In this document: positions 1 through 64,000 of the stretch, piece by piece
Layout: every line of letters starts with the position of its first letter
Position numbering within the stretch: position 1 is the first letter of the stretch
Virus record (IMG/VR): IMGVR_UViG_3300030113_000006
Coordinates: 1,341 to 65,340 of that record
DNA length: 64,000 nt
Strand: one strand, 5' to 3'
From: a virus
Lineage: Duplodnaviria; Caudoviricetes
Program-made: the position numbers and the translations under genes
Notes under the pieces: model-generated
Seen by the model: the letters and a program-made list of their open reading frames with translations, nothing else
Database searches by the model: none
What the model was told of the DNA's origin: nothing

Positions 1-1
1 G

Positions 2-1048
2 GAATTATGGCCTAAGGCTCGCCTTACGTCTACTATGATTGCATTATATCAAGAAGACAAGAGCGCTACTATAAAGACCTTGGTTGAGGGTACTATATAC
101 TTTCCAAATAACCCACCAAAAAAGAGATATAGGTATGTAGTATTCTCCGAGAGCGATAGTTCTGAGTTTATGTTGGACGAATGGCTTGAGTCTAGTCCGT
201 GGATTGTCTTTAGGTGGTCTAAGATAAATAATGAGATCCTTGGCCGTGGCCCTGTTGTAGATGCTCTTCCAAGTATCATGACCCTGAATGAATTGATGCG
301 CCTTGAATTTGCTAGTGCTAACTTTAATGTTGCGCGACCTATGATGGCATACAGCGATGGTGTGTTCAACCCTTGGACAATGCGTTTGGAAGCTAACTCA
401 ATTATACCTGTAGCTCCTAATGCTGCCGGACAATGGCCTATTCAACCTTTCCCAGATACTAGCCCGCCAACCTTTGTGCAAACATTGGCTGTAGACCTGA
501 GGCAACAAATAAATACACTGCTTTTTGCAAATCCAATTGGACAACCACAAGACCAACCAACTAGGACTGCTACTGAGATGATGTTGAGACAACGTAATCT
601 TGCAGAGGAGATCGGGGCATCGTTTACTAGATTACAAAATGAATTACTTGCTAAGGTCTTACACAGGGTGTCTTATATATTAGAGAAAAGAGGATTAATA
701 GAACAAATCAAGGTAGACAATAGATTAATAAAATTAAGCTATAAGTCTCCATTAGTAATAGCACAAGGACAACAAGACGTTCAAAATTTTATTAATTGGT
801 TTCAATTGATGCAGGGAGTACAAGGGCCAGAGGCAGCATTAATTAATCTTAAGCCTGAAAGATTCCCACATTGGAGTGCTAGCAAGATGGGTGTTGATAC
901 CGATCCAATAGTAGGGGAACAACAGTTAGCACAATTTTTATCTCAACAATCAGAGAAGAGCCAAGAGCAAGAAATGATGATGATGGAAGCACAACAATCA
1001 CAAATCCAGGCACAACAACAAGGCGGTGGTAATAGTGGTGGTGGGTAA
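2..1048 (+). CDS. Portal (head-to-tail connector, T7 gp8-like), 5' end outside window
   Basis: Frame open from base 2. Motifs PWIVFRWSK..EILGRGP, PTRTATE..RQ..L and RLQNELL..L.R are typical of T7-like portals; first gene of the head module. Confidence 0.9.
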   Translation, partial: ELWPKARLTSTMIALYQEDKSATIKTLVEGTIYFPNNPPKKRYRYVVFSESDSSEFMLDEWLESSPWIVFRWSKINNEILGRGPVVDALPSIMTLNELMRLEFASANFNVARPMMAYSDGVFNPWTMRLEANSIIPVAPNAAGQWPIQPFPDTSPPTFVQTLAVDLRQQINTLLFANPIGQPQDQPTRTATEMMLRQRNLAEEIGASFTRLQNELLAKVLHRVSYILEKRGLIEQIKVDNRLIKLSYKSPLVIAQGQQDVQNFINWFQLMQGVQGPEAALINLKPERFPHWSASKMGVDTDPIVGEQQLAQFLSQQSEKSQEQEMMMMEAQQSQIQAQQQGGGNSGGG

Positions 1049-1159
1049 TAACTTCTATATGATTTCTTACAACACCTACCACCTAGATATTATATTTGCC
1101 AAACAACATGAAATAATGCAATATAACAATAATAATGTTTGTACTAGAAAGGAGGCGTC

Positions 1160-1498
1160 ATGCACGATACATACGGACATACACCACATCGTAATCCATT
1201 AATAACACAAGATGAACCGGAAGTATTAAAGCAATTTAAAAATTGGAATCAAGAAACATCAAAGGATACTTTTGAAGTACAACGTTTATGTTATGAGGTA
1301 TTTATTGTATCGGCAAATGGTAAAAAACTATACGAGATGATGCAAGATAAATATTTACTACCTGCCAAGTTTTCTCCAAGCGATCCAAACGCTAATCAAT
1401 TAAGTATGTATTGGGAAGGTTTTAGGGCTGCAATTAGAGGTCTTAAGGATAATGCTTTAATACATATGAAGCGAAGCAGTACTAGTAACGGTTTATAA
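1160..1498 (+). CDS. Small conserved phage protein between portal and scaffold (Bbp19-like)
   Basis: AGGAGG RBS; motif VF..ANGKKL...M...(F)...D......Y.EG.R; syntenic position. Confidence 0.55.
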   Translation: MHDTYGHTPHRNPLITQDEPEVLKQFKNWNQETSKDTFEVQRLCYEVFIVSANGKKLYEMMQDKYLLPAKFSPSDPNANQLSMYWEGFRAAIRGLKDNALIHMKRSSTSNGL

Positions 1499-1673
1499 TA
1501 TATATAAACCATACTATTTATAACGCATATAAAACAATTAACATTATAATACTTAAGTTTATAATAATTTTAAGAGAGTAAACGTTAGCTAATAATTAAA
1601 TTTAAACTACAATATAACATATAATATATAATATATTAAACCTCATACTATAAAATAAACAACCAATTAATGT

Positions 1674-1685
1674 TACAAGGATGTA
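1674..1685 (+). promoter_or_regulatory. CsrA-type site overlapping scaffold RBS
   Basis: TACA-AGGA-TGTA hairpin matches the CsrA consensus ACA-RGGA-UGU; extended pairing ATGT/ACAT reaches the start codon at 1689. Confidence 0.6.
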
Positions 1686-1688
1686 GAC

Positions 1689-2444
1689 ATGGCTGATGAT
1701 TTAACCGCAAATCTAGCAACTATAGGACAACCAGACAGCACGCAATCAAACGATAACACCACAATAAATCCAGCACAGTCGGCGCTCCCAGAACCATCAT
1801 GGTATTTTGCGGAAGGCATACCAGGAGTTGGGGATAAACCTGATTATCTTGAACCAAAATATAAAACCTTGGCCGATCAAGCGAAAGCATACAAGGAAGC
1901 GCAAAAGTTATTAGGCACCCTAAAGGCAGCACCAGAAGAGTATGATTTTGGTGAAGCACAAGAGTATATCGACAAAGAAAATGATCACATCCAAGACTTC
2001 GTTAGGTTTGCTAAAGACAACAAGATACAACAAGATGCTTTCTCTAAGGTATTAAATACATATGTTGGGTACGATAAATCAAGACAATCTAAACCAGAAG
2101 AAGAAATAGCCAAACTTGGTAATGATGGTATGCAAAAAATTACCACCTTACAAAATTGGGTAAGAAATAACTTGAGCGAAGGCTCAATGAAGGCATTAGA
2201 AAAATTACCAGTCAAGGCAGAAGTAGTGCAAATGCTGGATGAAGTAAGACAGTTGCACATGAATACCTTATCTAAGATACCAACGGAAACACAAAAACCA
2301 AAGGTTAACTTGGTAACAAGAGATGAGATTGAGGCAGAGATGTTAGCAAATTACGGTCGCTATCAAACCGACCCACAATATAGAAGTCAAATCACTGCCA
2401 AGTTTGCACAAGCAATAGGTACCGGCAAGAATGACTTTGATTAA
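1689..2444 (+). CDS. Capsid scaffolding/assembly protein
   Basis: Position before capsid; KP..L.PKYKT..D.AKAY.E..K.LG...APEEY and C-terminal Y..DP.YR..I motifs. Confidence 0.75.
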   Translation: MADDLTANLATIGQPDSTQSNDNTTINPAQSALPEPSWYFAEGIPGVGDKPDYLEPKYKTLADQAKAYKEAQKLLGTLKAAPEEYDFGEAQEYIDKENDHIQDFVRFAKDNKIQQDAFSKVLNTYVGYDKSRQSKPEEEIAKLGNDGMQKITTLQNWVRNNLSEGSMKALEKLPVKAEVVQMLDEVRQLHMNTLSKIPTETQKPKVNLVTRDEIEAEMLANYGRYQTDPQYRSQITAKFAQAIGTGKNDFD

Positions 2445-2499
2445 AATATTATTGGTAGTAATCATGTTAGATGTTTTTTGGTGTCTATGTACTAAAAAA

Positions 2500-2551
2500 T
2501 TTTAATTATCTTTATACCTTTTGTTAGTACAAGGTATAAAGATAATTAAAA
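2500..2551. repeat. Perfect 21-bp inverted repeat, 10-nt loop, in the scaffold-capsid spacer
   Basis: ttttaattatctttatacctt-ttgttagtac-aaggtataaagataattaaaa. Confidence 0.9.
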
Positions 2552-2804
2552 CTGTTTCCATATAGAATCACGCGTATGCCAATTTAAATTTATTATCCTT
2601 GTTGATGGTGTGATTTTTTAAATTATAATTTGTCTAATCACGCATCTTGTTTAATGATGTGGATACTCATAAAAGGCTGGCCCATTATGGATACCCAGCA
2701 ATCTGTGACCCGCAAAAGAAATTAAGATAAGTGAAACATGGAACATTTTGCTAATTGCAAAATTAATATTGTTTTATTTATTTTTTGTAAAAGGAATTAT
2801 AGAT

Positions 2805-3737
2805 ATGAGTACATCGTTAACGCAGGTCCAACAAACAGAATTTGACGCTCTCGTTAAGATAGAATATAGATCCCGCGGATTTCTATTAAGAGACACCGTT
2901 CGTCTTAGGACTGACGTCATAGGTAATACTTGCCAATTTAGAAAGGTTGGACAGGTAATTGCTAACCCTGTAGGATTTCAAAATACTATTGCGATCCAAG
3001 ACCCACAATTCACTGCATACACCGCTCAACTAACCAAGTTTGCTGCTGGAACGGGTGTGGATAGTATACAGGATCTTACTGTAAATTTCGACACCAAAAG
3101 AGAACTCGCATTCGTTGTCGCCATGGCGATTGGACGTAGAAGCGATCAGATTATTATTAACTCAATGAATAATGCAGTATCATACCAACCAAATGTTGTT
3201 GATTTTGTTAATGGTGGAACCAATCCAATTCCAGTAGGTGGAACCGCAGCAATTACTGCTGAAACCAATATGACTTACTCCAAATTACGCACGGTTGTGT
3301 CATACTTCGATCAAGATGCAGTACCAATTGGTGAACGTTATTGCGCAATGACTGGTAGTAACTTACGTAATCTTTTACAAGCAGATCAAATTATAAGTCG
3401 ATTCTATACATCAAACGATGTAGTTGTAGATGGAACATTAAACTATAAAGAATTATTAGGTATGAATATTCGCGTGATCCCAGATATGTCTGAGGGTGGC
3501 CTTCCTACTATTACTGATACCAACGGTACTGCAGTACGCCAATGCTTCGCGTGGCATAAGATGGCTATTGGTATGGCAATTGGGCAAGACATGAGAACAG
3601 AGGTATCATACCTGCCACGTGAGACCACTTGGTTTGTGAATGGATTATTTTATGCTGGGGCAATAGTTGTTGATTATAGAGGTTTTTTTGTTATCAATTG
3701 TAATGAAGCACAAGCTGGCAATGTTAACATTAGATAA
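2805..3737 (+). CDS. Major capsid protein
   Basis: ATG 2805 after AAGGA (preferred to TTG 2748). Motifs EFD..VK..Y, AIGRRSDQIII, AWHK.AIG.AIG.D..TEV.Y.P are typical of this podovirus capsid class. Confidence 0.9.
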   Translation: MSTSLTQVQQTEFDALVKIEYRSRGFLLRDTVRLRTDVIGNTCQFRKVGQVIANPVGFQNTIAIQDPQFTAYTAQLTKFAAGTGVDSIQDLTVNFDTKRELAFVVAMAIGRRSDQIIINSMNNAVSYQPNVVDFVNGGTNPIPVGGTAAITAETNMTYSKLRTVVSYFDQDAVPIGERYCAMTGSNLRNLLQADQIISRFYTSNDVVVDGTLNYKELLGMNIRVIPDMSEGGLPTITDTNGTAVRQCFAWHKMAIGMAIGQDMRTEVSYLPRETTWFVNGLFYAGAIVVDYRGFFVINCNEAQAGNVNIR

Positions 3738-3785
3738 TTATACAGGAGCGACAAATATCCAATATTTAATATAGAGAGAAACTAG

Positions 3786-4511
3786 ATGGCATTCAATATT
3801 CAAAATTTAGGGTTATCTACTAGCACTATGAATACAGGTGTTAACCTGTCTATCAATAGCGGTAACCCTTCATCTAGTACAGACGGTTATATTAAATATG
3901 GAGCTCCTGCTATAAGAACATATTATTCTCCTTTTGATTCTCTTGTTGATATTGTAAACAATAACAACTATTTTGGAAGTGTTGCTTCTGAATGGAATAT
4001 TGGTGACATGATATATATATCGGATGCAACGGGATTTCAAACTGGTAAAAATTTTTTTTATGTAGATAGCATTGATGTTAAAAAACAACAAGTAATAATA
4101 AAGCAACTTGTTAGTACTGGTGGTACTGTATTTGATTGGATTATTCTTGATAATACCATAGTAGAAGAAAACGTAGGCGGTGTTTATCAACTACAATCAA
4201 ACATGGGGTATCTAATTACTGCAACCCCACAATCTCCAGTCCCAGATCCAGAAGTACCTATTTTAACCTGTCTCTTGCCAACATCTATTAATGCCGGAGA
4301 ACAAATAAGTTTTTCTAACCAAAGCGGTGCAATCGTGCGTATAAGTCAAAACGCAGGCCAACAAATAAGTATAGGCACAGATGCCACAGGGTTAGGGGTG
4401 TACGGTTATGTAATGACTGATATTACCAATCAATCATTTGATTTAATTTGTATTGGAAATAATTGGCTTTTCTCGATGTCTAACATTGTAGGATCACCAC
4501 AATATTTTTAA
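3786..4511 (+). CDS. Putative capsid decoration/structural protein, paralog 1
   Basis: N-domain MAF..QN...Y.S..D....I....YF...A.....GD.IY is shared with 10910 and 11834; directly follows the capsid gene. Confidence 0.55.
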   Translation: MAFNIQNLGLSTSTMNTGVNLSINSGNPSSSTDGYIKYGAPAIRTYYSPFDSLVDIVNNNNYFGSVASEWNIGDMIYISDATGFQTGKNFFYVDSIDVKKQQVIIKQLVSTGGTVFDWIILDNTIVEENVGGVYQLQSNMGYLITATPQSPVPDPEVPILTCLLPTSINAGEQISFSNQSGAIVRISQNAGQQISIGTDATGLGVYGYVMTDITNQSFDLICIGNNWLFSMSNIVGSPQYF

Positions 4512-4539
4512 TGTTTAACAGTTAGCACAAGGATGCGCC

Positions 4540-7500
4540 ATGGCAAGATATAATCCAGTTAACGATCAGATAGCAGCTGGCGCAGGAATATCTATAATCA
4601 ACAATAGTGTTGGTATTGCGATTATATCTGCTACAAATAATGCCCCGTCTACAACCGTAGCTAACAGTATAGCAATATATATTGATACGCAAGGAACATT
4701 TGGTAGCAGCGGTATAACCATTGATAGTTCTAATAATATTGCCGGCATTTCTTCTGTTGGGTGTGCAGCTGTAGAACTTAATAGCAATAATACTTATTAC
4801 ACCTCTATTGCTTCCCCTAATGGTTTAACAGAAACAATAAATTATATAATGCCGGCTACAATAGGTAATGCTGGCAACCTGCTTGTATTAAATTCCGTAT
4901 TAGGAAACACTGCAACCCTTACGTGGGCAACGGCTGGTGGTGAAGGTATCATAACTAGTGTTACCGGCACTACTCACCAAATTAGCGTGACATCCGGTAC
5001 AGCGCCACAAATATCTATAGCTAGTGATTATGCTGGTCAATCAAGTATCACAACCATTGGAACAATCACTACTGGAACATGGAATGCCAGCAATCTTACA
5101 GAATCTCAAATTACTAACCTTACTACCGATTTGGAGGCATGTGAAAAGATAGCTAACAAAGGGGTGGCAAGCGGCTATTGCCCATTAAACAGTAGCACTT
5201 TAGTTCCTCTTTCAAATATACAACAAGACATGTCTATTGATTTGTTGTCAAATTCGTTGGCTGCTTTTGTTGATAAAAATAGTATAAATAACATTGGTGA
5301 CAACTTATTAAATTTTTATAATTACAATCAAAATTACCCTTTGGCTTCACTTTATGCAAATTGGATAACAATAAGTGTTGCTAATAATTCATATAGAACA
5401 AATATTGACGCTTGTTATCCTGTCACATTTACAAAAATCAACTATACTGTAAATTCTGTAACTAATGGCGGATATACATTAAATATATACGGAAGTAATA
5501 ACACAACTAATTTTTATGACACAAGCACATCAGATTTATCATCGTTAACATTAGTAAATTCGTCACCAATCACAATTACAGCAACAGGAAATACAACTGT
5601 AACACCTTCAGGATTTAGATATTACCATTTGTTATTTACACCTGTAAATAGCGGTACATCAACACTAACAGTTGTGTTATCTTTTAATTATAAAAATTAT
5701 TCTCCTGTTTGTGGTTTAGATTTAACAACTGGATATATTGCAACATCTACCGTTCCAAACTACTTAGTGAAGTCTATTAATGGTATTACCACAACAAACA
5801 ATGCTATTACATTAGATTTATCCAACCTAAATGATTGCGCGATAACAACATCAACACTAGCAAATAACCAAGGATTAATTTACAACTCATCAACCTCAAC
5901 ATGGGTAAATCAACAAATAGATCATACAACTTTAGCAAACATTGGCACCAATACTCATGCACAAATAGATAGTTTTATAGCATCTAAAAGCAATGCGAAT
6001 GGATTGGCCGCTCTGGATTCCAACGGTCAATTAGTTTTGTCTCAAATCCCTAGTATTGCTCTTACAACTGTTAATGTTGTAGCAACTATTGCTGAACGTA
6101 ACGCACTAACAGGTATCCTTACTGGAGATGTTGTTATAGTTACAGGCGATCCGATAAGCAGCAACGATGGATCTTATATATATAATGGAACTGGATGGAG
6201 CACCCTATCAGTATATATTCAACCTACCAATCTATCGTCATTAACCGATGTAAGCGAAGGTACATTAGCAGATGGTAATCTACTTGAGTATTCAGCCTCG
6301 CTTGGCAAATGGACTAATTATATTTTTACTGGTAATACATCAATAACCACTCTTGGTGCCGTTACTACTGGAACTTGGAACGCTGGAGTTATAGGTTCTA
6401 GTTATGGCGGAACTGGTGTTAATAATAGTGGCAACACAATTACTATTGGTGGTAGCGTTACCGTATCTGGTGCGTATACAACGACCCTAAATGTAACTGG
6501 CAACACTAATATTACATTACCTACTAGCGGCACCTTAGCTACAACATCATCTATACCTAGTTTACCATTGTCGGTTGCTAATGGTGGTACAGGACAATCT
6601 TATTTTGCTCCTTATTGTTTGCTTTTAGGTAACCAATCTGACGGTATAAATACGACTTCAATATATGTGCATAATGGTTATAACATGTATGGCGTTGGGA
6701 TTTTAAGTTTTACCAATTACCTAAATACTGGAACCGCTAATTTTTTCCTTGGCGCAACCATGACGGAAAATGATACATATATTTTACCAACATCAATGGG
6801 GGCGGTTGGCAACGTATTAACAATAGGCAATCTTAATAATACAACTAATGCTATATTATCATGGACCGCCCCATCTGTTGGAACTACTGCCCTAGCAGGG
6901 CTAACTACAGACACACAGATTACTGGTACACCAGTAAGCGGAAGTTTGCTTATGTACCAAGATAGTGCTACCAACAAATGGATTAACACGACTATTGCTC
7001 CAACTAATGATCAACTATTAGTATACACAACGTATGGATCTGCAAATAGTTGGACTCCATATACCCTTAGTGGCGCGACATTTAGCGATAGCACTAAGAC
7101 TATTACGATTGCTAGTGGAACGGCTACAGCGCTACAATCAGCCACTACTGTAGTTTCTGTTAGTGCTGCTACTGCTCCAACAGTTAATCAAGCACTTGTA
7201 GCAACAAGTGGTACTTCAGCTACTTGGCAAATTCCAACAGTATTAGGTACTGTGACAACTGGTGTGTGGGCTGCCACACCAGTTACAGTTGCATATGGTG
7301 GTACCGGGGCTGCTTCCTGTACGGCGTATGCTCTTATTGCCGGAGGAACTACTACAACTGGCGCACATCAAAGTTTAACTACTGGAGTCTCAAATCAAAT
7401 ACTACTTTCTGGTGGTGCTGCTGCATTACCAACTTGGACAACAAACCTAACTGTTTCTCAAGGTGGTACTGGAATTACCTCGACAACAGCATGCGGAGTG

Positions 7501-10500
7501 TTGTGCGGAGGAACTACTACAACTGGCGTACTGCAGAACGCTGGAGCAGGCACACTTAATCAAGCATTAATATCCAATGGGACGGCTGCACTTCCAACGT
7601 GGGAAACAATAAGTACTTCTAGCGGATTAATTTCGGATATATCAGTGTCAAGTCTTGCTACGGGCGATGTTCTCAGGTGGAATGGAACAAAGTTTGCAAA
7701 CAGTACAAGTTTAACTGGTGATGAAGCGACCATTAGCAATTTACAGTTATCAACAGGGGTAGTAAAAACTCAAGCGAGCGTGACCCAAAATACAACCATA
7801 ACAACAACATACGTAGATGGAACTGACGGATATACGATGTATATCAACAACAGTAGTAGTGTACCATTTGCAATCACAGCTATTACTTCTTCTGGTGGCT
7901 TTAGTATATCAGGTGGTAACAGTGTATCAGGAAGCGGAGGTGGCGATCCTACTTTTAATAGGATTAATCTCAATTTTGGAGTTGTTACTGGTTATGCTGT
8001 TAGTGTATATTTTACTACAGGTGGAGACAATGGTAATACACAAACATTTTATATATATGGTTCAAATAATGCCACATGTTATGCAAACACCTCTAATACG
8101 GTAACAGGAGCAACATTACTATATACATCTCCTACCGTAAACCCTCAAGGATATACTGGATCATATTCATTAACAAATACTACGGTTTACCAATACTTTC
8201 ATATTTTGAGAAGTGGAGGCGCCACAAACGTATCCTTTACAGGGCTGCAAGTATTCAAGAATGCAGGTTCAACATCAGGATTAGTTAATGGAACTGATTT
8301 TACAGTTTCAACCGATGCCGCAACAGGAAAACCTGCAATAAAATATACTGATGCCGCAACAAACACTTTAACATATAATGAAACGACATTATCAATATCT
8401 GAATTATACAGAAGAATATATCCAGTTATCTATAATTCATCTGACATTGTATTATCTACCACTGCTACCAAATTAACTGGATATGCAGCTACTAGTTGGA
8501 ACATTGAGAATTATAGTGGCACGCTAAACTATAACTACAATGGTACTACTGAAATGGCAGTATCTTCTGCTGGCACATTATCTCTAACTGGCAACCTACA
8601 ACTTAATAATGGCTCTTATTCAATTACACTTGCAAGCCCAACGCTAGCTGCATCATCAACTTATACATTACCTTCTGCTGTTGCTACATCTACTAATCAA
8701 TTCTTATACACATCAGCGGCTGGTACCGGAACAAATACCTTAGCGTGGTCGACCTTGGCCCTAGGCAACACCAAATGGACTGATGTGTCTATTGCTTCAC
8801 CTGCCAGTGGAAATATATTAAAGTTTAACGGAACAAATTGGACAAATACTACAGATTTAACAACTGTACAAAGTCAAATAACCACACTGCTTGTTTCAAC
8901 TGGTATACTAGTAAATCAAAGTTCTGTAGCTCAAGGAACGTCTATAACTACCGGCTATACTGATGGCACTAATGGTAATATAGTTTTTGGAAATAATACC
9001 ACAGCAAGTAATATGACTCCAACCGCTTTTACTGGCTATCCTGCTGATAATTGGAGTATTAATGGTTATAAGGTTTGGGATGGCGGTCATACTGACTGGA
9101 ACGTTAGCAATACTACTTCATATTTAAGGCTTGCGATTAACTATGGTACACTTTTTCAAGTATCATCATTTTATTGGAGTTTAAATGCTATACCTACTAA
9201 TGGAAGCAATATAAACTTCAATGTCTATGGTGGTACTCTTGCTTCTGTTTATACTGACACTGCTTACGACACTACTAACTTAACGTTACTATGCAATGTA
9301 GCATTAACTACTCAAACTGGTTCTGTAGCTATTACTAATACTTCGCAATTTCAATATATTGTTATATTAGTTCAAGATGCAACAACTACTAATAGTTCTT
9401 ATAGTACTAATAACGGTGGCTTCTGGGTGCAAAAAGCTGCTGGAGGTTACAATGGATTAATCCTTGCTACCGATTGGAATATAAGTTCCAGCACAACAAC
9501 TGGTGCACCAATAATCACTTATGCTGATAGCACTACGCAAAATTTAACTTATAATGTTGACACCTTGTTGGTTGAAGAAGCCTATAGAAGATTATATCCT
9601 GTTGTTAGAAGTACCAGCGATATAGTATTAACATCAACTAGCAATACTTTAAGTGGATACGCAAGCACCAGCTGGAATATTGAAAACAACTCTAGCATTT
9701 TAAACTTTAACTATAACGGAGCAACAAATTTAGCTATCAATTCTAGTGGGGCAATCACTACTGGAGCATGGTACGCCACAGCGATTGCAACTCAATATGG
9801 TGGTAGCGGTCTTACTGCTACAACTCCATACGCAATAATGACAGGCGGAACAACTAGTACTGGTGCATTGCAACAGTTAGCTACTGGTGCAAGCGGACAA
9901 TTGTTAGTTTCTGGCGGCAGTGGGGCATTAGCTGGTTGGAGTTCTAATATTAGCGTTGATTCCTCTGGTGATATTGGTACTACTGGTAATCTATATGCTA
10001 ATAATGTAATCGCCACTGGTAATCTTGCTGTGTCCGGAACAATAACCTCTGGCACCATAACTGCCAGTGTTGCAAGCAGCACTCATGTATTGAAGTTTAT
10101 ATGTCCAGTTTCATATACACTGTATACGTTTGATTACATATGTTTTTGTCCTCAAGCAATTAACTCGTTTATTATAGACCTAAGTATGGCTAAGAGTAAC
10201 ATTGCCTCAGTAGGGGCGCGTATAGTGCTGCCATCTATAGGGGTCAACCAATCAATTTATTTACAATTTATAGGGGCCAATCCAAACCCACTTGTTAATC
10301 AAGTGACTATAGGGGATAACAGCTCAACAACAATGCCCTACTTTGATAACGCCTTTTATTTCTCGCCGACCAATTGGTCATTAGGGTACGTGTATAATGG
10401 TACTGGCGCAACTTTCAAATTTACTTTCTATTCACCAGCAAGCGCCAACCCTTGGTACTCCGGTAACCCTTGTACTACACCAAACTCATGGCAGATACAA

Positions 10501-10821
10501 CAAATTTCTAGCAACCAAATACCATTGCCAAACAGTATCAATCTGATATATATCTATTCATGTTCCAACACATCACTATCTGGATATTACGCATCACTAA
10601 TATTGCCAACACTAGTTTCTGGTCAACAAATATGCATAAAAGACGCAACAGGATATCTAAATTATTCTAATGTGCAAGTAATTGCTGCAAATAATGATTT
10701 GATCGATGGTATGGCAAACAGGGTATATAACACCGCCAATTTGGCGTTTATGTATACGTATGTTGGTAACGGTTCGTATGGTAATTTATTTTCATTGTTT
10801 TACAGCACAACGCCTAGTTAA
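4540..10821 (+). CDS. Giant Thr/Ser/Gly-rich fibre/adhesin-like virion protein (2093 aa)
   Basis: Repeated fibre motifs (TTGTWNA, V..GGTG, L..L.DV.....G..L.yn...W.N) and three related globular inserts containing (F/L)NIYG.N/YIYGSN. Confidence 0.75.
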   Translation: MARYNPVNDQIAAGAGISIINNSVGIAIISATNNAPSTTVANSIAIYIDTQGTFGSSGITIDSSNNIAGISSVGCAAVELNSNNTYYTSIASPNGLTETINYIMPATIGNAGNLLVLNSVLGNTATLTWATAGGEGIITSVTGTTHQISVTSGTAPQISIASDYAGQSSITTIGTITTGTWNASNLTESQITNLTTDLEACEKIANKGVASGYCPLNSSTLVPLSNIQQDMSIDLLSNSLAAFVDKNSINNIGDNLLNFYNYNQNYPLASLYANWITISVANNSYRTNIDACYPVTFTKINYTVNSVTNGGYTLNIYGSNNTTNFYDTSTSDLSSLTLVNSSPITITATGNTTVTPSGFRYYHLLFTPVNSGTSTLTVVLSFNYKNYSPVCGLDLTTGYIATSTVPNYLVKSINGITTTNNAITLDLSNLNDCAITTSTLANNQGLIYNSSTSTWVNQQIDHTTLANIGTNTHAQIDSFIASKSNANGLAALDSNGQLVLSQIPSIALTTVNVVATIAERNALTGILTGDVVIVTGDPISSNDGSYIYNGTGWSTLSVYIQPTNLSSLTDVSEGTLADGNLLEYSASLGKWTNYIFTGNTSITTLGAVTTGTWNAGVIGSSYGGTGVNNSGNTITIGGSVTVSGAYTTTLNVTGNTNITLPTSGTLATTSSIPSLPLSVANGGTGQSYFAPYCLLLGNQSDGINTTSIYVHNGYNMYGVGILSFTNYLNTGTANFFLGATMTENDTYILPTSMGAVGNVLTIGNLNNTTNAILSWTAPSVGTTALAGLTTDTQITGTPVSGSLLMYQDSATNKWINTTIAPTNDQLLVYTTYGSANSWTPYTLSGATFSDSTKTITIASGTATALQSATTVVSVSAATAPTVNQALVATSGTSATWQIPTVLGTVTTGVWAATPVTVAYGGTGAASCTAYALIAGGTTTTGAHQSLTTGVSNQILLSGGAAALPTWTTNLTVSQGGTGITSTTACGVLCGGTTTTGVLQNAGAGTLNQALISNGTAALPTWETISTSSGLISDISVSSLATGDVLRWNGTKFANSTSLTGDEATISNLQLSTGVVKTQASVTQNTTITTTYVDGTDGYTMYINNSSSVPFAITAITSSGGFSISGGNSVSGSGGGDPTFNRINLNFGVVTGYAVSVYFTTGGDNGNTQTFYIYGSNNATCYANTSNTVTGATLLYTSPTVNPQGYTGSYSLTNTTVYQYFHILRSGGATNVSFTGLQVFKNAGSTSGLVNGTDFTVSTDAATGKPAIKYTDAATNTLTYNETTLSISELYRRIYPVIYNSSDIVLSTTATKLTGYAATSWNIENYSGTLNYNYNGTTEMAVSSAGTLSLTGNLQLNNGSYSITLASPTLAASSTYTLPSAVATSTNQFLYTSAAGTGTNTLAWSTLALGNTKWTDVSIASPASGNILKFNGTNWTNTTDLTTVQSQITTLLVSTGILVNQSSVAQGTSITTGYTDGTNGNIVFGNNTTASNMTPTAFTGYPADNWSINGYKVWDGGHTDWNVSNTTSYLRLAINYGTLFQVSSFYWSLNAIPTNGSNINFNVYGGTLASVYTDTAYDTTNLTLLCNVALTTQTGSVAITNTSQFQYIVILVQDATTTNSSYSTNNGGFWVQKAAGGYNGLILATDWNISSSTTTGAPIITYADSTTQNLTYNVDTLLVEEAYRRLYPVVRSTSDIVLTSTSNTLSGYASTSWNIENNSSILNFNYNGATNLAINSSGAITTGAWYATAIATQYGGSGLTATTPYAIMTGGTTSTGALQQLATGASGQLLVSGGSGALAGWSSNISVDSSGDIGTTGNLYANNVIATGNLAVSGTITSGTITASVASSTHVLKFICPVSYTLYTFDYICFCPQAINSFIIDLSMAKSNIASVGARIVLPSIGVNQSIYLQFIGANPNPLVNQVTIGDNSSTTMPYFDNAFYFSPTNWSLGYVYNGTGATFKFTFYSPASANPWYSGNPCTTPNSWQIQQISSNQIPLPNSINLIYIYSCSNTSLSGYYASLILPTLVSGQQICIKDATGYLNYSNVQVIAANNDLIDGMANRVYNTANLAFMYTYVGNGSYGNLFSLFYSTTPS

Positions 10822-10889
10822 GATGATGTTGTGAATAATATTGCAACCAATGTTATTGTAGTAAATGTACTATAATTAATAAAAACATG

Positions 10890-10903
10890 TTTCACGGAAG
10901 AAA
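10890..10903 (+). promoter_or_regulatory. CsrA-type site at RBS of 10910
   Basis: TTTC-ACGGAA-GAAA: ANGGAN hexaloop closed by C-G. Confidence 0.55.
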
Positions 10904-10909
10904 ATTAAA

Positions 10910-11806
10910 ATGGCATTTCAACCACAAAATCTAGCAAGGGTATCAGTCTCGACTAACGAGGAAATCACCGATATAATAAATAATCAGGTGATAGATACTG
11001 CTTCTCCTGCTCCTGGTAACCCCGGGTATCCATTATATCTTAAGACTGATTGCAAAGGATGCTTTAGAACATATAATTATTTCTCTAAATGGTATACAGG
11101 AACTACCACTTCTACTGTTGATGGTGATACCCAGGATACAATAGCTAGCCCCGAGTACTTTGATTTGGCGGCAGGAATGTTGCAGGTTGGCGATATTATT
11201 CATGCTTATAGTGCCGCGGATAACACATATATAACTTATAATGTTACCGCAACTCCTACTGTTGCCAACCCTAACGCATCAGTAACCGTTGCTCCTGCTG
11301 TTACAGGAGCAGTGGAAGATAGTGTTGTAACAAATAGCACCGTAACAAACACAAAAATTATTTTCTCTACTATTGCTAATTGTAACTATCAGATTGAAAC
11401 CCATGGACCATTTAGTGGTAATGATTTGTTAAATTTATCTACAACTCCAATACAAATAATTGCAGGCGTACCTAATACAATCATAATAATCAATAGCGTT
11501 GTTTTTTGTTCTTCTGATGGTGCTGGGTTTACTGGCGGTTCAAACATATGGCTTGGTTATTATTATGTTGATAGCGGTACGCCCACAACTGTTCCAGCAT
11601 CTACCTATGTGAATCCAACCATATTAACAGGAACTAATAGCCGTATATCTATAGAAGGTTTTGCCCCTTTCGTAACCACTTATGCTACATCTAGCATTGT
11701 TGGGGTTGGAATATATTTAATGACGGGTTCACCATTTATTTCCGCCGGCACGAAAGAATTAGAACTAATTGTAAACTATAGTTTATATCCAGCATTAAAA
11801 TTTTAA
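10910..11806 (+). CDS. Putative decoration/structural protein, paralog 2
   Basis: MAFQPQNLARVS.S.NEEI...GCFR.YNYFSK...GD.Q..I....YF...A..LQVGD.I, closely similar to 11834. Confidence 0.6.
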   Translation: MAFQPQNLARVSVSTNEEITDIINNQVIDTASPAPGNPGYPLYLKTDCKGCFRTYNYFSKWYTGTTTSTVDGDTQDTIASPEYFDLAAGMLQVGDIIHAYSAADNTYITYNVTATPTVANPNASVTVAPAVTGAVEDSVVTNSTVTNTKIIFSTIANCNYQIETHGPFSGNDLLNLSTTPIQIIAGVPNTIIIINSVVFCSSDGAGFTGGSNIWLGYYYVDSGTPTTVPASTYVNPTILTGTNSRISIEGFAPFVTTYATSSIVGVGIYLMTGSPFISAGTKELELIVNYSLYPALKF

Positions 11807-11833
11807 CAATTTAAATTATCAAGGAGCGATAAA

Positions 11834-12601
11834 ATGCCTTTTCAAATACAAAATTTTTCAAGAGTATCCAAGTCTGCTAATGAAGAAATTAATAACATAC
11901 AAGATGTTGTTAATGTAGATTCAAATGGTAATAGACTACTTATTGGTGTTGGCGGATGCTTCCGTGAATATAACTATTTTTCTAAAACCTACTCTGGCGG
12001 AATTCCAGGTGGCGCAGCAGCAACCGCGTCCGGCGATAGCCAAGGAGCAATTTATCAGGTTAGCTATTTTAATGCGGTAGCTAGCGATCTTCAAGTTGGA
12101 GATTTAATAAACGTATATAGCTATGCAGACAATTCTTATGCGGTATATGCGGTACTTACTACTATTACACAAGCAAATCCTAATGGTAATGTTACCCTTG
12201 GAATGGTTAAGAACGCCAAGAGTGTCATATATATTTCACCAGCACAAATTTTAGCTCTTAATGCAACTCCAGTCGTTATGGTTAACGGTGGAAATAATTA
12301 TCTTGTTAGCGTTAATAATGTTTGCTTTACTATAGCCTCTAGTAGTGTTGCATATGCTGGTGGAGCACCAGTATTTTTAAACTATAACGGTGGCGGTAAT
12401 GCTTTAACTGGCACTACAAGTGTACCAGCAGCATTCTTTACTGGTGGTGTTAACGGATTGGTAACCGCTAACGGTGTAGCTCCGGCTGCCGCTAATGCAA
12501 ACCAAAATATAGTATTAACAACTGCCACAGCATTTACTGGCGCAGCAGGTGTTAAACCAATGTTTGTAAGTATAGATTACACTGTATATCCATTCTTTTG
12601 A
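11834..12601 (+). CDS. Putative decoration/structural protein, paralog 3
   Basis: Similar to 10910 along its length (GCFREYNYFSK, LQVGDLI, L.L..TP..., Y.VYP). Confidence 0.6.
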   Translation: MPFQIQNFSRVSKSANEEINNIQDVVNVDSNGNRLLIGVGGCFREYNYFSKTYSGGIPGGAAATASGDSQGAIYQVSYFNAVASDLQVGDLINVYSYADNSYAVYAVLTTITQANPNGNVTLGMVKNAKSVIYISPAQILALNATPVVMVNGGNNYLVSVNNVCFTIASSSVAYAGGAPVFLNYNGGGNALTGTTSVPAAFFTGGVNGLVTANGVAPAAANANQNIVLTTATAFTGAAGVKPMFVSIDYTVYPFF

Positions 12602-12700
12602 TCGTACATTTAGCGCAAATACGATTGCAGAGTGATGTGGTTTGTAATTTATAGATTGCAGCATGTGATTGATAGAATAATATAATTTACAGGATGTAAT

Positions 12701-13297
12701 ATGGCTTTCACTAGGGTACAGATTATCTCGCACGCTCTTACCCTGATGGGTAGAAAGCCTATTACATCTTTATCACAACAATCTGACATAGTAAATAGTG
12801 CCGACCAAGCGTTTGATTTACTATTAACCTCGGCAATATCAATTGGATTTTGGCGGTTTGCTACTACTATTGCCGTCTTGCAAAAATTAAATATAACTCC
12901 AGTGGGTGGTTATTGGGCGTACGCTTACAGCCTGCCAGCTGATTATCTTAAGATGGTCCACTTATGGCCGCAATTATATGACTTTGAGATATATCAAGAT
13001 GCACAATTATACACCAGTTTCAACAACAGCAATCAACCTTTATATATAGAGTATAATTTCTTGCCTCCTGAGACTATGTTGCCAGCTTACTTTATCAAAT
13101 ACTTTTGTTACGAACTAGCATGTCACCTAGCACTTAGTAATGCTCAATTGCCAGATTATACTCAAGAATTAGAACGCAAAAGGGTAATTGAATTATCCAT
13201 AGCACAAGCAGCTGATACTCAAAATAGACCACAAAGCCCATTGAGATCACAACCAATGGTAGCTTTAAGGTTTGTATCTTCTTTTGCATCTGGGTAA
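12701..13297 (+). CDS. Tail tubular protein A (T7 gp11-like)
   Basis: I...AL..MG..PI.SL, WRFAT, W.YAY.LP.DYL, P.YF......LA; size and position. Confidence 0.85.
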   Translation: MAFTRVQIISHALTLMGRKPITSLSQQSDIVNSADQAFDLLLTSAISIGFWRFATTIAVLQKLNITPVGGYWAYAYSLPADYLKMVHLWPQLYDFEIYQDAQLYTSFNNSNQPLYIEYNFLPPETMLPAYFIKYFCYELACHLALSNAQLPDYTQELERKRVIELSIAQAADTQNRPQSPLRSQPMVALRFVSSFASG

Positions 13298-13336
13298 TAT
13301 TAGGATGCATACACAATGGTAACAACATGCACCATC

Positions 13337-13499
13337 ATAGAAAGCAGCAACTATAAATTCCCTATAGAAAGCAGTAACAATAAAAATGTAAATAACTCTA
13401 TAGAAATTAGTAACAATAACAATACAAACAGCTTTATAGAAGAAATAACAATGAAAACGCATATAACTTAATAGAAAGCTATAAATATGGAAATGCATA
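13337..13499. repeat. Degenerate tandem array, about 36-bp period (5 copies)
   Basis: ATAGAA(A)..(GT)AACAAT units start at 13337, 13364, 13400, 13436, 13471. Confidence 0.7.
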
Positions 13500-16172
13500 A
13501 TGCCACAAGTAAAATGGGATCAAGTAAACTTTAGTAGAGGACAGCTAGACCCGCGAGTTCAGGTGCGCACCGATTGGCCTAATTATTATAAAGCCGCCAA
13601 AGAAATAACTAATTGTATTTGTATTCCTCAAGGTGGCGTAACCCGCAGGTGGGGTACAGAAGGAGTTACAATACTCGCTACTCCAGCTGACAATTATATG
13701 AACGTAGAAATCTACGCGATGTCTTATTATGAGATAGTGTATCTGTTAGTGTGGGAGGCACAAACACTATCTATATATCTAGAGGGATATGTTGTATCAG
13801 GTATCGCTACAATATATCAACAAGCAGACATACCTAACCTGAGGTTTAGTCAAGTAGAAGATAGAGTAGTTATAACGGATGGATATCATCAACCACAAAT
13901 ATTAAAAAGAGTTGATACAGCTCCAATAAGTGTTACCTATACTATTAATAGTACCATCTTTACTGCTAACGTACCAACTGGTTACGTGATTGGCACAATA
14001 CTGCCAGTTCAACTTGGTGCCTCCTATACTGATATACTCCCAACAACCTCCCCGATGATTTATAAGGGCAGGTATTACTTTATGCGTGTAATTAGCAGTA
14101 GTGGTTTGCCAAACGTACCATCTTCAATTACCTTCCAAGTATTTGGGGTAATTGAAGATGCGGTGACAGTAATGAACCCATACACAGTTGTTGCGGTACC
14201 AGGAGCAGGAGCCACCCTTAGTATAGCAATAGCCAATGTTTGGTCTATACAGGCAATTAATTTTGTAACACTACCTGCTTATGACTTTAGAGCTGATTAT
14301 TTTTCTAATAATATTGTGTTTACCCCAAGTGCTACCGATGCTAACGTAACACCAGATAACCTTGCTCCAGTAACTATAACCTTAAGTAATCCTGGCAATA
14401 CTAATTACCCAGGATTTTATAGTGCACTTGTAGGTGGTGTATTTGCCGGAAACGGTGGTATCCTTAGAATTAAAACAGTAACACCACCAAACTTAATTAG
14501 TGGTGCGGTTATTAAAGCATTTGCTGATACTGGTGGTATTACTGGAGATACAGCATTTATAGGAGAGCCAGCGTGGTCTAACGCGCGTGGATGGCCAAAA
14601 GTTTCCTCTTATTATCAAAATAGGATGATATATGGTAATAGCGTATCAATATCTAACGGGCAATGGTTATCGGTAATAAATAACACTTATGATTTTAATG
14701 ACGCAGAAATAGAACAAGCTGATGACGCTATTAGTTCGTATCCAGCTGGTGGTTCTGGCGGCTACATTCAATCTATAACGTCAGCGCGCTCTCTATTGGT
14801 GCATACTAATAAGGCAAACTATTCAACATCAATTCAAAATGAATCAATCCTTGCGCCTGCAACTTATATGCTTATAGAACACAACAAGTTTGGTGTTGGG
14901 CCATTAGCTCCGGTATATATTGATAATCAATTATTTTTTGTAGATAATAGTGGTAACAACATAATAACCATGACGTGGGATTTTATCCAAGGCAATTACG
15001 TTACCAATAGCGTAAGTATTGCTGCAAGTGGGTTAATTAAGAATCCAGTTGATATGACGGCATTCTCCGAACCAAAGTACCTAGATGGGTTTTATGTGCT
15101 GTTTGTTAATAATGACGGCACTATGTGTATACTGCAAACCCTCAAGGAGGAAGATATACTTGCTTTCTCTTCTATTAATACTACCACCTCACTAGTTGCT
15201 GGACAAAACAATGAATCAACCCAAGTACCTTCACTATATAGAAAGGTTACTGCCGCACAAAATAGATGTTGGTTTTTGGTGGAAAGAACGGTATTACAGG
15301 CAAGCAATGTTATCATGAGAATAACAGGTATAAGTTTGCCAGATTCATCTTTTGTTGTTGCCAGCATTATCGGTTTCCTACAATTAAATAATATCTATAG
15401 ATGCACCTTTGTACCAACTGGTAATAACTATGTATTACCAGTTACTAGCCCTACGGTTACGACAAGCAGCTTCTATTTTATAGTACCAATTACTGCAACG
15501 AAAATATGTATTTATGGCTCACTTAGTGATGCCGCAAATAATACAAACAAGTATGTGCCGTCCTCTGACGCAATAGCCATAGGCAGCAACATTAATGTCC
15601 AAGTATATCTCGAGAAGCAACAATTATTTGTAGAAGAGGTAAGTTTTGACGTTAATACCGACATGACATATCAATTACTTGGCACAGCAGGTACAACTAC
15701 TTCTACCGTCAATTTATCATCTTATATGGGTGGCTATATGAATGGGCAAGTGGTACAAATTGTCGGGGATGGTAATGTGTTAAAATCACAAACAGTCTTC
15801 AACAATAGTATTACTATAGAAAAACCATCAATTATAATAAATATTGGACTACAATATACATCAACATTAATACCATTACCACCAGTTGTACCAGAAAATC
15901 CTGGGATGTTGTTTAATCCAAAACATATAAGGACTGTATATATTAGCTACTATAATACAGCCGGGGCCACCGTACAAGGTTATGGGATCCCAACGCAAAC
16001 CCTGGGTGAAGTAGTAGTAGGTGGAGCACCAGATATAGCTAATGGATTACAAGTATTTACTTATGCACCTATGGAAGGATGGTCAGGCATAAATGTGTCA
16101 GATCTAGTTATTAGCCAATCGCAACCATTACCAATGACCATTGTGGGGTTAAGTTACATAATTGATTTATAA
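13500..16172 (+). CDS. Tail tubular protein B (T7 gp12-like)
   Basis: Q.NFS.G.LDP....R.D...Y, N....PQGG..RR.G, WS..RGWP....YYQNR, C-terminal Q.QPLPMTI. Confidence 0.9.
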   Translation: MPQVKWDQVNFSRGQLDPRVQVRTDWPNYYKAAKEITNCICIPQGGVTRRWGTEGVTILATPADNYMNVEIYAMSYYEIVYLLVWEAQTLSIYLEGYVVSGIATIYQQADIPNLRFSQVEDRVVITDGYHQPQILKRVDTAPISVTYTINSTIFTANVPTGYVIGTILPVQLGASYTDILPTTSPMIYKGRYYFMRVISSSGLPNVPSSITFQVFGVIEDAVTVMNPYTVVAVPGAGATLSIAIANVWSIQAINFVTLPAYDFRADYFSNNIVFTPSATDANVTPDNLAPVTITLSNPGNTNYPGFYSALVGGVFAGNGGILRIKTVTPPNLISGAVIKAFADTGGITGDTAFIGEPAWSNARGWPKVSSYYQNRMIYGNSVSISNGQWLSVINNTYDFNDAEIEQADDAISSYPAGGSGGYIQSITSARSLLVHTNKANYSTSIQNESILAPATYMLIEHNKFGVGPLAPVYIDNQLFFVDNSGNNIITMTWDFIQGNYVTNSVSIAASGLIKNPVDMTAFSEPKYLDGFYVLFVNNDGTMCILQTLKEEDILAFSSINTTTSLVAGQNNESTQVPSLYRKVTAAQNRCWFLVERTVLQASNVIMRITGISLPDSSFVVASIIGFLQLNNIYRCTFVPTGNNYVLPVTSPTVTTSSFYFIVPITATKICIYGSLSDAANNTNKYVPSSDAIAIGSNINVQVYLEKQQLFVEEVSFDVNTDMTYQLLGTAGTTTSTVNLSSYMGGYMNGQVVQIVGDGNVLKSQTVFNNSITIEKPSIIINIGLQYTSTLIPLPPVVPENPGMLFNPKHIRTVYISYYNTAGATVQGYGIPTQTLGEVVVGGAPDIANGLQVFTYAPMEGWSGINVSDLVISQSQPLPMTIVGLSYIIDL

Positions 16173-16238
16173 TTATTGTATGAGGTTTATAAGGATATTA
16201 CTAGCATCGACAATACACGCAATAAAAGGATTTAAACT

Positions 16239-16871
16239 ATGTTTCAGTATATATTGTTAGCTGCACAAGCAGCTGGATTAGTTGCTAACATACTGCAAAC
16301 CAAGAGAGAAAATAAGATTGACAGACAGGGTTTACAAATACAACAAAGAGACCTTGATCTAAGAATGCAGCAAGAACAATTGGCTAGTAGTCAAGAAAGT
16401 TTATACAACATGGCAAGACTACGAGATACGATGGCAAGCCAAAGAGCTATATTTGCTGCACGAGGACAATCATCTGCCCAAGGATCTAATTTTTTTATAG
16501 GTCAAAATTCAATCTCTAGTTTTAATGAAGATGAGCAGGCACGCAAGTTATCATTAAACTTTAGACAGCACTATATCAATGTTAATAAAACCTTAGCATC
16601 CATGGAGACCACGGGAAGAATACATGCAAGAAAAGGTAGATTATTGAGCGAGGTATTAAATACTATTTCATTTAATTCGTTAGGATCGTTTGGTAGTGAT
16701 GGTGGTGGTGTTAATAATACATTACAAGTCATTAGCAAAGGTGGTTGGGATACTGGTCTTAACACCAGGAGTACTCCAGGACCCAAGGGTGGTTGGATAA
16801 CAGGAAGCAACATTAGCAACTCTTGGCGCGATCTTGGTGGTAAGAAAAGTTTTAGCGGGTTAAATGGGTAA
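16239..16871 (+). CDS. Internal virion (ejection) protein, gp14-like
   Basis: Hydrophobic N-terminus, Q-rich helix, QRA.FAARG....GS motif; follows tail tube B. Confidence 0.6.
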   Translation: MFQYILLAAQAAGLVANILQTKRENKIDRQGLQIQQRDLDLRMQQEQLASSQESLYNMARLRDTMASQRAIFAARGQSSAQGSNFFIGQNSISSFNEDEQARKLSLNFRQHYINVNKTLASMETTGRIHARKGRLLSEVLNTISFNSLGSFGSDGGGVNNTLQVISKGGWDTGLNTRSTPGPKGGWITGSNISNSWRDLGGKKSFSGLNG

Positions 16872-16900
16872 TCACAAATATAACAATATAGGGATATATA

Positions 16901-19336
16901 ATGCCAGAATTACCAGAATATAAAAAACAAAGGCATACAGTAGAGCCAGCACCTATCGTTAGTGGTATCCAAAGTACCTATAATAATATGGCTAAAGGTA
17001 CTGAGTGGATTGGTAGGATGGGGGCATCAATAGCACAAAATGCTGCCAATCAACTAGCTACTCTTAAGGGAGAAGAGGAAGCAATTAATAATCCTAATAG
17101 ACAACTGTTTCCAGCATTTACTGAGGCCGATAGTCATTTTGTAAAGGCATTTGAAAATGAGGCATACAATGGGGCGGTACAATCTGCTAACCAATTATTA
17201 CAAAAGCAATATGAAACCGTTCTTAGTCAACCACTAAGTAGTGAATCACTAGCATTGTTTGAAAAAAACAGCGTGGTCGGGTTAGACAACATAATGCAAT
17301 CAGCACCACAAGGAGTGCGTTCTAAACTAAGGCATGATTTAATGGACGCATATAATAGCAATTACTTTCAACTTAGTAAACAGCTAGCACATAAGAATCA
17401 GCAAGAATTAATTGGTAACTTCCACGGACAAATTAATAGAGATTTGCGTTCAATATCTGAGAAAATAAATTTGGGTTTTCCGGACGATGCTAAAAAGATT
17501 AAAGAACGCATGGTAGACAATATTGATGCAGCTGAATCTAATAGACTAATTAGCAAAGAAGACGCAACCAGTTATCGCGAGATGACAGATTTAACATTTA
17601 AAAGCACTCCTTATATAAAAAAAATACGTGACCTTCTTAGTGATAGAGCCGTTGGAGAAAGCAAAGCACTAGAATTTTTAGAAAACTTTGAACGTAATCC
17701 ACCCAAAGGGCTTACGCCAACACAACATAATACCATCGGCAAGATGATGACAGATGAATATCGCCGTGTGGACATGATGATCAAGGGTAACCAACATCTC
17801 AATACCATCCGCATGGATAACGCAAGAAAGGCTGGTACATTAGATGAGGCATCATTACCTGAATGGCACGCCAAGGTGGGGGAAACGAACTTCTTGCATC
17901 AAATAGGATTAGACTTGGTAGAACAACGCAAGAGACAAGTAACCTTGGAAAATGCATTAGATACCGCATTTATAATAGCTAGTGGTGGTTCATCTGCCAA
18001 TATAACTAACGACCAGGCTAAAGATTATTACAATGTATTAGTTGATGAAGCACAACGAACTGGTTCAGCTGTAGATGCTGGCATGGCATATGATATTGCT
18101 AGAAGTATTAATCATGACGGTATACCACTTAAGGATACAATTGAACGAATGGTAACTAGTGGCTCACCAGAAGAAATACAACAAGCATCTGCATTAATAG
18201 CTAGAGATTCAGCAGACAAAAAATCAAAAGTCCTTGTAGGACTAGACAAAGATGCCAAGTTAGTCGCAAGATTATTTACAAACTATTCCTATAATCAAGA
18301 ATTAACACCACAACAAGTGGCCGATAAAGCGCGTTCTGAGGTGTTTGATATTAGTGATAAGACTGCCGAGGAAAGGGAAAAACAATTTGCAAACATAATA
18401 CAAAAAAGGGGCTATAGTGATTCCTTTAGAGTACAAAAAAAAGTATCTAACTTGCTTGACTCAAGCACAAAAGCAATACCATTAGATATGGTTTCAGACT
18501 TTAGGGTGCACCTTAAACAAAATTATAAGAATTGTGGTAATGAGTTGATTGCGGAAGCGCAAACCAAAGAAGATTTATTAAGGATGTATAGTTTAACTAG
18601 AACTAATGGGCCGGCAGAATGGACTAAGGGAGCACCAGAAGATGTTATACCAAAACCATTTGTAGAGGTGCAAAATGAGAAAGCATTAGACCTAATGTCA
18701 TTAATACCAAAAACAAAGAAAGCATATGATGATAAAAATGGTTTTGATTATTATCTGGAGTTACCAGAAGGCGAAATAATTACCCCGGAAGAATGGAGCA
18801 AGCAACTACACCCATCCTTTAGCACCATGGGCGAAATAGAACTTCTTGGACAACCAGTAAAACGTAAGTTTAATATTAAGGAAGATTTATTACAAAAATT
18901 TGATGATATTACTATATACAAGGTAACCAAAGATGGTTTTGGTTACCTTCATAAGGAAAAATGTTGGTTCAAGATTATAGCGGATAATCTTACTGAGTTT
19001 CCAGCACAAGGACAACAACCATCATATCTAGCGGTTATTGTACCTGAGAGTACGGGTAGACCAGAGTTAATAATAAATCCTGACGATACGGCTGATGTAA
19101 TAAGATTTACACCAACTGTCGACCCAGGGCAAGATTTACAATCAAAATTAAATAAGTTTAAAAGCAAATATAGAAGAGGGATGAGAGATTATTACATTAA
19201 TCAATTTGTGGAGTATCAAAGACTTCTTACTGGTATGCGAGAAGGGTTTGAAACACAAGGCGCTGACATTGCTAGATTGTTGTGGGGAGATGAAAATCCA
19301 TTTCACCCTAGAACTACAGATGTAAAAGACGATTAA
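16901..19336 (+). CDS. Internal virion protein, gp15-like
   Basis: 811-aa helical protein in ejectosome position. Confidence 0.5.
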   Translation: MPELPEYKKQRHTVEPAPIVSGIQSTYNNMAKGTEWIGRMGASIAQNAANQLATLKGEEEAINNPNRQLFPAFTEADSHFVKAFENEAYNGAVQSANQLLQKQYETVLSQPLSSESLALFEKNSVVGLDNIMQSAPQGVRSKLRHDLMDAYNSNYFQLSKQLAHKNQQELIGNFHGQINRDLRSISEKINLGFPDDAKKIKERMVDNIDAAESNRLISKEDATSYREMTDLTFKSTPYIKKIRDLLSDRAVGESKALEFLENFERNPPKGLTPTQHNTIGKMMTDEYRRVDMMIKGNQHLNTIRMDNARKAGTLDEASLPEWHAKVGETNFLHQIGLDLVEQRKRQVTLENALDTAFIIASGGSSANITNDQAKDYYNVLVDEAQRTGSAVDAGMAYDIARSINHDGIPLKDTIERMVTSGSPEEIQQASALIARDSADKKSKVLVGLDKDAKLVARLFTNYSYNQELTPQQVADKARSEVFDISDKTAEEREKQFANIIQKRGYSDSFRVQKKVSNLLDSSTKAIPLDMVSDFRVHLKQNYKNCGNELIAEAQTKEDLLRMYSLTRTNGPAEWTKGAPEDVIPKPFVEVQNEKALDLMSLIPKTKKAYDDKNGFDYYLELPEGEIITPEEWSKQLHPSFSTMGEIELLGQPVKRKFNIKEDLLQKFDDITIYKVTKDGFGYLHKEKCWFKIIADNLTEFPAQGQQPSYLAVIVPESTGRPELIINPDDTADVIRFTPTVDPGQDLQSKLNKFKSKYRRGMRDYYINQFVEYQRLLTGMREGFETQGADIARLLWGDENPFHPRTTDVKDD

Positions 19337-19488
19337 CAATAATTATAGTGAGGATAATAAACAAAAAGATTAATAATAACGCTAGCGAACACAATAGATA
19401 AAAATATTAATAATAATTATAGTGAACGTAAATAGATAAGAAGATTAATAATTATAATGGATACAAGTAAACAAAAGGATTAACAATG
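19331..19488. repeat. Degenerate tandem array, about 37-bp period (5 copies)
   Basis: (G/T)ATTAA(C/T)AAT units at 19331, 19368, 19405, 19443, 19478; the first holds the upstream stop codon, the last the downstream ATG. Confidence 0.75.
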
Positions 19489-22400
19489 TTTGTTGGAAGC
19501 AAGGATGCAGAGTTTGGGTTTACTACCGCTAAACATTTGGTAGAGCACGCACAACCTCGCCCATCATTTTGGAGCGAAACACTACCAGCCTACTTTAGTG
19601 AAAACAATATACTAGTAAACAGTTATAGATTTTATAGGGATACTAGTATAGTAGGCAGGTCACCATTACCAGCAAAAGATTTTGAACCATTAACCAAAGA
19701 GACTGTACAAGGTATACCAGAGAACTTTTGGGGATATCTTGCACAATCCGTAAACGAAAAAGATTTAGAGGTAAGAAGAAATAAGATTATACGAGAAATA
19801 AAAGATTTAGATATACGTAAGAGAAGTAGTGGATGGGCGTCATTTGGTGCAGGACTTCTAGAGATGTGGTTCGACCCAACCACATATATACCGTTTGGTA
19901 AGACCGTAAGATATCCTGGCCTATTAGAAGGGGTTGCTAAGAATGCCATTCATGCAGCACCAGTAGCCTTTGGTGGTGCTGCCCTATCTAATGCAGTAAC
20001 TATGGCTACCAAGGAATCCAAAGGGTTAGAGGACTGGATGGTGGAAACCTTTACGCAAGGTGTGCTTGGTTCTTCGGTTGCTGGATTAGCTGGAGGCACA
20101 AAAGCAGGACAATATTTATTAGCTAGAATTGGTATAAAGGCTAGACATGCCGACTTGGAATTAAAGGCAATAATAGCCCCCGAAACAACCAAAAAGTATA
20201 AGAAGGGTGAAATAATAGATATAGTGGCAGCGCCCTCAAAAGATTTATCAACAATAATCAAGAACAAGACTACATCCCAGGGTAATACTACAATAAAAGA
20301 TAATAATATAACTAATAAGACTACCCATGAAATATCAGCTTCTAACGAAACCGCTGGTACTGCTACACCATCACAACAAAGAAGATTAAAGGAATCTATT
20401 GATGAACAAATCAAGAAAGGTACTTTATCTACAGAAGAATTAGTAACCACAAAGGCAGCTGAAATAAATAAATTAATTAAAGATGGTATAGCTACCGTTG
20501 GTGAGAATGCAGTCTTTAGATTCTTGTACAAACCAGCACCAATTGTTAAAGGATTAACTAGCCCGTTTGCAATCTTTCGTAAATTTACTAATGGTATATT
20601 TGATCATAATCTACTACTTGGTAAGATGGAGCATCTAAAACTCAATGAAATAAACACTAAGATACAGGCTGCTAAAAAACTAATTAAAGAATCAACGACA
20701 CCAGAAGAAAAACTAAAGATAGAAGAAGAATTAATTAGATTAAAAGAAGAAAAAAAGGCTATAAAGACAGAAAAGTATGATGCTACCTATGCAGGTACAC
20801 CAGAACAAGAGTTTTCGGCACAAACCATAGCAGCCAAATATATGACTGCTAATTACTTTTGCGAAGTACAAGCAATGGAAATTTGGAAAGAATCTGTGGG
20901 TCTTGGTGGCCCAATATCATCTAAAGTACCATTTGCCCAGACTGCCATTGATGTGCTAAAGAAAATAAGTAAAGAACACGAGAATCAAATATCATTTAAG
21001 ACTTGTCTTGAGGATGCTACCTATTCCTTAAGGCGCGGAGAAGAATCTACTAATCCAGTTGCACAAAAGATAGCACAACTATATAGAAAACATTTATACG
21101 ATCCAATTATGAAAGACTTACAAGAGTTGGGATCCCTGCCTGAGAATCTTACTATAGATACGGCAATAAGTTACGTAAACAGGTTGTATGATAAAGAAAA
21201 AATTAGGGCTAAAGAGAATGACTTTATAGCATTATTAGAAACATTTTATATTGCTCGCGACAATAAGGTTAAAGAATTACTTGCACCAATAGAAATAGCA
21301 GAAAGACAAGTAAAAAATCTAGAAGGTTTATTAAAACAACAAACTGTATACGAAAAAAAATTAATTAAAACCAAAAAAGATACGGCAGCGATCAAGAAAC
21401 TAAGACAACAAACAATTGCAGCAATCGAGGCTAAAAATAAGAAGCTACAAGGGCTTAAGGATACATTACAACATCAAATAGATACTGGTACTCTGCCATT
21501 ATCTACTACAGACAGACAATCAGGTATTACCCAATTATCTTTATTAGATGGTAAACCAACAATAACTAAGGCGCTCCAAGAAGAACACGCAGCACTATTA
21601 AAACCATTAATTGAATCTAAAGATAGATTGGCAAAAATGAGAGAGCAATGGAAACTTGAGAGAAGCAGAGTACAACCTGGAGAAAAAGTAATTTTAGAAG
21701 GAAGCAGGGTACAACCTGAGATTGCTACCAATCAACACCTTAAAGCACGCAAAAAATATCGCAAAGACATTAAGAAACAAAAGAAATTAATTGCCGAAAT
21801 ACAAGAGGGGATACAACAAAAAATTGAAAAAGGAGAAGTGAGCAAGGAGCTATATTATAAGGGTAAAAAAACTGGTAAGAAATATTTATATAATCTACAA
21901 AAAAGGTCCTTGGCTTCGTTAGCTAAGAAGGTTGCAGACTATGAACACCTAGCAAGATGTATAACCGAAACCATTATTGACGAGAATTCCCAACAAATGG
22001 CTGCAAGAATATTTAATGGTATTTCCGGCAAAGGTAACAGTAAACCTAGCGCCCTCAAGGCTAGAACTGTATTGTGTGCTGACCACATACTAGAAAAATA
22101 CCTTATAAATGATATCACTGAGGTTGCTAGTGCTCACGCTGGCAACCTTTCAAATTATATAGCTTTAGAAAATTTTTTTAGACGTAATGGCACTGATGCG
22201 TCTGGTGCAAAAAAATATTTTATTAGAGAACTAAAGACCGAGTACAAGAAGGCAAAAGATTTGCTATATAGACAACCAGATAGCCCTAATAGAGCAAAGA
22301 AGTTACATAATTTACAAAAAGAATTTAATGAAGCAAAAGAGGGAATGGAAGAATTTTTAGATGTATTTAGAGGTGATTACGAAAGGCCAAAAACCAAGAA

Positions 22401-23706
22401 TGGCAAGGACATTCAAGGAACAATTAATATTCTTAAACAGTATGCTTATTCAACCATGATGGGTGCAGTAGCATTAATGTTTCAAACTGATATTGTAATG
22501 CCAATCTTCAAACATGGCTTCAAACATATAGCAGATGGAGTAATACCTACTATTGGACAAATGTTGAGCACAAAAGCACCAAAAAGGGTATGGGCCGATA
22601 TGGCTGTTGGAATAAACACCACATTAGCAACCTTAAGAAAGTGTATTCGCAACGAAGGGTCGCAATGGTTTGGGATGCAACCTGCAACCAGACTATTTAA
22701 TAATATATCTAAAGTTGGTAGTAATCTATTTTTTATTAATCAATTGTATGATGTAGCAGAAAATATGGCTGCCAGTACTAGCGCATCCGCCCTCTTAAGG
22801 GATATACATAATTGGACAAGCAAGGGTCATTTTATAATGAGGGTTGATGCTAATGGTATTAGAAAGAAACATTGGATATCGGATTATAAATTTAGCAAAA
22901 AAGATCTCGAACGATTGCAACTAGGTAGACTTGATTTACAAGAACACGGCCATGCTATACAAGAAATGTTTGAAAAATTTGGAGACAAGACCGACTTTAT
23001 GGGTACAACTGGTTATATACCAAATACTGTTGCGTGGACAAATACAAAGGCTGCCGAACACTTTAGGATGTTTATACGTAGAGAAGTTGATCACTTGATT
23101 AATAAGCCTAATAAAGCTGATAATCCATTTTGGTTTAAACATCCAGCCTTAAGTCTTACAACCCAGTTTTTATCGTGGAGTTTTGGGGTTACAAACAACA
23201 TTACTATACCAATGATGCAACGCATGGATCAAGAGAAGTTAACGTGGATGGTCCTATCTATGAGCCTTGGTTCATTAACAGGACCTATGCGCCAATTAGC
23301 AAACGGACAAGAAGTAGATCTTAATCCTATAACCCTGCTTGGTGAAGGTATTACGCAATCTGGAGTTTTAGGTTGGCAATGGGAACAATTAATTAAATTA
23401 AACTCAGTGTTAGATTTAGAACAAATTAGGTTTTTACAAAGTGATAGATTTAGACGTAAAACCTTAACTGATTTAGCATTAGGGCCAATAGGTAGTATTT
23501 ATGATAGCGTAGGTAGAGTAGCTAGTATGTTTTTAAATGGGGAAATTAATAAAGAAGACTTTAGAAAAGTTATAAGATTAGCTCCATTCACTAATGCTTT
23601 TTACTTGAGAAGATTGCTCAATGATTGGGTGGAATCATTGAGTATTCCTAATAAACCGCCTAAGAAATACTATGGAGAGAATGCAGAGCCAATAGTTAAT
23701 TGGTAG
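19486..23706 (+). CDS. Large internal virion protein, gp16-like
   Basis: 1406 aa with coiled coils; DP..YIP, Y.NRLYD..KI, QF.S..F, LGP.GS and R.APF.N.FY motifs are typical of podoviral large core proteins. Confidence 0.7.
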   Translation: MFVGSKDAEFGFTTAKHLVEHAQPRPSFWSETLPAYFSENNILVNSYRFYRDTSIVGRSPLPAKDFEPLTKETVQGIPENFWGYLAQSVNEKDLEVRRNKIIREIKDLDIRKRSSGWASFGAGLLEMWFDPTTYIPFGKTVRYPGLLEGVAKNAIHAAPVAFGGAALSNAVTMATKESKGLEDWMVETFTQGVLGSSVAGLAGGTKAGQYLLARIGIKARHADLELKAIIAPETTKKYKKGEIIDIVAAPSKDLSTIIKNKTTSQGNTTIKDNNITNKTTHEISASNETAGTATPSQQRRLKESIDEQIKKGTLSTEELVTTKAAEINKLIKDGIATVGENAVFRFLYKPAPIVKGLTSPFAIFRKFTNGIFDHNLLLGKMEHLKLNEINTKIQAAKKLIKESTTPEEKLKIEEELIRLKEEKKAIKTEKYDATYAGTPEQEFSAQTIAAKYMTANYFCEVQAMEIWKESVGLGGPISSKVPFAQTAIDVLKKISKEHENQISFKTCLEDATYSLRRGEESTNPVAQKIAQLYRKHLYDPIMKDLQELGSLPENLTIDTAISYVNRLYDKEKIRAKENDFIALLETFYIARDNKVKELLAPIEIAERQVKNLEGLLKQQTVYEKKLIKTKKDTAAIKKLRQQTIAAIEAKNKKLQGLKDTLQHQIDTGTLPLSTTDRQSGITQLSLLDGKPTITKALQEEHAALLKPLIESKDRLAKMREQWKLERSRVQPGEKVILEGSRVQPEIATNQHLKARKKYRKDIKKQKKLIAEIQEGIQQKIEKGEVSKELYYKGKKTGKKYLYNLQKRSLASLAKKVADYEHLARCITETIIDENSQQMAARIFNGISGKGNSKPSALKARTVLCADHILEKYLINDITEVASAHAGNLSNYIALENFFRRNGTDASGAKKYFIRELKTEYKKAKDLLYRQPDSPNRAKKLHNLQKEFNEAKEGMEEFLDVFRGDYERPKTKNGKDIQGTINILKQYAYSTMMGAVALMFQTDIVMPIFKHGFKHIADGVIPTIGQMLSTKAPKRVWADMAVGINTTLATLRKCIRNEGSQWFGMQPATRLFNNISKVGSNLFFINQLYDVAENMAASTSASALLRDIHNWTSKGHFIMRVDANGIRKKHWISDYKFSKKDLERLQLGRLDLQEHGHAIQEMFEKFGDKTDFMGTTGYIPNTVAWTNTKAAEHFRMFIRREVDHLINKPNKADNPFWFKHPALSLTTQFLSWSFGVTNNITIPMMQRMDQEKLTWMVLSMSLGSLTGPMRQLANGQEVDLNPITLLGEGITQSGVLGWQWEQLIKLNSVLDLEQIRFLQSDRFRRKTLTDLALGPIGSIYDSVGRVASMFLNGEINKEDFRKVIRLAPFTNAFYLRRLLNDWVESLSIPNKPPKKYYGENAEPIVNW

Positions 23707-23790
23707 CACCTTTAACATAAGCCATATAAAGTTAATTGGTAATGCGCTCAATATAAACCATATAAAGTACTATATACGCTATAATATATA
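23688..23790. repeat. Degenerate tandem duplication, 36-bp period
   Basis: GTTAATTGGTA at 23695 and 23731; CCATATAAAGT at 23722 and 23758. Confidence 0.7.
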
Positions 23791-23806
23791 AAAAGGATTT
23801 TTAAAT

Positions 23807-25447
23807 ATGGCATCAAGACAAGGAGTCGCACAATATACAGCCAATCAGGGTGATACTATATTTAATGCACCGTTTTATGTGTATGATGTAGCTTACCTTA
23901 GTGTATATCTTACTCCAGCTGGACATCCAGCAAACGATAGCGCCAACCTATTAATCTATAATGTACAATATATCGGCGAATCGCTTCCATTGGGTGGAAA
24001 TATTATCCTTCTAACCCCAGCAAACCTAGGAGATATAATAACTATATTATATAATGTTGATAATGCTATTGTTTTTCCACAATATCCATTGTGCTCGCAA
24101 GTTGACCCCGTTGCTGATAGCTCTTTACCTGTATTACCACCAAGTTGTATGTGGGCCAAGTCATCAGATGGCAGTAAGATAATAGCAACTGCAGTACCAG
24201 CAGGAACTAATGTGCCAACTGTACCAGGAACAGCTGCAACCAATAATGTTGTTAAATTTGGTAATACAACTGGTGCACCTATTACATTACAAAACAGTAA
24301 TACCACCCTGACTTCTATAACCTTATCTAGCGGTAAATATGACAATGTATCTGGTATTAATAATCTAACTATAAAAGGCACCATGGCTATAGGTAATACC
24401 GCACCTGTGGCTGGGTATATGTTAGATGTTACTGGTGCGGTACTTGTTACCACAATTGAATCACAAGCAGCAATAATATTAGATGATGTTAGCGGTACTT
24501 ATAAAACTTTTATTACCGCACCGCAAGAATTTAGCAGCAACATTACTTACGTATTACCACCCACACTAACTACCAGCCCCGGAGCATTATTAGCTAGCGA
24601 CTTAAGTGGCAATCTATCTTGGTTGCCACAAAATAGTATTACACAACTAGGAGAAGTTACCCAAGGTATTTGGAATGCCGGTTCTATTACATCTAGCGGT
24701 GACATCACTAGCACTGGTGTTATATCAGGAACAGGTGCAACCTTCGCTACAAATACAAATACTGGTATTGTAACCACCAACGGTATAACATTTATTGACA
24801 CCGAAACGCCACCCAACACAGCAACTTTTAAATCTCCACCTACGCTTGGCGTAAGCGCAACCTACACCATGCCAGCTAGCATGGGAAGTACTGGTGACGT
24901 ATTAATGATGTTTAATGAGGGTGCTGATGGTGCATTCTTGAATTGGGTAGCACCTCTCACCTATAATGCAGCCAACCGAACACAAGTAACCGCTGAGATA
25001 CCAGCAGGTCTTTACGTAGATCCAACACAACTAAAGTATCATAACGGAATTGCAAAAGCATGGGTACGATTCCATATGAACTCTGGTGTTGTATCAGCAA
25101 TCATAAGTAGTTCGTATAATCTTACAACAGGCACGCCACCTAGTGGAATTACTTATCCAATAAATCGTATAGCAACCGGTATTTACGATATCTACTTTGC
25201 AAACAACTTTGCATCTGGAACATCGTATACAATGCATGGTACAGGTTATTTGGCAACCAACCCAATTATTTCTGTCGTACAATACCCACGATGTAACGGA
25301 ACTAATGGACAAGATCCACAACCAGGCTATTGTAGGATTGCATTGTTAGATCAAAGTGGCAATCTTACTGATGGAATCAACCTTATTACAACCCCACCAA
25401 TGCTTCCGCCAGACGTGTATGTTGTATTTTTTGGATCATTAGCTTAA
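23807..25447 (+). CDS. Tail fibre protein 1 (T7 gp17-like N-terminal adapter)
   Basis: QYTA..G.T.F..PF......L.VY adapter; C-terminal AKAWV.F.....I..SYN....I.R..TG.Y.I.F domain. Confidence 0.75.
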   Translation: MASRQGVAQYTANQGDTIFNAPFYVYDVAYLSVYLTPAGHPANDSANLLIYNVQYIGESLPLGGNIILLTPANLGDIITILYNVDNAIVFPQYPLCSQVDPVADSSLPVLPPSCMWAKSSDGSKIIATAVPAGTNVPTVPGTAATNNVVKFGNTTGAPITLQNSNTTLTSITLSSGKYDNVSGINNLTIKGTMAIGNTAPVAGYMLDVTGAVLVTTIESQAAIILDDVSGTYKTFITAPQEFSSNITYVLPPTLTTSPGALLASDLSGNLSWLPQNSITQLGEVTQGIWNAGSITSSGDITSTGVISGTGATFATNTNTGIVTTNGITFIDTETPPNTATFKSPPTLGVSATYTMPASMGSTGDVLMMFNEGADGAFLNWVAPLTYNAANRTQVTAEIPAGLYVDPTQLKYHNGIAKAWVRFHMNSGVVSAIISSSYNLTTGTPPSGITYPINRIATGIYDIYFANNFASGTSYTMHGTGYLATNPIISVVQYPRCNGTNGQDPQPGYCRIALLDQSGNLTDGINLITTPPMLPPDVYVVFFGSLA

Positions 25448-25544
25448 GGATATATAGATAGCAACATACAGAAATAGCACTATATGAGCACGCAAACAAT
25501 AACTACAAGATGTACCACATAAGAATTACACAAGGATAGTACGT

Positions 25545-27236
25545 ATGCCAGCCATAACAATTACCGCGATTAATCCACTAATACAATATCCAGCAACATT
25601 AGGGCAAACCCTATTTACGTTTGCGTTTGCTGTAATTGATGCTGCTAGCGTGCAAGTATATGTTACTCGTATAGGGCAATTAGCAAACGAGGACACACAA
25701 CAATTACTATATAATATCGAGTATACCGTATTGATAAACCCGCCACCAGCAATTGGTGGTTCGATAACAATTAATTTAACACCACCCCTACAGGCCGAAG
25801 ATAGAGTAACCATCCTTAGAAGTTCAATATTACAACGCGTCAGCAACTATACTGATGGCTCACTAATGAGCGCAGCAAGCCTTAATAATGATTTCAACAC
25901 TAATGTAATGGTAGAACAAGAACTTGGAGTTGTAAATACCCAACTAGGTCCAAGATATAATGTTTGCGACATGTTAGATGGTAGCGATACTTTGCTACCG
26001 CGATTACCTAATGGGTGCACCTGGGTTAAAAAGGCAGATGGTACTGGTATTGTTGCGCAAAACATTTCAAACCTACCAGAAGGAGCTATTGCAGCAGTTA
26101 ATCCAATGGTAAATGGAATAGCAGTCTTCCAGGATAATCAAGGCACAATCACTAGTACCGCAATAACTATAGATGCGAACAATAATATTGCTAACGCCAA
26201 CAATATTACTGGAATTAGTTTAAACGTGGGCTCTGCAAACATACAAACTAACATTGCTACCAATAACATGACTAGCACAGGCACCATTAACGCTAACAAC
26301 ATTACTACCACTGGTAATCTAATTGTTGCAAATAACGGTTTTGCTACTGTAGACAACCTAACGGTAAATGGTAGCTTTGTGGCGCCAAACTTTACGCAAA
26401 ACACTATTAATGCTACTAATAGTATATCGGCACCTGTTATAAATGCTACACAACAACTGGTTACACCAAGAATATTTAGTGGTGCCAGTCTTCCGTTGGG
26501 CGGAATAGCACCAATTATCTTCGATTCACCTATAGTAACTCGTAGTATTTCTACAGGTACAAACCCAATATCTACTATGACTATACTTTGTGGTGGTATT
26601 AACATAGGGGACATACCAAATTACCCAAATTATAGAGGTATATATACCTCAGGTGGTAATGCAGCATTAAACATAACGACACCAGGAGTTCCAGTATCCA
26701 TCTGGAATAGCACAGGCAACACGGCAACTCCATTACGATTATATGACAGTACGCCAAATAATTATGTGGACATACAAGCGCCAGCAGCAATTGCTGCCAG
26801 CTATAGCATAACACTACCAACAGCAGCAGCACCAACTACGATAGAAACAGTATTAACAAACGATGGAACTGGGCAATTGAATTGGGTTGCACCCACAGGA
26901 ATTGGTGGTGGTATTAAGGCATTTGTTATTTTTAAATTAACTAGCGTTGGGGGAATTCCAGTTATCGTGAATAGTCTTAATGTCAACTACGTAATAAGAA
27001 GAAATCAGGTGGGGCAAGATCAGGGGATTTTTTATATTAATTTACCTGGAATAGTTACTTTCAATTTTGTTAATGCACAAGCAACCATGGGTAATACGAT
27101 AATTGGAACAATTATAATTGGGCAACCAACGCTACATAACGTTGTTATAGGTATATATAGAGTAAATTATATGCAAGATGCAAATGTATGGATAGACCCT
27201 TTTGTAGAACAACCAATATATGTAGGAATGTGGTAA
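25545..27236 (+). CDS. Tail fibre protein 2 (T7 gp17-like N-terminal adapter)
   Basis: QYPAT.GQT.F.FAF......V.VY, V.ILR, LN.DF; shares LP.LP..C.W.K..DG..I.A and KAFV.F with fibre 1. Confidence 0.8.
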   Translation: MPAITITAINPLIQYPATLGQTLFTFAFAVIDAASVQVYVTRIGQLANEDTQQLLYNIEYTVLINPPPAIGGSITINLTPPLQAEDRVTILRSSILQRVSNYTDGSLMSAASLNNDFNTNVMVEQELGVVNTQLGPRYNVCDMLDGSDTLLPRLPNGCTWVKKADGTGIVAQNISNLPEGAIAAVNPMVNGIAVFQDNQGTITSTAITIDANNNIANANNITGISLNVGSANIQTNIATNNMTSTGTINANNITTTGNLIVANNGFATVDNLTVNGSFVAPNFTQNTINATNSISAPVINATQQLVTPRIFSGASLPLGGIAPIIFDSPIVTRSISTGTNPISTMTILCGGINIGDIPNYPNYRGIYTSGGNAALNITTPGVPVSIWNSTGNTATPLRLYDSTPNNYVDIQAPAAIAASYSITLPTAAAPTTIETVLTNDGTGQLNWVAPTGIGGGIKAFVIFKLTSVGGIPVIVNSLNVNYVIRRNQVGQDQGIFYINLPGIVTFNFVNAQATMGNTIIGTIIIGQPTLHNVVIGIYRVNYMQDANVWIDPFVEQPIYVGMW

Positions 27237-27374
27237 CCATTTATAATTAATAGACCACTACACGGTAGTATCATTTTAAAATACCATGTTTTGAATACGC
27301 TCTATATTTGCATCCCACATTGAAAATATTATACTTTGAAAATATCTAATTAGTATATTATACTTTACAATATC

Positions 27375-27394
27375 TATATTCACGGAGGAATATA
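27375..27394 (+). promoter_or_regulatory. CsrA-type site at RBS of 27394
   Basis: TATATTC-ACGGAG-GAATATA: 7-bp perfect stem with ANGGAN loop. Confidence 0.65.
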
Positions 27395-27543
27395 TGCCAC
27401 TATTATCAGGCAAGGCTGCCACTATTAAGAAGGGATTCGAAGAAAACATACGAATCGAAAGACGCGCTGGCAAACCCAATAAACAAGCTATAGCGATCGC
27501 ATATCAAAAGAAGAGAGAAGGTTCCAGGAAGGGAGGCCAATAA
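27394..27543 (+). CDS. Small basic phage protein (49 aa; not in ORF track)
   Basis: MPLLSGKAATIKKGFEENIRIERRAGKPNKQAIAIAYQKKREGSRKGGQ, GGAGG RBS; resembles the common phage MPL..G.....ENI......GKP.KQA.AIA proteins. Confidence 0.7.
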   Translation: MPLLSGKAATIKKGFEENIRIERRAGKPNKQAIAIAYQKKREGSRKGGQ

Positions 27544-27545
27544 TA

Positions 27546-27830
27546 ATGGAAGATAGAGAAACACAAGTACAACCAAAACATTTTTTATTAAATGAAACAA
27601 TTACCCCACCACAAGTTTACGAACACCGGATGCACGACGGGCATCTATATGTAGAAGGATTACACAAAAAAGATTTAGGGCCTGCAATCCACATACATAC
27701 AGCTGGTCAAGATTTTTCCATACCTGATAACGAAAGATACGCCCCGCCAACCGCACCTAATCCTTTTATGTATACCGGACTACCAGAGTTGGGCATTGAT
27801 TACCCTGGCTTGCCAGGAAAGGATGCATAA
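27546..27830 (+). CDS. Hypothetical protein
   Basis: GGAGG RBS; co-directional, follows 27394 directly. Confidence 0.5.
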   Translation: MEDRETQVQPKHFLLNETITPPQVYEHRMHDGHLYVEGLHKKDLGPAIHIHTAGQDFSIPDNERYAPPTAPNPFMYTGLPELGIDYPGLPGKDA

Positions 27831-27891
27831 GACGGTAACTATAAACAATTATTAATCAACAACATCAACCACAATATAAGGAACACTAAAA

Positions 27892-28005
27892 ATGGCTAGA
27901 GAAGAAAGAGAAAAAAAGATAGAAAAAAAATTAGAAAAAAGAGTAGAAGGGAAAATGGAAAAAAAGGGTGAAAAACGTAAAGAACACCACAAAGCTAAAA
28001 GATAA
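27892..28005 (+). CDS. Small Lys/Glu-rich peptide (37 aa; not in ORF track)
   Basis: MAREEREKKIEKKLEKRVEGKMEKKGEKRKEHHKAKR after an AAGGA RBS. Confidence 0.5.
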   Translation: MAREEREKKIEKKLEKRVEGKMEKKGEKRKEHHKAKR

Positions 28006-28077
28006 TACCGCCATTAACACTACTATATAAACAACAATTATAATTAATCTTAAAGAGGCGGAAAATGGCTTGCAAAA

Positions 28078-28755
28078 ATGGAAAGAAAAAGAAATAATTT
28101 ACGTTGCATTACCAGTCGCAATAATAACATTAATAATATTATTGATAATCATTCGGTAGCAAGAGACGTAAACGCAAAACCTAAAATAAAGACTAGTGAG
28201 TTTGCCATTCAGAAATCCTTTTTTGAGTGGCTTAAACACTATCCACATATAGACGAAGTAACTATATCTATACCTAATGGAGGTATTAGAACTGCCAAAG
28301 AAGCAATATTTTTAAAGATGACTGGCCTCAAGGTTGGCGCTCCAGATGTTTTCATTTTTTATCCTAGCAATGGTTACCACGGATTAGCCATTGAATTTAA
28401 AAGTGAGCATGGCAATATAACTGTGCCGCAAAAGCAATTTTTAAACACCTTGGCAATGAAAGGATATAATTGTGCAGTTTGCTATTCGTTAGAGGATGCT
28501 ATAATTAGAGTAGAGGAACATCTTAAGTGCAAGAGAGATGAAAGGGAACTAGAATTAATATCCAAGGCTCGTACTCTTGATGTTAAAATCATTATAAAGA
28601 ACGATCAACTAGAACTGATGTTTACAAATTATTCTAACAATTTGATTGACAGACTATGTGAGCAAATTAAAAACAGAGAAGTAAACATACGTGCTTTATT
28701 AATACAAAGATGGATAGAACAAGGTAAACAAGACACTGTAGTTATAGATGGCTAA
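28078..28755 (+). CDS. VRR-NUC domain nuclease
   Basis: E..IQ......, IPNGG.R, GL..G.PD......, IEFK...G.....QK.F...L...GY. Confidence 0.85.
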   Translation: MERKRNNLRCITSRNNNINNIIDNHSVARDVNAKPKIKTSEFAIQKSFFEWLKHYPHIDEVTISIPNGGIRTAKEAIFLKMTGLKVGAPDVFIFYPSNGYHGLAIEFKSEHGNITVPQKQFLNTLAMKGYNCAVCYSLEDAIIRVEEHLKCKRDERELELISKARTLDVKIIIKNDQLELMFTNYSNNLIDRLCEQIKNREVNIRALLIQRWIEQGKQDTVVIDG

Positions 28756-28884
28756 CACTTGGTGTTCTCTGTGTTAGATTAGCTATGGTTGTATCTTGCG
28801 CCAGATGAATAATATATACCGTATACGACAGGTATACACACAACACATAAGTAATATAAGAATACACAAGGAAGTGGTTATACA

Positions 28885-29382
28885 ATGGAATATGAACAAC
28901 TAAAGGCTTACTTCGTAACTCCAGTCCTTAAAGGACTAGTAGCATGGTCGCAAGAAGCGGAAGACCTAATGATTGGTACGTTCGCACAAGAAAGTGGTTG
29001 TGGTAGATACGTTAAACAATTAACAGGAACCGCTCTGGGGTTTTGGCAGATGGAGCCAGCAAATCACGATGATATTTGGTGCAACTATCTGCCAAATAAC
29101 ACTCGACTAGCATACGTACTACTTAATGAGGTATGCAAGCTGGCGATTAAACCGACGGCCGATCTATTGTTAGACAATATTAGATACGCTTGCTCAATGG
29201 CTAGAATTCATTATATGCGTGTCAGGGAGCCTATACCAACCACCATTGAAGAACAAGCTACATATTGGAAGAGATATTACAACACACAAAAAGGTAAGGG
29301 AACTACAGATGACTATATTTCAAATTATGCTAAATACACTAACAAGAAATATATTAAACAAAATACAAGCAAGGATAAATAA
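28885..29382 (+). CDS. Lysozyme-like endolysin/transglycosylase
   Basis: L..GT.AQES...Y.KQ..G.ALG.WQMEP..HDDIW, YA..MARIHY.R, A.YWK.YYNT..GKGT. RBS lies in a CAC-AAGGAA-GTG hairpin. Confidence 0.75.
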   Translation: MEYEQLKAYFVTPVLKGLVAWSQEAEDLMIGTFAQESGCGRYVKQLTGTALGFWQMEPANHDDIWCNYLPNNTRLAYVLLNEVCKLAIKPTADLLLDNIRYACSMARIHYMRVREPIPTTIEEQATYWKRYYNTQKGKGTTDDYISNYAKYTNKKYIKQNTSKDK

Positions 29383-29383
29383 T

Positions 29384-29629
29384 ATGATTGATCCAACCAC
29401 ATTTAAGGTAATAGTAGGAATTATTGGTATAATAGCGTGCATAGCATCATATTGTTATTATGGGAAGGTAAAAAATCCTATAGAACAAGAAGTAGAACAA
29501 ATTGTTAAAGAAGAAACCGGCATTGATATTGATACCTTTATAGGGCAAGAGCAAACCGCTACCACCGCCAACAATACTACTAACAACACCATAGGATCTA
29601 GCACAAACAACACAACAAATAATAATTAA
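29384..29629 (+). CDS. Single-TM membrane protein, holin-like
   Basis: ATG 29384 after AAGGA; one hydrophobic helix (VIVGIIGIIACIASYCYY); follows the endolysin. Confidence 0.5.
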   Translation: MIDPTTFKVIVGIIGIIACIASYCYYGKVKNPIEQEVEQIVKEETGIDIDTFIGQEQTATTANNTTNNTIGSSTNNTTNNN

Positions 29630-29641
29630 AACAAATTACCT

Positions 29642-30139
29642 ATGTACACAAACAGCCCAAAGAGTGACGTCACCACAGATGATAACGACTTAGATTATAA
29701 CATGTTGTATCATGTAGAAACCATGCCAGAATATATCGTGTGGCAAGAAATGATCCGCAGGTGTTACGAACCAAATCACCCAAGCTATAAAGATTTTGGT
29801 GGGATGGGTGCTACTGTGTGCCATACATGGCAAATTGGCTTTGGCACTTTTTTAAATGATGTAGGCAGGATGCCATTAGATGGCTCTTACATCCTAGAAA
29901 GAATTGATAGCACGCAATCATATAATAAAGATAATTGTAGGTGGCGAGTAACCAGAAGATATAACACAGCAAACACATCAAGTCTACCAATAACAAACTA
30001 CCCACCAGCAACTATAGCCGTACAACCAATGTTATCAACACCACCAATGTTAAATCTATCTTCACCCACAGCAAAGGACGGTAAGCATATACCATTACCA
30101 CCTAAACGGCCTCATAAGATTGGGTGCCGTATACTTTAA
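29642..30139 (+). CDS. Phage HNH-type endonuclease, possibly degenerate
   Basis: EY..W..M..RC......Y..FGG.G..VC..W...F..FL.D.G..P......ERID....Y..DNCRW. Confidence 0.75.
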   Translation: MYTNSPKSDVTTDDNDLDYNMLYHVETMPEYIVWQEMIRRCYEPNHPSYKDFGGMGATVCHTWQIGFGTFLNDVGRMPLDGSYILERIDSTQSYNKDNCRWRVTRRYNTANTSSLPITNYPPATIAVQPMLSTPPMLNLSSPTAKDGKHIPLPPKRPHKIGCRIL

Positions 30140-31920
30140 TGCCAAAAACCAGCAGCAAAAGTAGCACTATAGTATCATCAGCATTATTATCATCCCTATC
30201 ACCCACATTACCATTAAGCGCATCTATAATAAACTACCCTACTTTTAAACCGCGACATTATCAACGCGAGTTACTGGATGCTTTCTTTATAGGTAAAAGC
30301 AAAAGGTTTTTTTACTTGTGTCACCGTCGCGCCGGCAAAGACATGACGTGTTGGAACTTAATGTGGGGGGCGGCACTACAACGGGTAGGCACATACCTTT
30401 ATCTACTTCCACAGCATAATCAATCAAGGAAGGTAATTTGGAAAGGAATTATAGGAGATGGGCGTACCTTCTTAGGAATGATACCAAAACAATTAATAAG
30501 AAAAGTTAACAATACCAACATGTCAATTGAACTAGTTAACGGATCAATTATACAACTAGGTGGCGGCAAAAACTTTGATGCCCTTATGGGTACTAACCCA
30601 GTAGGTATCGTCCTGTCGGAGTTTGCTTTACATTCCCCAATGGTGCTCGCATACCTTAGTCCAATTCTAGTAGAAAACGGTGGTTTTCTTATATGCCAAA
30701 CAACCCCCCGCGGTAAGAACCATGCGTACCAAACGTTTCAGGCGGCGTTACAGGAACCAGACTGGTTTGTAAGAAGGTGGACCATAGCTGACACTAAGAA
30801 GTTTGACGGTACCCCAGTAATTACGGAGGCACAAATTGAGGCCGAAAGAAGGAGTGGGGTATCAGAGGAAATGATTAGGCAAGAGTGGTTCCTAGATTGG
30901 GCGGTAGGTAATGTGGGCGCCTACTATACTAGCGAGTTAGATGACTGCGAATATAGTGAACGTCTATTAGACTGGCAAATAGACCCACGACTTCCAATTT
31001 ATACCTTTTGGGATTTGGGTATTTCGGATGCGACCGCTATTTGGTTTATGCAGCCAGATGGGTACGATCTTAAGATGGTCTATTATTATGAGGCTACTGG
31101 GCAAGGATTCTATCATTATGCGTGTAAGCTAGATGAGCTCAAAGGGAGATTTGGGTTTAAGTATAAATACCACTATGCACCTCATGACGTAAAACAAAGG
31201 CATTGGGGGCATAACCCAAGATCTACATTACAACTAGCGGCCGAATGTGGGATTAGTTTCCTAGTAGTACCAAGGGTAAGTGTTGAGGAGGGTATTCAGG
31301 CAGCCAAAGCAATATTTCCTAGTGTTTGGTTTCATCAGACTAATTGTGCGCAAGGTATAGAAGCCTTAAGGGATTACCATAGAGAGTTTGACGAGGAAAA
31401 TAGATGTTTTAAGGATAAACCAGCTCATACTTGGTCGAGTAATTGTTTTGCCGGAGACACCAAAATATTGACGCGTAATGGAATATATCGAATAATGAAT
31501 TTACCCAAGGAAGGAGAAATTTTAACAAAATATGGCTGGAAGCAATATATAAATCCAAGGATAACACAGAAAAATGCTCAACTTATGGAGGTTGTGTTCA
31601 AAGACGGAGTTATAGTGAGATGTACGCCGGAACATTTGTTTTTAACAGAAAAAGGATGGAAATATGCAAAAAACCTAATGCAACATGAAAATATTGTTGC
31701 AACAATTGTAAATCGGCTAAGTATAGAAAGCGTACGAGAACTAAATTGTATTGAAGATGTTTGGTGTATAACGGTTCCAGGGATAGAACATTTTTCATTA
31801 GCTAATGGTGCTGTTGTTCATAATTGTGGAGATTCCTTTAGATATTTTGCAGTTACTTGGAAAGAGGTATACCAACGGCCAGAAATGAGTGAGCAAACAA
31901 CATATCAAAGTAATTTCTAG
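30139..31920 (+). CDS. terL: Terminase large subunit containing a mini-intein
   Basis: PR.YQ, Walker A HRRAGKD, SEFA, TPRGKNH, nuclease WDLG.SD.TAIW, PHD. Start taken at the TAATG overlap with the HNH stop. Confidence 0.95.
   Translation: MPKTSSKSSTIVSSALLSSLSPTLPLSASIINYPTFKPRHYQRELLDAFFIGKSKRFFYLCHRRAGKDMTCWNLMWGAALQRVGTYLYLLPQHNQSRKVIWKGIIGDGRTFLGMIPKQLIRKVNNTNMSIELVNGSIIQLGGGKNFDALMGTNPVGIVLSEFALHSPMVLAYLSPILVENGGFLICQTTPRGKNHAYQTFQAALQEPDWFVRRWTIADTKKFDGTPVITEAQIEAERRSGVSEEMIRQEWFLDWAVGNVGAYYTSELDDCEYSERLLDWQIDPRLPIYTFWDLGISDATAIWFMQPDGYDLKMVYYYEATGQGFYHYACKLDELKGRFGFKYKYHYAPHDVKQRHWGHNPRSTLQLAAECGISFLVVPRVSVEEGIQAAKAIFPSVWFHQTNCAQGIEALRDYHREFDEENRCFKDKPAHTWSSNCFAGDTKILTRNGIYRIMNLPKEGEILTKYGWKQYINPRITQKNAQLMEVVFKDGVIVRCTPEHLFLTEKGWKYAKNLMQHENIVATIVNRLSIESVRELNCIEDVWCITVPGIEHFSLANGAVVHNCGDSFRYFAVTWKEVYQRPEMSEQTTYQSNF
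31444..31824 (+). other. Mini-intein (127 aa, no homing endonuclease)
   Basis: Block A CFAGDTKIL, block B TPEH, block F DVWCITVPG.EHF, block G VVHN followed by +1 Cys. Removal restores H.WSSN-CGDSFRY. Confidence 0.92.
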
Positions 31921-32044
31921 TTTTTATCTATAAACGAAATACCATTTTAACTATCATTATTGCGAGGCCAACAATCACGCCATATTGAATAAAAAATGTA
32001 GTTATAATCACATCAAACCATAAAAATTACAAGGAATGTAAAAC

Positions 32045-32230
32045 ATGAGACAACACACAATTCACACTTGTTACGATTGTGCTCCTATACCCTTAAGACA
32101 GTTTGATTGGACAGCAATACTAGATGGGTATGATGGTAGTAAGGATGCGCCCTCTGGTAACGTATGTGGTAAAGGCGCTACAGAGTTAGAAGCCATTAAA
32201 GATTTGTTAGAACTGTTAGATAATTATTAA
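32045..32230 (+). CDS. Small conserved phage protein
   Basis: PIP.RQFDW.A..D.YDG......G.GATE.EAI.DL; RBS in a TTACA-AGGAA-TGTAA hairpin. Confidence 0.6.
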   Translation: MRQHTIHTCYDCAPIPLRQFDWTAILDGYDGSKDAPSGNVCGKGATELEAIKDLLELLDNY

Positions 32231-32289
32231 ATACTAAAATTTACTCTATTGTGTTTGCTAATACGGCCTGGCCCCATTTGCTAATTTAA

Positions 32290-32373
32290 TTTGGCTCCAC
32301 CCTAGGCGAGTTAAACCATATGCATAAATTTAAAATTATGCATATGGTTTAACTCGCCTAGGGTGGAGCCAAA
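32290..32373. repeat. 84-bp near-perfect palindrome (38-bp perfect arms)
   Basis: tttggctccaccctaggcgagttaaaccatatgcataa-atttaaaa-ttatgcatatggtttaactcgcctagggtggagccaaa; outer pairings 32269-75/32388-94 and 32252-62/32401-11. Confidence 0.95.
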
Positions 32374-32409
32374 ATAAAAAGTTAAAAGGGGCCAAATTAC
32401 ATTAGCAAA

Positions 32410-32478
32410 CAAATTAATTAATATTAAAAGCCAGTTTAAAACCAGCGTTTAAACTGGCTTTTAATATTAATTAATTTG
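32410..32478. repeat. Perfect 31-bp inverted repeat, 7-nt loop
   Basis: caaattaattaatattaaaagccagtttaaa-accagcg-tttaaactggcttttaatattaattaatttg. Confidence 0.95.
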
Positions 32479-32651
32479 CTATATACGCCAGCCAAGGAAA
32501 TATAGCTACAGGAAACAACTGCATATGAAGAATTATATACTATCCAACAAAGAAATCAAATCTTATCTATCAAAAAAAACCCACCTTTTCAGTTGCAAAA
32601 CCAACCAAGCAATTTTCATAAATAATAAACATTCAAAAGCAAGGAAGCTTT

Positions 32652-33002
32652 ATGTCATTGAGTAGCGGCCAATATAAAGAAGTCACATCAAATCAAATAG
32701 CATCAGCATTAAACTTTTTAGACTGTAATTGTAACTACTCAGAATGGATCAAGTCTGGAATGGCAATACACTCATGGAGCGCTGGAAATGATGGTTTTTG
32801 CTTATGGGATACAGCTATTTCCATGTGTATTTTTGCTGGATATGATCCAAAACAAACTTTAGTAAAAGTTATAGAAAAATTTGGAGGTAGAATGGAGGTT
32901 GTAAAAAAACTTACAAAAGAGCATGATCTTTTAAATTTAAAAGATCAACCAATAGAGTTTTTACTTGAACTATGGCGAGAGGCTAAAAAACAAAAAAATT
33001 AG
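32652..33002 (+). CDS. Chimeric ORF: PriCT-2-like N half plus MazG-like C-terminal half (possibly a remnant)
   Basis: AL.FL....Y.EW...GMAIH......GF.LWD (PriCT-2), then G.DP...L.....KF..R.......L.LW.EAK (MazG C-terminal part). RBS in an AAAGC-AAGGAA-GCTTT hairpin. Confidence 0.5.
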   Translation: MSLSSGQYKEVTSNQIASALNFLDCNCNYSEWIKSGMAIHSWSAGNDGFCLWDTAISMCIFAGYDPKQTLVKVIEKFGGRMEVVKKLTKEHDLLNLKDQPIEFLLELWREAKKQKN

Positions 33003-33016
33003 AGAAGTTATAAAAA

Positions 33017-34237
33017 ATGAACAATTATATAGAAATAAATGGATCTACTAATAACCCTATTAAAGCATGGATTAAAGGTGTTGAACTTGAAGAGCAGGCA
33101 AAACAGCAACTACTTAATATTGCATCGCTTCCTTTTATCCATAACCATATAGCCATAATGCCAGATGTACATTGGGGGATGGGTGCTACAGTCGGTTCTG
33201 TTATTCCTACTATAGGGGCAGTAATTCCTGCTGCAGTAGGGGTTGATATTGGTTGTGGGATGATGGCGGTTAAGACTAGTCTAGTTGCGTCTGATTTACC
33301 AGATAATCTTTTAACTTTAAGAACAGCAATAGAAAAAGCAATTCCACATGGCAGAACTAATAATGGTAGAAGCGGCGATAGGGGAGCATGGGCGCGAGTT
33401 CCAGATCATTATGTTAAAGAGTTTGATTTTAAAGGGTTAGATTTGATTGTTGAAAAACACCCAAAGATTATGGATGCTGCTAAAAGAGCGCCACATCATA
33501 TGGGTACTTTAGGTACTGGCAATCATTTTATTGAGATTTGTTTAGATGAAAATAATGCAGTATGGATAATGTTACATTCTGGATCGAGAGGTGTTGGTAA
33601 TCGTATTGGTACTTATTTTATAGAATTAGCTAAAGAAGATCTAAAAACAGCTGGTATTAATTTGGTTGATGTAGATTTGGCTTATTTAAACGAAGGCACA
33701 AAATATTTTGATGATTATATTGAGGCTGTTAGCTGGGCGCAACACTTTGCTAGAATTAATAGAGAAATAATGATGCAAGCTTGTATTAAATCTATGCGTA
33801 ATATTATCAATAAACATTTTTTATGCGATCTTATGGTGGTAAATTGTCATCATAATTATGTACAAAAAGAATATCATTTTGGTAAAGATGTTTGGTTAAC
33901 AAGAAAAGGTGCTGTGTGTGCTTCTGAAGGAGTGTTGGGTATTATTCCTGGTAGCATGGGGGCGCGTTCTTTTATTGTAAAAGGCAAAGGTAATAAAGAT
34001 TCTTTTGACTCTTGTTCTCACGGAGCAGGTAGAAGGATCTCTAGGAACGAGGCTAAAAGAAGATATACTCTTAAAGATCATATTAAAGCTACCCAAGGGG
34101 TAGAATGTCGTAAAGATCAAGATGTTATCGATGAAACACCGATGGCATATAAAGATATCGATAAAGTTATACAAGCTCAATCTGATTTAATTGAGGTTGT
34201 ACATACTTTAAAACAGGTTTTGTGTGTTAAGGGATAA
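33017..34237 (+). CDS. rtcB: RNA ligase RtcB
   Basis: MPDVH.G.GATVG, VGVDIGCGM, GTLG.GNHFIE, LHSGSRG, CHHNY, RKGA, IPGSMG, SHGAGR, DE.P.AYK, C-terminal VKG. Confidence 0.97.
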   Translation: MNNYIEINGSTNNPIKAWIKGVELEEQAKQQLLNIASLPFIHNHIAIMPDVHWGMGATVGSVIPTIGAVIPAAVGVDIGCGMMAVKTSLVASDLPDNLLTLRTAIEKAIPHGRTNNGRSGDRGAWARVPDHYVKEFDFKGLDLIVEKHPKIMDAAKRAPHHMGTLGTGNHFIEICLDENNAVWIMLHSGSRGVGNRIGTYFIELAKEDLKTAGINLVDVDLAYLNEGTKYFDDYIEAVSWAQHFARINREIMMQACIKSMRNIINKHFLCDLMVVNCHHNYVQKEYHFGKDVWLTRKGAVCASEGVLGIIPGSMGARSFIVKGKGNKDSFDSCSHGAGRRISRNEAKRRYTLKDHIKATQGVECRKDQDVIDETPMAYKDIDKVIQAQSDLIEVVHTLKQVLCVKG

Positions 34238-34304
34238 TGGATGGTTTATATGTCGTAACAATACAGTTATAATGTCAACTTCCTGATTATTTTTTTGCAA
34301 AAAC

Positions 34305-34510
34305 GTACGATATTGAGTACTATTATTTTATATAAGTTTAATTTAAAATTTTAAACTAAAAGGATATGAAGCATGGCTACTTTACCAGCAAGCAAAGCAA
34401 GATCAAATTTATACAATTTAATAGATGAAGTGTCGATATTGTGCATCATAAAAAACAATATATATTGTATAACCAAATACTATGATATTATAAAAATGAG
34501 GTTAGCTTAA
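34305..34510 (+). pseudogene. Truncated Phd/YefM antitoxin (ATG 34373) with its operator
   Basis: MATLPASKARSNLYNLIDEV matches a YefM/Phd N-terminus and then diverges. Two GTAC-core palindromes at 34305 and 34317 are 12 bp apart, as in yefM-yoeB operators. No toxin follows. Confidence 0.6.
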
Positions 34511-34589
34511 ATATTAAAGCCACTCATTGTAGGGTAAGATGCGAGTGTAAGGCTCGCACCTCGTTAAACTGTTTCTTATGGTTATATAA

Positions 34590-35288
34590 TTATATATGCA
34601 ACCCAGCTGAGCACTCACCAATAACACCAATAACACCAATAACACCAGGGTAATATAATTCAAGATAATTGGCTAGAGGAACAAAATATTTCTCGCTCTC
34701 GTTAATAATTTTATTGATTTTATCAACACTTTTGATGTTTATAGTTTGTAGATTGTGTATTCTATCTATTAATTTTATTAACAATAAATGTCTTTTTAAA
34801 GTTACGCCCAATAAAAACATTAATTCTATAGAGCCAATTTTGTTGTTATTATTTCGATGACGAGTTAAAGATTGCACCCCCAAAGTAATTTGTTCACCAA
34901 ATATCTCTGTGATTTCTTCTGGAGTTATAATTGTATCTTCAATAACATCATGCAAAAGAGCAATTATTATTGTATCTGTATCAGCATAGTAATCTAATAC
35001 TATACTGGCTACTTCTATTGGGTGGCAACAATAAGGTTCTCCAGTTTGTCTTTTTTGATCGCCATGCCACTTGATGGTATACTTAATAGCTTTAGTAATT
35101 AGGTTTTCATCCACCACCTTAGTTCTTTTGTTTGTACTCTTGATTTTATTTTTTAAATCGTATATTGCCAATTGTAATTTATTTAACTTGGCAATATTTG
35201 TATTGTTTCGTAATTGGGTGCTGGTAGTCTTGGCATTAGAATTACCATATTGACTAGCGATCGTTGTCATGTTGTAATATTTGTGCAT
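34590..35288 (-). CDS. Stand-alone RelA/SpoT-type HD domain ((p)ppGpp hydrolase, small alarmone hydrolase-like)
   Basis: H..QKR.TGEPY..HP.EVA, ALLHDVIEDT, IKL.DR.HNL; no synthetase domain. Confidence 0.88.
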   Translation of the reverse strand: MHKYYNMTTIASQYGNSNAKTTSTQLRNNTNIAKLNKLQLAIYDLKNKIKSTNKRTKVVDENLITKAIKYTIKWHGDQKRQTGEPYCCHPIEVASIVLDYYADTDTIIIALLHDVIEDTIITPEEITEIFGEQITLGVQSLTRHRNNNNKIGSIELMFLLGVTLKRHLLLIKLIDRIHNLQTINIKSVDKINKIINESEKYFVPLANYLELYYPGVIGVIGVIGECSAGLHI

Positions 35289-35514
35289 GTTAGTCTCAAC
35301 AGTAGATTAATGTGCAGCGAAAGGTTTACGTTTTCGCTGCCAGTGATAGTGGTTTCTATCACTGGCATTTATATTTTTAGGGTCTATTATCTCATTCATT
35401 TATTATATTTTTGGCGAAACTATTATGCTAAAATATAATTATATCATTTACAAGTATAAAATTAATCTATACCATAAACAAAACAATTACTCAACTTATA
35501 AAAGGATTTTTATC

Positions 35515-36171
35515 ATGATGAAGGAAGATTTTGAAATTGTAGACGGCCCTATCGATAACCCTGTATCTCCAACAGATATGGCTATAACCCCACGACTATA
35601 TAATACTGAAAGTGAATCTATTAGTAATCCTGATGAAAATATAGATTCTCCAACAGATAGGGGTATTATTTCAACTATAAAAGATTTTGCTGGTATAGCA
35701 TCTAAGGTTACAACTTTAGAAAGCTATTGTAGCAATATGTTAAATAAATTACACGTTAGATTGTCTGATATTGAAAATACCCTACCACAAAGGGTAACAG
35801 TTATAGAAAATACCTTATTGGGGAAGATTGCAGCATTAGAAGCTGGATTACCACAACAAGTTGCAGCATTAGAGCAACAAGTAGCTACATTAATAGGGTC
35901 ATTAGGTAGCCTTGGGGTTACACCTGCTGCTTCTACTACATCGGGCGCATCTTCTGCATCAGCAACACCATCGATATCGATTCCAGTAACCCCAATTACA
36001 TCTCCCGCAGTAGAACCAATGCCAGCACCAGTTACCTTCCTTGCTCCTATTGCTACATGTGATAGTTCTAGCACACCCGTAGTGGCTGCACCTGTAGAAG
36101 GTGATAGCGCACCAGCCATACAAACTGTTAGCAGATCGCTATATTCAAAGCTTGGCTTGAAGAGGTTATAA
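35515..36171 (+). CDS. Hypothetical coiled-coil plus Pro/Ala/Thr/Ser-rich protein
   Basis: Likely ATG 35515 after AAGGA; internal 11-aa repeats (IENTL, AALE). Confidence 0.55.
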   Translation: MMKEDFEIVDGPIDNPVSPTDMAITPRLYNTESESISNPDENIDSPTDRGIISTIKDFAGIASKVTTLESYCSNMLNKLHVRLSDIENTLPQRVTVIENTLLGKIAALEAGLPQQVAALEQQVATLIGSLGSLGVTPAASTTSGASSASATPSISIPVTPITSPAVEPMPAPVTFLAPIATCDSSSTPVVAAPVEGDSAPAIQTVSRSLYSKLGLKRL

Positions 36172-36194
36172 GATATAATTTGTAATTAACCATG

Positions 36195-36239
36195 TCACAA
36201 CAACACAAGTTAGTGTTAATGCTAATTGTGTTGTCGTGA
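36195..36239. terminator. Hairpin between convergent genes
   Basis: tcacaacaacacaagttag...ctaattgtgttgtcgtga imperfect inverted repeat. Confidence 0.5.
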
Positions 36240-36302
36240 TACCCGTACAGTCAATTGGTTAACAGCATAAGAATATGATAAGGGGATATCATTAAATACT
36301 TA

Positions 36303-36608
36303 TTATGCGTTGTCTTGCGGTTTGTACATGCCGTCGTGATTTGCTAGGTTAGCTTCAACAGCTTCTCCCATATGCATTATTTGTGCGCACCGACTACATA
36401 AAAAGGTACTTCCCGCCCAGTGTGATGACCACGTTTGAGCTCCCGCCAGTATAAATTTATGATACCCATTTTTACTTTTGCCACATGTAAGCCTATTATT
36501 CCAGTGCGTACCCTTATCGTTTACTGAACTAGGTACTAGGCTTATGACCGTCGTTGGTTTGACGGCTTCTACTATTGCAGTTGCTGGTACTGGTATTTGA
36601 TTATCCAT
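36303..36608 (-). CDS. Hypothetical protein with a Cys/His cluster
   Basis: C..H..CSRC; RBS in an AGCA-AGGA-TGCT hairpin (36611-36622, minus strand). Confidence 0.55.
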   Translation of the reverse strand: MDNQIPVPATAIVEAVKPTTVISLVPSSVNDKGTHWNNRLTCGKSKNGYHKFILAGAQTWSSHWAGSTFLCSRCAQIMHMGEAVEANLANHDGMYKPQDNA

Positions 36609-36716
36609 AGAGCATCCTTGCTATTATATTGATTGTATAATTGTATGTTTACAAAGTTATATATATTGCTAGTTACAAGTATGATTATGTAACTATGAGT
36701 GGTTGTAATTATGTTG

Positions 36717-36899
36717 TTATACTTGTTCTTCTCCTAACTTAAGGATACTATCTCTTATTTTATAAATCCTAGTAGCTAGCACAAGATCATACGCTTCAAC
36801 TTCCCTACAACAATCATCTAGCGCTTCGGCTATTAGATCTAGGGCGTGTCCAGGGTATATCTTGTTAGTAATTGCTAGCTCATCCTTTATTATATCCAT
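36717..36899 (-). CDS. Hypothetical protein
   Basis: GGAGG RBS; in the minus-strand operon. Confidence 0.45.
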   Translation of the reverse strand: MDIIKDELAITNKIYPGHALDLIAEALDDCCREVEAYDLVLATRIYKIRDSILKLGEEQV

Positions 36900-36954
36900 A
36901 TAGCCTCCATTAAGATTAAAATAATAATATAGTATTCTAAAATGGGTGGCGCAA

Positions 36955-37485
36955 TCAAAAAGGAATATCGCTATCCATCATGGGAGCGGCTGTAATTACA
37001 CTGGAAGCGCCGGCCCATGGGATCCATTTGACTATATCTAGTTTATCTTTGGAGTTACCATTTCTATCTATATAGCTAACTTTCTTTACTTCTACTACCG
37101 CTTGCTTGCTTGCTAAAAAATTTATATTTGGCATGTTGCCACTCTTGGCCAACGGCATCCCAATAGCAGCCCCTATCTCAGCCATCTTAAAGCCAAAGAA
37201 GTTGGCATAAAAGCTTTCTTCGTATCCTTCTTTATCTACAGCATATAGTTTGGCATTAAGATATGGTTTACCCTTAGAGGTTACAAGTTGTTTACCATCT
37301 CGATCATATTTAAATATATTTATAATGGTTACAATTACCTGTTTAATTTCCTCGGGTTGCAGACGTGCAATCAGAGAACCTACACCTGTTGATTCTACTC
37401 CAGGCTGTTCGTTAGAAACCCAACTAAAAGATAAATCATCACCCCTAAATATTGGATCGTTAAACATGCTATTTTGAAATTCCAT
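36955..37485 (-). CDS. Putative phage single-stranded DNA-binding protein
   Basis: Acidic C-terminal DSDIPF tail; adjacent to the ERF recombinase. Confidence 0.65.
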   Translation of the reverse strand: MEFQNSMFNDPIFRGDDLSFSWVSNEQPGVESTGVGSLIARLQPEEIKQVIVTIINIFKYDRDGKQLVTSKGKPYLNAKLYAVDKEGYEESFYANFFGFKMAEIGAAIGMPLAKSGNMPNINFLASKQAVVEVKKVSYIDRNGNSKDKLDIVKWIPWAGASSVITAAPMMDSDIPF

Positions 37486-37661
37486 TTTCTTGTTTCCTTA
37501 TTTGTTGTTTGCTGTATGTTTATTCTTGCTTTATTTTATTTTGTTTTTTCTTGCTTGTTATGCTATTTTTATCTATATTATTTACTTATTTATCTATGTA
37601 ATTACGTACAACTTTACATAATTACATGGCTGTATATTATACTTTGTTGTTTGTTTTATGG

Positions 37662-38561
37662 CTAACTATCAGTCGGGGTGTCTATATTGCTAGCTGGTTG
37701 GCCACCAATACCATTCACTTCTTCTGTTTCCTGTGTTTCCAATACCTTTTTCACCTGTCCAACAAATGAAGGCAAGTCATCTATGTCTAATTGTTGTAAC
37801 TTGTTGCTTCCAAACTTCTTTAGGATTGTCCTCATTACAGTAGTAAGGGTTTCCTTGTTACCCAATTTAAGTAGTTCATCTAGTGCAGCCTTGTGTTGTG
37901 GTGATTCCTGTGGGAGGGTTAACGGAGGAGGTTGGTGATATAATTGTTGTCTTCCATGTCCTTGGTATAAGGCAGCGTCATTGTCATCTATTACTTCTAT
38001 GCCCATAATAATCACGATCGAGTATCGTTTGTTATAGGTACAAGTCTTGCCTGACTTTTGCTCTAGAGATAGGAGATCATCTTTCTTAGACACCTGCGAG
38101 GATGATCCTGGTAATGGGGCATATCCGCTATCGTTCCTGCGATCATCTATAAGCATCCCGGAGGTTGCCATTACCCATTGTTGCGAGGGTACATGCCTAA
38201 TCTCGGTTAGAATATAATTATAAGTACCAGATGCCTTTCGTTCGTCATGAAATAATTGGAAGGGCAGCAGATCGTATTCGTACATTAGAGGATGCAGCAC
38301 CCTGTAGATAGCGTTTATATCAGCATATTTATTAGTATAGGTACGCCTATTTTTAACTACTGGATTTGTAAGTAGCTTCTTACGTACCTCAAGTATTACG
38401 GCATCTATAATATCTCTCTTTTCCGACCACTTATAGTTAAAAAGAGATAGGATGTGTTCACCTTCCGATATTTGATTAAAGGATGGGTTGACAGTAGGGG
38501 TAACAACAACTGGTAATTCTTTAGTAGTGAGATCTTTAGTAACAACAGGGGTAGATACCAT
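37662..38561 (-). CDS. ERF-family ssDNA annealing protein
   Basis: KN......YADI..I.....P, T...H.PS.QW, Q..G...TY.KRYS....GI...DD.DA. Start codon lies inside a CCA-CGGA-TGG hairpin. Confidence 0.8.
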   Translation of the reverse strand: MVSTPVVTKDLTTKELPVVVTPTVNPSFNQISEGEHILSLFNYKWSEKRDIIDAVILEVRKKLLTNPVVKNRRTYTNKYADINAIYRVLHPLMYEYDLLPFQLFHDERKASGTYNYILTEIRHVPSQQWVMATSGMLIDDRRNDSGYAPLPGSSSQVSKKDDLLSLEQKSGKTCTYNKRYSIVIIMGIEVIDDNDAALYQGHGRQQLYHQPPPLTLPQESPQHKAALDELLKLGNKETLTTVMRTILKKFGSNKLQQLDIDDLPSFVGQVKKVLETQETEEVNGIGGQPASNIDTPTDS

Positions 38562-38825
38562 CCGTGGCCTCTTATAATTTGTTCAGTGAGTAGATATTGT
38601 ACAGTTTGTATATTATATAGCAAGTTATAATTTTATATCAATTATAACAGATTACGATTGTATTGTGGTTTTAAGTGTTATATAAAATTATAAACAATTA
38701 ATGTGTCAAACGGTTAGCCGTAAGCATGACTAACTTAGGGTGAAACAACAAGATGTAAGACGGTAACCAATAAAGTGGTGGTGAGCATAAGAACGACATA
38801 ATATATGGGCAACAAAACAAAGGAA

Positions 38826-38841
38826 TAGACATCCGTGTCTA
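38826..38841 (-). promoter_or_regulatory. Free-standing canonical CsrA-type hairpin
   Basis: Minus strand TAGACA-CGGA-TGTCTA, 6-bp perfect stem, about 270 nt upstream of the ERF start. Confidence 0.55.
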
Positions 38842-39474
38842 AATTATCAAATTATTTATTACAAAACACTGTCAAACCTACCAGGGAAAAGACAGAAAGA
38901 TACACGCACCTAAACCAAGCATGTAGGTGGCATAATGCCAATAAAAACCCCACAAAAAAGAGGTGCGTATGGTAAAAATTTTACAGGGTGTAACACAGAA
39001 AGTCAACAACTATCTAGGTATATTTTTAACTAATAAAACACTAATAAATACATCAACAAAACCTTTGCAAATAACGACCCTAAATAGTCGTGTTTTCAAA
39101 CTATTAACTGCAATAAAACCAATTATTAACCTAAAAACCAGTCAAGTTATAAGATTAAATATAAGTTATACGTCTTACAAAAGCTTATTGTTATACCCAA
39201 AACAGGCAAAACAAATACCACAAGACACGGGGGAACCCAAAGGTTTCCCCGTTATTTTAAACTTAACTCTATTTTATAGGAATAGTAATTATATGCTTAA
39301 AAAGCTCTTTTATCTACTGTTATGCTCGCCATTTTTACGGATAACTAATAGCCGCAAAGTGACCATTATGACCTTAAGACTAACAAACCCTCGACTCTTT
39401 GGTATAAAGAGCACCCCAAAACAACTAACAACTTTCACCCAACAAGACCAAGCAAATTCAAGGAAGATATCTAT

Positions 39475-40587
39475 ATGAATAAAGAAGATTCTGTCAAAAG
39501 CATAGGGCAAATATTACAAAAATCCCTAACTCTTATAAACCCAGGACAAATGGGAGACAAACGGGGGACAAATGGGAGACAAACGGGAGACAAACGGGGG
39601 ACACAACCTAAGACAACTTTTGATAAAGAGGACAAATGGGAGACAAGCCTTTCAGACCTTGTTGGACTACAACTAAGAATCGCCATGTTTGTTTACAATG
39701 AATGTAAGGTAAACAGATCAAAGGTAACGCGACATTTGTCTATTAATTATATGGTTAGTAATTTGAAATCTCCTTATTCTAGTGTAAAAAAAACTATAGG
39801 TAGATTAATAAAGAAAGGGATTATTATTCGTGAAGAATTAAAGAAAGGCCGGGGCGGGTGGGTGACCTACGGTATACCAGAACTAGTGTTCAAAGACCTG
39901 TTTATGCAAAATGAAATGGGATACAAAGAGAGCACAAACACCCAGGGTTGTTCAAAAGTTGAACAGAAATGGGAGACACAACCTAAGACAAGCCTCTCTA
40001 GTAGTAGTAGTTATTATAATAATACAACTACTACTAGAGAGGCTGTCTCCCATTTTGAAATCGATTGTACTCCATTAGCGGATATTGGTTTTAACGAAAG
40101 CCATCTAACTCAGGTGGTACGGGTTTATCAGCAAAAATCTTCCATAACTCTTACTGCCGATCAAATACAAAACTCTATTTATGCTCTAGCTTTTGACCTT
40201 AAGCACAATAATGCGGGTAGAAAACTTAGATCTCCTCTTGGGGTGTTGTTGTCTGGTCTCAAAAAGGGGATGCCGTATTGTAGTATTACCCCAGATAGTT
40301 TTAAAACTCCTAGGGAGGAGGCGTTGCAAAAATTTAATGTCATGATGGAACAACAACAACAACGGGAAAGGATTGAAGAACTAAAAGCAATGGATATCGA
40401 ATTCAAAAAATGGCTATCCTCGTTGGCTGATAGTGAACTTAATGATTTTTGCTCGTTAGATTCGATCCAGGGGGCGCTATCTATGAAACATCAAAGGGTG
40501 CTACACAAAAAACGGGCAATGGAGATTGCGAAGGAATTTTTTGAACTAGAAGTGTGGCCTGGGATCTTAAGGGGCATTTGTTGTTAG
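39475..40587 (+). CDS. Putative replication initiator (winged-HTH) with internal iterons
   Basis: HTH-like segment S...VKK.I.RL.KKG.I.R...K.GRGGW..Y; low-complexity S/T linker; iterons inside the gene as in lambda O-type origins. Confidence 0.6.
   Translation: MNKEDSVKSIGQILQKSLTLINPGQMGDKRGTNGRQTGDKRGTQPKTTFDKEDKWETSLSDLVGLQLRIAMFVYNECKVNRSKVTRHLSINYMVSNLKSPYSSVKKTIGRLIKKGIIIREELKKGRGGWVTYGIPELVFKDLFMQNEMGYKESTNTQGCSKVEQKWETQPKTSLSSSSSYYNNTTTTREAVSHFEIDCTPLADIGFNESHLTQVVRVYQQKSSITLTADQIQNSIYALAFDLKHNNAGRKLRSPLGVLLSGLKKGMPYCSITPDSFKTPREEALQKFNVMMEQQQQRERIEELKAMDIEFKKWLSSLADSELNDFCSLDSIQGALSMKHQRVLHKKRAMEIAKEFFELEVWPGILRGICC
39545..39641 (+). repeat. 11-bp iteron array, putative replication origin
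   Basis: GACAAA(T/C)GGG(A/G) five times in tandem at 39545-39599, a sixth at 39631; related AAATGGGAGACACAACCTAAGACA near 39967. Confidence 0.8.
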
Positions 40588-40844
40588 AAGTATTACTAAC
40601 GAGTCGTTTGCTTTGTTGTTAGCAGTATAACTGTGCTGGTTTTCAGGGAAAAATGGCTTAAGGAGCTAAAGGTAGCGCTAGCAACCCTAATTAAAGTGGC
40701 CTGTAGTTGTGCTGGTGGGGTTTTTGCAAAAACCCCATAGTTGTATAGCCACTATGGCGTACAAATGCAACCTACGGCTTCTGATTTATTTTTTGATTTT
40801 TTTGGTGCCCGCTTAAGCTTGGCAACCAACTTTGGTTTCGTTCG

Positions 40845-41204
40845 TTATTCATCTTCGTGTGTTTCATTTGTCCACCCACCTTCTTTGGCGTACTCGATCA
40901 AGGTGGCTATAGTGACTGGCCTCTTGGTCGTTGGCGCTGTCCTAATCAAGTAATTCCAGGAGCTTATGAAATTACCATGGCTATATTCGTTTGCTTGCAT
41001 ACTCCATCTCCTACAAACGTCTTCGGCAGCATCCCCAAAGTGGTTATACATGGAGGCTAACACCTTAAACCATTTTAGGCTACCAATTTCAACTGCCATA
41101 TATGAAAGCATATCTATAGCGACAGCTAGGGTCACTACTATCGGTTTTTTTATATGTTGTGTTTTTAAAATGGGTGAGTTTATAGTAACTTCAAAATTAT
41201 ACAT
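40845..41204 (-). CDS. Stand-alone PriCT-2 (primase C-terminal) domain protein
   Basis: W..V...........A......WS....Y.......W......VTIATL...AKEGGW; likely ATG 41204 after TCAAGGAAGA. Confidence 0.7.
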   Translation of the reverse strand: MYNFEVTINSPILKTQHIKKPIVVTLAVAIDMLSYMAVEIGSLKWFKVLASMYNHFGDAAEDVCRRWSMQANEYSHGNFISSWNYLIRTAPTTKRPVTIATLIEYAKEGGWTNETHEDE

Positions 41205-42000
41205 AGATTCTTCCTTGAGGTTTGATATAATTTGGATCGCATTATTTTGCACCATTTTTGTGAGTAATACAACCAAATCTTCAAATGTGATTAGTTCTAT
41301 AAAATGAGACCAAGACAATAGTTACGACACTATTTGTTCTTCTGGATAAAATCCAGTAAATTTAACCATTTAAAAAAGAAAGTGACACTCTAAAAACAAA
41401 AGTTGACGTACCATATGGTGATCGGGTAGTTTATACTTACATTTTTGGGGTGGTAGGATACGAATTGTAACCGACTATACCAAGATTGGGCGGTGTTGCC
41501 TATGGCGTACCGTAATTCTAACTTTGAAAAGGAGTTTCATAAATGCGTTATTTTGCTAATCATCATCTTAAGGTTTTGTATCTCCAGAATATACTTGCTA
41601 TGTATCCTATGGTTAGTCACCCTATGGCCACTTACTCTCGCCACAAAACTCCCAAGACTGTCAAACGAAAGATTGCCAACAAAATGACGTTATATTTTGC
41701 TAATAAACTAATGGTTATATCCGTTATTGGTTATTTTGCTTACTGGTTTTTAATTAACGTGTTATAACCTTCCGCAATATAAGCTTTGCTAGCGACGCAA
41801 AAAAAACATAAGGTTACATATACCTATAATTACATATATAACTTTTAATATATGTAATTATTTACAGAAATAATTACCATGCTTGACTAATGGCTGTTTC
41901 GCTCATACAATACAGAAAACTAAATAACATGCAAATAAAGTTGATCTCCTAAAAAATAACCCAACAGCATGTAAATAAAAGTAAATAACATACGGCTACA

Positions 42001-42014
42001 CAACAAGGATGTTG
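42001..42014 (+). promoter_or_regulatory. CsrA-type site at RBS of 42016
   Basis: CAACA-AGGA-TGTTG perfect hairpin. Confidence 0.6.
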
Positions 42015-42015
42015 A

Positions 42016-42468
42016 ATGGAAGTAGATAAAGAACTAAAACCAATTGTTGACGCAATGGTTAATACGGAGTTAGCCTCGGCTACCAAAAGGTTTTTTGCTT
42101 TTTATGTGGCTACCATAATGAGCGATTTATACGATAAAGGTGTTAGCGAGCTTGGTGGAATTTTAGAAGTTAGCAGCGAAAAGGTGAGGGCAGCGGAAGA
42201 GCGGCGATTATTTGTGTTTGCATCTAAGGTATTGCCTGATGATCGCATTAAGAAAATGTTTTGTAAGACACTAGATACCCTTACACAAAGACAGGACGAC
42301 ATAGTAGCTGGATTACTAAATAAGTACTCATTGTTGCATAATAACAAGGATGTTAGTTATTACCATGATAGCGTTAGTGTGTTTTTTAGAAAAGAGCTTA
42401 AGTTGGCTAAAGAACTAATCTCGGGCGGCCGCTATAGGAATTTCTACGATGCTCTCGATCGGGCTTAG
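42016..42468 (+). CDS. Hypothetical protein
   Basis: 150-aa ORF with RBS. Confidence 0.55.
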   Translation: MEVDKELKPIVDAMVNTELASATKRFFAFYVATIMSDLYDKGVSELGGILEVSSEKVRAAEERRLFVFASKVLPDDRIKKMFCKTLDTLTQRQDDIVAGLLNKYSLLHNNKDVSYYHDSVSVFFRKELKLAKELISGGRYRNFYDALDRA

Positions 42469-43486
42469 GCTGTAATCCAGAAGGAGAAGACGTAACCCTA
42501 TAACTAACAATCGTGCCAGCTTCATCTGAATTTGGGGTGGTGGGTGGGGTAGATGAGGGGCTAATTTGTAATGGGCAAATACTTTCCATTAGTTGTAATT
42601 CTTTTCTTTTTAGATCTTTAGAGCAATGATGTAATATGTTTTTTATATCATTTTGTGGATGATAGCTTTTAAATTTATGTAGCACTTTTAGCGCCAATGT
42701 TTTTTCTTTATTGGGTTCTTGTAAGACAGCAGGGATAGGTGGAGGTATTACGATAGATGGTGGTGTTGCTAATAGATGGTCGCTTTCAGATATCTCCCTT
42801 TCAAATTTGTTTAATATAGACATTTGGTTAAAAGCAGTTTCTAGATCAAAGGTACTACCGTATTTACTTAAGGCTTTACATTTTTCTGTGGTTTTTTGTA
42901 ATTTATTTAATAGAAATTCTTGTTGCTCCAGAAATACTTCCAGATCAGCTTCGTACAACAGTGCATCTAGTACTCTTTTCCAGTCTGATGAACACGATCC
43001 AATATCTCTCGATGGTGGTTTTCGTAGGTTATTTATACAAAAATCAATTACTCTTCTAATTGTTTGCCTTGTTACAGTATATCCTTGTTCCCTAAAGACC
43101 ATTTCTAATTCCATCTCACGTTTTTTTGTTAAAAAAAAGTCTGGGTCACCAAAGATACACAAACAACAACCTTTAATAAGGGTTTTAGCCAAGAAACTAG
43201 TAACACCTCCAGAGGTTAACACAGAAAGATAGAGAGAAACTATAGGTTGAAGTTGTTGTGGTATTGGCATTGCTAATGCTAAAGATATAAATGATTGTTG
43301 CACAAGTATATTATTTAAAAATAAAATTAATCCGCTTGCTACCCCTACGATTATAGCGACAATTCTAATTGTGCTTCTTATTACGTGCTTACCGCTTAAT
43401 AGTGCGTTTAATTGATTTTTAAGATCGATAAACGGACAAAGTAAAAATTGTATTAATTGTGTGTTAAAAATTAATTCGTGTGTCAT
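42407..43486 (-). CDS. Hypothetical membrane protein (2 TM, coiled coil, Pro/Ser-rich tail)
   Basis: 359-aa ORF with hydrophobic segments near aa 40-60 and 80-100. Confidence 0.6.
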   Translation of the reverse strand: MTHELIFNTQLIQFLLCPFIDLKNQLNALLSGKHVIRSTIRIVAIIVGVASGLILFLNNILVQQSFISLALAMPIPQQLQPIVSLYLSVLTSGGVTSFLAKTLIKGCCLCIFGDPDFFLTKKREMELEMVFREQGYTVTRQTIRRVIDFCINNLRKPPSRDIGSCSSDWKRVLDALLYEADLEVFLEQQEFLLNKLQKTTEKCKALSKYGSTFDLETAFNQMSILNKFEREISESDHLLATPPSIVIPPPIPAVLQEPNKEKTLALKVLHKFKSYHPQNDIKNILHHCSKDLKRKELQLMESICPLQISPSSTPPTTPNSDEAGTIVSYRVTSSPSGLQPKPDREHRRNSYSGRPRLVL

Positions 43487-43586
43487 TGCACAATTATAGT
43501 TGACATTGGAACATATATTATTTGATAAAATTTTTACTTTGTTGTATTGTTCTTATTTAAATAATTTTATGTGTAAGGGAAAAAAC

Positions 43587-44069
43587 ATGATACGTAAATC
43601 CTTGGAGCCAAACAAGATGATTGCTAAATATAGAAAAACAGGTAGTAAGAGAGCACCCAAAGGTAGTGTTTCTGCGGTTTGTTCTTTAAAACCAACAACA
43701 AGAAATAAATCAGTAACAAAGAAAACATCTAAAACAACCACAAAGAAAGGCGCTAGTAAAATAATTACTAAAGGGTTGGCCATGAAAACAAAACGAATAG
43801 TTGCCCAAAGATTAGTTAAAATTTTAAAAGATGGATTTAAAAAAATTAGCAAGAAGAAAGCAACCAAGAAATCAGCTAGAGCAGCTATCAAAATAAGGCA
43901 ACCAAGAGGGCAACTAAAAAAGAAACAAAAAAAAACAATTAAGAAGCCAAATAATAAACGAATTAATAAACTAAACAAAGATTCATTTTATAAAGAACTA
44001 CAAGCGGTAAGGAATGTTATTCACAAAACGCCACCGCTAGGAAAAACAATAGTAATAGATAATACCTAA
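43587..44069 (+). CDS. Lys-rich histone H1-like basic protein
   Basis: Very K/R-rich (KKTSKTTTKK, KKKATKKSARAA, KKKQKKTIKK); start chosen after AAGGGA. Confidence 0.5.
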   Translation: MIRKSLEPNKMIAKYRKTGSKRAPKGSVSAVCSLKPTTRNKSVTKKTSKTTTKKGASKIITKGLAMKTKRIVAQRLVKILKDGFKKISKKKATKKSARAAIKIRQPRGQLKKKQKKTIKKPNNKRINKLNKDSFYKELQAVRNVIHKTPPLGKTIVIDNT

Positions 44070-44114
44070 CTCCTAATATCTAATAGTAGCAACAGCGGTA
44101 TAGAGGAGATGGTC

Positions 44115-45107
44115 TCAAAAAAAGTCATTCATCCCAAGGTTGTTTTTTTTAAGTAATTCTATTAATGCCTCAATTGCACTGGTTTGATGTTTGCGTACAC
44201 ACTCATGGCTCATGTGGGCATCCTTACCCATTTTTTGTAAGCTTTGTATTTCCTCTCCAAATAGTCCAAACCTTTTAGCTAATAAAGTAAAGTGTTCTTT
44301 AGATAATTGCGATAAACACTTATGTAACATTTTTTTTGATTGTGTGTCTTCCGCTTGTTTTTCTAATGGTTGTATCTTCTCGTCTGGTATACCATCTATT
44401 AATGGTTCATCAGACGAAGGTCGTTCGGCATTTAATGAAATTGAATCCCCGCAAATTCCCGCAAGGCTAAATACTTTCGATATGCTTTTATTTAGTCTTT
44501 GGGCAATCTCCCTTATAGTTGGTTCGCGCTGTAGAGTAGTAGTTAATTTTTTTTTCTTATGTAAAAATTTATGTATCTCATTTATGATATGTATTGGTAA
44601 CCTTACTGAACGAGAGGTATTCTTTATTGTTCTCTCTATGTTTTGTCTAATCCACCAGGTAGCATATGTTGAAAACCTAAAACCTTTTTGGGGGTCAAAT
44701 TTTTCAATTGCCTTAATTAACCCTAAGTTACCTTCTTGTACTAAATCTAATAATGATATTCCATAGCCAGTATATTTTTTTGCTATATTGATAACCAATC
44801 TAAGGTTGTGTTTAATTATTTGTTGTCTAGCCTCTTTGTTTCCGTTGGCAGCTAGCACGGTATAATGTATTTCCTCTTGTAGAGTAAAAATTGATAATGA
44901 TTTTAATTCTTTCACGAACATCCCCAAAAGATCGTATTCTTCTTTTTCTATTTGTTCTTGTGCTATAATTCGTTTAGATTTTTTTTTAGGTATGTTTATT
45001 TGATTTGTAGTATTAAGTTTTGTTGATTCATAGACAATATTACTAGTTTCCTCTGTAATTAATAATTGGAAAATGTCGTCATGTTCTGGTGTCATCAATA
45101 AATCCAT
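44115..45107 (-). CDS. rpoS: Sigma-70 family factor, RpoS-like
   Basis: NLRLV..IAK.Y, DL.QEGNLGL..A.EKFDP.KGFRFSTYATWWIRQ.IER, RLPIHI (RpoS-type residues); region 4 is divergent. Confidence 0.85.
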   Translation of the reverse strand: MDLLMTPEHDDIFQLLITEETSNIVYESTKLNTTNQINIPKKKSKRIIAQEQIEKEEYDLLGMFVKELKSLSIFTLQEEIHYTVLAANGNKEARQQIIKHNLRLVINIAKKYTGYGISLLDLVQEGNLGLIKAIEKFDPQKGFRFSTYATWWIRQNIERTIKNTSRSVRLPIHIINEIHKFLHKKKKLTTTLQREPTIREIAQRLNKSISKVFSLAGICGDSISLNAERPSSDEPLIDGIPDEKIQPLEKQAEDTQSKKMLHKCLSQLSKEHFTLLAKRFGLFGEEIQSLQKMGKDAHMSHECVRKHQTSAIEALIELLKKNNLGMNDFF

Positions 45108-45168
45108 TTATTATTAGGCTGGCATAAGATGTAAGTATAATGAATAGCAGCTAGAGGTCAAGGGTTTT

Positions 45169-45460
45169 ATGAGTATACTTATTCCAAGACTTATTAGATT
45201 GAGGGGTGCGTCTAATTGTCTTGGTATGGATCGTAATCGTTTTAATAAAGAGGTAAGACCATTTCTTAGTAGGGATATCTATAGGGGTACAAGGCATAGC
45301 ATTTGATAGAATTGATCTAGATAAGTTGTTCCGATAACTATAAAGCAGAAAATGGACGCAATAGCACTGGCAGCGAGCAAAATAGGATGTATATTGCTAG
45401 AACTGAACGAAGATTTAATGATAATGATTTTAACAAGGCATTAGCTATTGTTACCAATTT
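45169..45460 (+). pseudogene. Frameshifted excisionase-like gene
   Basis: MSILIPRLIRLRGASNCLGMDRNRFNKEVRPFL, then in another frame IGVQGIAFDRIDLD, then YKAENGR: pieces of an integrase-associated small DNA-binding protein. Confidence 0.6.
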
Positions 45461-45493
45461 TGTTAGTAATCTCAATATAAATGGTTTTATCAT

Positions 45494-45811
45494 TTATATT
45501 TTTTTGTTACTATACAATAACTCATATAATTTTTCTATATCACAATATAATGGTGGCCAATTAAGGTGAATATGTACTTTATTAATATTATTAAACAATT
45601 CAGCAAGCAATATATCTTGTTCGTGTGTTTTTGGTCCGTGCTCATCTTCAAAATAATTGAAAAACGATATAATTATTTCTTTAAGGCTATTTTCTAGAAA
45701 ATCTATTAAATTAAAGGATTCAACTATTTTGTTTTTTAAATCTCTCTTTAGTTTGTATGCTTTTGGTTCATTATTTTGTTCGTTATATGATGGTGCCACT
45801 GTTTTTGTCAT
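45494..45811 (-). CDS. Hypothetical protein
   Basis: CAGGAG RBS. Confidence 0.5.
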   Translation of the reverse strand: MTKTVAPSYNEQNNEPKAYKLKRDLKNKIVESFNLIDFLENSLKEIIISFFNYFEDEHGPKTHEQDILLAELFNNINKVHIHLNWPPLYCDIEKLYELLYSNKKI

Positions 45812-45858
45812 TTTATCTCCTGTTTTGATTTATATATTATTTATGTTATTTTTTATTC

Positions 45859-46350
45859 TCAGAACCCCTTAATCAACACCTGCATTAAATAATTATCAGA
45901 TAGTAAATATTCATTGATATATTGTTCTAAATAATTTATTTGTGCTGGATTATATTTCTGCCACCCAGATAAGTAACAAAGAAAGTCATATATACTATCA
46001 CGATCTAGACATTCTATTAGGTTATAGCCATAAGAAATTTGATTAACCATCTCGTGTTGTAGTGTTGGGTTTGTTTGAAGATTAATGTTTTTTACAACAC
46101 TTGCTTGATGAGTATTAAGACCTATTATAAATTTTTCTACCATTTGTGTTGGTATTTCATTTTTGGTGACGGGGATGTTGTTGGAAGCAAGCATGCCTAA
46201 ACCAACTAAATATCCTTTGGCCTCGCTGGCTGCTGTTGCGCAATTACCGTAGTGCTGAATGGGGTTTGATTTATAATTCTCGCTCCAAAGCTCAACTATT
46301 AATTGAGCTTTGATAATGGCTAACCAGTATTCGTGCCTAAAATTATTCAT
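45859..46350 (-). CDS. Hypothetical protein
   Basis: CAGGA RBS; 163 aa. Confidence 0.55.
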   Translation of the reverse strand: MNNFRHEYWLAIIKAQLIVELWSENYKSNPIQHYGNCATAASEAKGYLVGLGMLASNNIPVTKNEIPTQMVEKFIIGLNTHQASVVKNINLQTNPTLQHEMVNQISYGYNLIECLDRDSIYDFLCYLSGWQKYNPAQINYLEQYINEYLLSDNYLMQVLIKGF

Positions 46351-46670
46351 ATTTATTTCCTGTGTTTGTTTTAAGGTTTCCTATCTCTTATTGTTTATTA
46401 ACATCATTATTTGTTAACCCAAATATTTTTAATAGTATTATCAAGCTATCAATCGTAGTAGTAAAGTTTTTTTTTGTTTTACGGCGGTTGTGTTTGCCAA
46501 TCTTACTTGGGCCAGATAAAAAAATTTTTACTGGGTGTGCTCGTGAAGTAAACATATTTATCGGCTAATAATAAATATAAAAGTAAATTTATAAGTTGTT
46601 GAATTTATTATTTATAATAATATAATTTTATACTTTAAACAATACACAAGCGCTTACAAGGATTTTTAAT

Positions 46671-47159
46671 ATGTTGAAAAGAGACAGGAGCAATGCCCAA
46701 GAAAGCTTATTCTACTATTCAAACCATAAAAAAGCAAAGACAAACAGTTTATATGAACAAGAAATTACACAAGATGGAAGGCCAACAAGTAGTAACCAAA
46801 GCAATAATAACGATACAGATAATAAAATTAAAATGATATACAATAGCTATACTAAATGCAGAGGTACTCCACAACTCTTACAAATATTTTGCAGTAAATG
46901 TAATAATTATATTATGACTTATCAAAAAGATGGTCCTGGTGAATTATTACGTTGCTACCTTGATAGAATCCATTTGCCTAAAGAGCTTAATAAAAGGCAA
47001 TTTGAACATTTCAAAAAATCTGAAGCACCTAAATTAGAGTGCAGTACATGTGATTCTGTTATTGGTGTTCCAATGATCTATGAAAGGGAAAACAGGCCAG
47101 CCTATAGAATGAATAAAGGCAAAAGTTTTTTTAAAAAAATCGGTCTCAATTTGCGGTAA
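46671..47159 (+). CDS. Zn-ribbon protein of unknown function
   Basis: CSKC...YQKDGPG.L.R.YLDRI...CSTC...IG.PM.YE.E.R.AY. Confidence 0.65.
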   Translation: MLKRDRSNAQESLFYYSNHKKAKTNSLYEQEITQDGRPTSSNQSNNNDTDNKIKMIYNSYTKCRGTPQLLQIFCSKCNNYIMTYQKDGPGELLRCYLDRIHLPKELNKRQFEHFKKSEAPKLECSTCDSVIGVPMIYERENRPAYRMNKGKSFFKKIGLNLR

Positions 47160-47178
47160 TTTGAGCTATATTTCTATA

Positions 47179-47547
47179 TTAGCAAACACAGCGGTTATTG
47201 TTAAAGAGTTTATCAGGGAAAGCTAATTGTTTAACTATAATTGTTATTAAGTAAATAATAGTTGATGAAAAAAATAGTTTATAGTCTGTCTCATCCAAAG
47301 ATTTATCAATAAAAGAATGTATATCTATATAATTTTGTTCACCAACGATCCCTAGTATTTGGGTATCTATAGCAGCCGTAATAATGGCCTCCTCGTTTTT
47401 ATAATTAGCAAGACATTTATTTATTAATTCAAGAAGGTGAGGGTTAACTATTTTGTTTAAATGTAATGAAGCTCCTTCCTGGATATTTATTTTACTTTTT
47501 TTACTTTGTGTTGTTTTAAATTTTACGTTTATTATTTTGTCGCTCAT
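47179..47547 (-). CDS. Hypothetical protein
   Basis: GAGGA RBS. Confidence 0.45.
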   Translation of the reverse strand: MSDKIINVKFKTTQSKKSKINIQEGASLHLNKIVNPHLLELINKCLANYKNEEAIITAAIDTQILGIVGEQNYIDIHSFIDKSLDETDYKLFFSSTIIYLITIIVKQLAFPDKLFNNNRCVC

Positions 47548-47566
47548 AGTTTTATCCTCTTAATTT

Positions 47567-47743
47567 TTACATTTTGTGGATGAATGTTTTTGATCTGTCT
47601 ACTATTAGTTGGGCTTTGATTTTAGCAATCTCTTTGATGTTTGTTGTTAATTGTTTGCTCCTAATTATTGCTATTCCTACTAGGAAAGCACAAATCATTA
47701 ATATTGTTGCGTGCCATAATACTATTGTCTTGATTGTGTTCAT
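47567..47743 (-). CDS. Small membrane protein (58 aa; not in ORF track)
   Basis: AGGAGG RBS; MNTIKTIVLWHATILMICAFLVGIAII..., one TM helix. Confidence 0.5.
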   Translation of the reverse strand: MNTIKTIVLWHATILMICAFLVGIAIIRSKQLTTNIKEIAKIKAQLIVDRSKTFIHKM

Positions 47744-47887
47744 AATTTGGTCCTCCTGTTATAATTACATAATTACATAACCGCACCAGCTTGTCAACAC
47801 CCTTTAAGAAATATTTTCAAGCAATGGTACTTTATTACCGATCGTTGACAAAGTTATACGATTGGCTTATTATTTTGGTATAATTGT

Positions 47888-47908
47888 TGACCAACTATTA
47901 GTTGGTCA
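47888..47908. promoter_or_regulatory. Operator-like palindrome upstream of the terS-like gene
   Basis: tgaccaacta-t-tagttggtca, perfect 10-bp arms. Confidence 0.5.
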
Positions 47909-48029
47909 GGATGTTTAGTTAACCAGTAAGATATAGGTCGACGGATGATCGAAAAAATTTTATTGTAATATAGTTAACTGAACGAACATTATCGTCAAAC
48001 ATTCAGCTATCTAAATTAGTTAACCAACT

Positions 48030-48512
48030 ATGTATAAAAAAGGTGAATCAGGAAATCCAGGGGGAAAACCGCGCGCTTTAGGCGTTCCAAATTATATTCC
48101 TTTCTTACAAAAGAAATACGAGCCAATAGCGCTTGAGCTATACTATCGTAAATCTATCGAGCTGGCACAAAAGGAGGGCGCCTCCATAGCTGACTTGGAC
48201 GGCATTAGAACCATCTACAATGGCACTAATAGAAAAAGGGCTGCGTGCGTACCCATAAATCTCGTAGGCACACTCCAAGAGCAAATAAACAGCATTAAAC
48301 AGGCAACCACAGAAGGAAGACTCACCCCCCAGGAAGTATTTAGTTTAATGAACGCGGTAGCACAAGAGGCTAAGGTTATAGAAACTACTGTGCTAATGAA
48401 GGAAATAGAAGATATAAAGGAAAAAATGGAGAGTAACACCATTATATCTACCAGCGAACCTATAATAGATGATGTAGTAAGTGAATCTATTTGCGCTGGT
48501 CTTTCTAACTAA
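48030..48512 (+). CDS. DUF5681-like protein, candidate terminase small subunit
   Basis: N-terminal KKGESGNPGGKP; G.LTP.E......; C-terminal E...L...IE. Confidence 0.6.
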   Translation: MYKKGESGNPGGKPRALGVPNYIPFLQKKYEPIALELYYRKSIELAQKEGASIADLDGIRTIYNGTNRKRAACVPINLVGTLQEQINSIKQATTEGRLTPQEVFSLMNAVAQEAKVIETTVLMKEIEDIKEKMESNTIISTSEPIIDDVVSESICAGLSN

Positions 48513-48896
48513 CAACGGTATGATTACTATACATGGAATCATACTTGAAGGTTTTTTCTATATAGAATATGGAGTTATTGTTTTTCTTATATAATTGTAC
48601 CCCGACTTGATATCCCCTATAAATAAAACTTTAAACTATTTAAGGCTTACAGTTATACTAATAACTAACTATAGAATAAATATAATTTCCAAAATTTTTA
48701 AAACTAGCCAGCCAACCAATATTAAGGGGTATACCCCAGATTTGCGCGCCAAGTTTTCTTCGGATCCCACAATGTAAGTTCGACCCTATTCCATACCCCT
48801 TTTCTATTTAGTTATATGACTAACATTATCTTATTGTCTAGTGATTTCAATTATGCTATTAGTACACTAAGATAACAACCATTAACTGGAGAACTT

Positions 48897-49646
48897 ATGG
48901 GTAAAGAAGAAGATTTAATGAAGGCCGCTGAGGTAAATAAAATAATAGATCAAGCCGATAAGCTTGCGCAGGTAGAAAGATATAAGGATGCTATCTGTTT
49001 AATGGAAAAAGCTACCAAAGTTGGGTGCCCAGATTTCCTTATGATTATGTTGATTAAGGGTACACAGGCGCGATATGAGGCTGCTCTCGAGAAGCAACAA
49101 AAGACACAAGAACAACAGGAGCTGCAACAGCAAGAGCACGATCTTGGTGAGCAGGCAGAGGGGGGTAAGGAAGCAAGCAACGACTTTTTCGCATCCTTAG
49201 CACCTGGTATCCATTATGGGTACGACAACGGTACTCCTGCTATTGAAAAACCTGTAAGTCCTGAAACCAAAAGTTTTTACGATTTATTGACCCCTGGGAT
49301 TCATCCGAGTGCGCCAGGTTCAATTTTGCATAAATTCAGTTCATCAGAGAGATTTCACCCTTATAGCTCACAGTCTTCTAGTAGTAGCGGTGATAAAGTA
49401 GAATTAAAACCTGCTAAAGATGTTACAGCTGAATCTCATGTGGTATGTGTAAAAGACCAACAAATAATTAGAGCTGAACAGCTTAATGGCACGATTAAAG
49501 GTGCAGCTGTTAAGGTACCTGAGGCAATTATAACAGAAAATCCTGAATGTATTGTTAAAGGCGCTGTAAGTGGATTTGTAAAGGGTTCACTAATTGGTAA
49601 CGCCAAAGCAGGGCAATCTTGTGTGTTGGCATTACCAAGACCATAA
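48897..49646 (+). CDS. Hypothetical protein (helical/TPR-like N-terminus, low-complexity middle)
   Basis: GGAG RBS; repeated F...L.PGIH and duplicated IKGA/VKGA segments. Confidence 0.6.
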   Translation: MGKEEDLMKAAEVNKIIDQADKLAQVERYKDAICLMEKATKVGCPDFLMIMLIKGTQARYEAALEKQQKTQEQQELQQQEHDLGEQAEGGKEASNDFFASLAPGIHYGYDNGTPAIEKPVSPETKSFYDLLTPGIHPSAPGSILHKFSSSERFHPYSSQSSSSSGDKVELKPAKDVTAESHVVCVKDQQIIRAEQLNGTIKGAAVKVPEAIITENPECIVKGAVSGFVKGSLIGNAKAGQSCVLALPRP

Positions 49647-50349
49647 CATTATTAATATTGTTAACAAGGATGTTGACATTATTAATAATGACTACGAAGC
49701 AGTAGTTTATGATATACCTACGCCAAAACCCGTTGCTAATCCTAATGAACAACAAGTGTATTGGTTATTCGGTAGCAAACCTAAGAGAAAGACAAGGCGA
49801 ACAATAAGAATATGGTTGAATTGTATCATTTCGATTGCATTAATTATTGATTTATATTTCATTAGAATAAATCTGAATCACATTTGCATATTTACTGTGC
49901 ATTGTTTAGTTATAAATATCCCCATAATTAAACCTGGTAAAAACGACTGGTTAACGGGTGGGTGGGGTTGTATATGAATCTAGGCATCAACAATTAATTA
50001 AACGTGCTTTTTAAAGAATTAAGGTGTTTTGTCATAACCCTTCCTGTTTAGGAGTATAGAGTGTAGCCAATTCTGTCAAGCTGTCTAAAGTACTAATAAA
50101 ATCTTCTTAGTGTTAAGCTAATCAAAAACGAATGTTAATTGGGTCTTCCATAGGATAAGCACGAACTCTATTAGGCAATCCGTGCCTCTTGTTTGGATAA
50201 CAGTATATGCTGTTTACTGTTTAACATTATTTTTAACCATATTTTAAATTTACAGGAATGAATATAAAATATAATATCAGTATACAGGAGGTAATATTAG
50301 ATTGCAAACAATTATTTATTGTTGCTTATAGGGCTGTATTGGGTGGTCA

Positions 50350-50901
50350 TTAGGAATCAGTTAATAGTTTATCGATGTACCTTCTTTTCTTAATTGTGAT
50401 AGTAGGTTTTATTGTGTTCCGCCCGTTTATATTATTACTTGTCGTATTATAATTTGTTTTACGCTTTAAAGCATTTTCTGGCATAAATCTTTTGTTAATT
50501 GGTGGTACGTATTTATTATTGTTATCATCCATTACAAAAGGAGCCTTGTGTTTCGTGTAACCTTTGTTTGTATGCCCTTTATCCTTATGACCCCATTTGT
50601 TGGTTAGTATGCTTACAAATCTTATGTTTACAGCCTTAAGTCTACCATCCTCTTGTTTTATTACATCGTAGGTTACCTTAAGGTGGTTTATATCCTTAAA
50701 ATCTTTAGATGAAAAGAATACCATTGGTCCTGCCTTCTTGGGTCTGATAAATCCATACTCACGTAAGTAGAATGATTTTATTATACCTGTATTACCTGTT
50801 GCGGGATACTCTTCTTGTCCTTGCTGTAATGGTGCTTCTTGTTGTGGTTGTACTTGTTCCTTTATATTTACTGGTGCATCAGGAGTAGTTATATCTTCCA
50901 T
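50350..50901 (-). CDS. Cold-shock (OB-fold) domain protein
   Basis: TG.IK.F....YGFI.P......VFF, V.Y.......GRLKAVNI; basic C-terminal tail. Confidence 0.75.
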   Translation of the reverse strand: MEDITTPDAPVNIKEQVQPQQEAPLQQGQEEYPATGNTGIIKSFYLREYGFIRPKKAGPMVFFSSKDFKDINHLKVTYDVIKQEDGRLKAVNIRFVSILTNKWGHKDKGHTNKGYTKHKAPFVMDDNNNKYVPPINKRFMPENALKRKTNYNTTSNNINGRNTIKPTITIKKRRYIDKLLTDS

Positions 50902-51169
50902 TTTTATCCATTCCTATTTTATTTAGGTTGTATCTTGATAATATCAAACATCTTATCTAGGTTCTATATAGTCAGGTTGAAACATATAAAAAATTTACTA
51001 TTATTTCTATAATTAGAACATTAAATATTTAGTTCATAATTTTATCTCTGATTAGGTTTTTAATTTAAAACCAAGGTCTCAGGTTACGCCTGCCTTGGTT
51101 GTTCATTACTTAATTTATACTATATTGTATTATCCATAATACAATGATCCAATAATCTCCATAGTGGTT

Positions 51170-51361
51170 CTATAAATTTATATGGGGAATTTTAACCTTG
51201 AATACTTGATTTACCTTGATTGCCAAAGTATTTAAATTGTATATATAGAAATCCGATAGTATGCTTTCATCCGTTAAAATAAATTGCCTAGAACCATTGT
51301 CATCAAATCTTTCTTTATCTTTCCCTAGCACCAACTTACAGAGGGCGCGCAATCTATCCAT
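51170..51361 (-). CDS. Hypothetical protein
   Basis: 63-aa ORF co-directional with neighbours. Confidence 0.35.
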   Translation of the reverse strand: MDRLRALCKLVLGKDKERFDDNGSRQFILTDESILSDFYIYNLNTLAIKVNQVFKVKIPHINL

Positions 51362-51412
51362 TCTTTTTCCGATCTCTACAGTAGATGCTATCTTGAACTT
51401 AAGGCTAGCGTG

Positions 51413-51907
51413 CTAGAATGATTGTGCTAGATAGTTTAACTGGTTAGGTAATTTGTTTTTATCATTAGCCATATATATTGAATTATCCTTTATACATTTA
51501 ATTATAAAGTCTTTAAGAATCTTTGTGGCCCAGACCCTAAATTCAGTAGCTTGTTTAGAGTTGACCCTATAACCAACAGCAATAATAGCATCTAAGTTAT
51601 ACGCTTGCATTGTATAGTTTTTGCCATCTACAGCAGTACGTCGGAAATTCCGACAAACTGAATCTTTAGTCAATTCATCACTTTCAAATATATTTTTAAG
51701 ATGTTCGCTTATAGTTCTAACATTTACTCCAAACAACAAAGCTATTTTCTTTTGTGTAAGCCAAATATTTTCGCCACTATACAAAACATCTATTTTAACC
51801 TCACCATTTTTTGTGGTATATAATATGATTTCATTGATTATATCTTGTTTTATGTCTTGTTTTATGTCTTGTAAGTTAATACTATAATAATTAATATCGT
51901 CAAACAA
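51413..51907 (-). CDS. RhuM-family DNA-binding protein, N-terminal part only
   Basis: E.IWLTQK.IA.LFGV....ISEHLKNIF...EL, YNLDAIIAVGYRVNS..AT.FR.WAT..L; ends early. Confidence 0.85.
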   Translation of the reverse strand: MFDDINYYSINLQDIKQDIKQDIINEIILYTTKNGEVKIDVLYSGENIWLTQKKIALLFGVNVRTISEHLKNIFESDELTKDSVCRNFRRTAVDGKNYTMQAYNLDAIIAVGYRVNSKQATEFRVWATKILKDFIIKCIKDNSIYMANDKNKLPNQLNYLAQSF

Positions 51908-51940
51908 GAATCATTAGAAAGCACCATACAAGGGGTTATA

Positions 51941-61831: not shown

Positions 61832-61955
61832 ATATTATTTATGGTGGTTATAATTTTACCATTCTAGAGTAAAATTGCATAGCATATGAGTGATATTAAT
61901 TTGGCTTGTAGGTATTTTCATTGTTGCCATCTTTATTTATTGTATACAAACAAAT

Positions 61956-62363
61956 TTAAGAAGTGAGCCGTAATCTTGGTCTAGTTCTTGATATTCTTCT
62001 TAATTGGTGTCTTTCAGTATAATTATCTAAGATAATACCGTGCGCATTTAGATTGGTTAATTCATGTAATAAATTTCTTTCGTGATTATCTAGATTAGAA
62101 TATCCTTCTTTATATATCTTAGTCTTTAGATAACAATATACTTGAATTGTTGGTATCTTAAGTGAATCAAAATCATAGATAAGTCGTGTTATGTTAGCCC
62201 TTATCATTGGGAATAACCTATTATATTCTGTTTCCGATATTCGATTACACATAGTAGGTGAATATACTATAGTATGTATACTACTTCTGTAGCTATCACT
62301 ATTTTCTAGATCTTCAACTATCATATTGTTTATATTACTTGGATCGCATACGTTGTTTGGCAT
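61956..62363 (-). CDS. Hypothetical protein
   Basis: AGGA RBS; 135 aa. Confidence 0.5.
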   Translation of the reverse strand: MPNNVCDPSNINNMIVEDLENSDSYRSSIHTIVYSPTMCNRISETEYNRLFPMIRANITRLIYDFDSLKIPTIQVYCYLKTKIYKEGYSNLDNHERNLLHELTNLNAHGIILDNYTERHQLRRISRTRPRLRLTS

Positions 62364-62378
62364 ACAAAATTCCTACAT

Positions 62379-62406
62379 AAAAACCCCTGCAATATTACTA
62401 GCAGGG
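62379..62406 (-). terminator. Rho-independent terminator after the OMP gene
   Basis: Minus strand ccctgc-10 nt-gcaggg followed by gttttt. Confidence 0.6.
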
Positions 62407-62454
62407 AATACTATGGAGATAGCTATTAATTAAAGTTAATATTTGTATTAGTTT

Positions 62455-63099
62455 TTATATTCTTACAACCACACCAGAAGACATGCCTAAACTATTTCTA
62501 AGTTTAATTGCAACATTATTATCAATGGTCTTTAATTTGGAAGTATGCTCGTAACTCAATAATGTTCTCATGCCAACATATTCATTAAACATATATTCAA
62601 TACCAGTTAATGCAGTAATAACCAATTTAGATTTGTTAACACTAATTGCCCCATTGTTTAGTGGTGCATTAAGATTTACTTTTATTTGTTTAATGCCCAC
62701 GCCATTTAACCATATTAAGTTCCCGCAAGATGGTAATATGTAATTATGTACTAGGCTTGTGCCTATATTGAAGAATTTAACTTTATTATTACCTTTTTTG
62801 CTGCTTCCTAAGGTCTTTTCTACAGAGGCTTCCAAGTTTAAATTATCTATTAATTTAAACCCGACAAAGGCACGACCCATTTTGTGAGATCCTTTAAATA
62901 AGTTGTGACCGAAACCATTTTTAAAACCAACGTTTTTTATTCCAACGTCAGCTCCTAAGTAGGGTGATATATCTGCAACAGCTGCCATAGATAACAATAT
63001 GCACAATGTTATTGAACTAGCTTTAATAAACGTTTTTATTTTGTTGTTGGTATTTTTGATTATTGCGTTATTTGCCTTTAAAATCGTTGTTGAAACCAT
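62455..63099 (-). CDS. Outer-membrane beta-barrel protein (OmpA-TM/Ail-Lom-like)
   Basis: Signal-like segment ending AAVA, PYLGAD.G, alternating beta-strand pattern (FVGFK, G.EY.F...VG.R). Confidence 0.7.
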   Translation of the reverse strand: MVSTTILKANNAIIKNTNNKIKTFIKASSITLCILLSMAAVADISPYLGADVGIKNVGFKNGFGHNLFKGSHKMGRAFVGFKLIDNLNLEASVEKTLGSSKKGNNKVKFFNIGTSLVHNYILPSCGNLIWLNGVGIKQIKVNLNAPLNNGAISVNKSKLVITALTGIEYMFNEYVGMRTLLSYEHTSKLKTIDNNVAIKLRNSLGMSSGVVVRI

Positions 63100-63315
63100 T
63101 TAAACTTTCTCCTTTGTTCCTTTATTATTTAATTATAACTTTTTTTACAATTATTTCCATTAGTATTTGTAAAATTGCTTGTTTTACATTATCAATAAAT
63201 ACAAACATAGGTGGTGGCATGACATAAGCATTATACTATTATTAATATATATTGCTTTTATAACCTTATTGTTTATATACTCCTTTCTTTTTTAGAAAAT
63301 AAGGAATGGTATTGG

Positions 63316-63603
63316 ATGTTGATTTTAACTAGAAGGATTGGGGAAAGTTTGGTTATCGGAGATAATGTTACGATAGCGGTTTTAGAGGTAAAGGGCAATA
63401 AAGTTAGAATTGGCGTAAATGCTCCTAAAGAGGTTTCAGTTCATAGAGAAGAAATTTATAAACGTATTCAAGAAGAAAAATTGAATAAACTTGACGCAGA
63501 TAGAAATAAAACAGATCCCAATATAATAGATCACACAACAACAATAAAAAATTATAGAAAAACAGGCTATAGAGAGTATTTTGATTGCATGTGTGATAGA
63601 TAA
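63316..63603 (+). CDS. csrA: Carbon storage regulator CsrA/RsmA with C-terminal extension
   Basis: [48 protein letters not shown]; RNA-binding Arg44 (HRE) intact. Confidence 0.97.
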
Positions 63604-63619
63604 TAAGTATAATAATAAT

Positions 63620-63981
63620 GGGGGCGTATTTGGCTTCGACGTTGGTTGCAAAATCTAACGTGCGTGTCGAGTAGGCAACGTAACTCGTAATCTTCGTTGC
63701 AACCGTCAAGAAATGACGACAAAGACGTTTTACCATTAGCTGCCTGAAATAAAATTATAGCTAATCCTTTACTAGTTATGTGCTTGTGTACAATTAGATA
63801 AAGGTCGCAATCACAAGATCGCTTATCAAGCGCCCGGTTTTGGTAGGCTAAATTTAACGGGACAGCTATTGACTTCCCTGCCTTTTGGGTAAGTTAATAG
63901 TTAAAACAATAAATAGGCTACACACGTAGATCCTTTAGAAAATAGCGCTGGCGGACGCGGGTTCAACTCCCGCCGCCTCCA
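63620..63981 (+). ncRNA. ssrA: tmRNA
   Basis: Acceptor stem GGGGGCG/CGCCTCC-A with G3.U Ala identity pair; T-arm GCGGG-TTCAACT-CCCGC; pseudoknot 1 CGAG/CTCG plus GCAACG/CGTTGC; tag frame ...NDDKDVLPLAA-TGA (63712-63747); no encoded CCA. Confidence 0.95.
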
Positions 63982-64000
63982 TATATAACAATATTAGGAA

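Follow-up and report, generated by a model that had tools for sequence, protein, structure and literature searches.

Candidate CsrA-type operators at the late-gene ribosome-binding sites of a csrA-bearing phage lineage

Our preferred reading, which we hold at slightly better than even chances, is that the late genes of the phage lineage studied here are preceded by candidate CsrA-type operators that would be bound by both phage and host CsrA. The phage, which comes from peat and soil and is described as temperate and T7-like, probably gates the synthesis of its virion proteins through CsrA, a prediction that follows from ribosome-binding site (RBS) hairpins, present at most virion genes, that match the CsrA docking site, and from the phage's own csrA. 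As a hypothesis, this operator reading is well supported by a hairpin excess, the motif, stem changes in orthologues, and the phage-borne csrA. CsrA, RsmA, and RsmE are known to repress at Shine-Dalgarno (SD) hairpins, with E. coli glgC and cstA among the targets and RUACARGGAUGU as the SELEX consensus.

The window (i.e., the whole 64,000-nucleotide stretch that was analyzed) has a T7-like gene order (Head-tail_con, Phage_capsid_2, tail protein phrog_394, TerL). A sigma-70-family gene is present in the phage, while the single-subunit RNA polymerase (PF00940) of the T7-like Autographiviridae had no match in this 87% complete contig, as was also the case in the control genomes. All RBS hairpins listed in the initial annotation are present in the DNA, and its intact csrA at 63316 was confirmed. 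The features are given below, with loops in lower case and with matches to CANGGANG, the A(N)GGA core flanked by C...G, indicated.

1160..33002, + strand: late (virion, lysis, packaging) module by Pfam and PHROG, all genes on the + strand, bearing the hairpin excess
1674..1685, + strand: scaffold RBS hairpin TACA-agga-TGTA, gene 1689-2444, matches CANGGANG
2788..2799, + strand: major capsid RBS hairpin TAA-aaggaa-TTA, 3 bp, gene 2805-3737
4525..4536, + strand: fibre RBS hairpin GCA-caagga-TGC, 2093-aa gene 4540-10821, matches CANGGANG
10890..10903, + strand: RBS hairpin TTTC-acggaa-GAAA, gene 10910-11806, hexaloop ANGGAN, C-G closed
11816..11832, + strand: RBS hairpin TTATC-aaggagc-GATAA, gene 11834-12601
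12687..12699, + strand: tail tube A RBS hairpin TTACA-gga-TGTAA, gene 12701-13297, tail protein phrog_394
16223..16234, + strand: gp14-like RBS hairpin TAAA-agga-TTTA, gene 16239-16871
16886..16899, + strand: gp15-like RBS hairpin ATATA-ggga-TATAT, gene 16901-19336
23789..23803, + strand: fibre 1 RBS hairpin TAAAAA-gga-TTTTTA, gene 23807-25447
27375..27394, + strand: RBS hairpin TATATTC-acggag-GAATATA, 49-aa gene 27394-27543, 7-bp stem, hexaloop C-G closed
28865..28876, + strand: RBS hairpin CAC-aaggaa-GTG, 3 bp, gene 28885-29382, matches CANGGANG
32027..32041, + strand: RBS hairpin TTACA-aggaa-TGTAA, gene 32045-32230
32636..32651, + strand: RBS hairpin AAAGC-aaggaa-GCTTT, gene 32652-33002 (PriCT_2-like), matches CANGGANG
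36611..36622, - strand: RBS hairpin AGCA-agga-TGCT, gene 36303-36608 (- strand), matches CANGGANG, outside the late module
41525..41539, + strand: RBS hairpin TGAAA-aggag-TTTCA, 74-aa ORF 41543-41767
42001..42014, + strand: RBS hairpin CAACA-agga-TGTTG, gene 42016-42468, matches CANGGANG
45097..45112, - strand: sigma-70-family RBS hairpin AATAAA-tgga-TTTATT, phage gene 44115-45095 (- strand)
63298..63313, + strand: weak csrA RBS hairpin AATA-aggaatgg-TATT, 4-bp stem, 8-nt loop, singly not above chance
63316..63603, + strand: csrA, 95 aa, PF02599, canonical core at residues 1-55 and, after it, a unique stretch of about 40 aa

Many of the stems are rich in A/U and no longer than 3-5 bp, and the loops include triloops and tetraloops. 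At ERF, the stem is of 3 bp and the hairpin takes in the ATG. Gene 28885-29382, which had been labelled endolysin, has no Pfam match, and its PHROG (phrog_3108) is one of unknown function. The hairpin at csrA itself could mediate autoregulation.

On both strands together, CANGGANG occurs 28 times vs 13.8 ± 3.7 in dinucleotide shuffles (0/100 shuffles reach 28). With GGA fixed and the flanks shuffled, stems of at least 4 bp were found at 14/49 genes vs 5.7 expected and stems of at least 5 bp at 9/49 vs 1.8 expected, and swapping the 3' flanks between genes gave expectations of 6.8 and 2.4, respectively, for the same counts. With the ANGGAN hexamer fixed and dinucleotide-preserving flank shuffles (1000 shuffles), perfect stems of at least 4 bp with the RBS GGA in the loop precede 10/22 late-module genes (1.6-33 kb) vs 3.83 expected, and stems of at least 5 bp precede 7/22 vs 1.41, with 0/1000 shuffles reaching either count; the initial annotation had proposed a count against SD- and dinucleotide-preserving shuffles. 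Minimum-energy folds place the GGA within a hairpin loop at 11 of the 22 late genes (vs 2.0 ± 1.3), and the loop centres of hairpins of at least 4 bp peak at -12 to -7 (12/25 late genes).

In the late region, an RBS GGA lies in a hairpin of at least 5 bp in 7/24 cases vs 15/417 elsewhere (Fisher 6e-5). The hairpin excess belongs to the late module; the accessory genes at 42.4-64 kb show none (2/21 vs 2.1 expected). The block at 34-42 kb is borderline, with stems of at least 5 bp at 3/9 genes vs 0.72 (p=0.015, two of the ORFs being hand-added). The regulon was originally drawn to take in replication and recombination as well, and here only the late-module part stands: neither the ERF site nor the 2-bp stems of rep and PriCT-2 rise above chance. 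Genes of the host metagenome-assembled genome (MAG), a comparison that had been proposed, have no hairpin excess (9/50 vs 7.3 expected), nor has T7 with its annotated starts (3/53 vs 5.0 expected). We find it hardly credible that A/T-rich composition, the choice of gene starts, or the counting of SDs as motif has produced the signal artefactually. Such an artefact would be favored by the 36% G+C of the genome and by an ORF caller that picks starts with an SD term included, but the four null models keep composition, SD, or both, the same caller gives no excess in host contigs, the sister clade, or the phage's accessory half, T7 is negative with annotated starts, and stems covary between orthologues.

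We examined the sequence of a set of 53 non-redundant hairpins of at least 4 bp from the hairpin-bearing clade, in all of which (53/53) the GGA starts 7-15 nt before the start codon and overlaps the SD. Position -2 is A in 49 of these, and -1 is free. At -3, C occurs in 30 and G in none, and a G stands at +4 in 25. The consensus around the GGA is C-A-N-GGA-N-G, which is the CsrA/RsmE motif and not an extended SD; plain SD sites, unlike the hairpin set, prefer A at -1 and G at +3. Scored without selection for folding, CANGGANG is present at 10/36 late RBSs (window plus the relative C13), as compared with 2/63 accessory genes, 2/59 in the sister clade, 2/50 host genes, and 2/53 in T7. Three traits are shared with CsrA/RsmA/RsmE targets, namely a short RBS-covering hairpin whose loop contains the GGA, the A-N-GGA context, and the closing C-G, and the RsmE-hcnA complex (PDB 2JPP) was among the structures matched.

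Alternatively, the hairpins might be CsrA-independent cis elements for translation or stability, showing a weak AAGGA SD single-stranded in a loop or protecting intercistronic RNA, while the phage csrA only reprogrammes the host. The SD core does always lie within the loop, the stems are short and A/U-rich, the sites appear to be mostly single, host defences have been suggested as the target of phage CsrA (in the accessible part of PMC8450108), and the phage F116 has csrA without such hairpins. However, pure presentation predicts neither the orientation-specific C at -3 nor the A at -2, nor that the G typical of SDs at +3 should be lost, and triloops and tetraloops would impede anti-SD pairing. 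Host genes, which are served by the same ribosomes, lack the excess, and the trait tracks csrA in 3/3 lineages. Overall, we consider this explanation rather unlikely.

The operator reading is consistent with the relatives, in which orthologous late genes keep the hairpin with changed stems; a look for such compensatory changes had been proposed. One stem pair goes from UA to CG in 3/6 sequences compared. At the 49-aa gene, TATATTC/GAATATA in the window corresponds to ATAAAAC-aaggag-GTTTTAT in C13, where 5/7 pairs differ on both sides and are still paired. C13 further has ATTGTC-atggag-GACAAT (gene 10910-11806), ATTCC-atggag-GGAAT (gene 11834-12601, with TATTCC-aaggag-GGAATA in L001), TTAA-agga-TTAA (gp14-like), TAACAA-gga-TTGTTA (gp15-like), and ATAAAA-gga-TTTTAT (fibre 1). 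The scaffold orthologue in L002/L033 has TTAC-aaggaa-GTAA, the orthologues of the 2093-aa fibre have the stems TTAA/TTAA, CAAC/GTTG, and CAACA/TGTTG, and the capsid orthologues have TGA/TCA (L001, L033) or TTGGC/GCCAA (L003-L008). The sigma orthologues are likewise behind GGA-loop hairpins (CAAA-ggga-TTTG in C13, ATAAAC-atggaac[a/c]-GTTTAT in L004/L007). Stems of at least 4 bp occur at 31/75 sites vs about 7.6 expected in L001-L008, where loci are partly redundant, and at 8/14 vs 1.9 expected in the late module of C13. The sister clade L009-L015 has plain SDs, with such stems at 2/64 vs about 6.8 expected and no hairpin at the capsid RBS; a comparison with related csrA-lacking podoviruses had been suggested.

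The trait also co-occurs with csrA, though the sample is three positive lineages and one complete negative genome. The gene is present in 3/3 hairpin-bearing lineages whose accessory region was covered, namely the window, a MAG phage in which csrA adjoins sigma, OMP, and metacaspase genes, and G007 (19.6 kb of overlap with G002 at 99.9%); it is absent from the one complete hairpin-free genome (G005). The hairpins, their position, their motif, their compensatory conservation, their restriction to the late module, and this co-occurrence are directly seen. In contrast to the window phage, the catalogued csrA-bearing F116 has no RBS hairpin excess (2/42 vs 3.8; CANGGANG at 0/42), and 17 other csrA-bearing viral loci have none within 6 kb of csrA, so csrA carriage by itself does not predict such RBS sites.

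The csrA gene is truly phage-borne, and on a contig from an independent metagenome run it is joined to the phage OMP gene. Its product matches PF02599 at 89.7 bits against a cut-off of 27 (90.3 bits in a six-frame search), with residues 1-53 on profile positions 1-53, and is identical to E. coli CsrA (1Y00) at 45/57 positions (79% core identity) and, at 49/54 positions, to the CsrA encoded on the chromosome of the candidate host MAG. We take the RNA-binding residues of CsrA, from alanine-scanning work, to lie in beta1 (L2-R7) and beta5 (V40-I47, including R44). These are unchanged in the alignment to 1Y00: L2, L4, R6, V42, R44, and I47 are invariant columns of a seven-sequence alignment, and the window protein shares R7 and V40 with E. 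coli CsrA. An intertwined homodimer fold is likely, given the sequence similarity to solved CsrA dimers.

Phage translational repressors acting at RBS hairpins are well known from T4 RegA and from the MS2/Qbeta coat protein on the replicase operator. The present phage resembles these in that a virus-encoded protein is predicted to occlude the RBSs of viral genes at an RNA hairpin, but RegA and the coat proteins are specific to their viruses and control early genes or a single gene, whereas here a whole late module would be covered. It is very unlikely, in our view, that the hairpins are instead operators of another RNA-binding protein of this RegA- or coat-like kind, with a coincidental likeness to CsrA sites. 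Many ORFs are without a family and there is a weak cold-shock-domain match at 50350-50901, either of which might supply such a protein; the consensus nevertheless equals the CsrA motif at six positions, each lineage encodes a canonical CsrA, and no other candidate was found.

Classic CsrA targets carry two or more sites, which one dimer can bridge. Most of the candidate operators here appear, unlike these, to be single-site (additional A-N-GGA within -75..-23 or +4..+45 at 16/44 late vs 22/99 accessory genes, p=0.10). The phage targets also differ in being virion genes that make up about half of a 30-kb late module, and in having the regulator gene on the same virus. One could suppose that the late transcripts are a decoy, whose 15-20 predicted high-affinity sites on very abundant mRNA titrate host CsrA late in infection, so that the Csr regulon of the host is switched and phage translation is controlled only secondarily. 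The titration would be that of CsrB/RsmZ, and the dense sites on one long co-directional module would suit it; we hold it to be distinctly unlikely, as the sites lie exactly on RBSs and not in untranslated RNA, as supplying CsrA fits poorly with titrating it, barring a separation in time, and as a dedicated non-coding array was not found. Specifically, there was neither a GGA-hairpin array nor an Rfam match of the CsrB, CsrC, or RsmX/Y/Z kind: Csr/Rsm sRNA families gave nothing at E<=1, only tmRNA reached its gathering score, and intergenic GGA hairpins did not cluster apart from the RBSs of small ORFs. FliW was not found either, and no candidate for a factor relieving CsrA emerged. The initial annotation had suggested that CsrA could act as a lysogeny lock released by titration, and with neither sponge RNA nor FliW found, this part was not upheld. 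Pfam families of the CI/XRE repressor kind matched 0/50 window proteins, in a contig that is 87% complete and has many small ORFs without a family.

Mobile elements of the CsrT/RsmQ type have known effects on host traits or conjugation. In the accessible parts of PMC4471563 and PMC9928087, csrA paralogues are reported as CsrT/CsrR on Legionella pneumophila ICEs and as RsmQ on plasmid pQBR103; like these, the phage has a CsrA copy in addition to the one on the chromosome, in a maintenance/accessory part, but the predicted operators here, unlike on those ICEs or plasmids, lie on the element's own structural genes. Among phages, csrA/rsmA was catalogued in 30/2517 genomes by Sobrero & Valverde 2020 (PMC7366521), and Campa et al. 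2021 (PMC8450108) proposed that phage-borne csrA represses host defence. As with those phages, a CsrA-family protein is encoded here, and csrA is also present in the candidate host lineage. The accessible parts of both papers propose host manipulation or CRISPR-Cas suppression and do not mention operators on a phage's own genes. The impression that such a switch had not been described is half right: the genes for phage CsrA have been published before, but the literature searched yielded neither a paper describing CsrA operators on the late genes of the phage itself nor a late-gene CsrA regulon.

Mechanistically, we infer CsrA binding, repression, and relief at the late leaders. The operator would be a short hairpin with A-N-GGA-N in its loop, usually C-G closed, 7-15 nt upstream of the start codon. 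The phage CsrA, with a core very close to the host's, and the host's own CsrA would both bind these loops and keep the 30S subunit from loading. Synthesis of the virion, lysis, and packaging proteins would then have to wait until late mRNA exceeds free CsrA or until CsrA is removed in some other way. Since the RpoS/RpoD-like phage sigma gene also bears such a hairpin, late-gene transcription may share the same regulator. If this is true, a borrowed bacterial global regulator acts on the whole late module of a virus, which, because the regulator is borrowed from bacteria, would be predicted to read the host's own Csr state as well.

The virus record is a single sequence of 65,340 nt, of which the window covers bases 1341-65340; it is classed as linear, with 36% G+C, a CheckV completeness of 87% and no terminal repeat. 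Profile (Pfam/PHROG) assignments outline a virion and packaging module in T7 order, followed by a varied set of further genes:

35-31920, plus strand: virion and packaging module in T7 order, comprising head genes (portal, Head-tail_con; scaffold-like; capsid, Phage_capsid_2), tail genes (2093-aa fibre; tail tube A, phrog_394, and tail tube B; gp14-, gp15- and gp16-like genes; two fibres), an HNH gene and TerL
33017-34237, plus strand: RtcB RNA ligase (426.7 bits)
34590-35270, minus strand: HD_4 (SpoT-like) hydrolase
37662, minus strand: ERF
44115, minus strand: sigma-70-family gene
51941-53305: metacaspase (Peptidase_C14)
56293-57760: truncated DarT and Macro/DarG gene
58088, minus strand: P4-type integrase
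60446-61361, minus strand: ParG and ParA
62455, minus strand: OMP-like gene
63316-63603: csrA (PF02599, 89.7 bits)
63620-63984, plus strand: complete tmRNA (Rfam, 173 bits)

Several features of this genome deserve mention in their own right. The DarT gene covers only positions 89-201 of the PF14487 profile, and the DarT-Macro/DarG cassette (56310-57995) is a variable insertion within the phage population, since contigs from two independent peat metagenome runs skip it precisely (1684 nt) and otherwise match the window at 99% or more. Five copies of an 11-nt-spaced repeat (GACAAAYGGGRGACA type; family D1) at 39545-39656, inside a 370-aa ORF (39475-40587), look like the iterons of a replication-initiator gene. 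Two long palindromes lie between TerL and the following genes (32283-32480); their resemblance to plant/animal microRNA precursors (62 bits, under the gathering threshold, when Rfam was searched permissively) reflects nothing more than very long perfect hairpins. A motif of about 32 nt ending in TATAATATATAA (family D16), which may be a late promoter, is common to 1600-1631 and 23760-23791, about 55 nt upstream of the scaffold and fibre-1 genes, and four 22-nt repeats spaced by about 37 nt (19356-19487; family D3) precede the gp16-like gene.

The ribosome-binding sites (RBSs) of the late genes are set in hairpins far more often than expected. Every hairpin listed in the initial annotation, which had proposed that phage RBSs sit in CsrA-type loops, was recovered at its position, and 28 copies of the CsrA-type motif CANGGANG were counted, where dinucleotide shuffles contain 13.8 ± 3.7. 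As such shuffles do not preserve the Shine-Dalgarno (SD) sequence, SD-preserving tests were built. Gene starts came from a custom ORF caller combining codon-usage log-odds with an SD term (69 genes called), three ORFs being added by hand afterwards (28885, 41543, and 42016); the portal gene was dropped because it has less than 35 nt of upstream sequence. Of the 68 genes, 49 have a GGA whose first base lies 20 to 5 nt ahead of the start codon, and hairpins were counted at these alone (19 genes excluded); the statistic was the longest perfect Watson-Crick stem closing a 3-8-nt loop with the GGA inside. Stems of at least 3, 4, 5, and 6 bp were observed at 26, 14, 9, and 4 genes, respectively, against 16.6, 5.7, 1.8, and 0.5 expected when the GGA and ATG were fixed and the other letters shuffled (p = 0.003, 0.0005, <0.0005, and 0.002). 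When 3' flanks were instead swapped between genes, a null that retains any position-specific consensus, 16.8, 6.8, 2.4, and 0.7 were expected (p = 0.0035 to 0.0005).

The excess is confined to 1-34.3 kb, where 10 of 21 genes carry stems of at least 4 bp (2.5 expected), compared with 2/7 (0.9 expected) at 34.3-42.4 kb and 2/21 (2.1 expected) at 42.4-64 kb. It also persisted under the control suggested with the initial annotation, in which the ANGGAN hexamer was fixed and the flanks were shuffled with dinucleotides preserved: among late genes, stems reached at least 4 bp in 10/22 (3.83 expected) and at least 5 bp in 7/22 (1.41 expected), and none of 1000 shuffles attained either count. The same control gave stems of at least 5 bp in 3/9 genes at 34.3-42.5 kb (0.72 expected; p = 0.015) and a count of 2/21 (2.0 expected) from 42.5 kb onward. 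In minimum-energy folds of the region -32..+10 (ViennaRNA), the GGA fell in a hairpin loop at 11/22 late genes, against 2.0 ± 1.3 in shuffles (0/300 as high), at 2/9 mid genes (0.7 expected) and at 1/21 accessory genes (2.1 expected). The proposal that replication and recombination genes belong to the same regulon was not supported: neither the ERF site (3 bp, ATG included) nor the 2-bp stems at rep and PriCT-2 exceed chance. A test for a second site, as in the classic two-site architecture, showed no significant difference (16/44 late versus 22/99 accessory genes, p = 0.10).

The hairpins are also specific in position. When hairpins are counted regardless of loop sequence, their loop centres are most frequent at -12 to -7 (12 of 25 late genes; 0-7 in other 3-nt bins). 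On the plus strand of the late region, a GGA at an RBS position lies in a hairpin of at least 4 bp in 10/24 cases versus 54/417 elsewhere (Fisher 8e-4), and of at least 5 bp in 7/24 versus 15/417 (Fisher 6e-5). This placement on the RBSs counts against the alternative that late mRNA is a CsrA decoy, which we consider improbable.

Two controls bear on whether the pattern is produced by the method. With annotated starts, T7 has stems of at least 4 bp at 3/53 RBSs (5.0 expected), and about 130 kb of non-phage contigs from the genome bin that holds a relative of the phage, our comparison with host genes, shows no excess (9/50 versus 7.3). Because both are at expectation, the method does not account for the hairpins, nor are they a general feature of the candidate host's translation starts, and we regard an artefact of any kind as scarcely credible.

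Relatives of the phage divide by the same feature. A capsid search returned 15 IMG/VR loci at 59-71% identity and one contig of a metagenome-assembled genome (MAG) titled "uncultured Francisellaceae bacterium", for which no 16S rRNA or tmRNA match rose above the cut-off. Stems of at least 4 bp occur at 31/75 RBSs (about 7.6 expected) in eight loci, L001-L008, with 67-71% capsid identity, several of them near-duplicates, and at only 2/64 (about 6.8 expected) in the seven loci of a sister clade, L009-L015 (59-68%), whose orthologues have stemless plain AAGGAG or GGGG sites ahead of their starts. C13, a 60-kb contig of this MAG, is a close relative of the window phage (tail tube A 79%, TerL 77% identity); its late module scores 8/14 (1.9 expected), and a stem of at least 4 bp is found in both phages for 6 of 10 orthologue pairs with comparable starts. 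Compensatory stem changes, which the initial annotation had suggested looking for, are present in these relatives, in which orthologous genes retain the hairpin with a different stem sequence:

Capsid: TAA/TTA, TGA/TCA, TTGGC/GCCAA
Fibre: GCA/TGC, TTAA/TTAA, CAAC/GTTG, CAACA/TGTTG
Gene 11834: TTATC/GATAA, ATTCC/GGAAT
gp15-like gene: ATATA/TATAT, TAACAA/TTGTTA
49-aa gene: TATATTC/GAATATA, ATAAAAC/GTTTTAT

The comparison rests on these GGA-anchored tables rather than on RNAalifold, which recovered a 4-bp consensus closing A-N-GGA-N in one leader set (UA to CG exchange in 3/6 sequences) and no structure for MAFFT-aligned capsid leaders, since the short hairpins were misaligned.

The loops themselves resemble CsrA sites more closely than plain SD sequences. 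Among 53 non-redundant hairpins of at least 4 bp from the hairpin-bearing clade, aligned on the GGA, position -3 is C in 30 and G in none, position -2 is A in 49, position -1 is A in 33 (T 11, G 5, C 4), position +3 is T in 24 (G 15, A 11), and position +4 is G in 25, giving the consensus C-A-N-G-G-A-N-G; the most frequent loops are AGGA (13) and ATGGAG (7). In SD-only sets from the sister clade and from host genes, respectively, A at -2 is found in 19/59 and 23/50, C at -3 in 13/59 and 6/50, and G at +3 in 32/59 and 24/50. CsrA/RsmE recognition predicts a strict 5'-C...G-3' orientation and an A two bases ahead of the GGA, a prediction that reportedly derives from the RsmE-hcnA structure (2JPP) and the E. 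coli SELEX consensus, whereas anti-SD pairing predicts neither. A count made independently of folding, with one GGA per gene (nearest -10), gave CANGGANG at 10/36 late RBSs of the window and C13, versus 2/63 of their accessory genes, 2/59 in the sister clade, 2/50 in host genes and 2/53 in T7 (late-versus-control Fisher tests, 9e-4 and 3e-3). This motif counts against two alternatives that account for structured RBSs by other means: that the hairpins are CsrA-independent elements presenting the SD or stabilising the message, which we consider unlikely, and that they are operators of another RNA-binding protein, for which we see only a slim chance.

A regulator of this type is encoded by the phage itself. 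The MAG has two csrA genes, one chromosomal (lysC-csrA-tRNA-Ser-tRNA-Arg; L034:1501-1731) and one on C13, with a sigma-70-family gene on one side and the OMP and metacaspase genes on the other, which places it in the accessory set common with the window. A third lineage settles the matter: the 32.6-kb record G007, which shares a 19.6-kb overlap of 99.94% identity with G002 (the record of L004), carries a 42407-like gene, OMP, HD hydrolase, csrA (83.8 bits, 120 aa), ParA, sigma and metacaspase genes. The gene is thus present in all three hairpin-bearing lineages whose accessory region is available, and in each it lies no more than about 2 kb from the OMP gene. In addition, one contig of an independent peat metagenome run extends from 53758 over the integrase, ParA and OMP genes into csrA. 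Given its place inside the accessory regions of C13 and G007 and this contig joining it to a phage OMP gene, csrA is the phage's own, and we rejected the reading of it as mere host flank beside an ssrA att site. The one genome of the hairpin-free clade that is complete (G005, 30.6 kb, with terminal repeats) has no csrA, and none was found in three more hairpin-free fragments, where incompleteness (62-66% complete) makes the absence weak. The accessory set common to the three lineages consists of a sigma-70-family factor, a metacaspase, an OMP-like beta-barrel, csrA, ParA and an unknown 359-aa protein, in an order that differs between lineages (window, 34590-35270, 42407-45095, 51941-53305, and 60654-63603; C13, L036-L038; G007, L081-L082); a SpoT-like HD_4 hydrolase is also present in all three.

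The core of the window CsrA is canonical, with 45/57 residues (79%) identical to E. coli CsrA. It matches the chromosomal CsrA of the MAG at 49/54 residues and the other two phage copies at only 36-37/54, which suggests a recent exchange, through replacement by or conversion with the host gene. Since the run that yielded the OMP-csrA contig also contains a second csrA allele at similar depth, this closeness to the chromosomal gene makes it possible that assembly across host-shared sequence linked the tmRNA to the 3' part of csrA. The tmRNA starts 17 nt past the csrA stop, and the contig ends 16 nt past the tmRNA. RNA-library contigs match only the OMP region, the ORF at 61956 and the tmRNA (an exact match to 203 nt); the lack of RNA cover over csrA is uninformative about its expression. 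A promoter and terminator scan around csrA gave 14 sites versus 17.3 expected.

Carrying csrA is not sufficient for such RBS sites. Phage F116 has a CsrA-like gene in the middle of its structural module (33363-33569), and its RBSs show no excess of GGA-loop hairpins (2/42 versus 3.8) and no CANGGANG. No excess was found within 6 kb of csrA at 17 other csrA-bearing viral loci either, a weak test as their late modules lie mostly out of view.

The likeliest reading, to which we give somewhat better than even odds, is that free CsrA, host- and phage-derived, would sit on the loop GGA of each late RBS and block initiation. The RBS of the sigma gene has the same hairpin design in all four versions seen, and a feed-forward gate would result if late transcription is driven by the phage sigma. 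Excess late mRNA could effect release, setting a titration threshold below which leaky late transcripts would be silenced in lysogens; alternatively, release could follow the host's own Csr state. A search for a relief factor returned no Csr/Rsm sRNA, no FliW and no intergenic GGA-hairpin array. PF00940 (T7-type single-subunit RNA polymerase) was unmatched in the whole record and in G002, G005 (the complete genome) and G007, in a search in which control genomes also gave no match. The initial annotation saw no CI/XRE repressor, and the XRE, CI, Cro and LexA families are indeed unmatched among 50 window proteins; since 13% of the genome is absent from the record and many ORFs are orphans, this does not extend to a claim that the phage lacks a repressor. 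Overall, the original observation of hairpins at RBSs is confirmed and sharpened, and its interpretation as a CsrA regulon is supported in part.

More tentatively, this temperate T7-like lineage may have placed its entire virion programme under the bacterial Csr growth-state switch, as a novel post-transcriptional checkpoint on lysis-lysogeny or timing. Each late cistron and the phage sigma would then stand behind a predicted CsrA operator, the phage would bring csrA, an RpoS/RpoD-like sigma and a SpoT-like HD hydrolase, and the synthesis of virion proteins would require either that a titration threshold be crossed or that the host be in a particular physiological state. Almost all that is understood of late-gene control in phages concerns transcription (antitermination, late activators, and phage polymerases), and we know of no module-wide checkpoint of the Csr kind described for any phage. 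Full-text searches returned no paper describing CsrA operators on a phage's own late genes. csrA has been reported in 30 of 2517 phage genomes (PMC7366521), and a survey of GenBank and IMG/VR proposed that phage CsrA suppresses host defences such as CRISPR-Cas (PMC8450108); over-expression of host csrA lowers prophage release in Salmonella, through cI (PMC12371270), and PMC13443453 makes no mention of phages. Regulator and operator type are therefore known, and what appears new is their proposed use in a module-wide translational regulon of late genes in a virus with its own copy of the regulator.

The late module offers a compact natural set of graded candidate operators, with varied stems and loops on one mRNA, for the study of site strength, and the proposal is readily testable with standard tools because the phage CsrA core shares 79% of its residues with E. 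coli CsrA and each predicted operator spans 12-20 nt. If true, it would give a first concrete function to phage-borne csrA, a gene that has appeared in catalogues since 2020 although no phage target of it is known. It would also tie the making of virions to the physiology of the host and would constitute a new layer of control, a translational gate over a whole module that is read by a global bacterial regulator.
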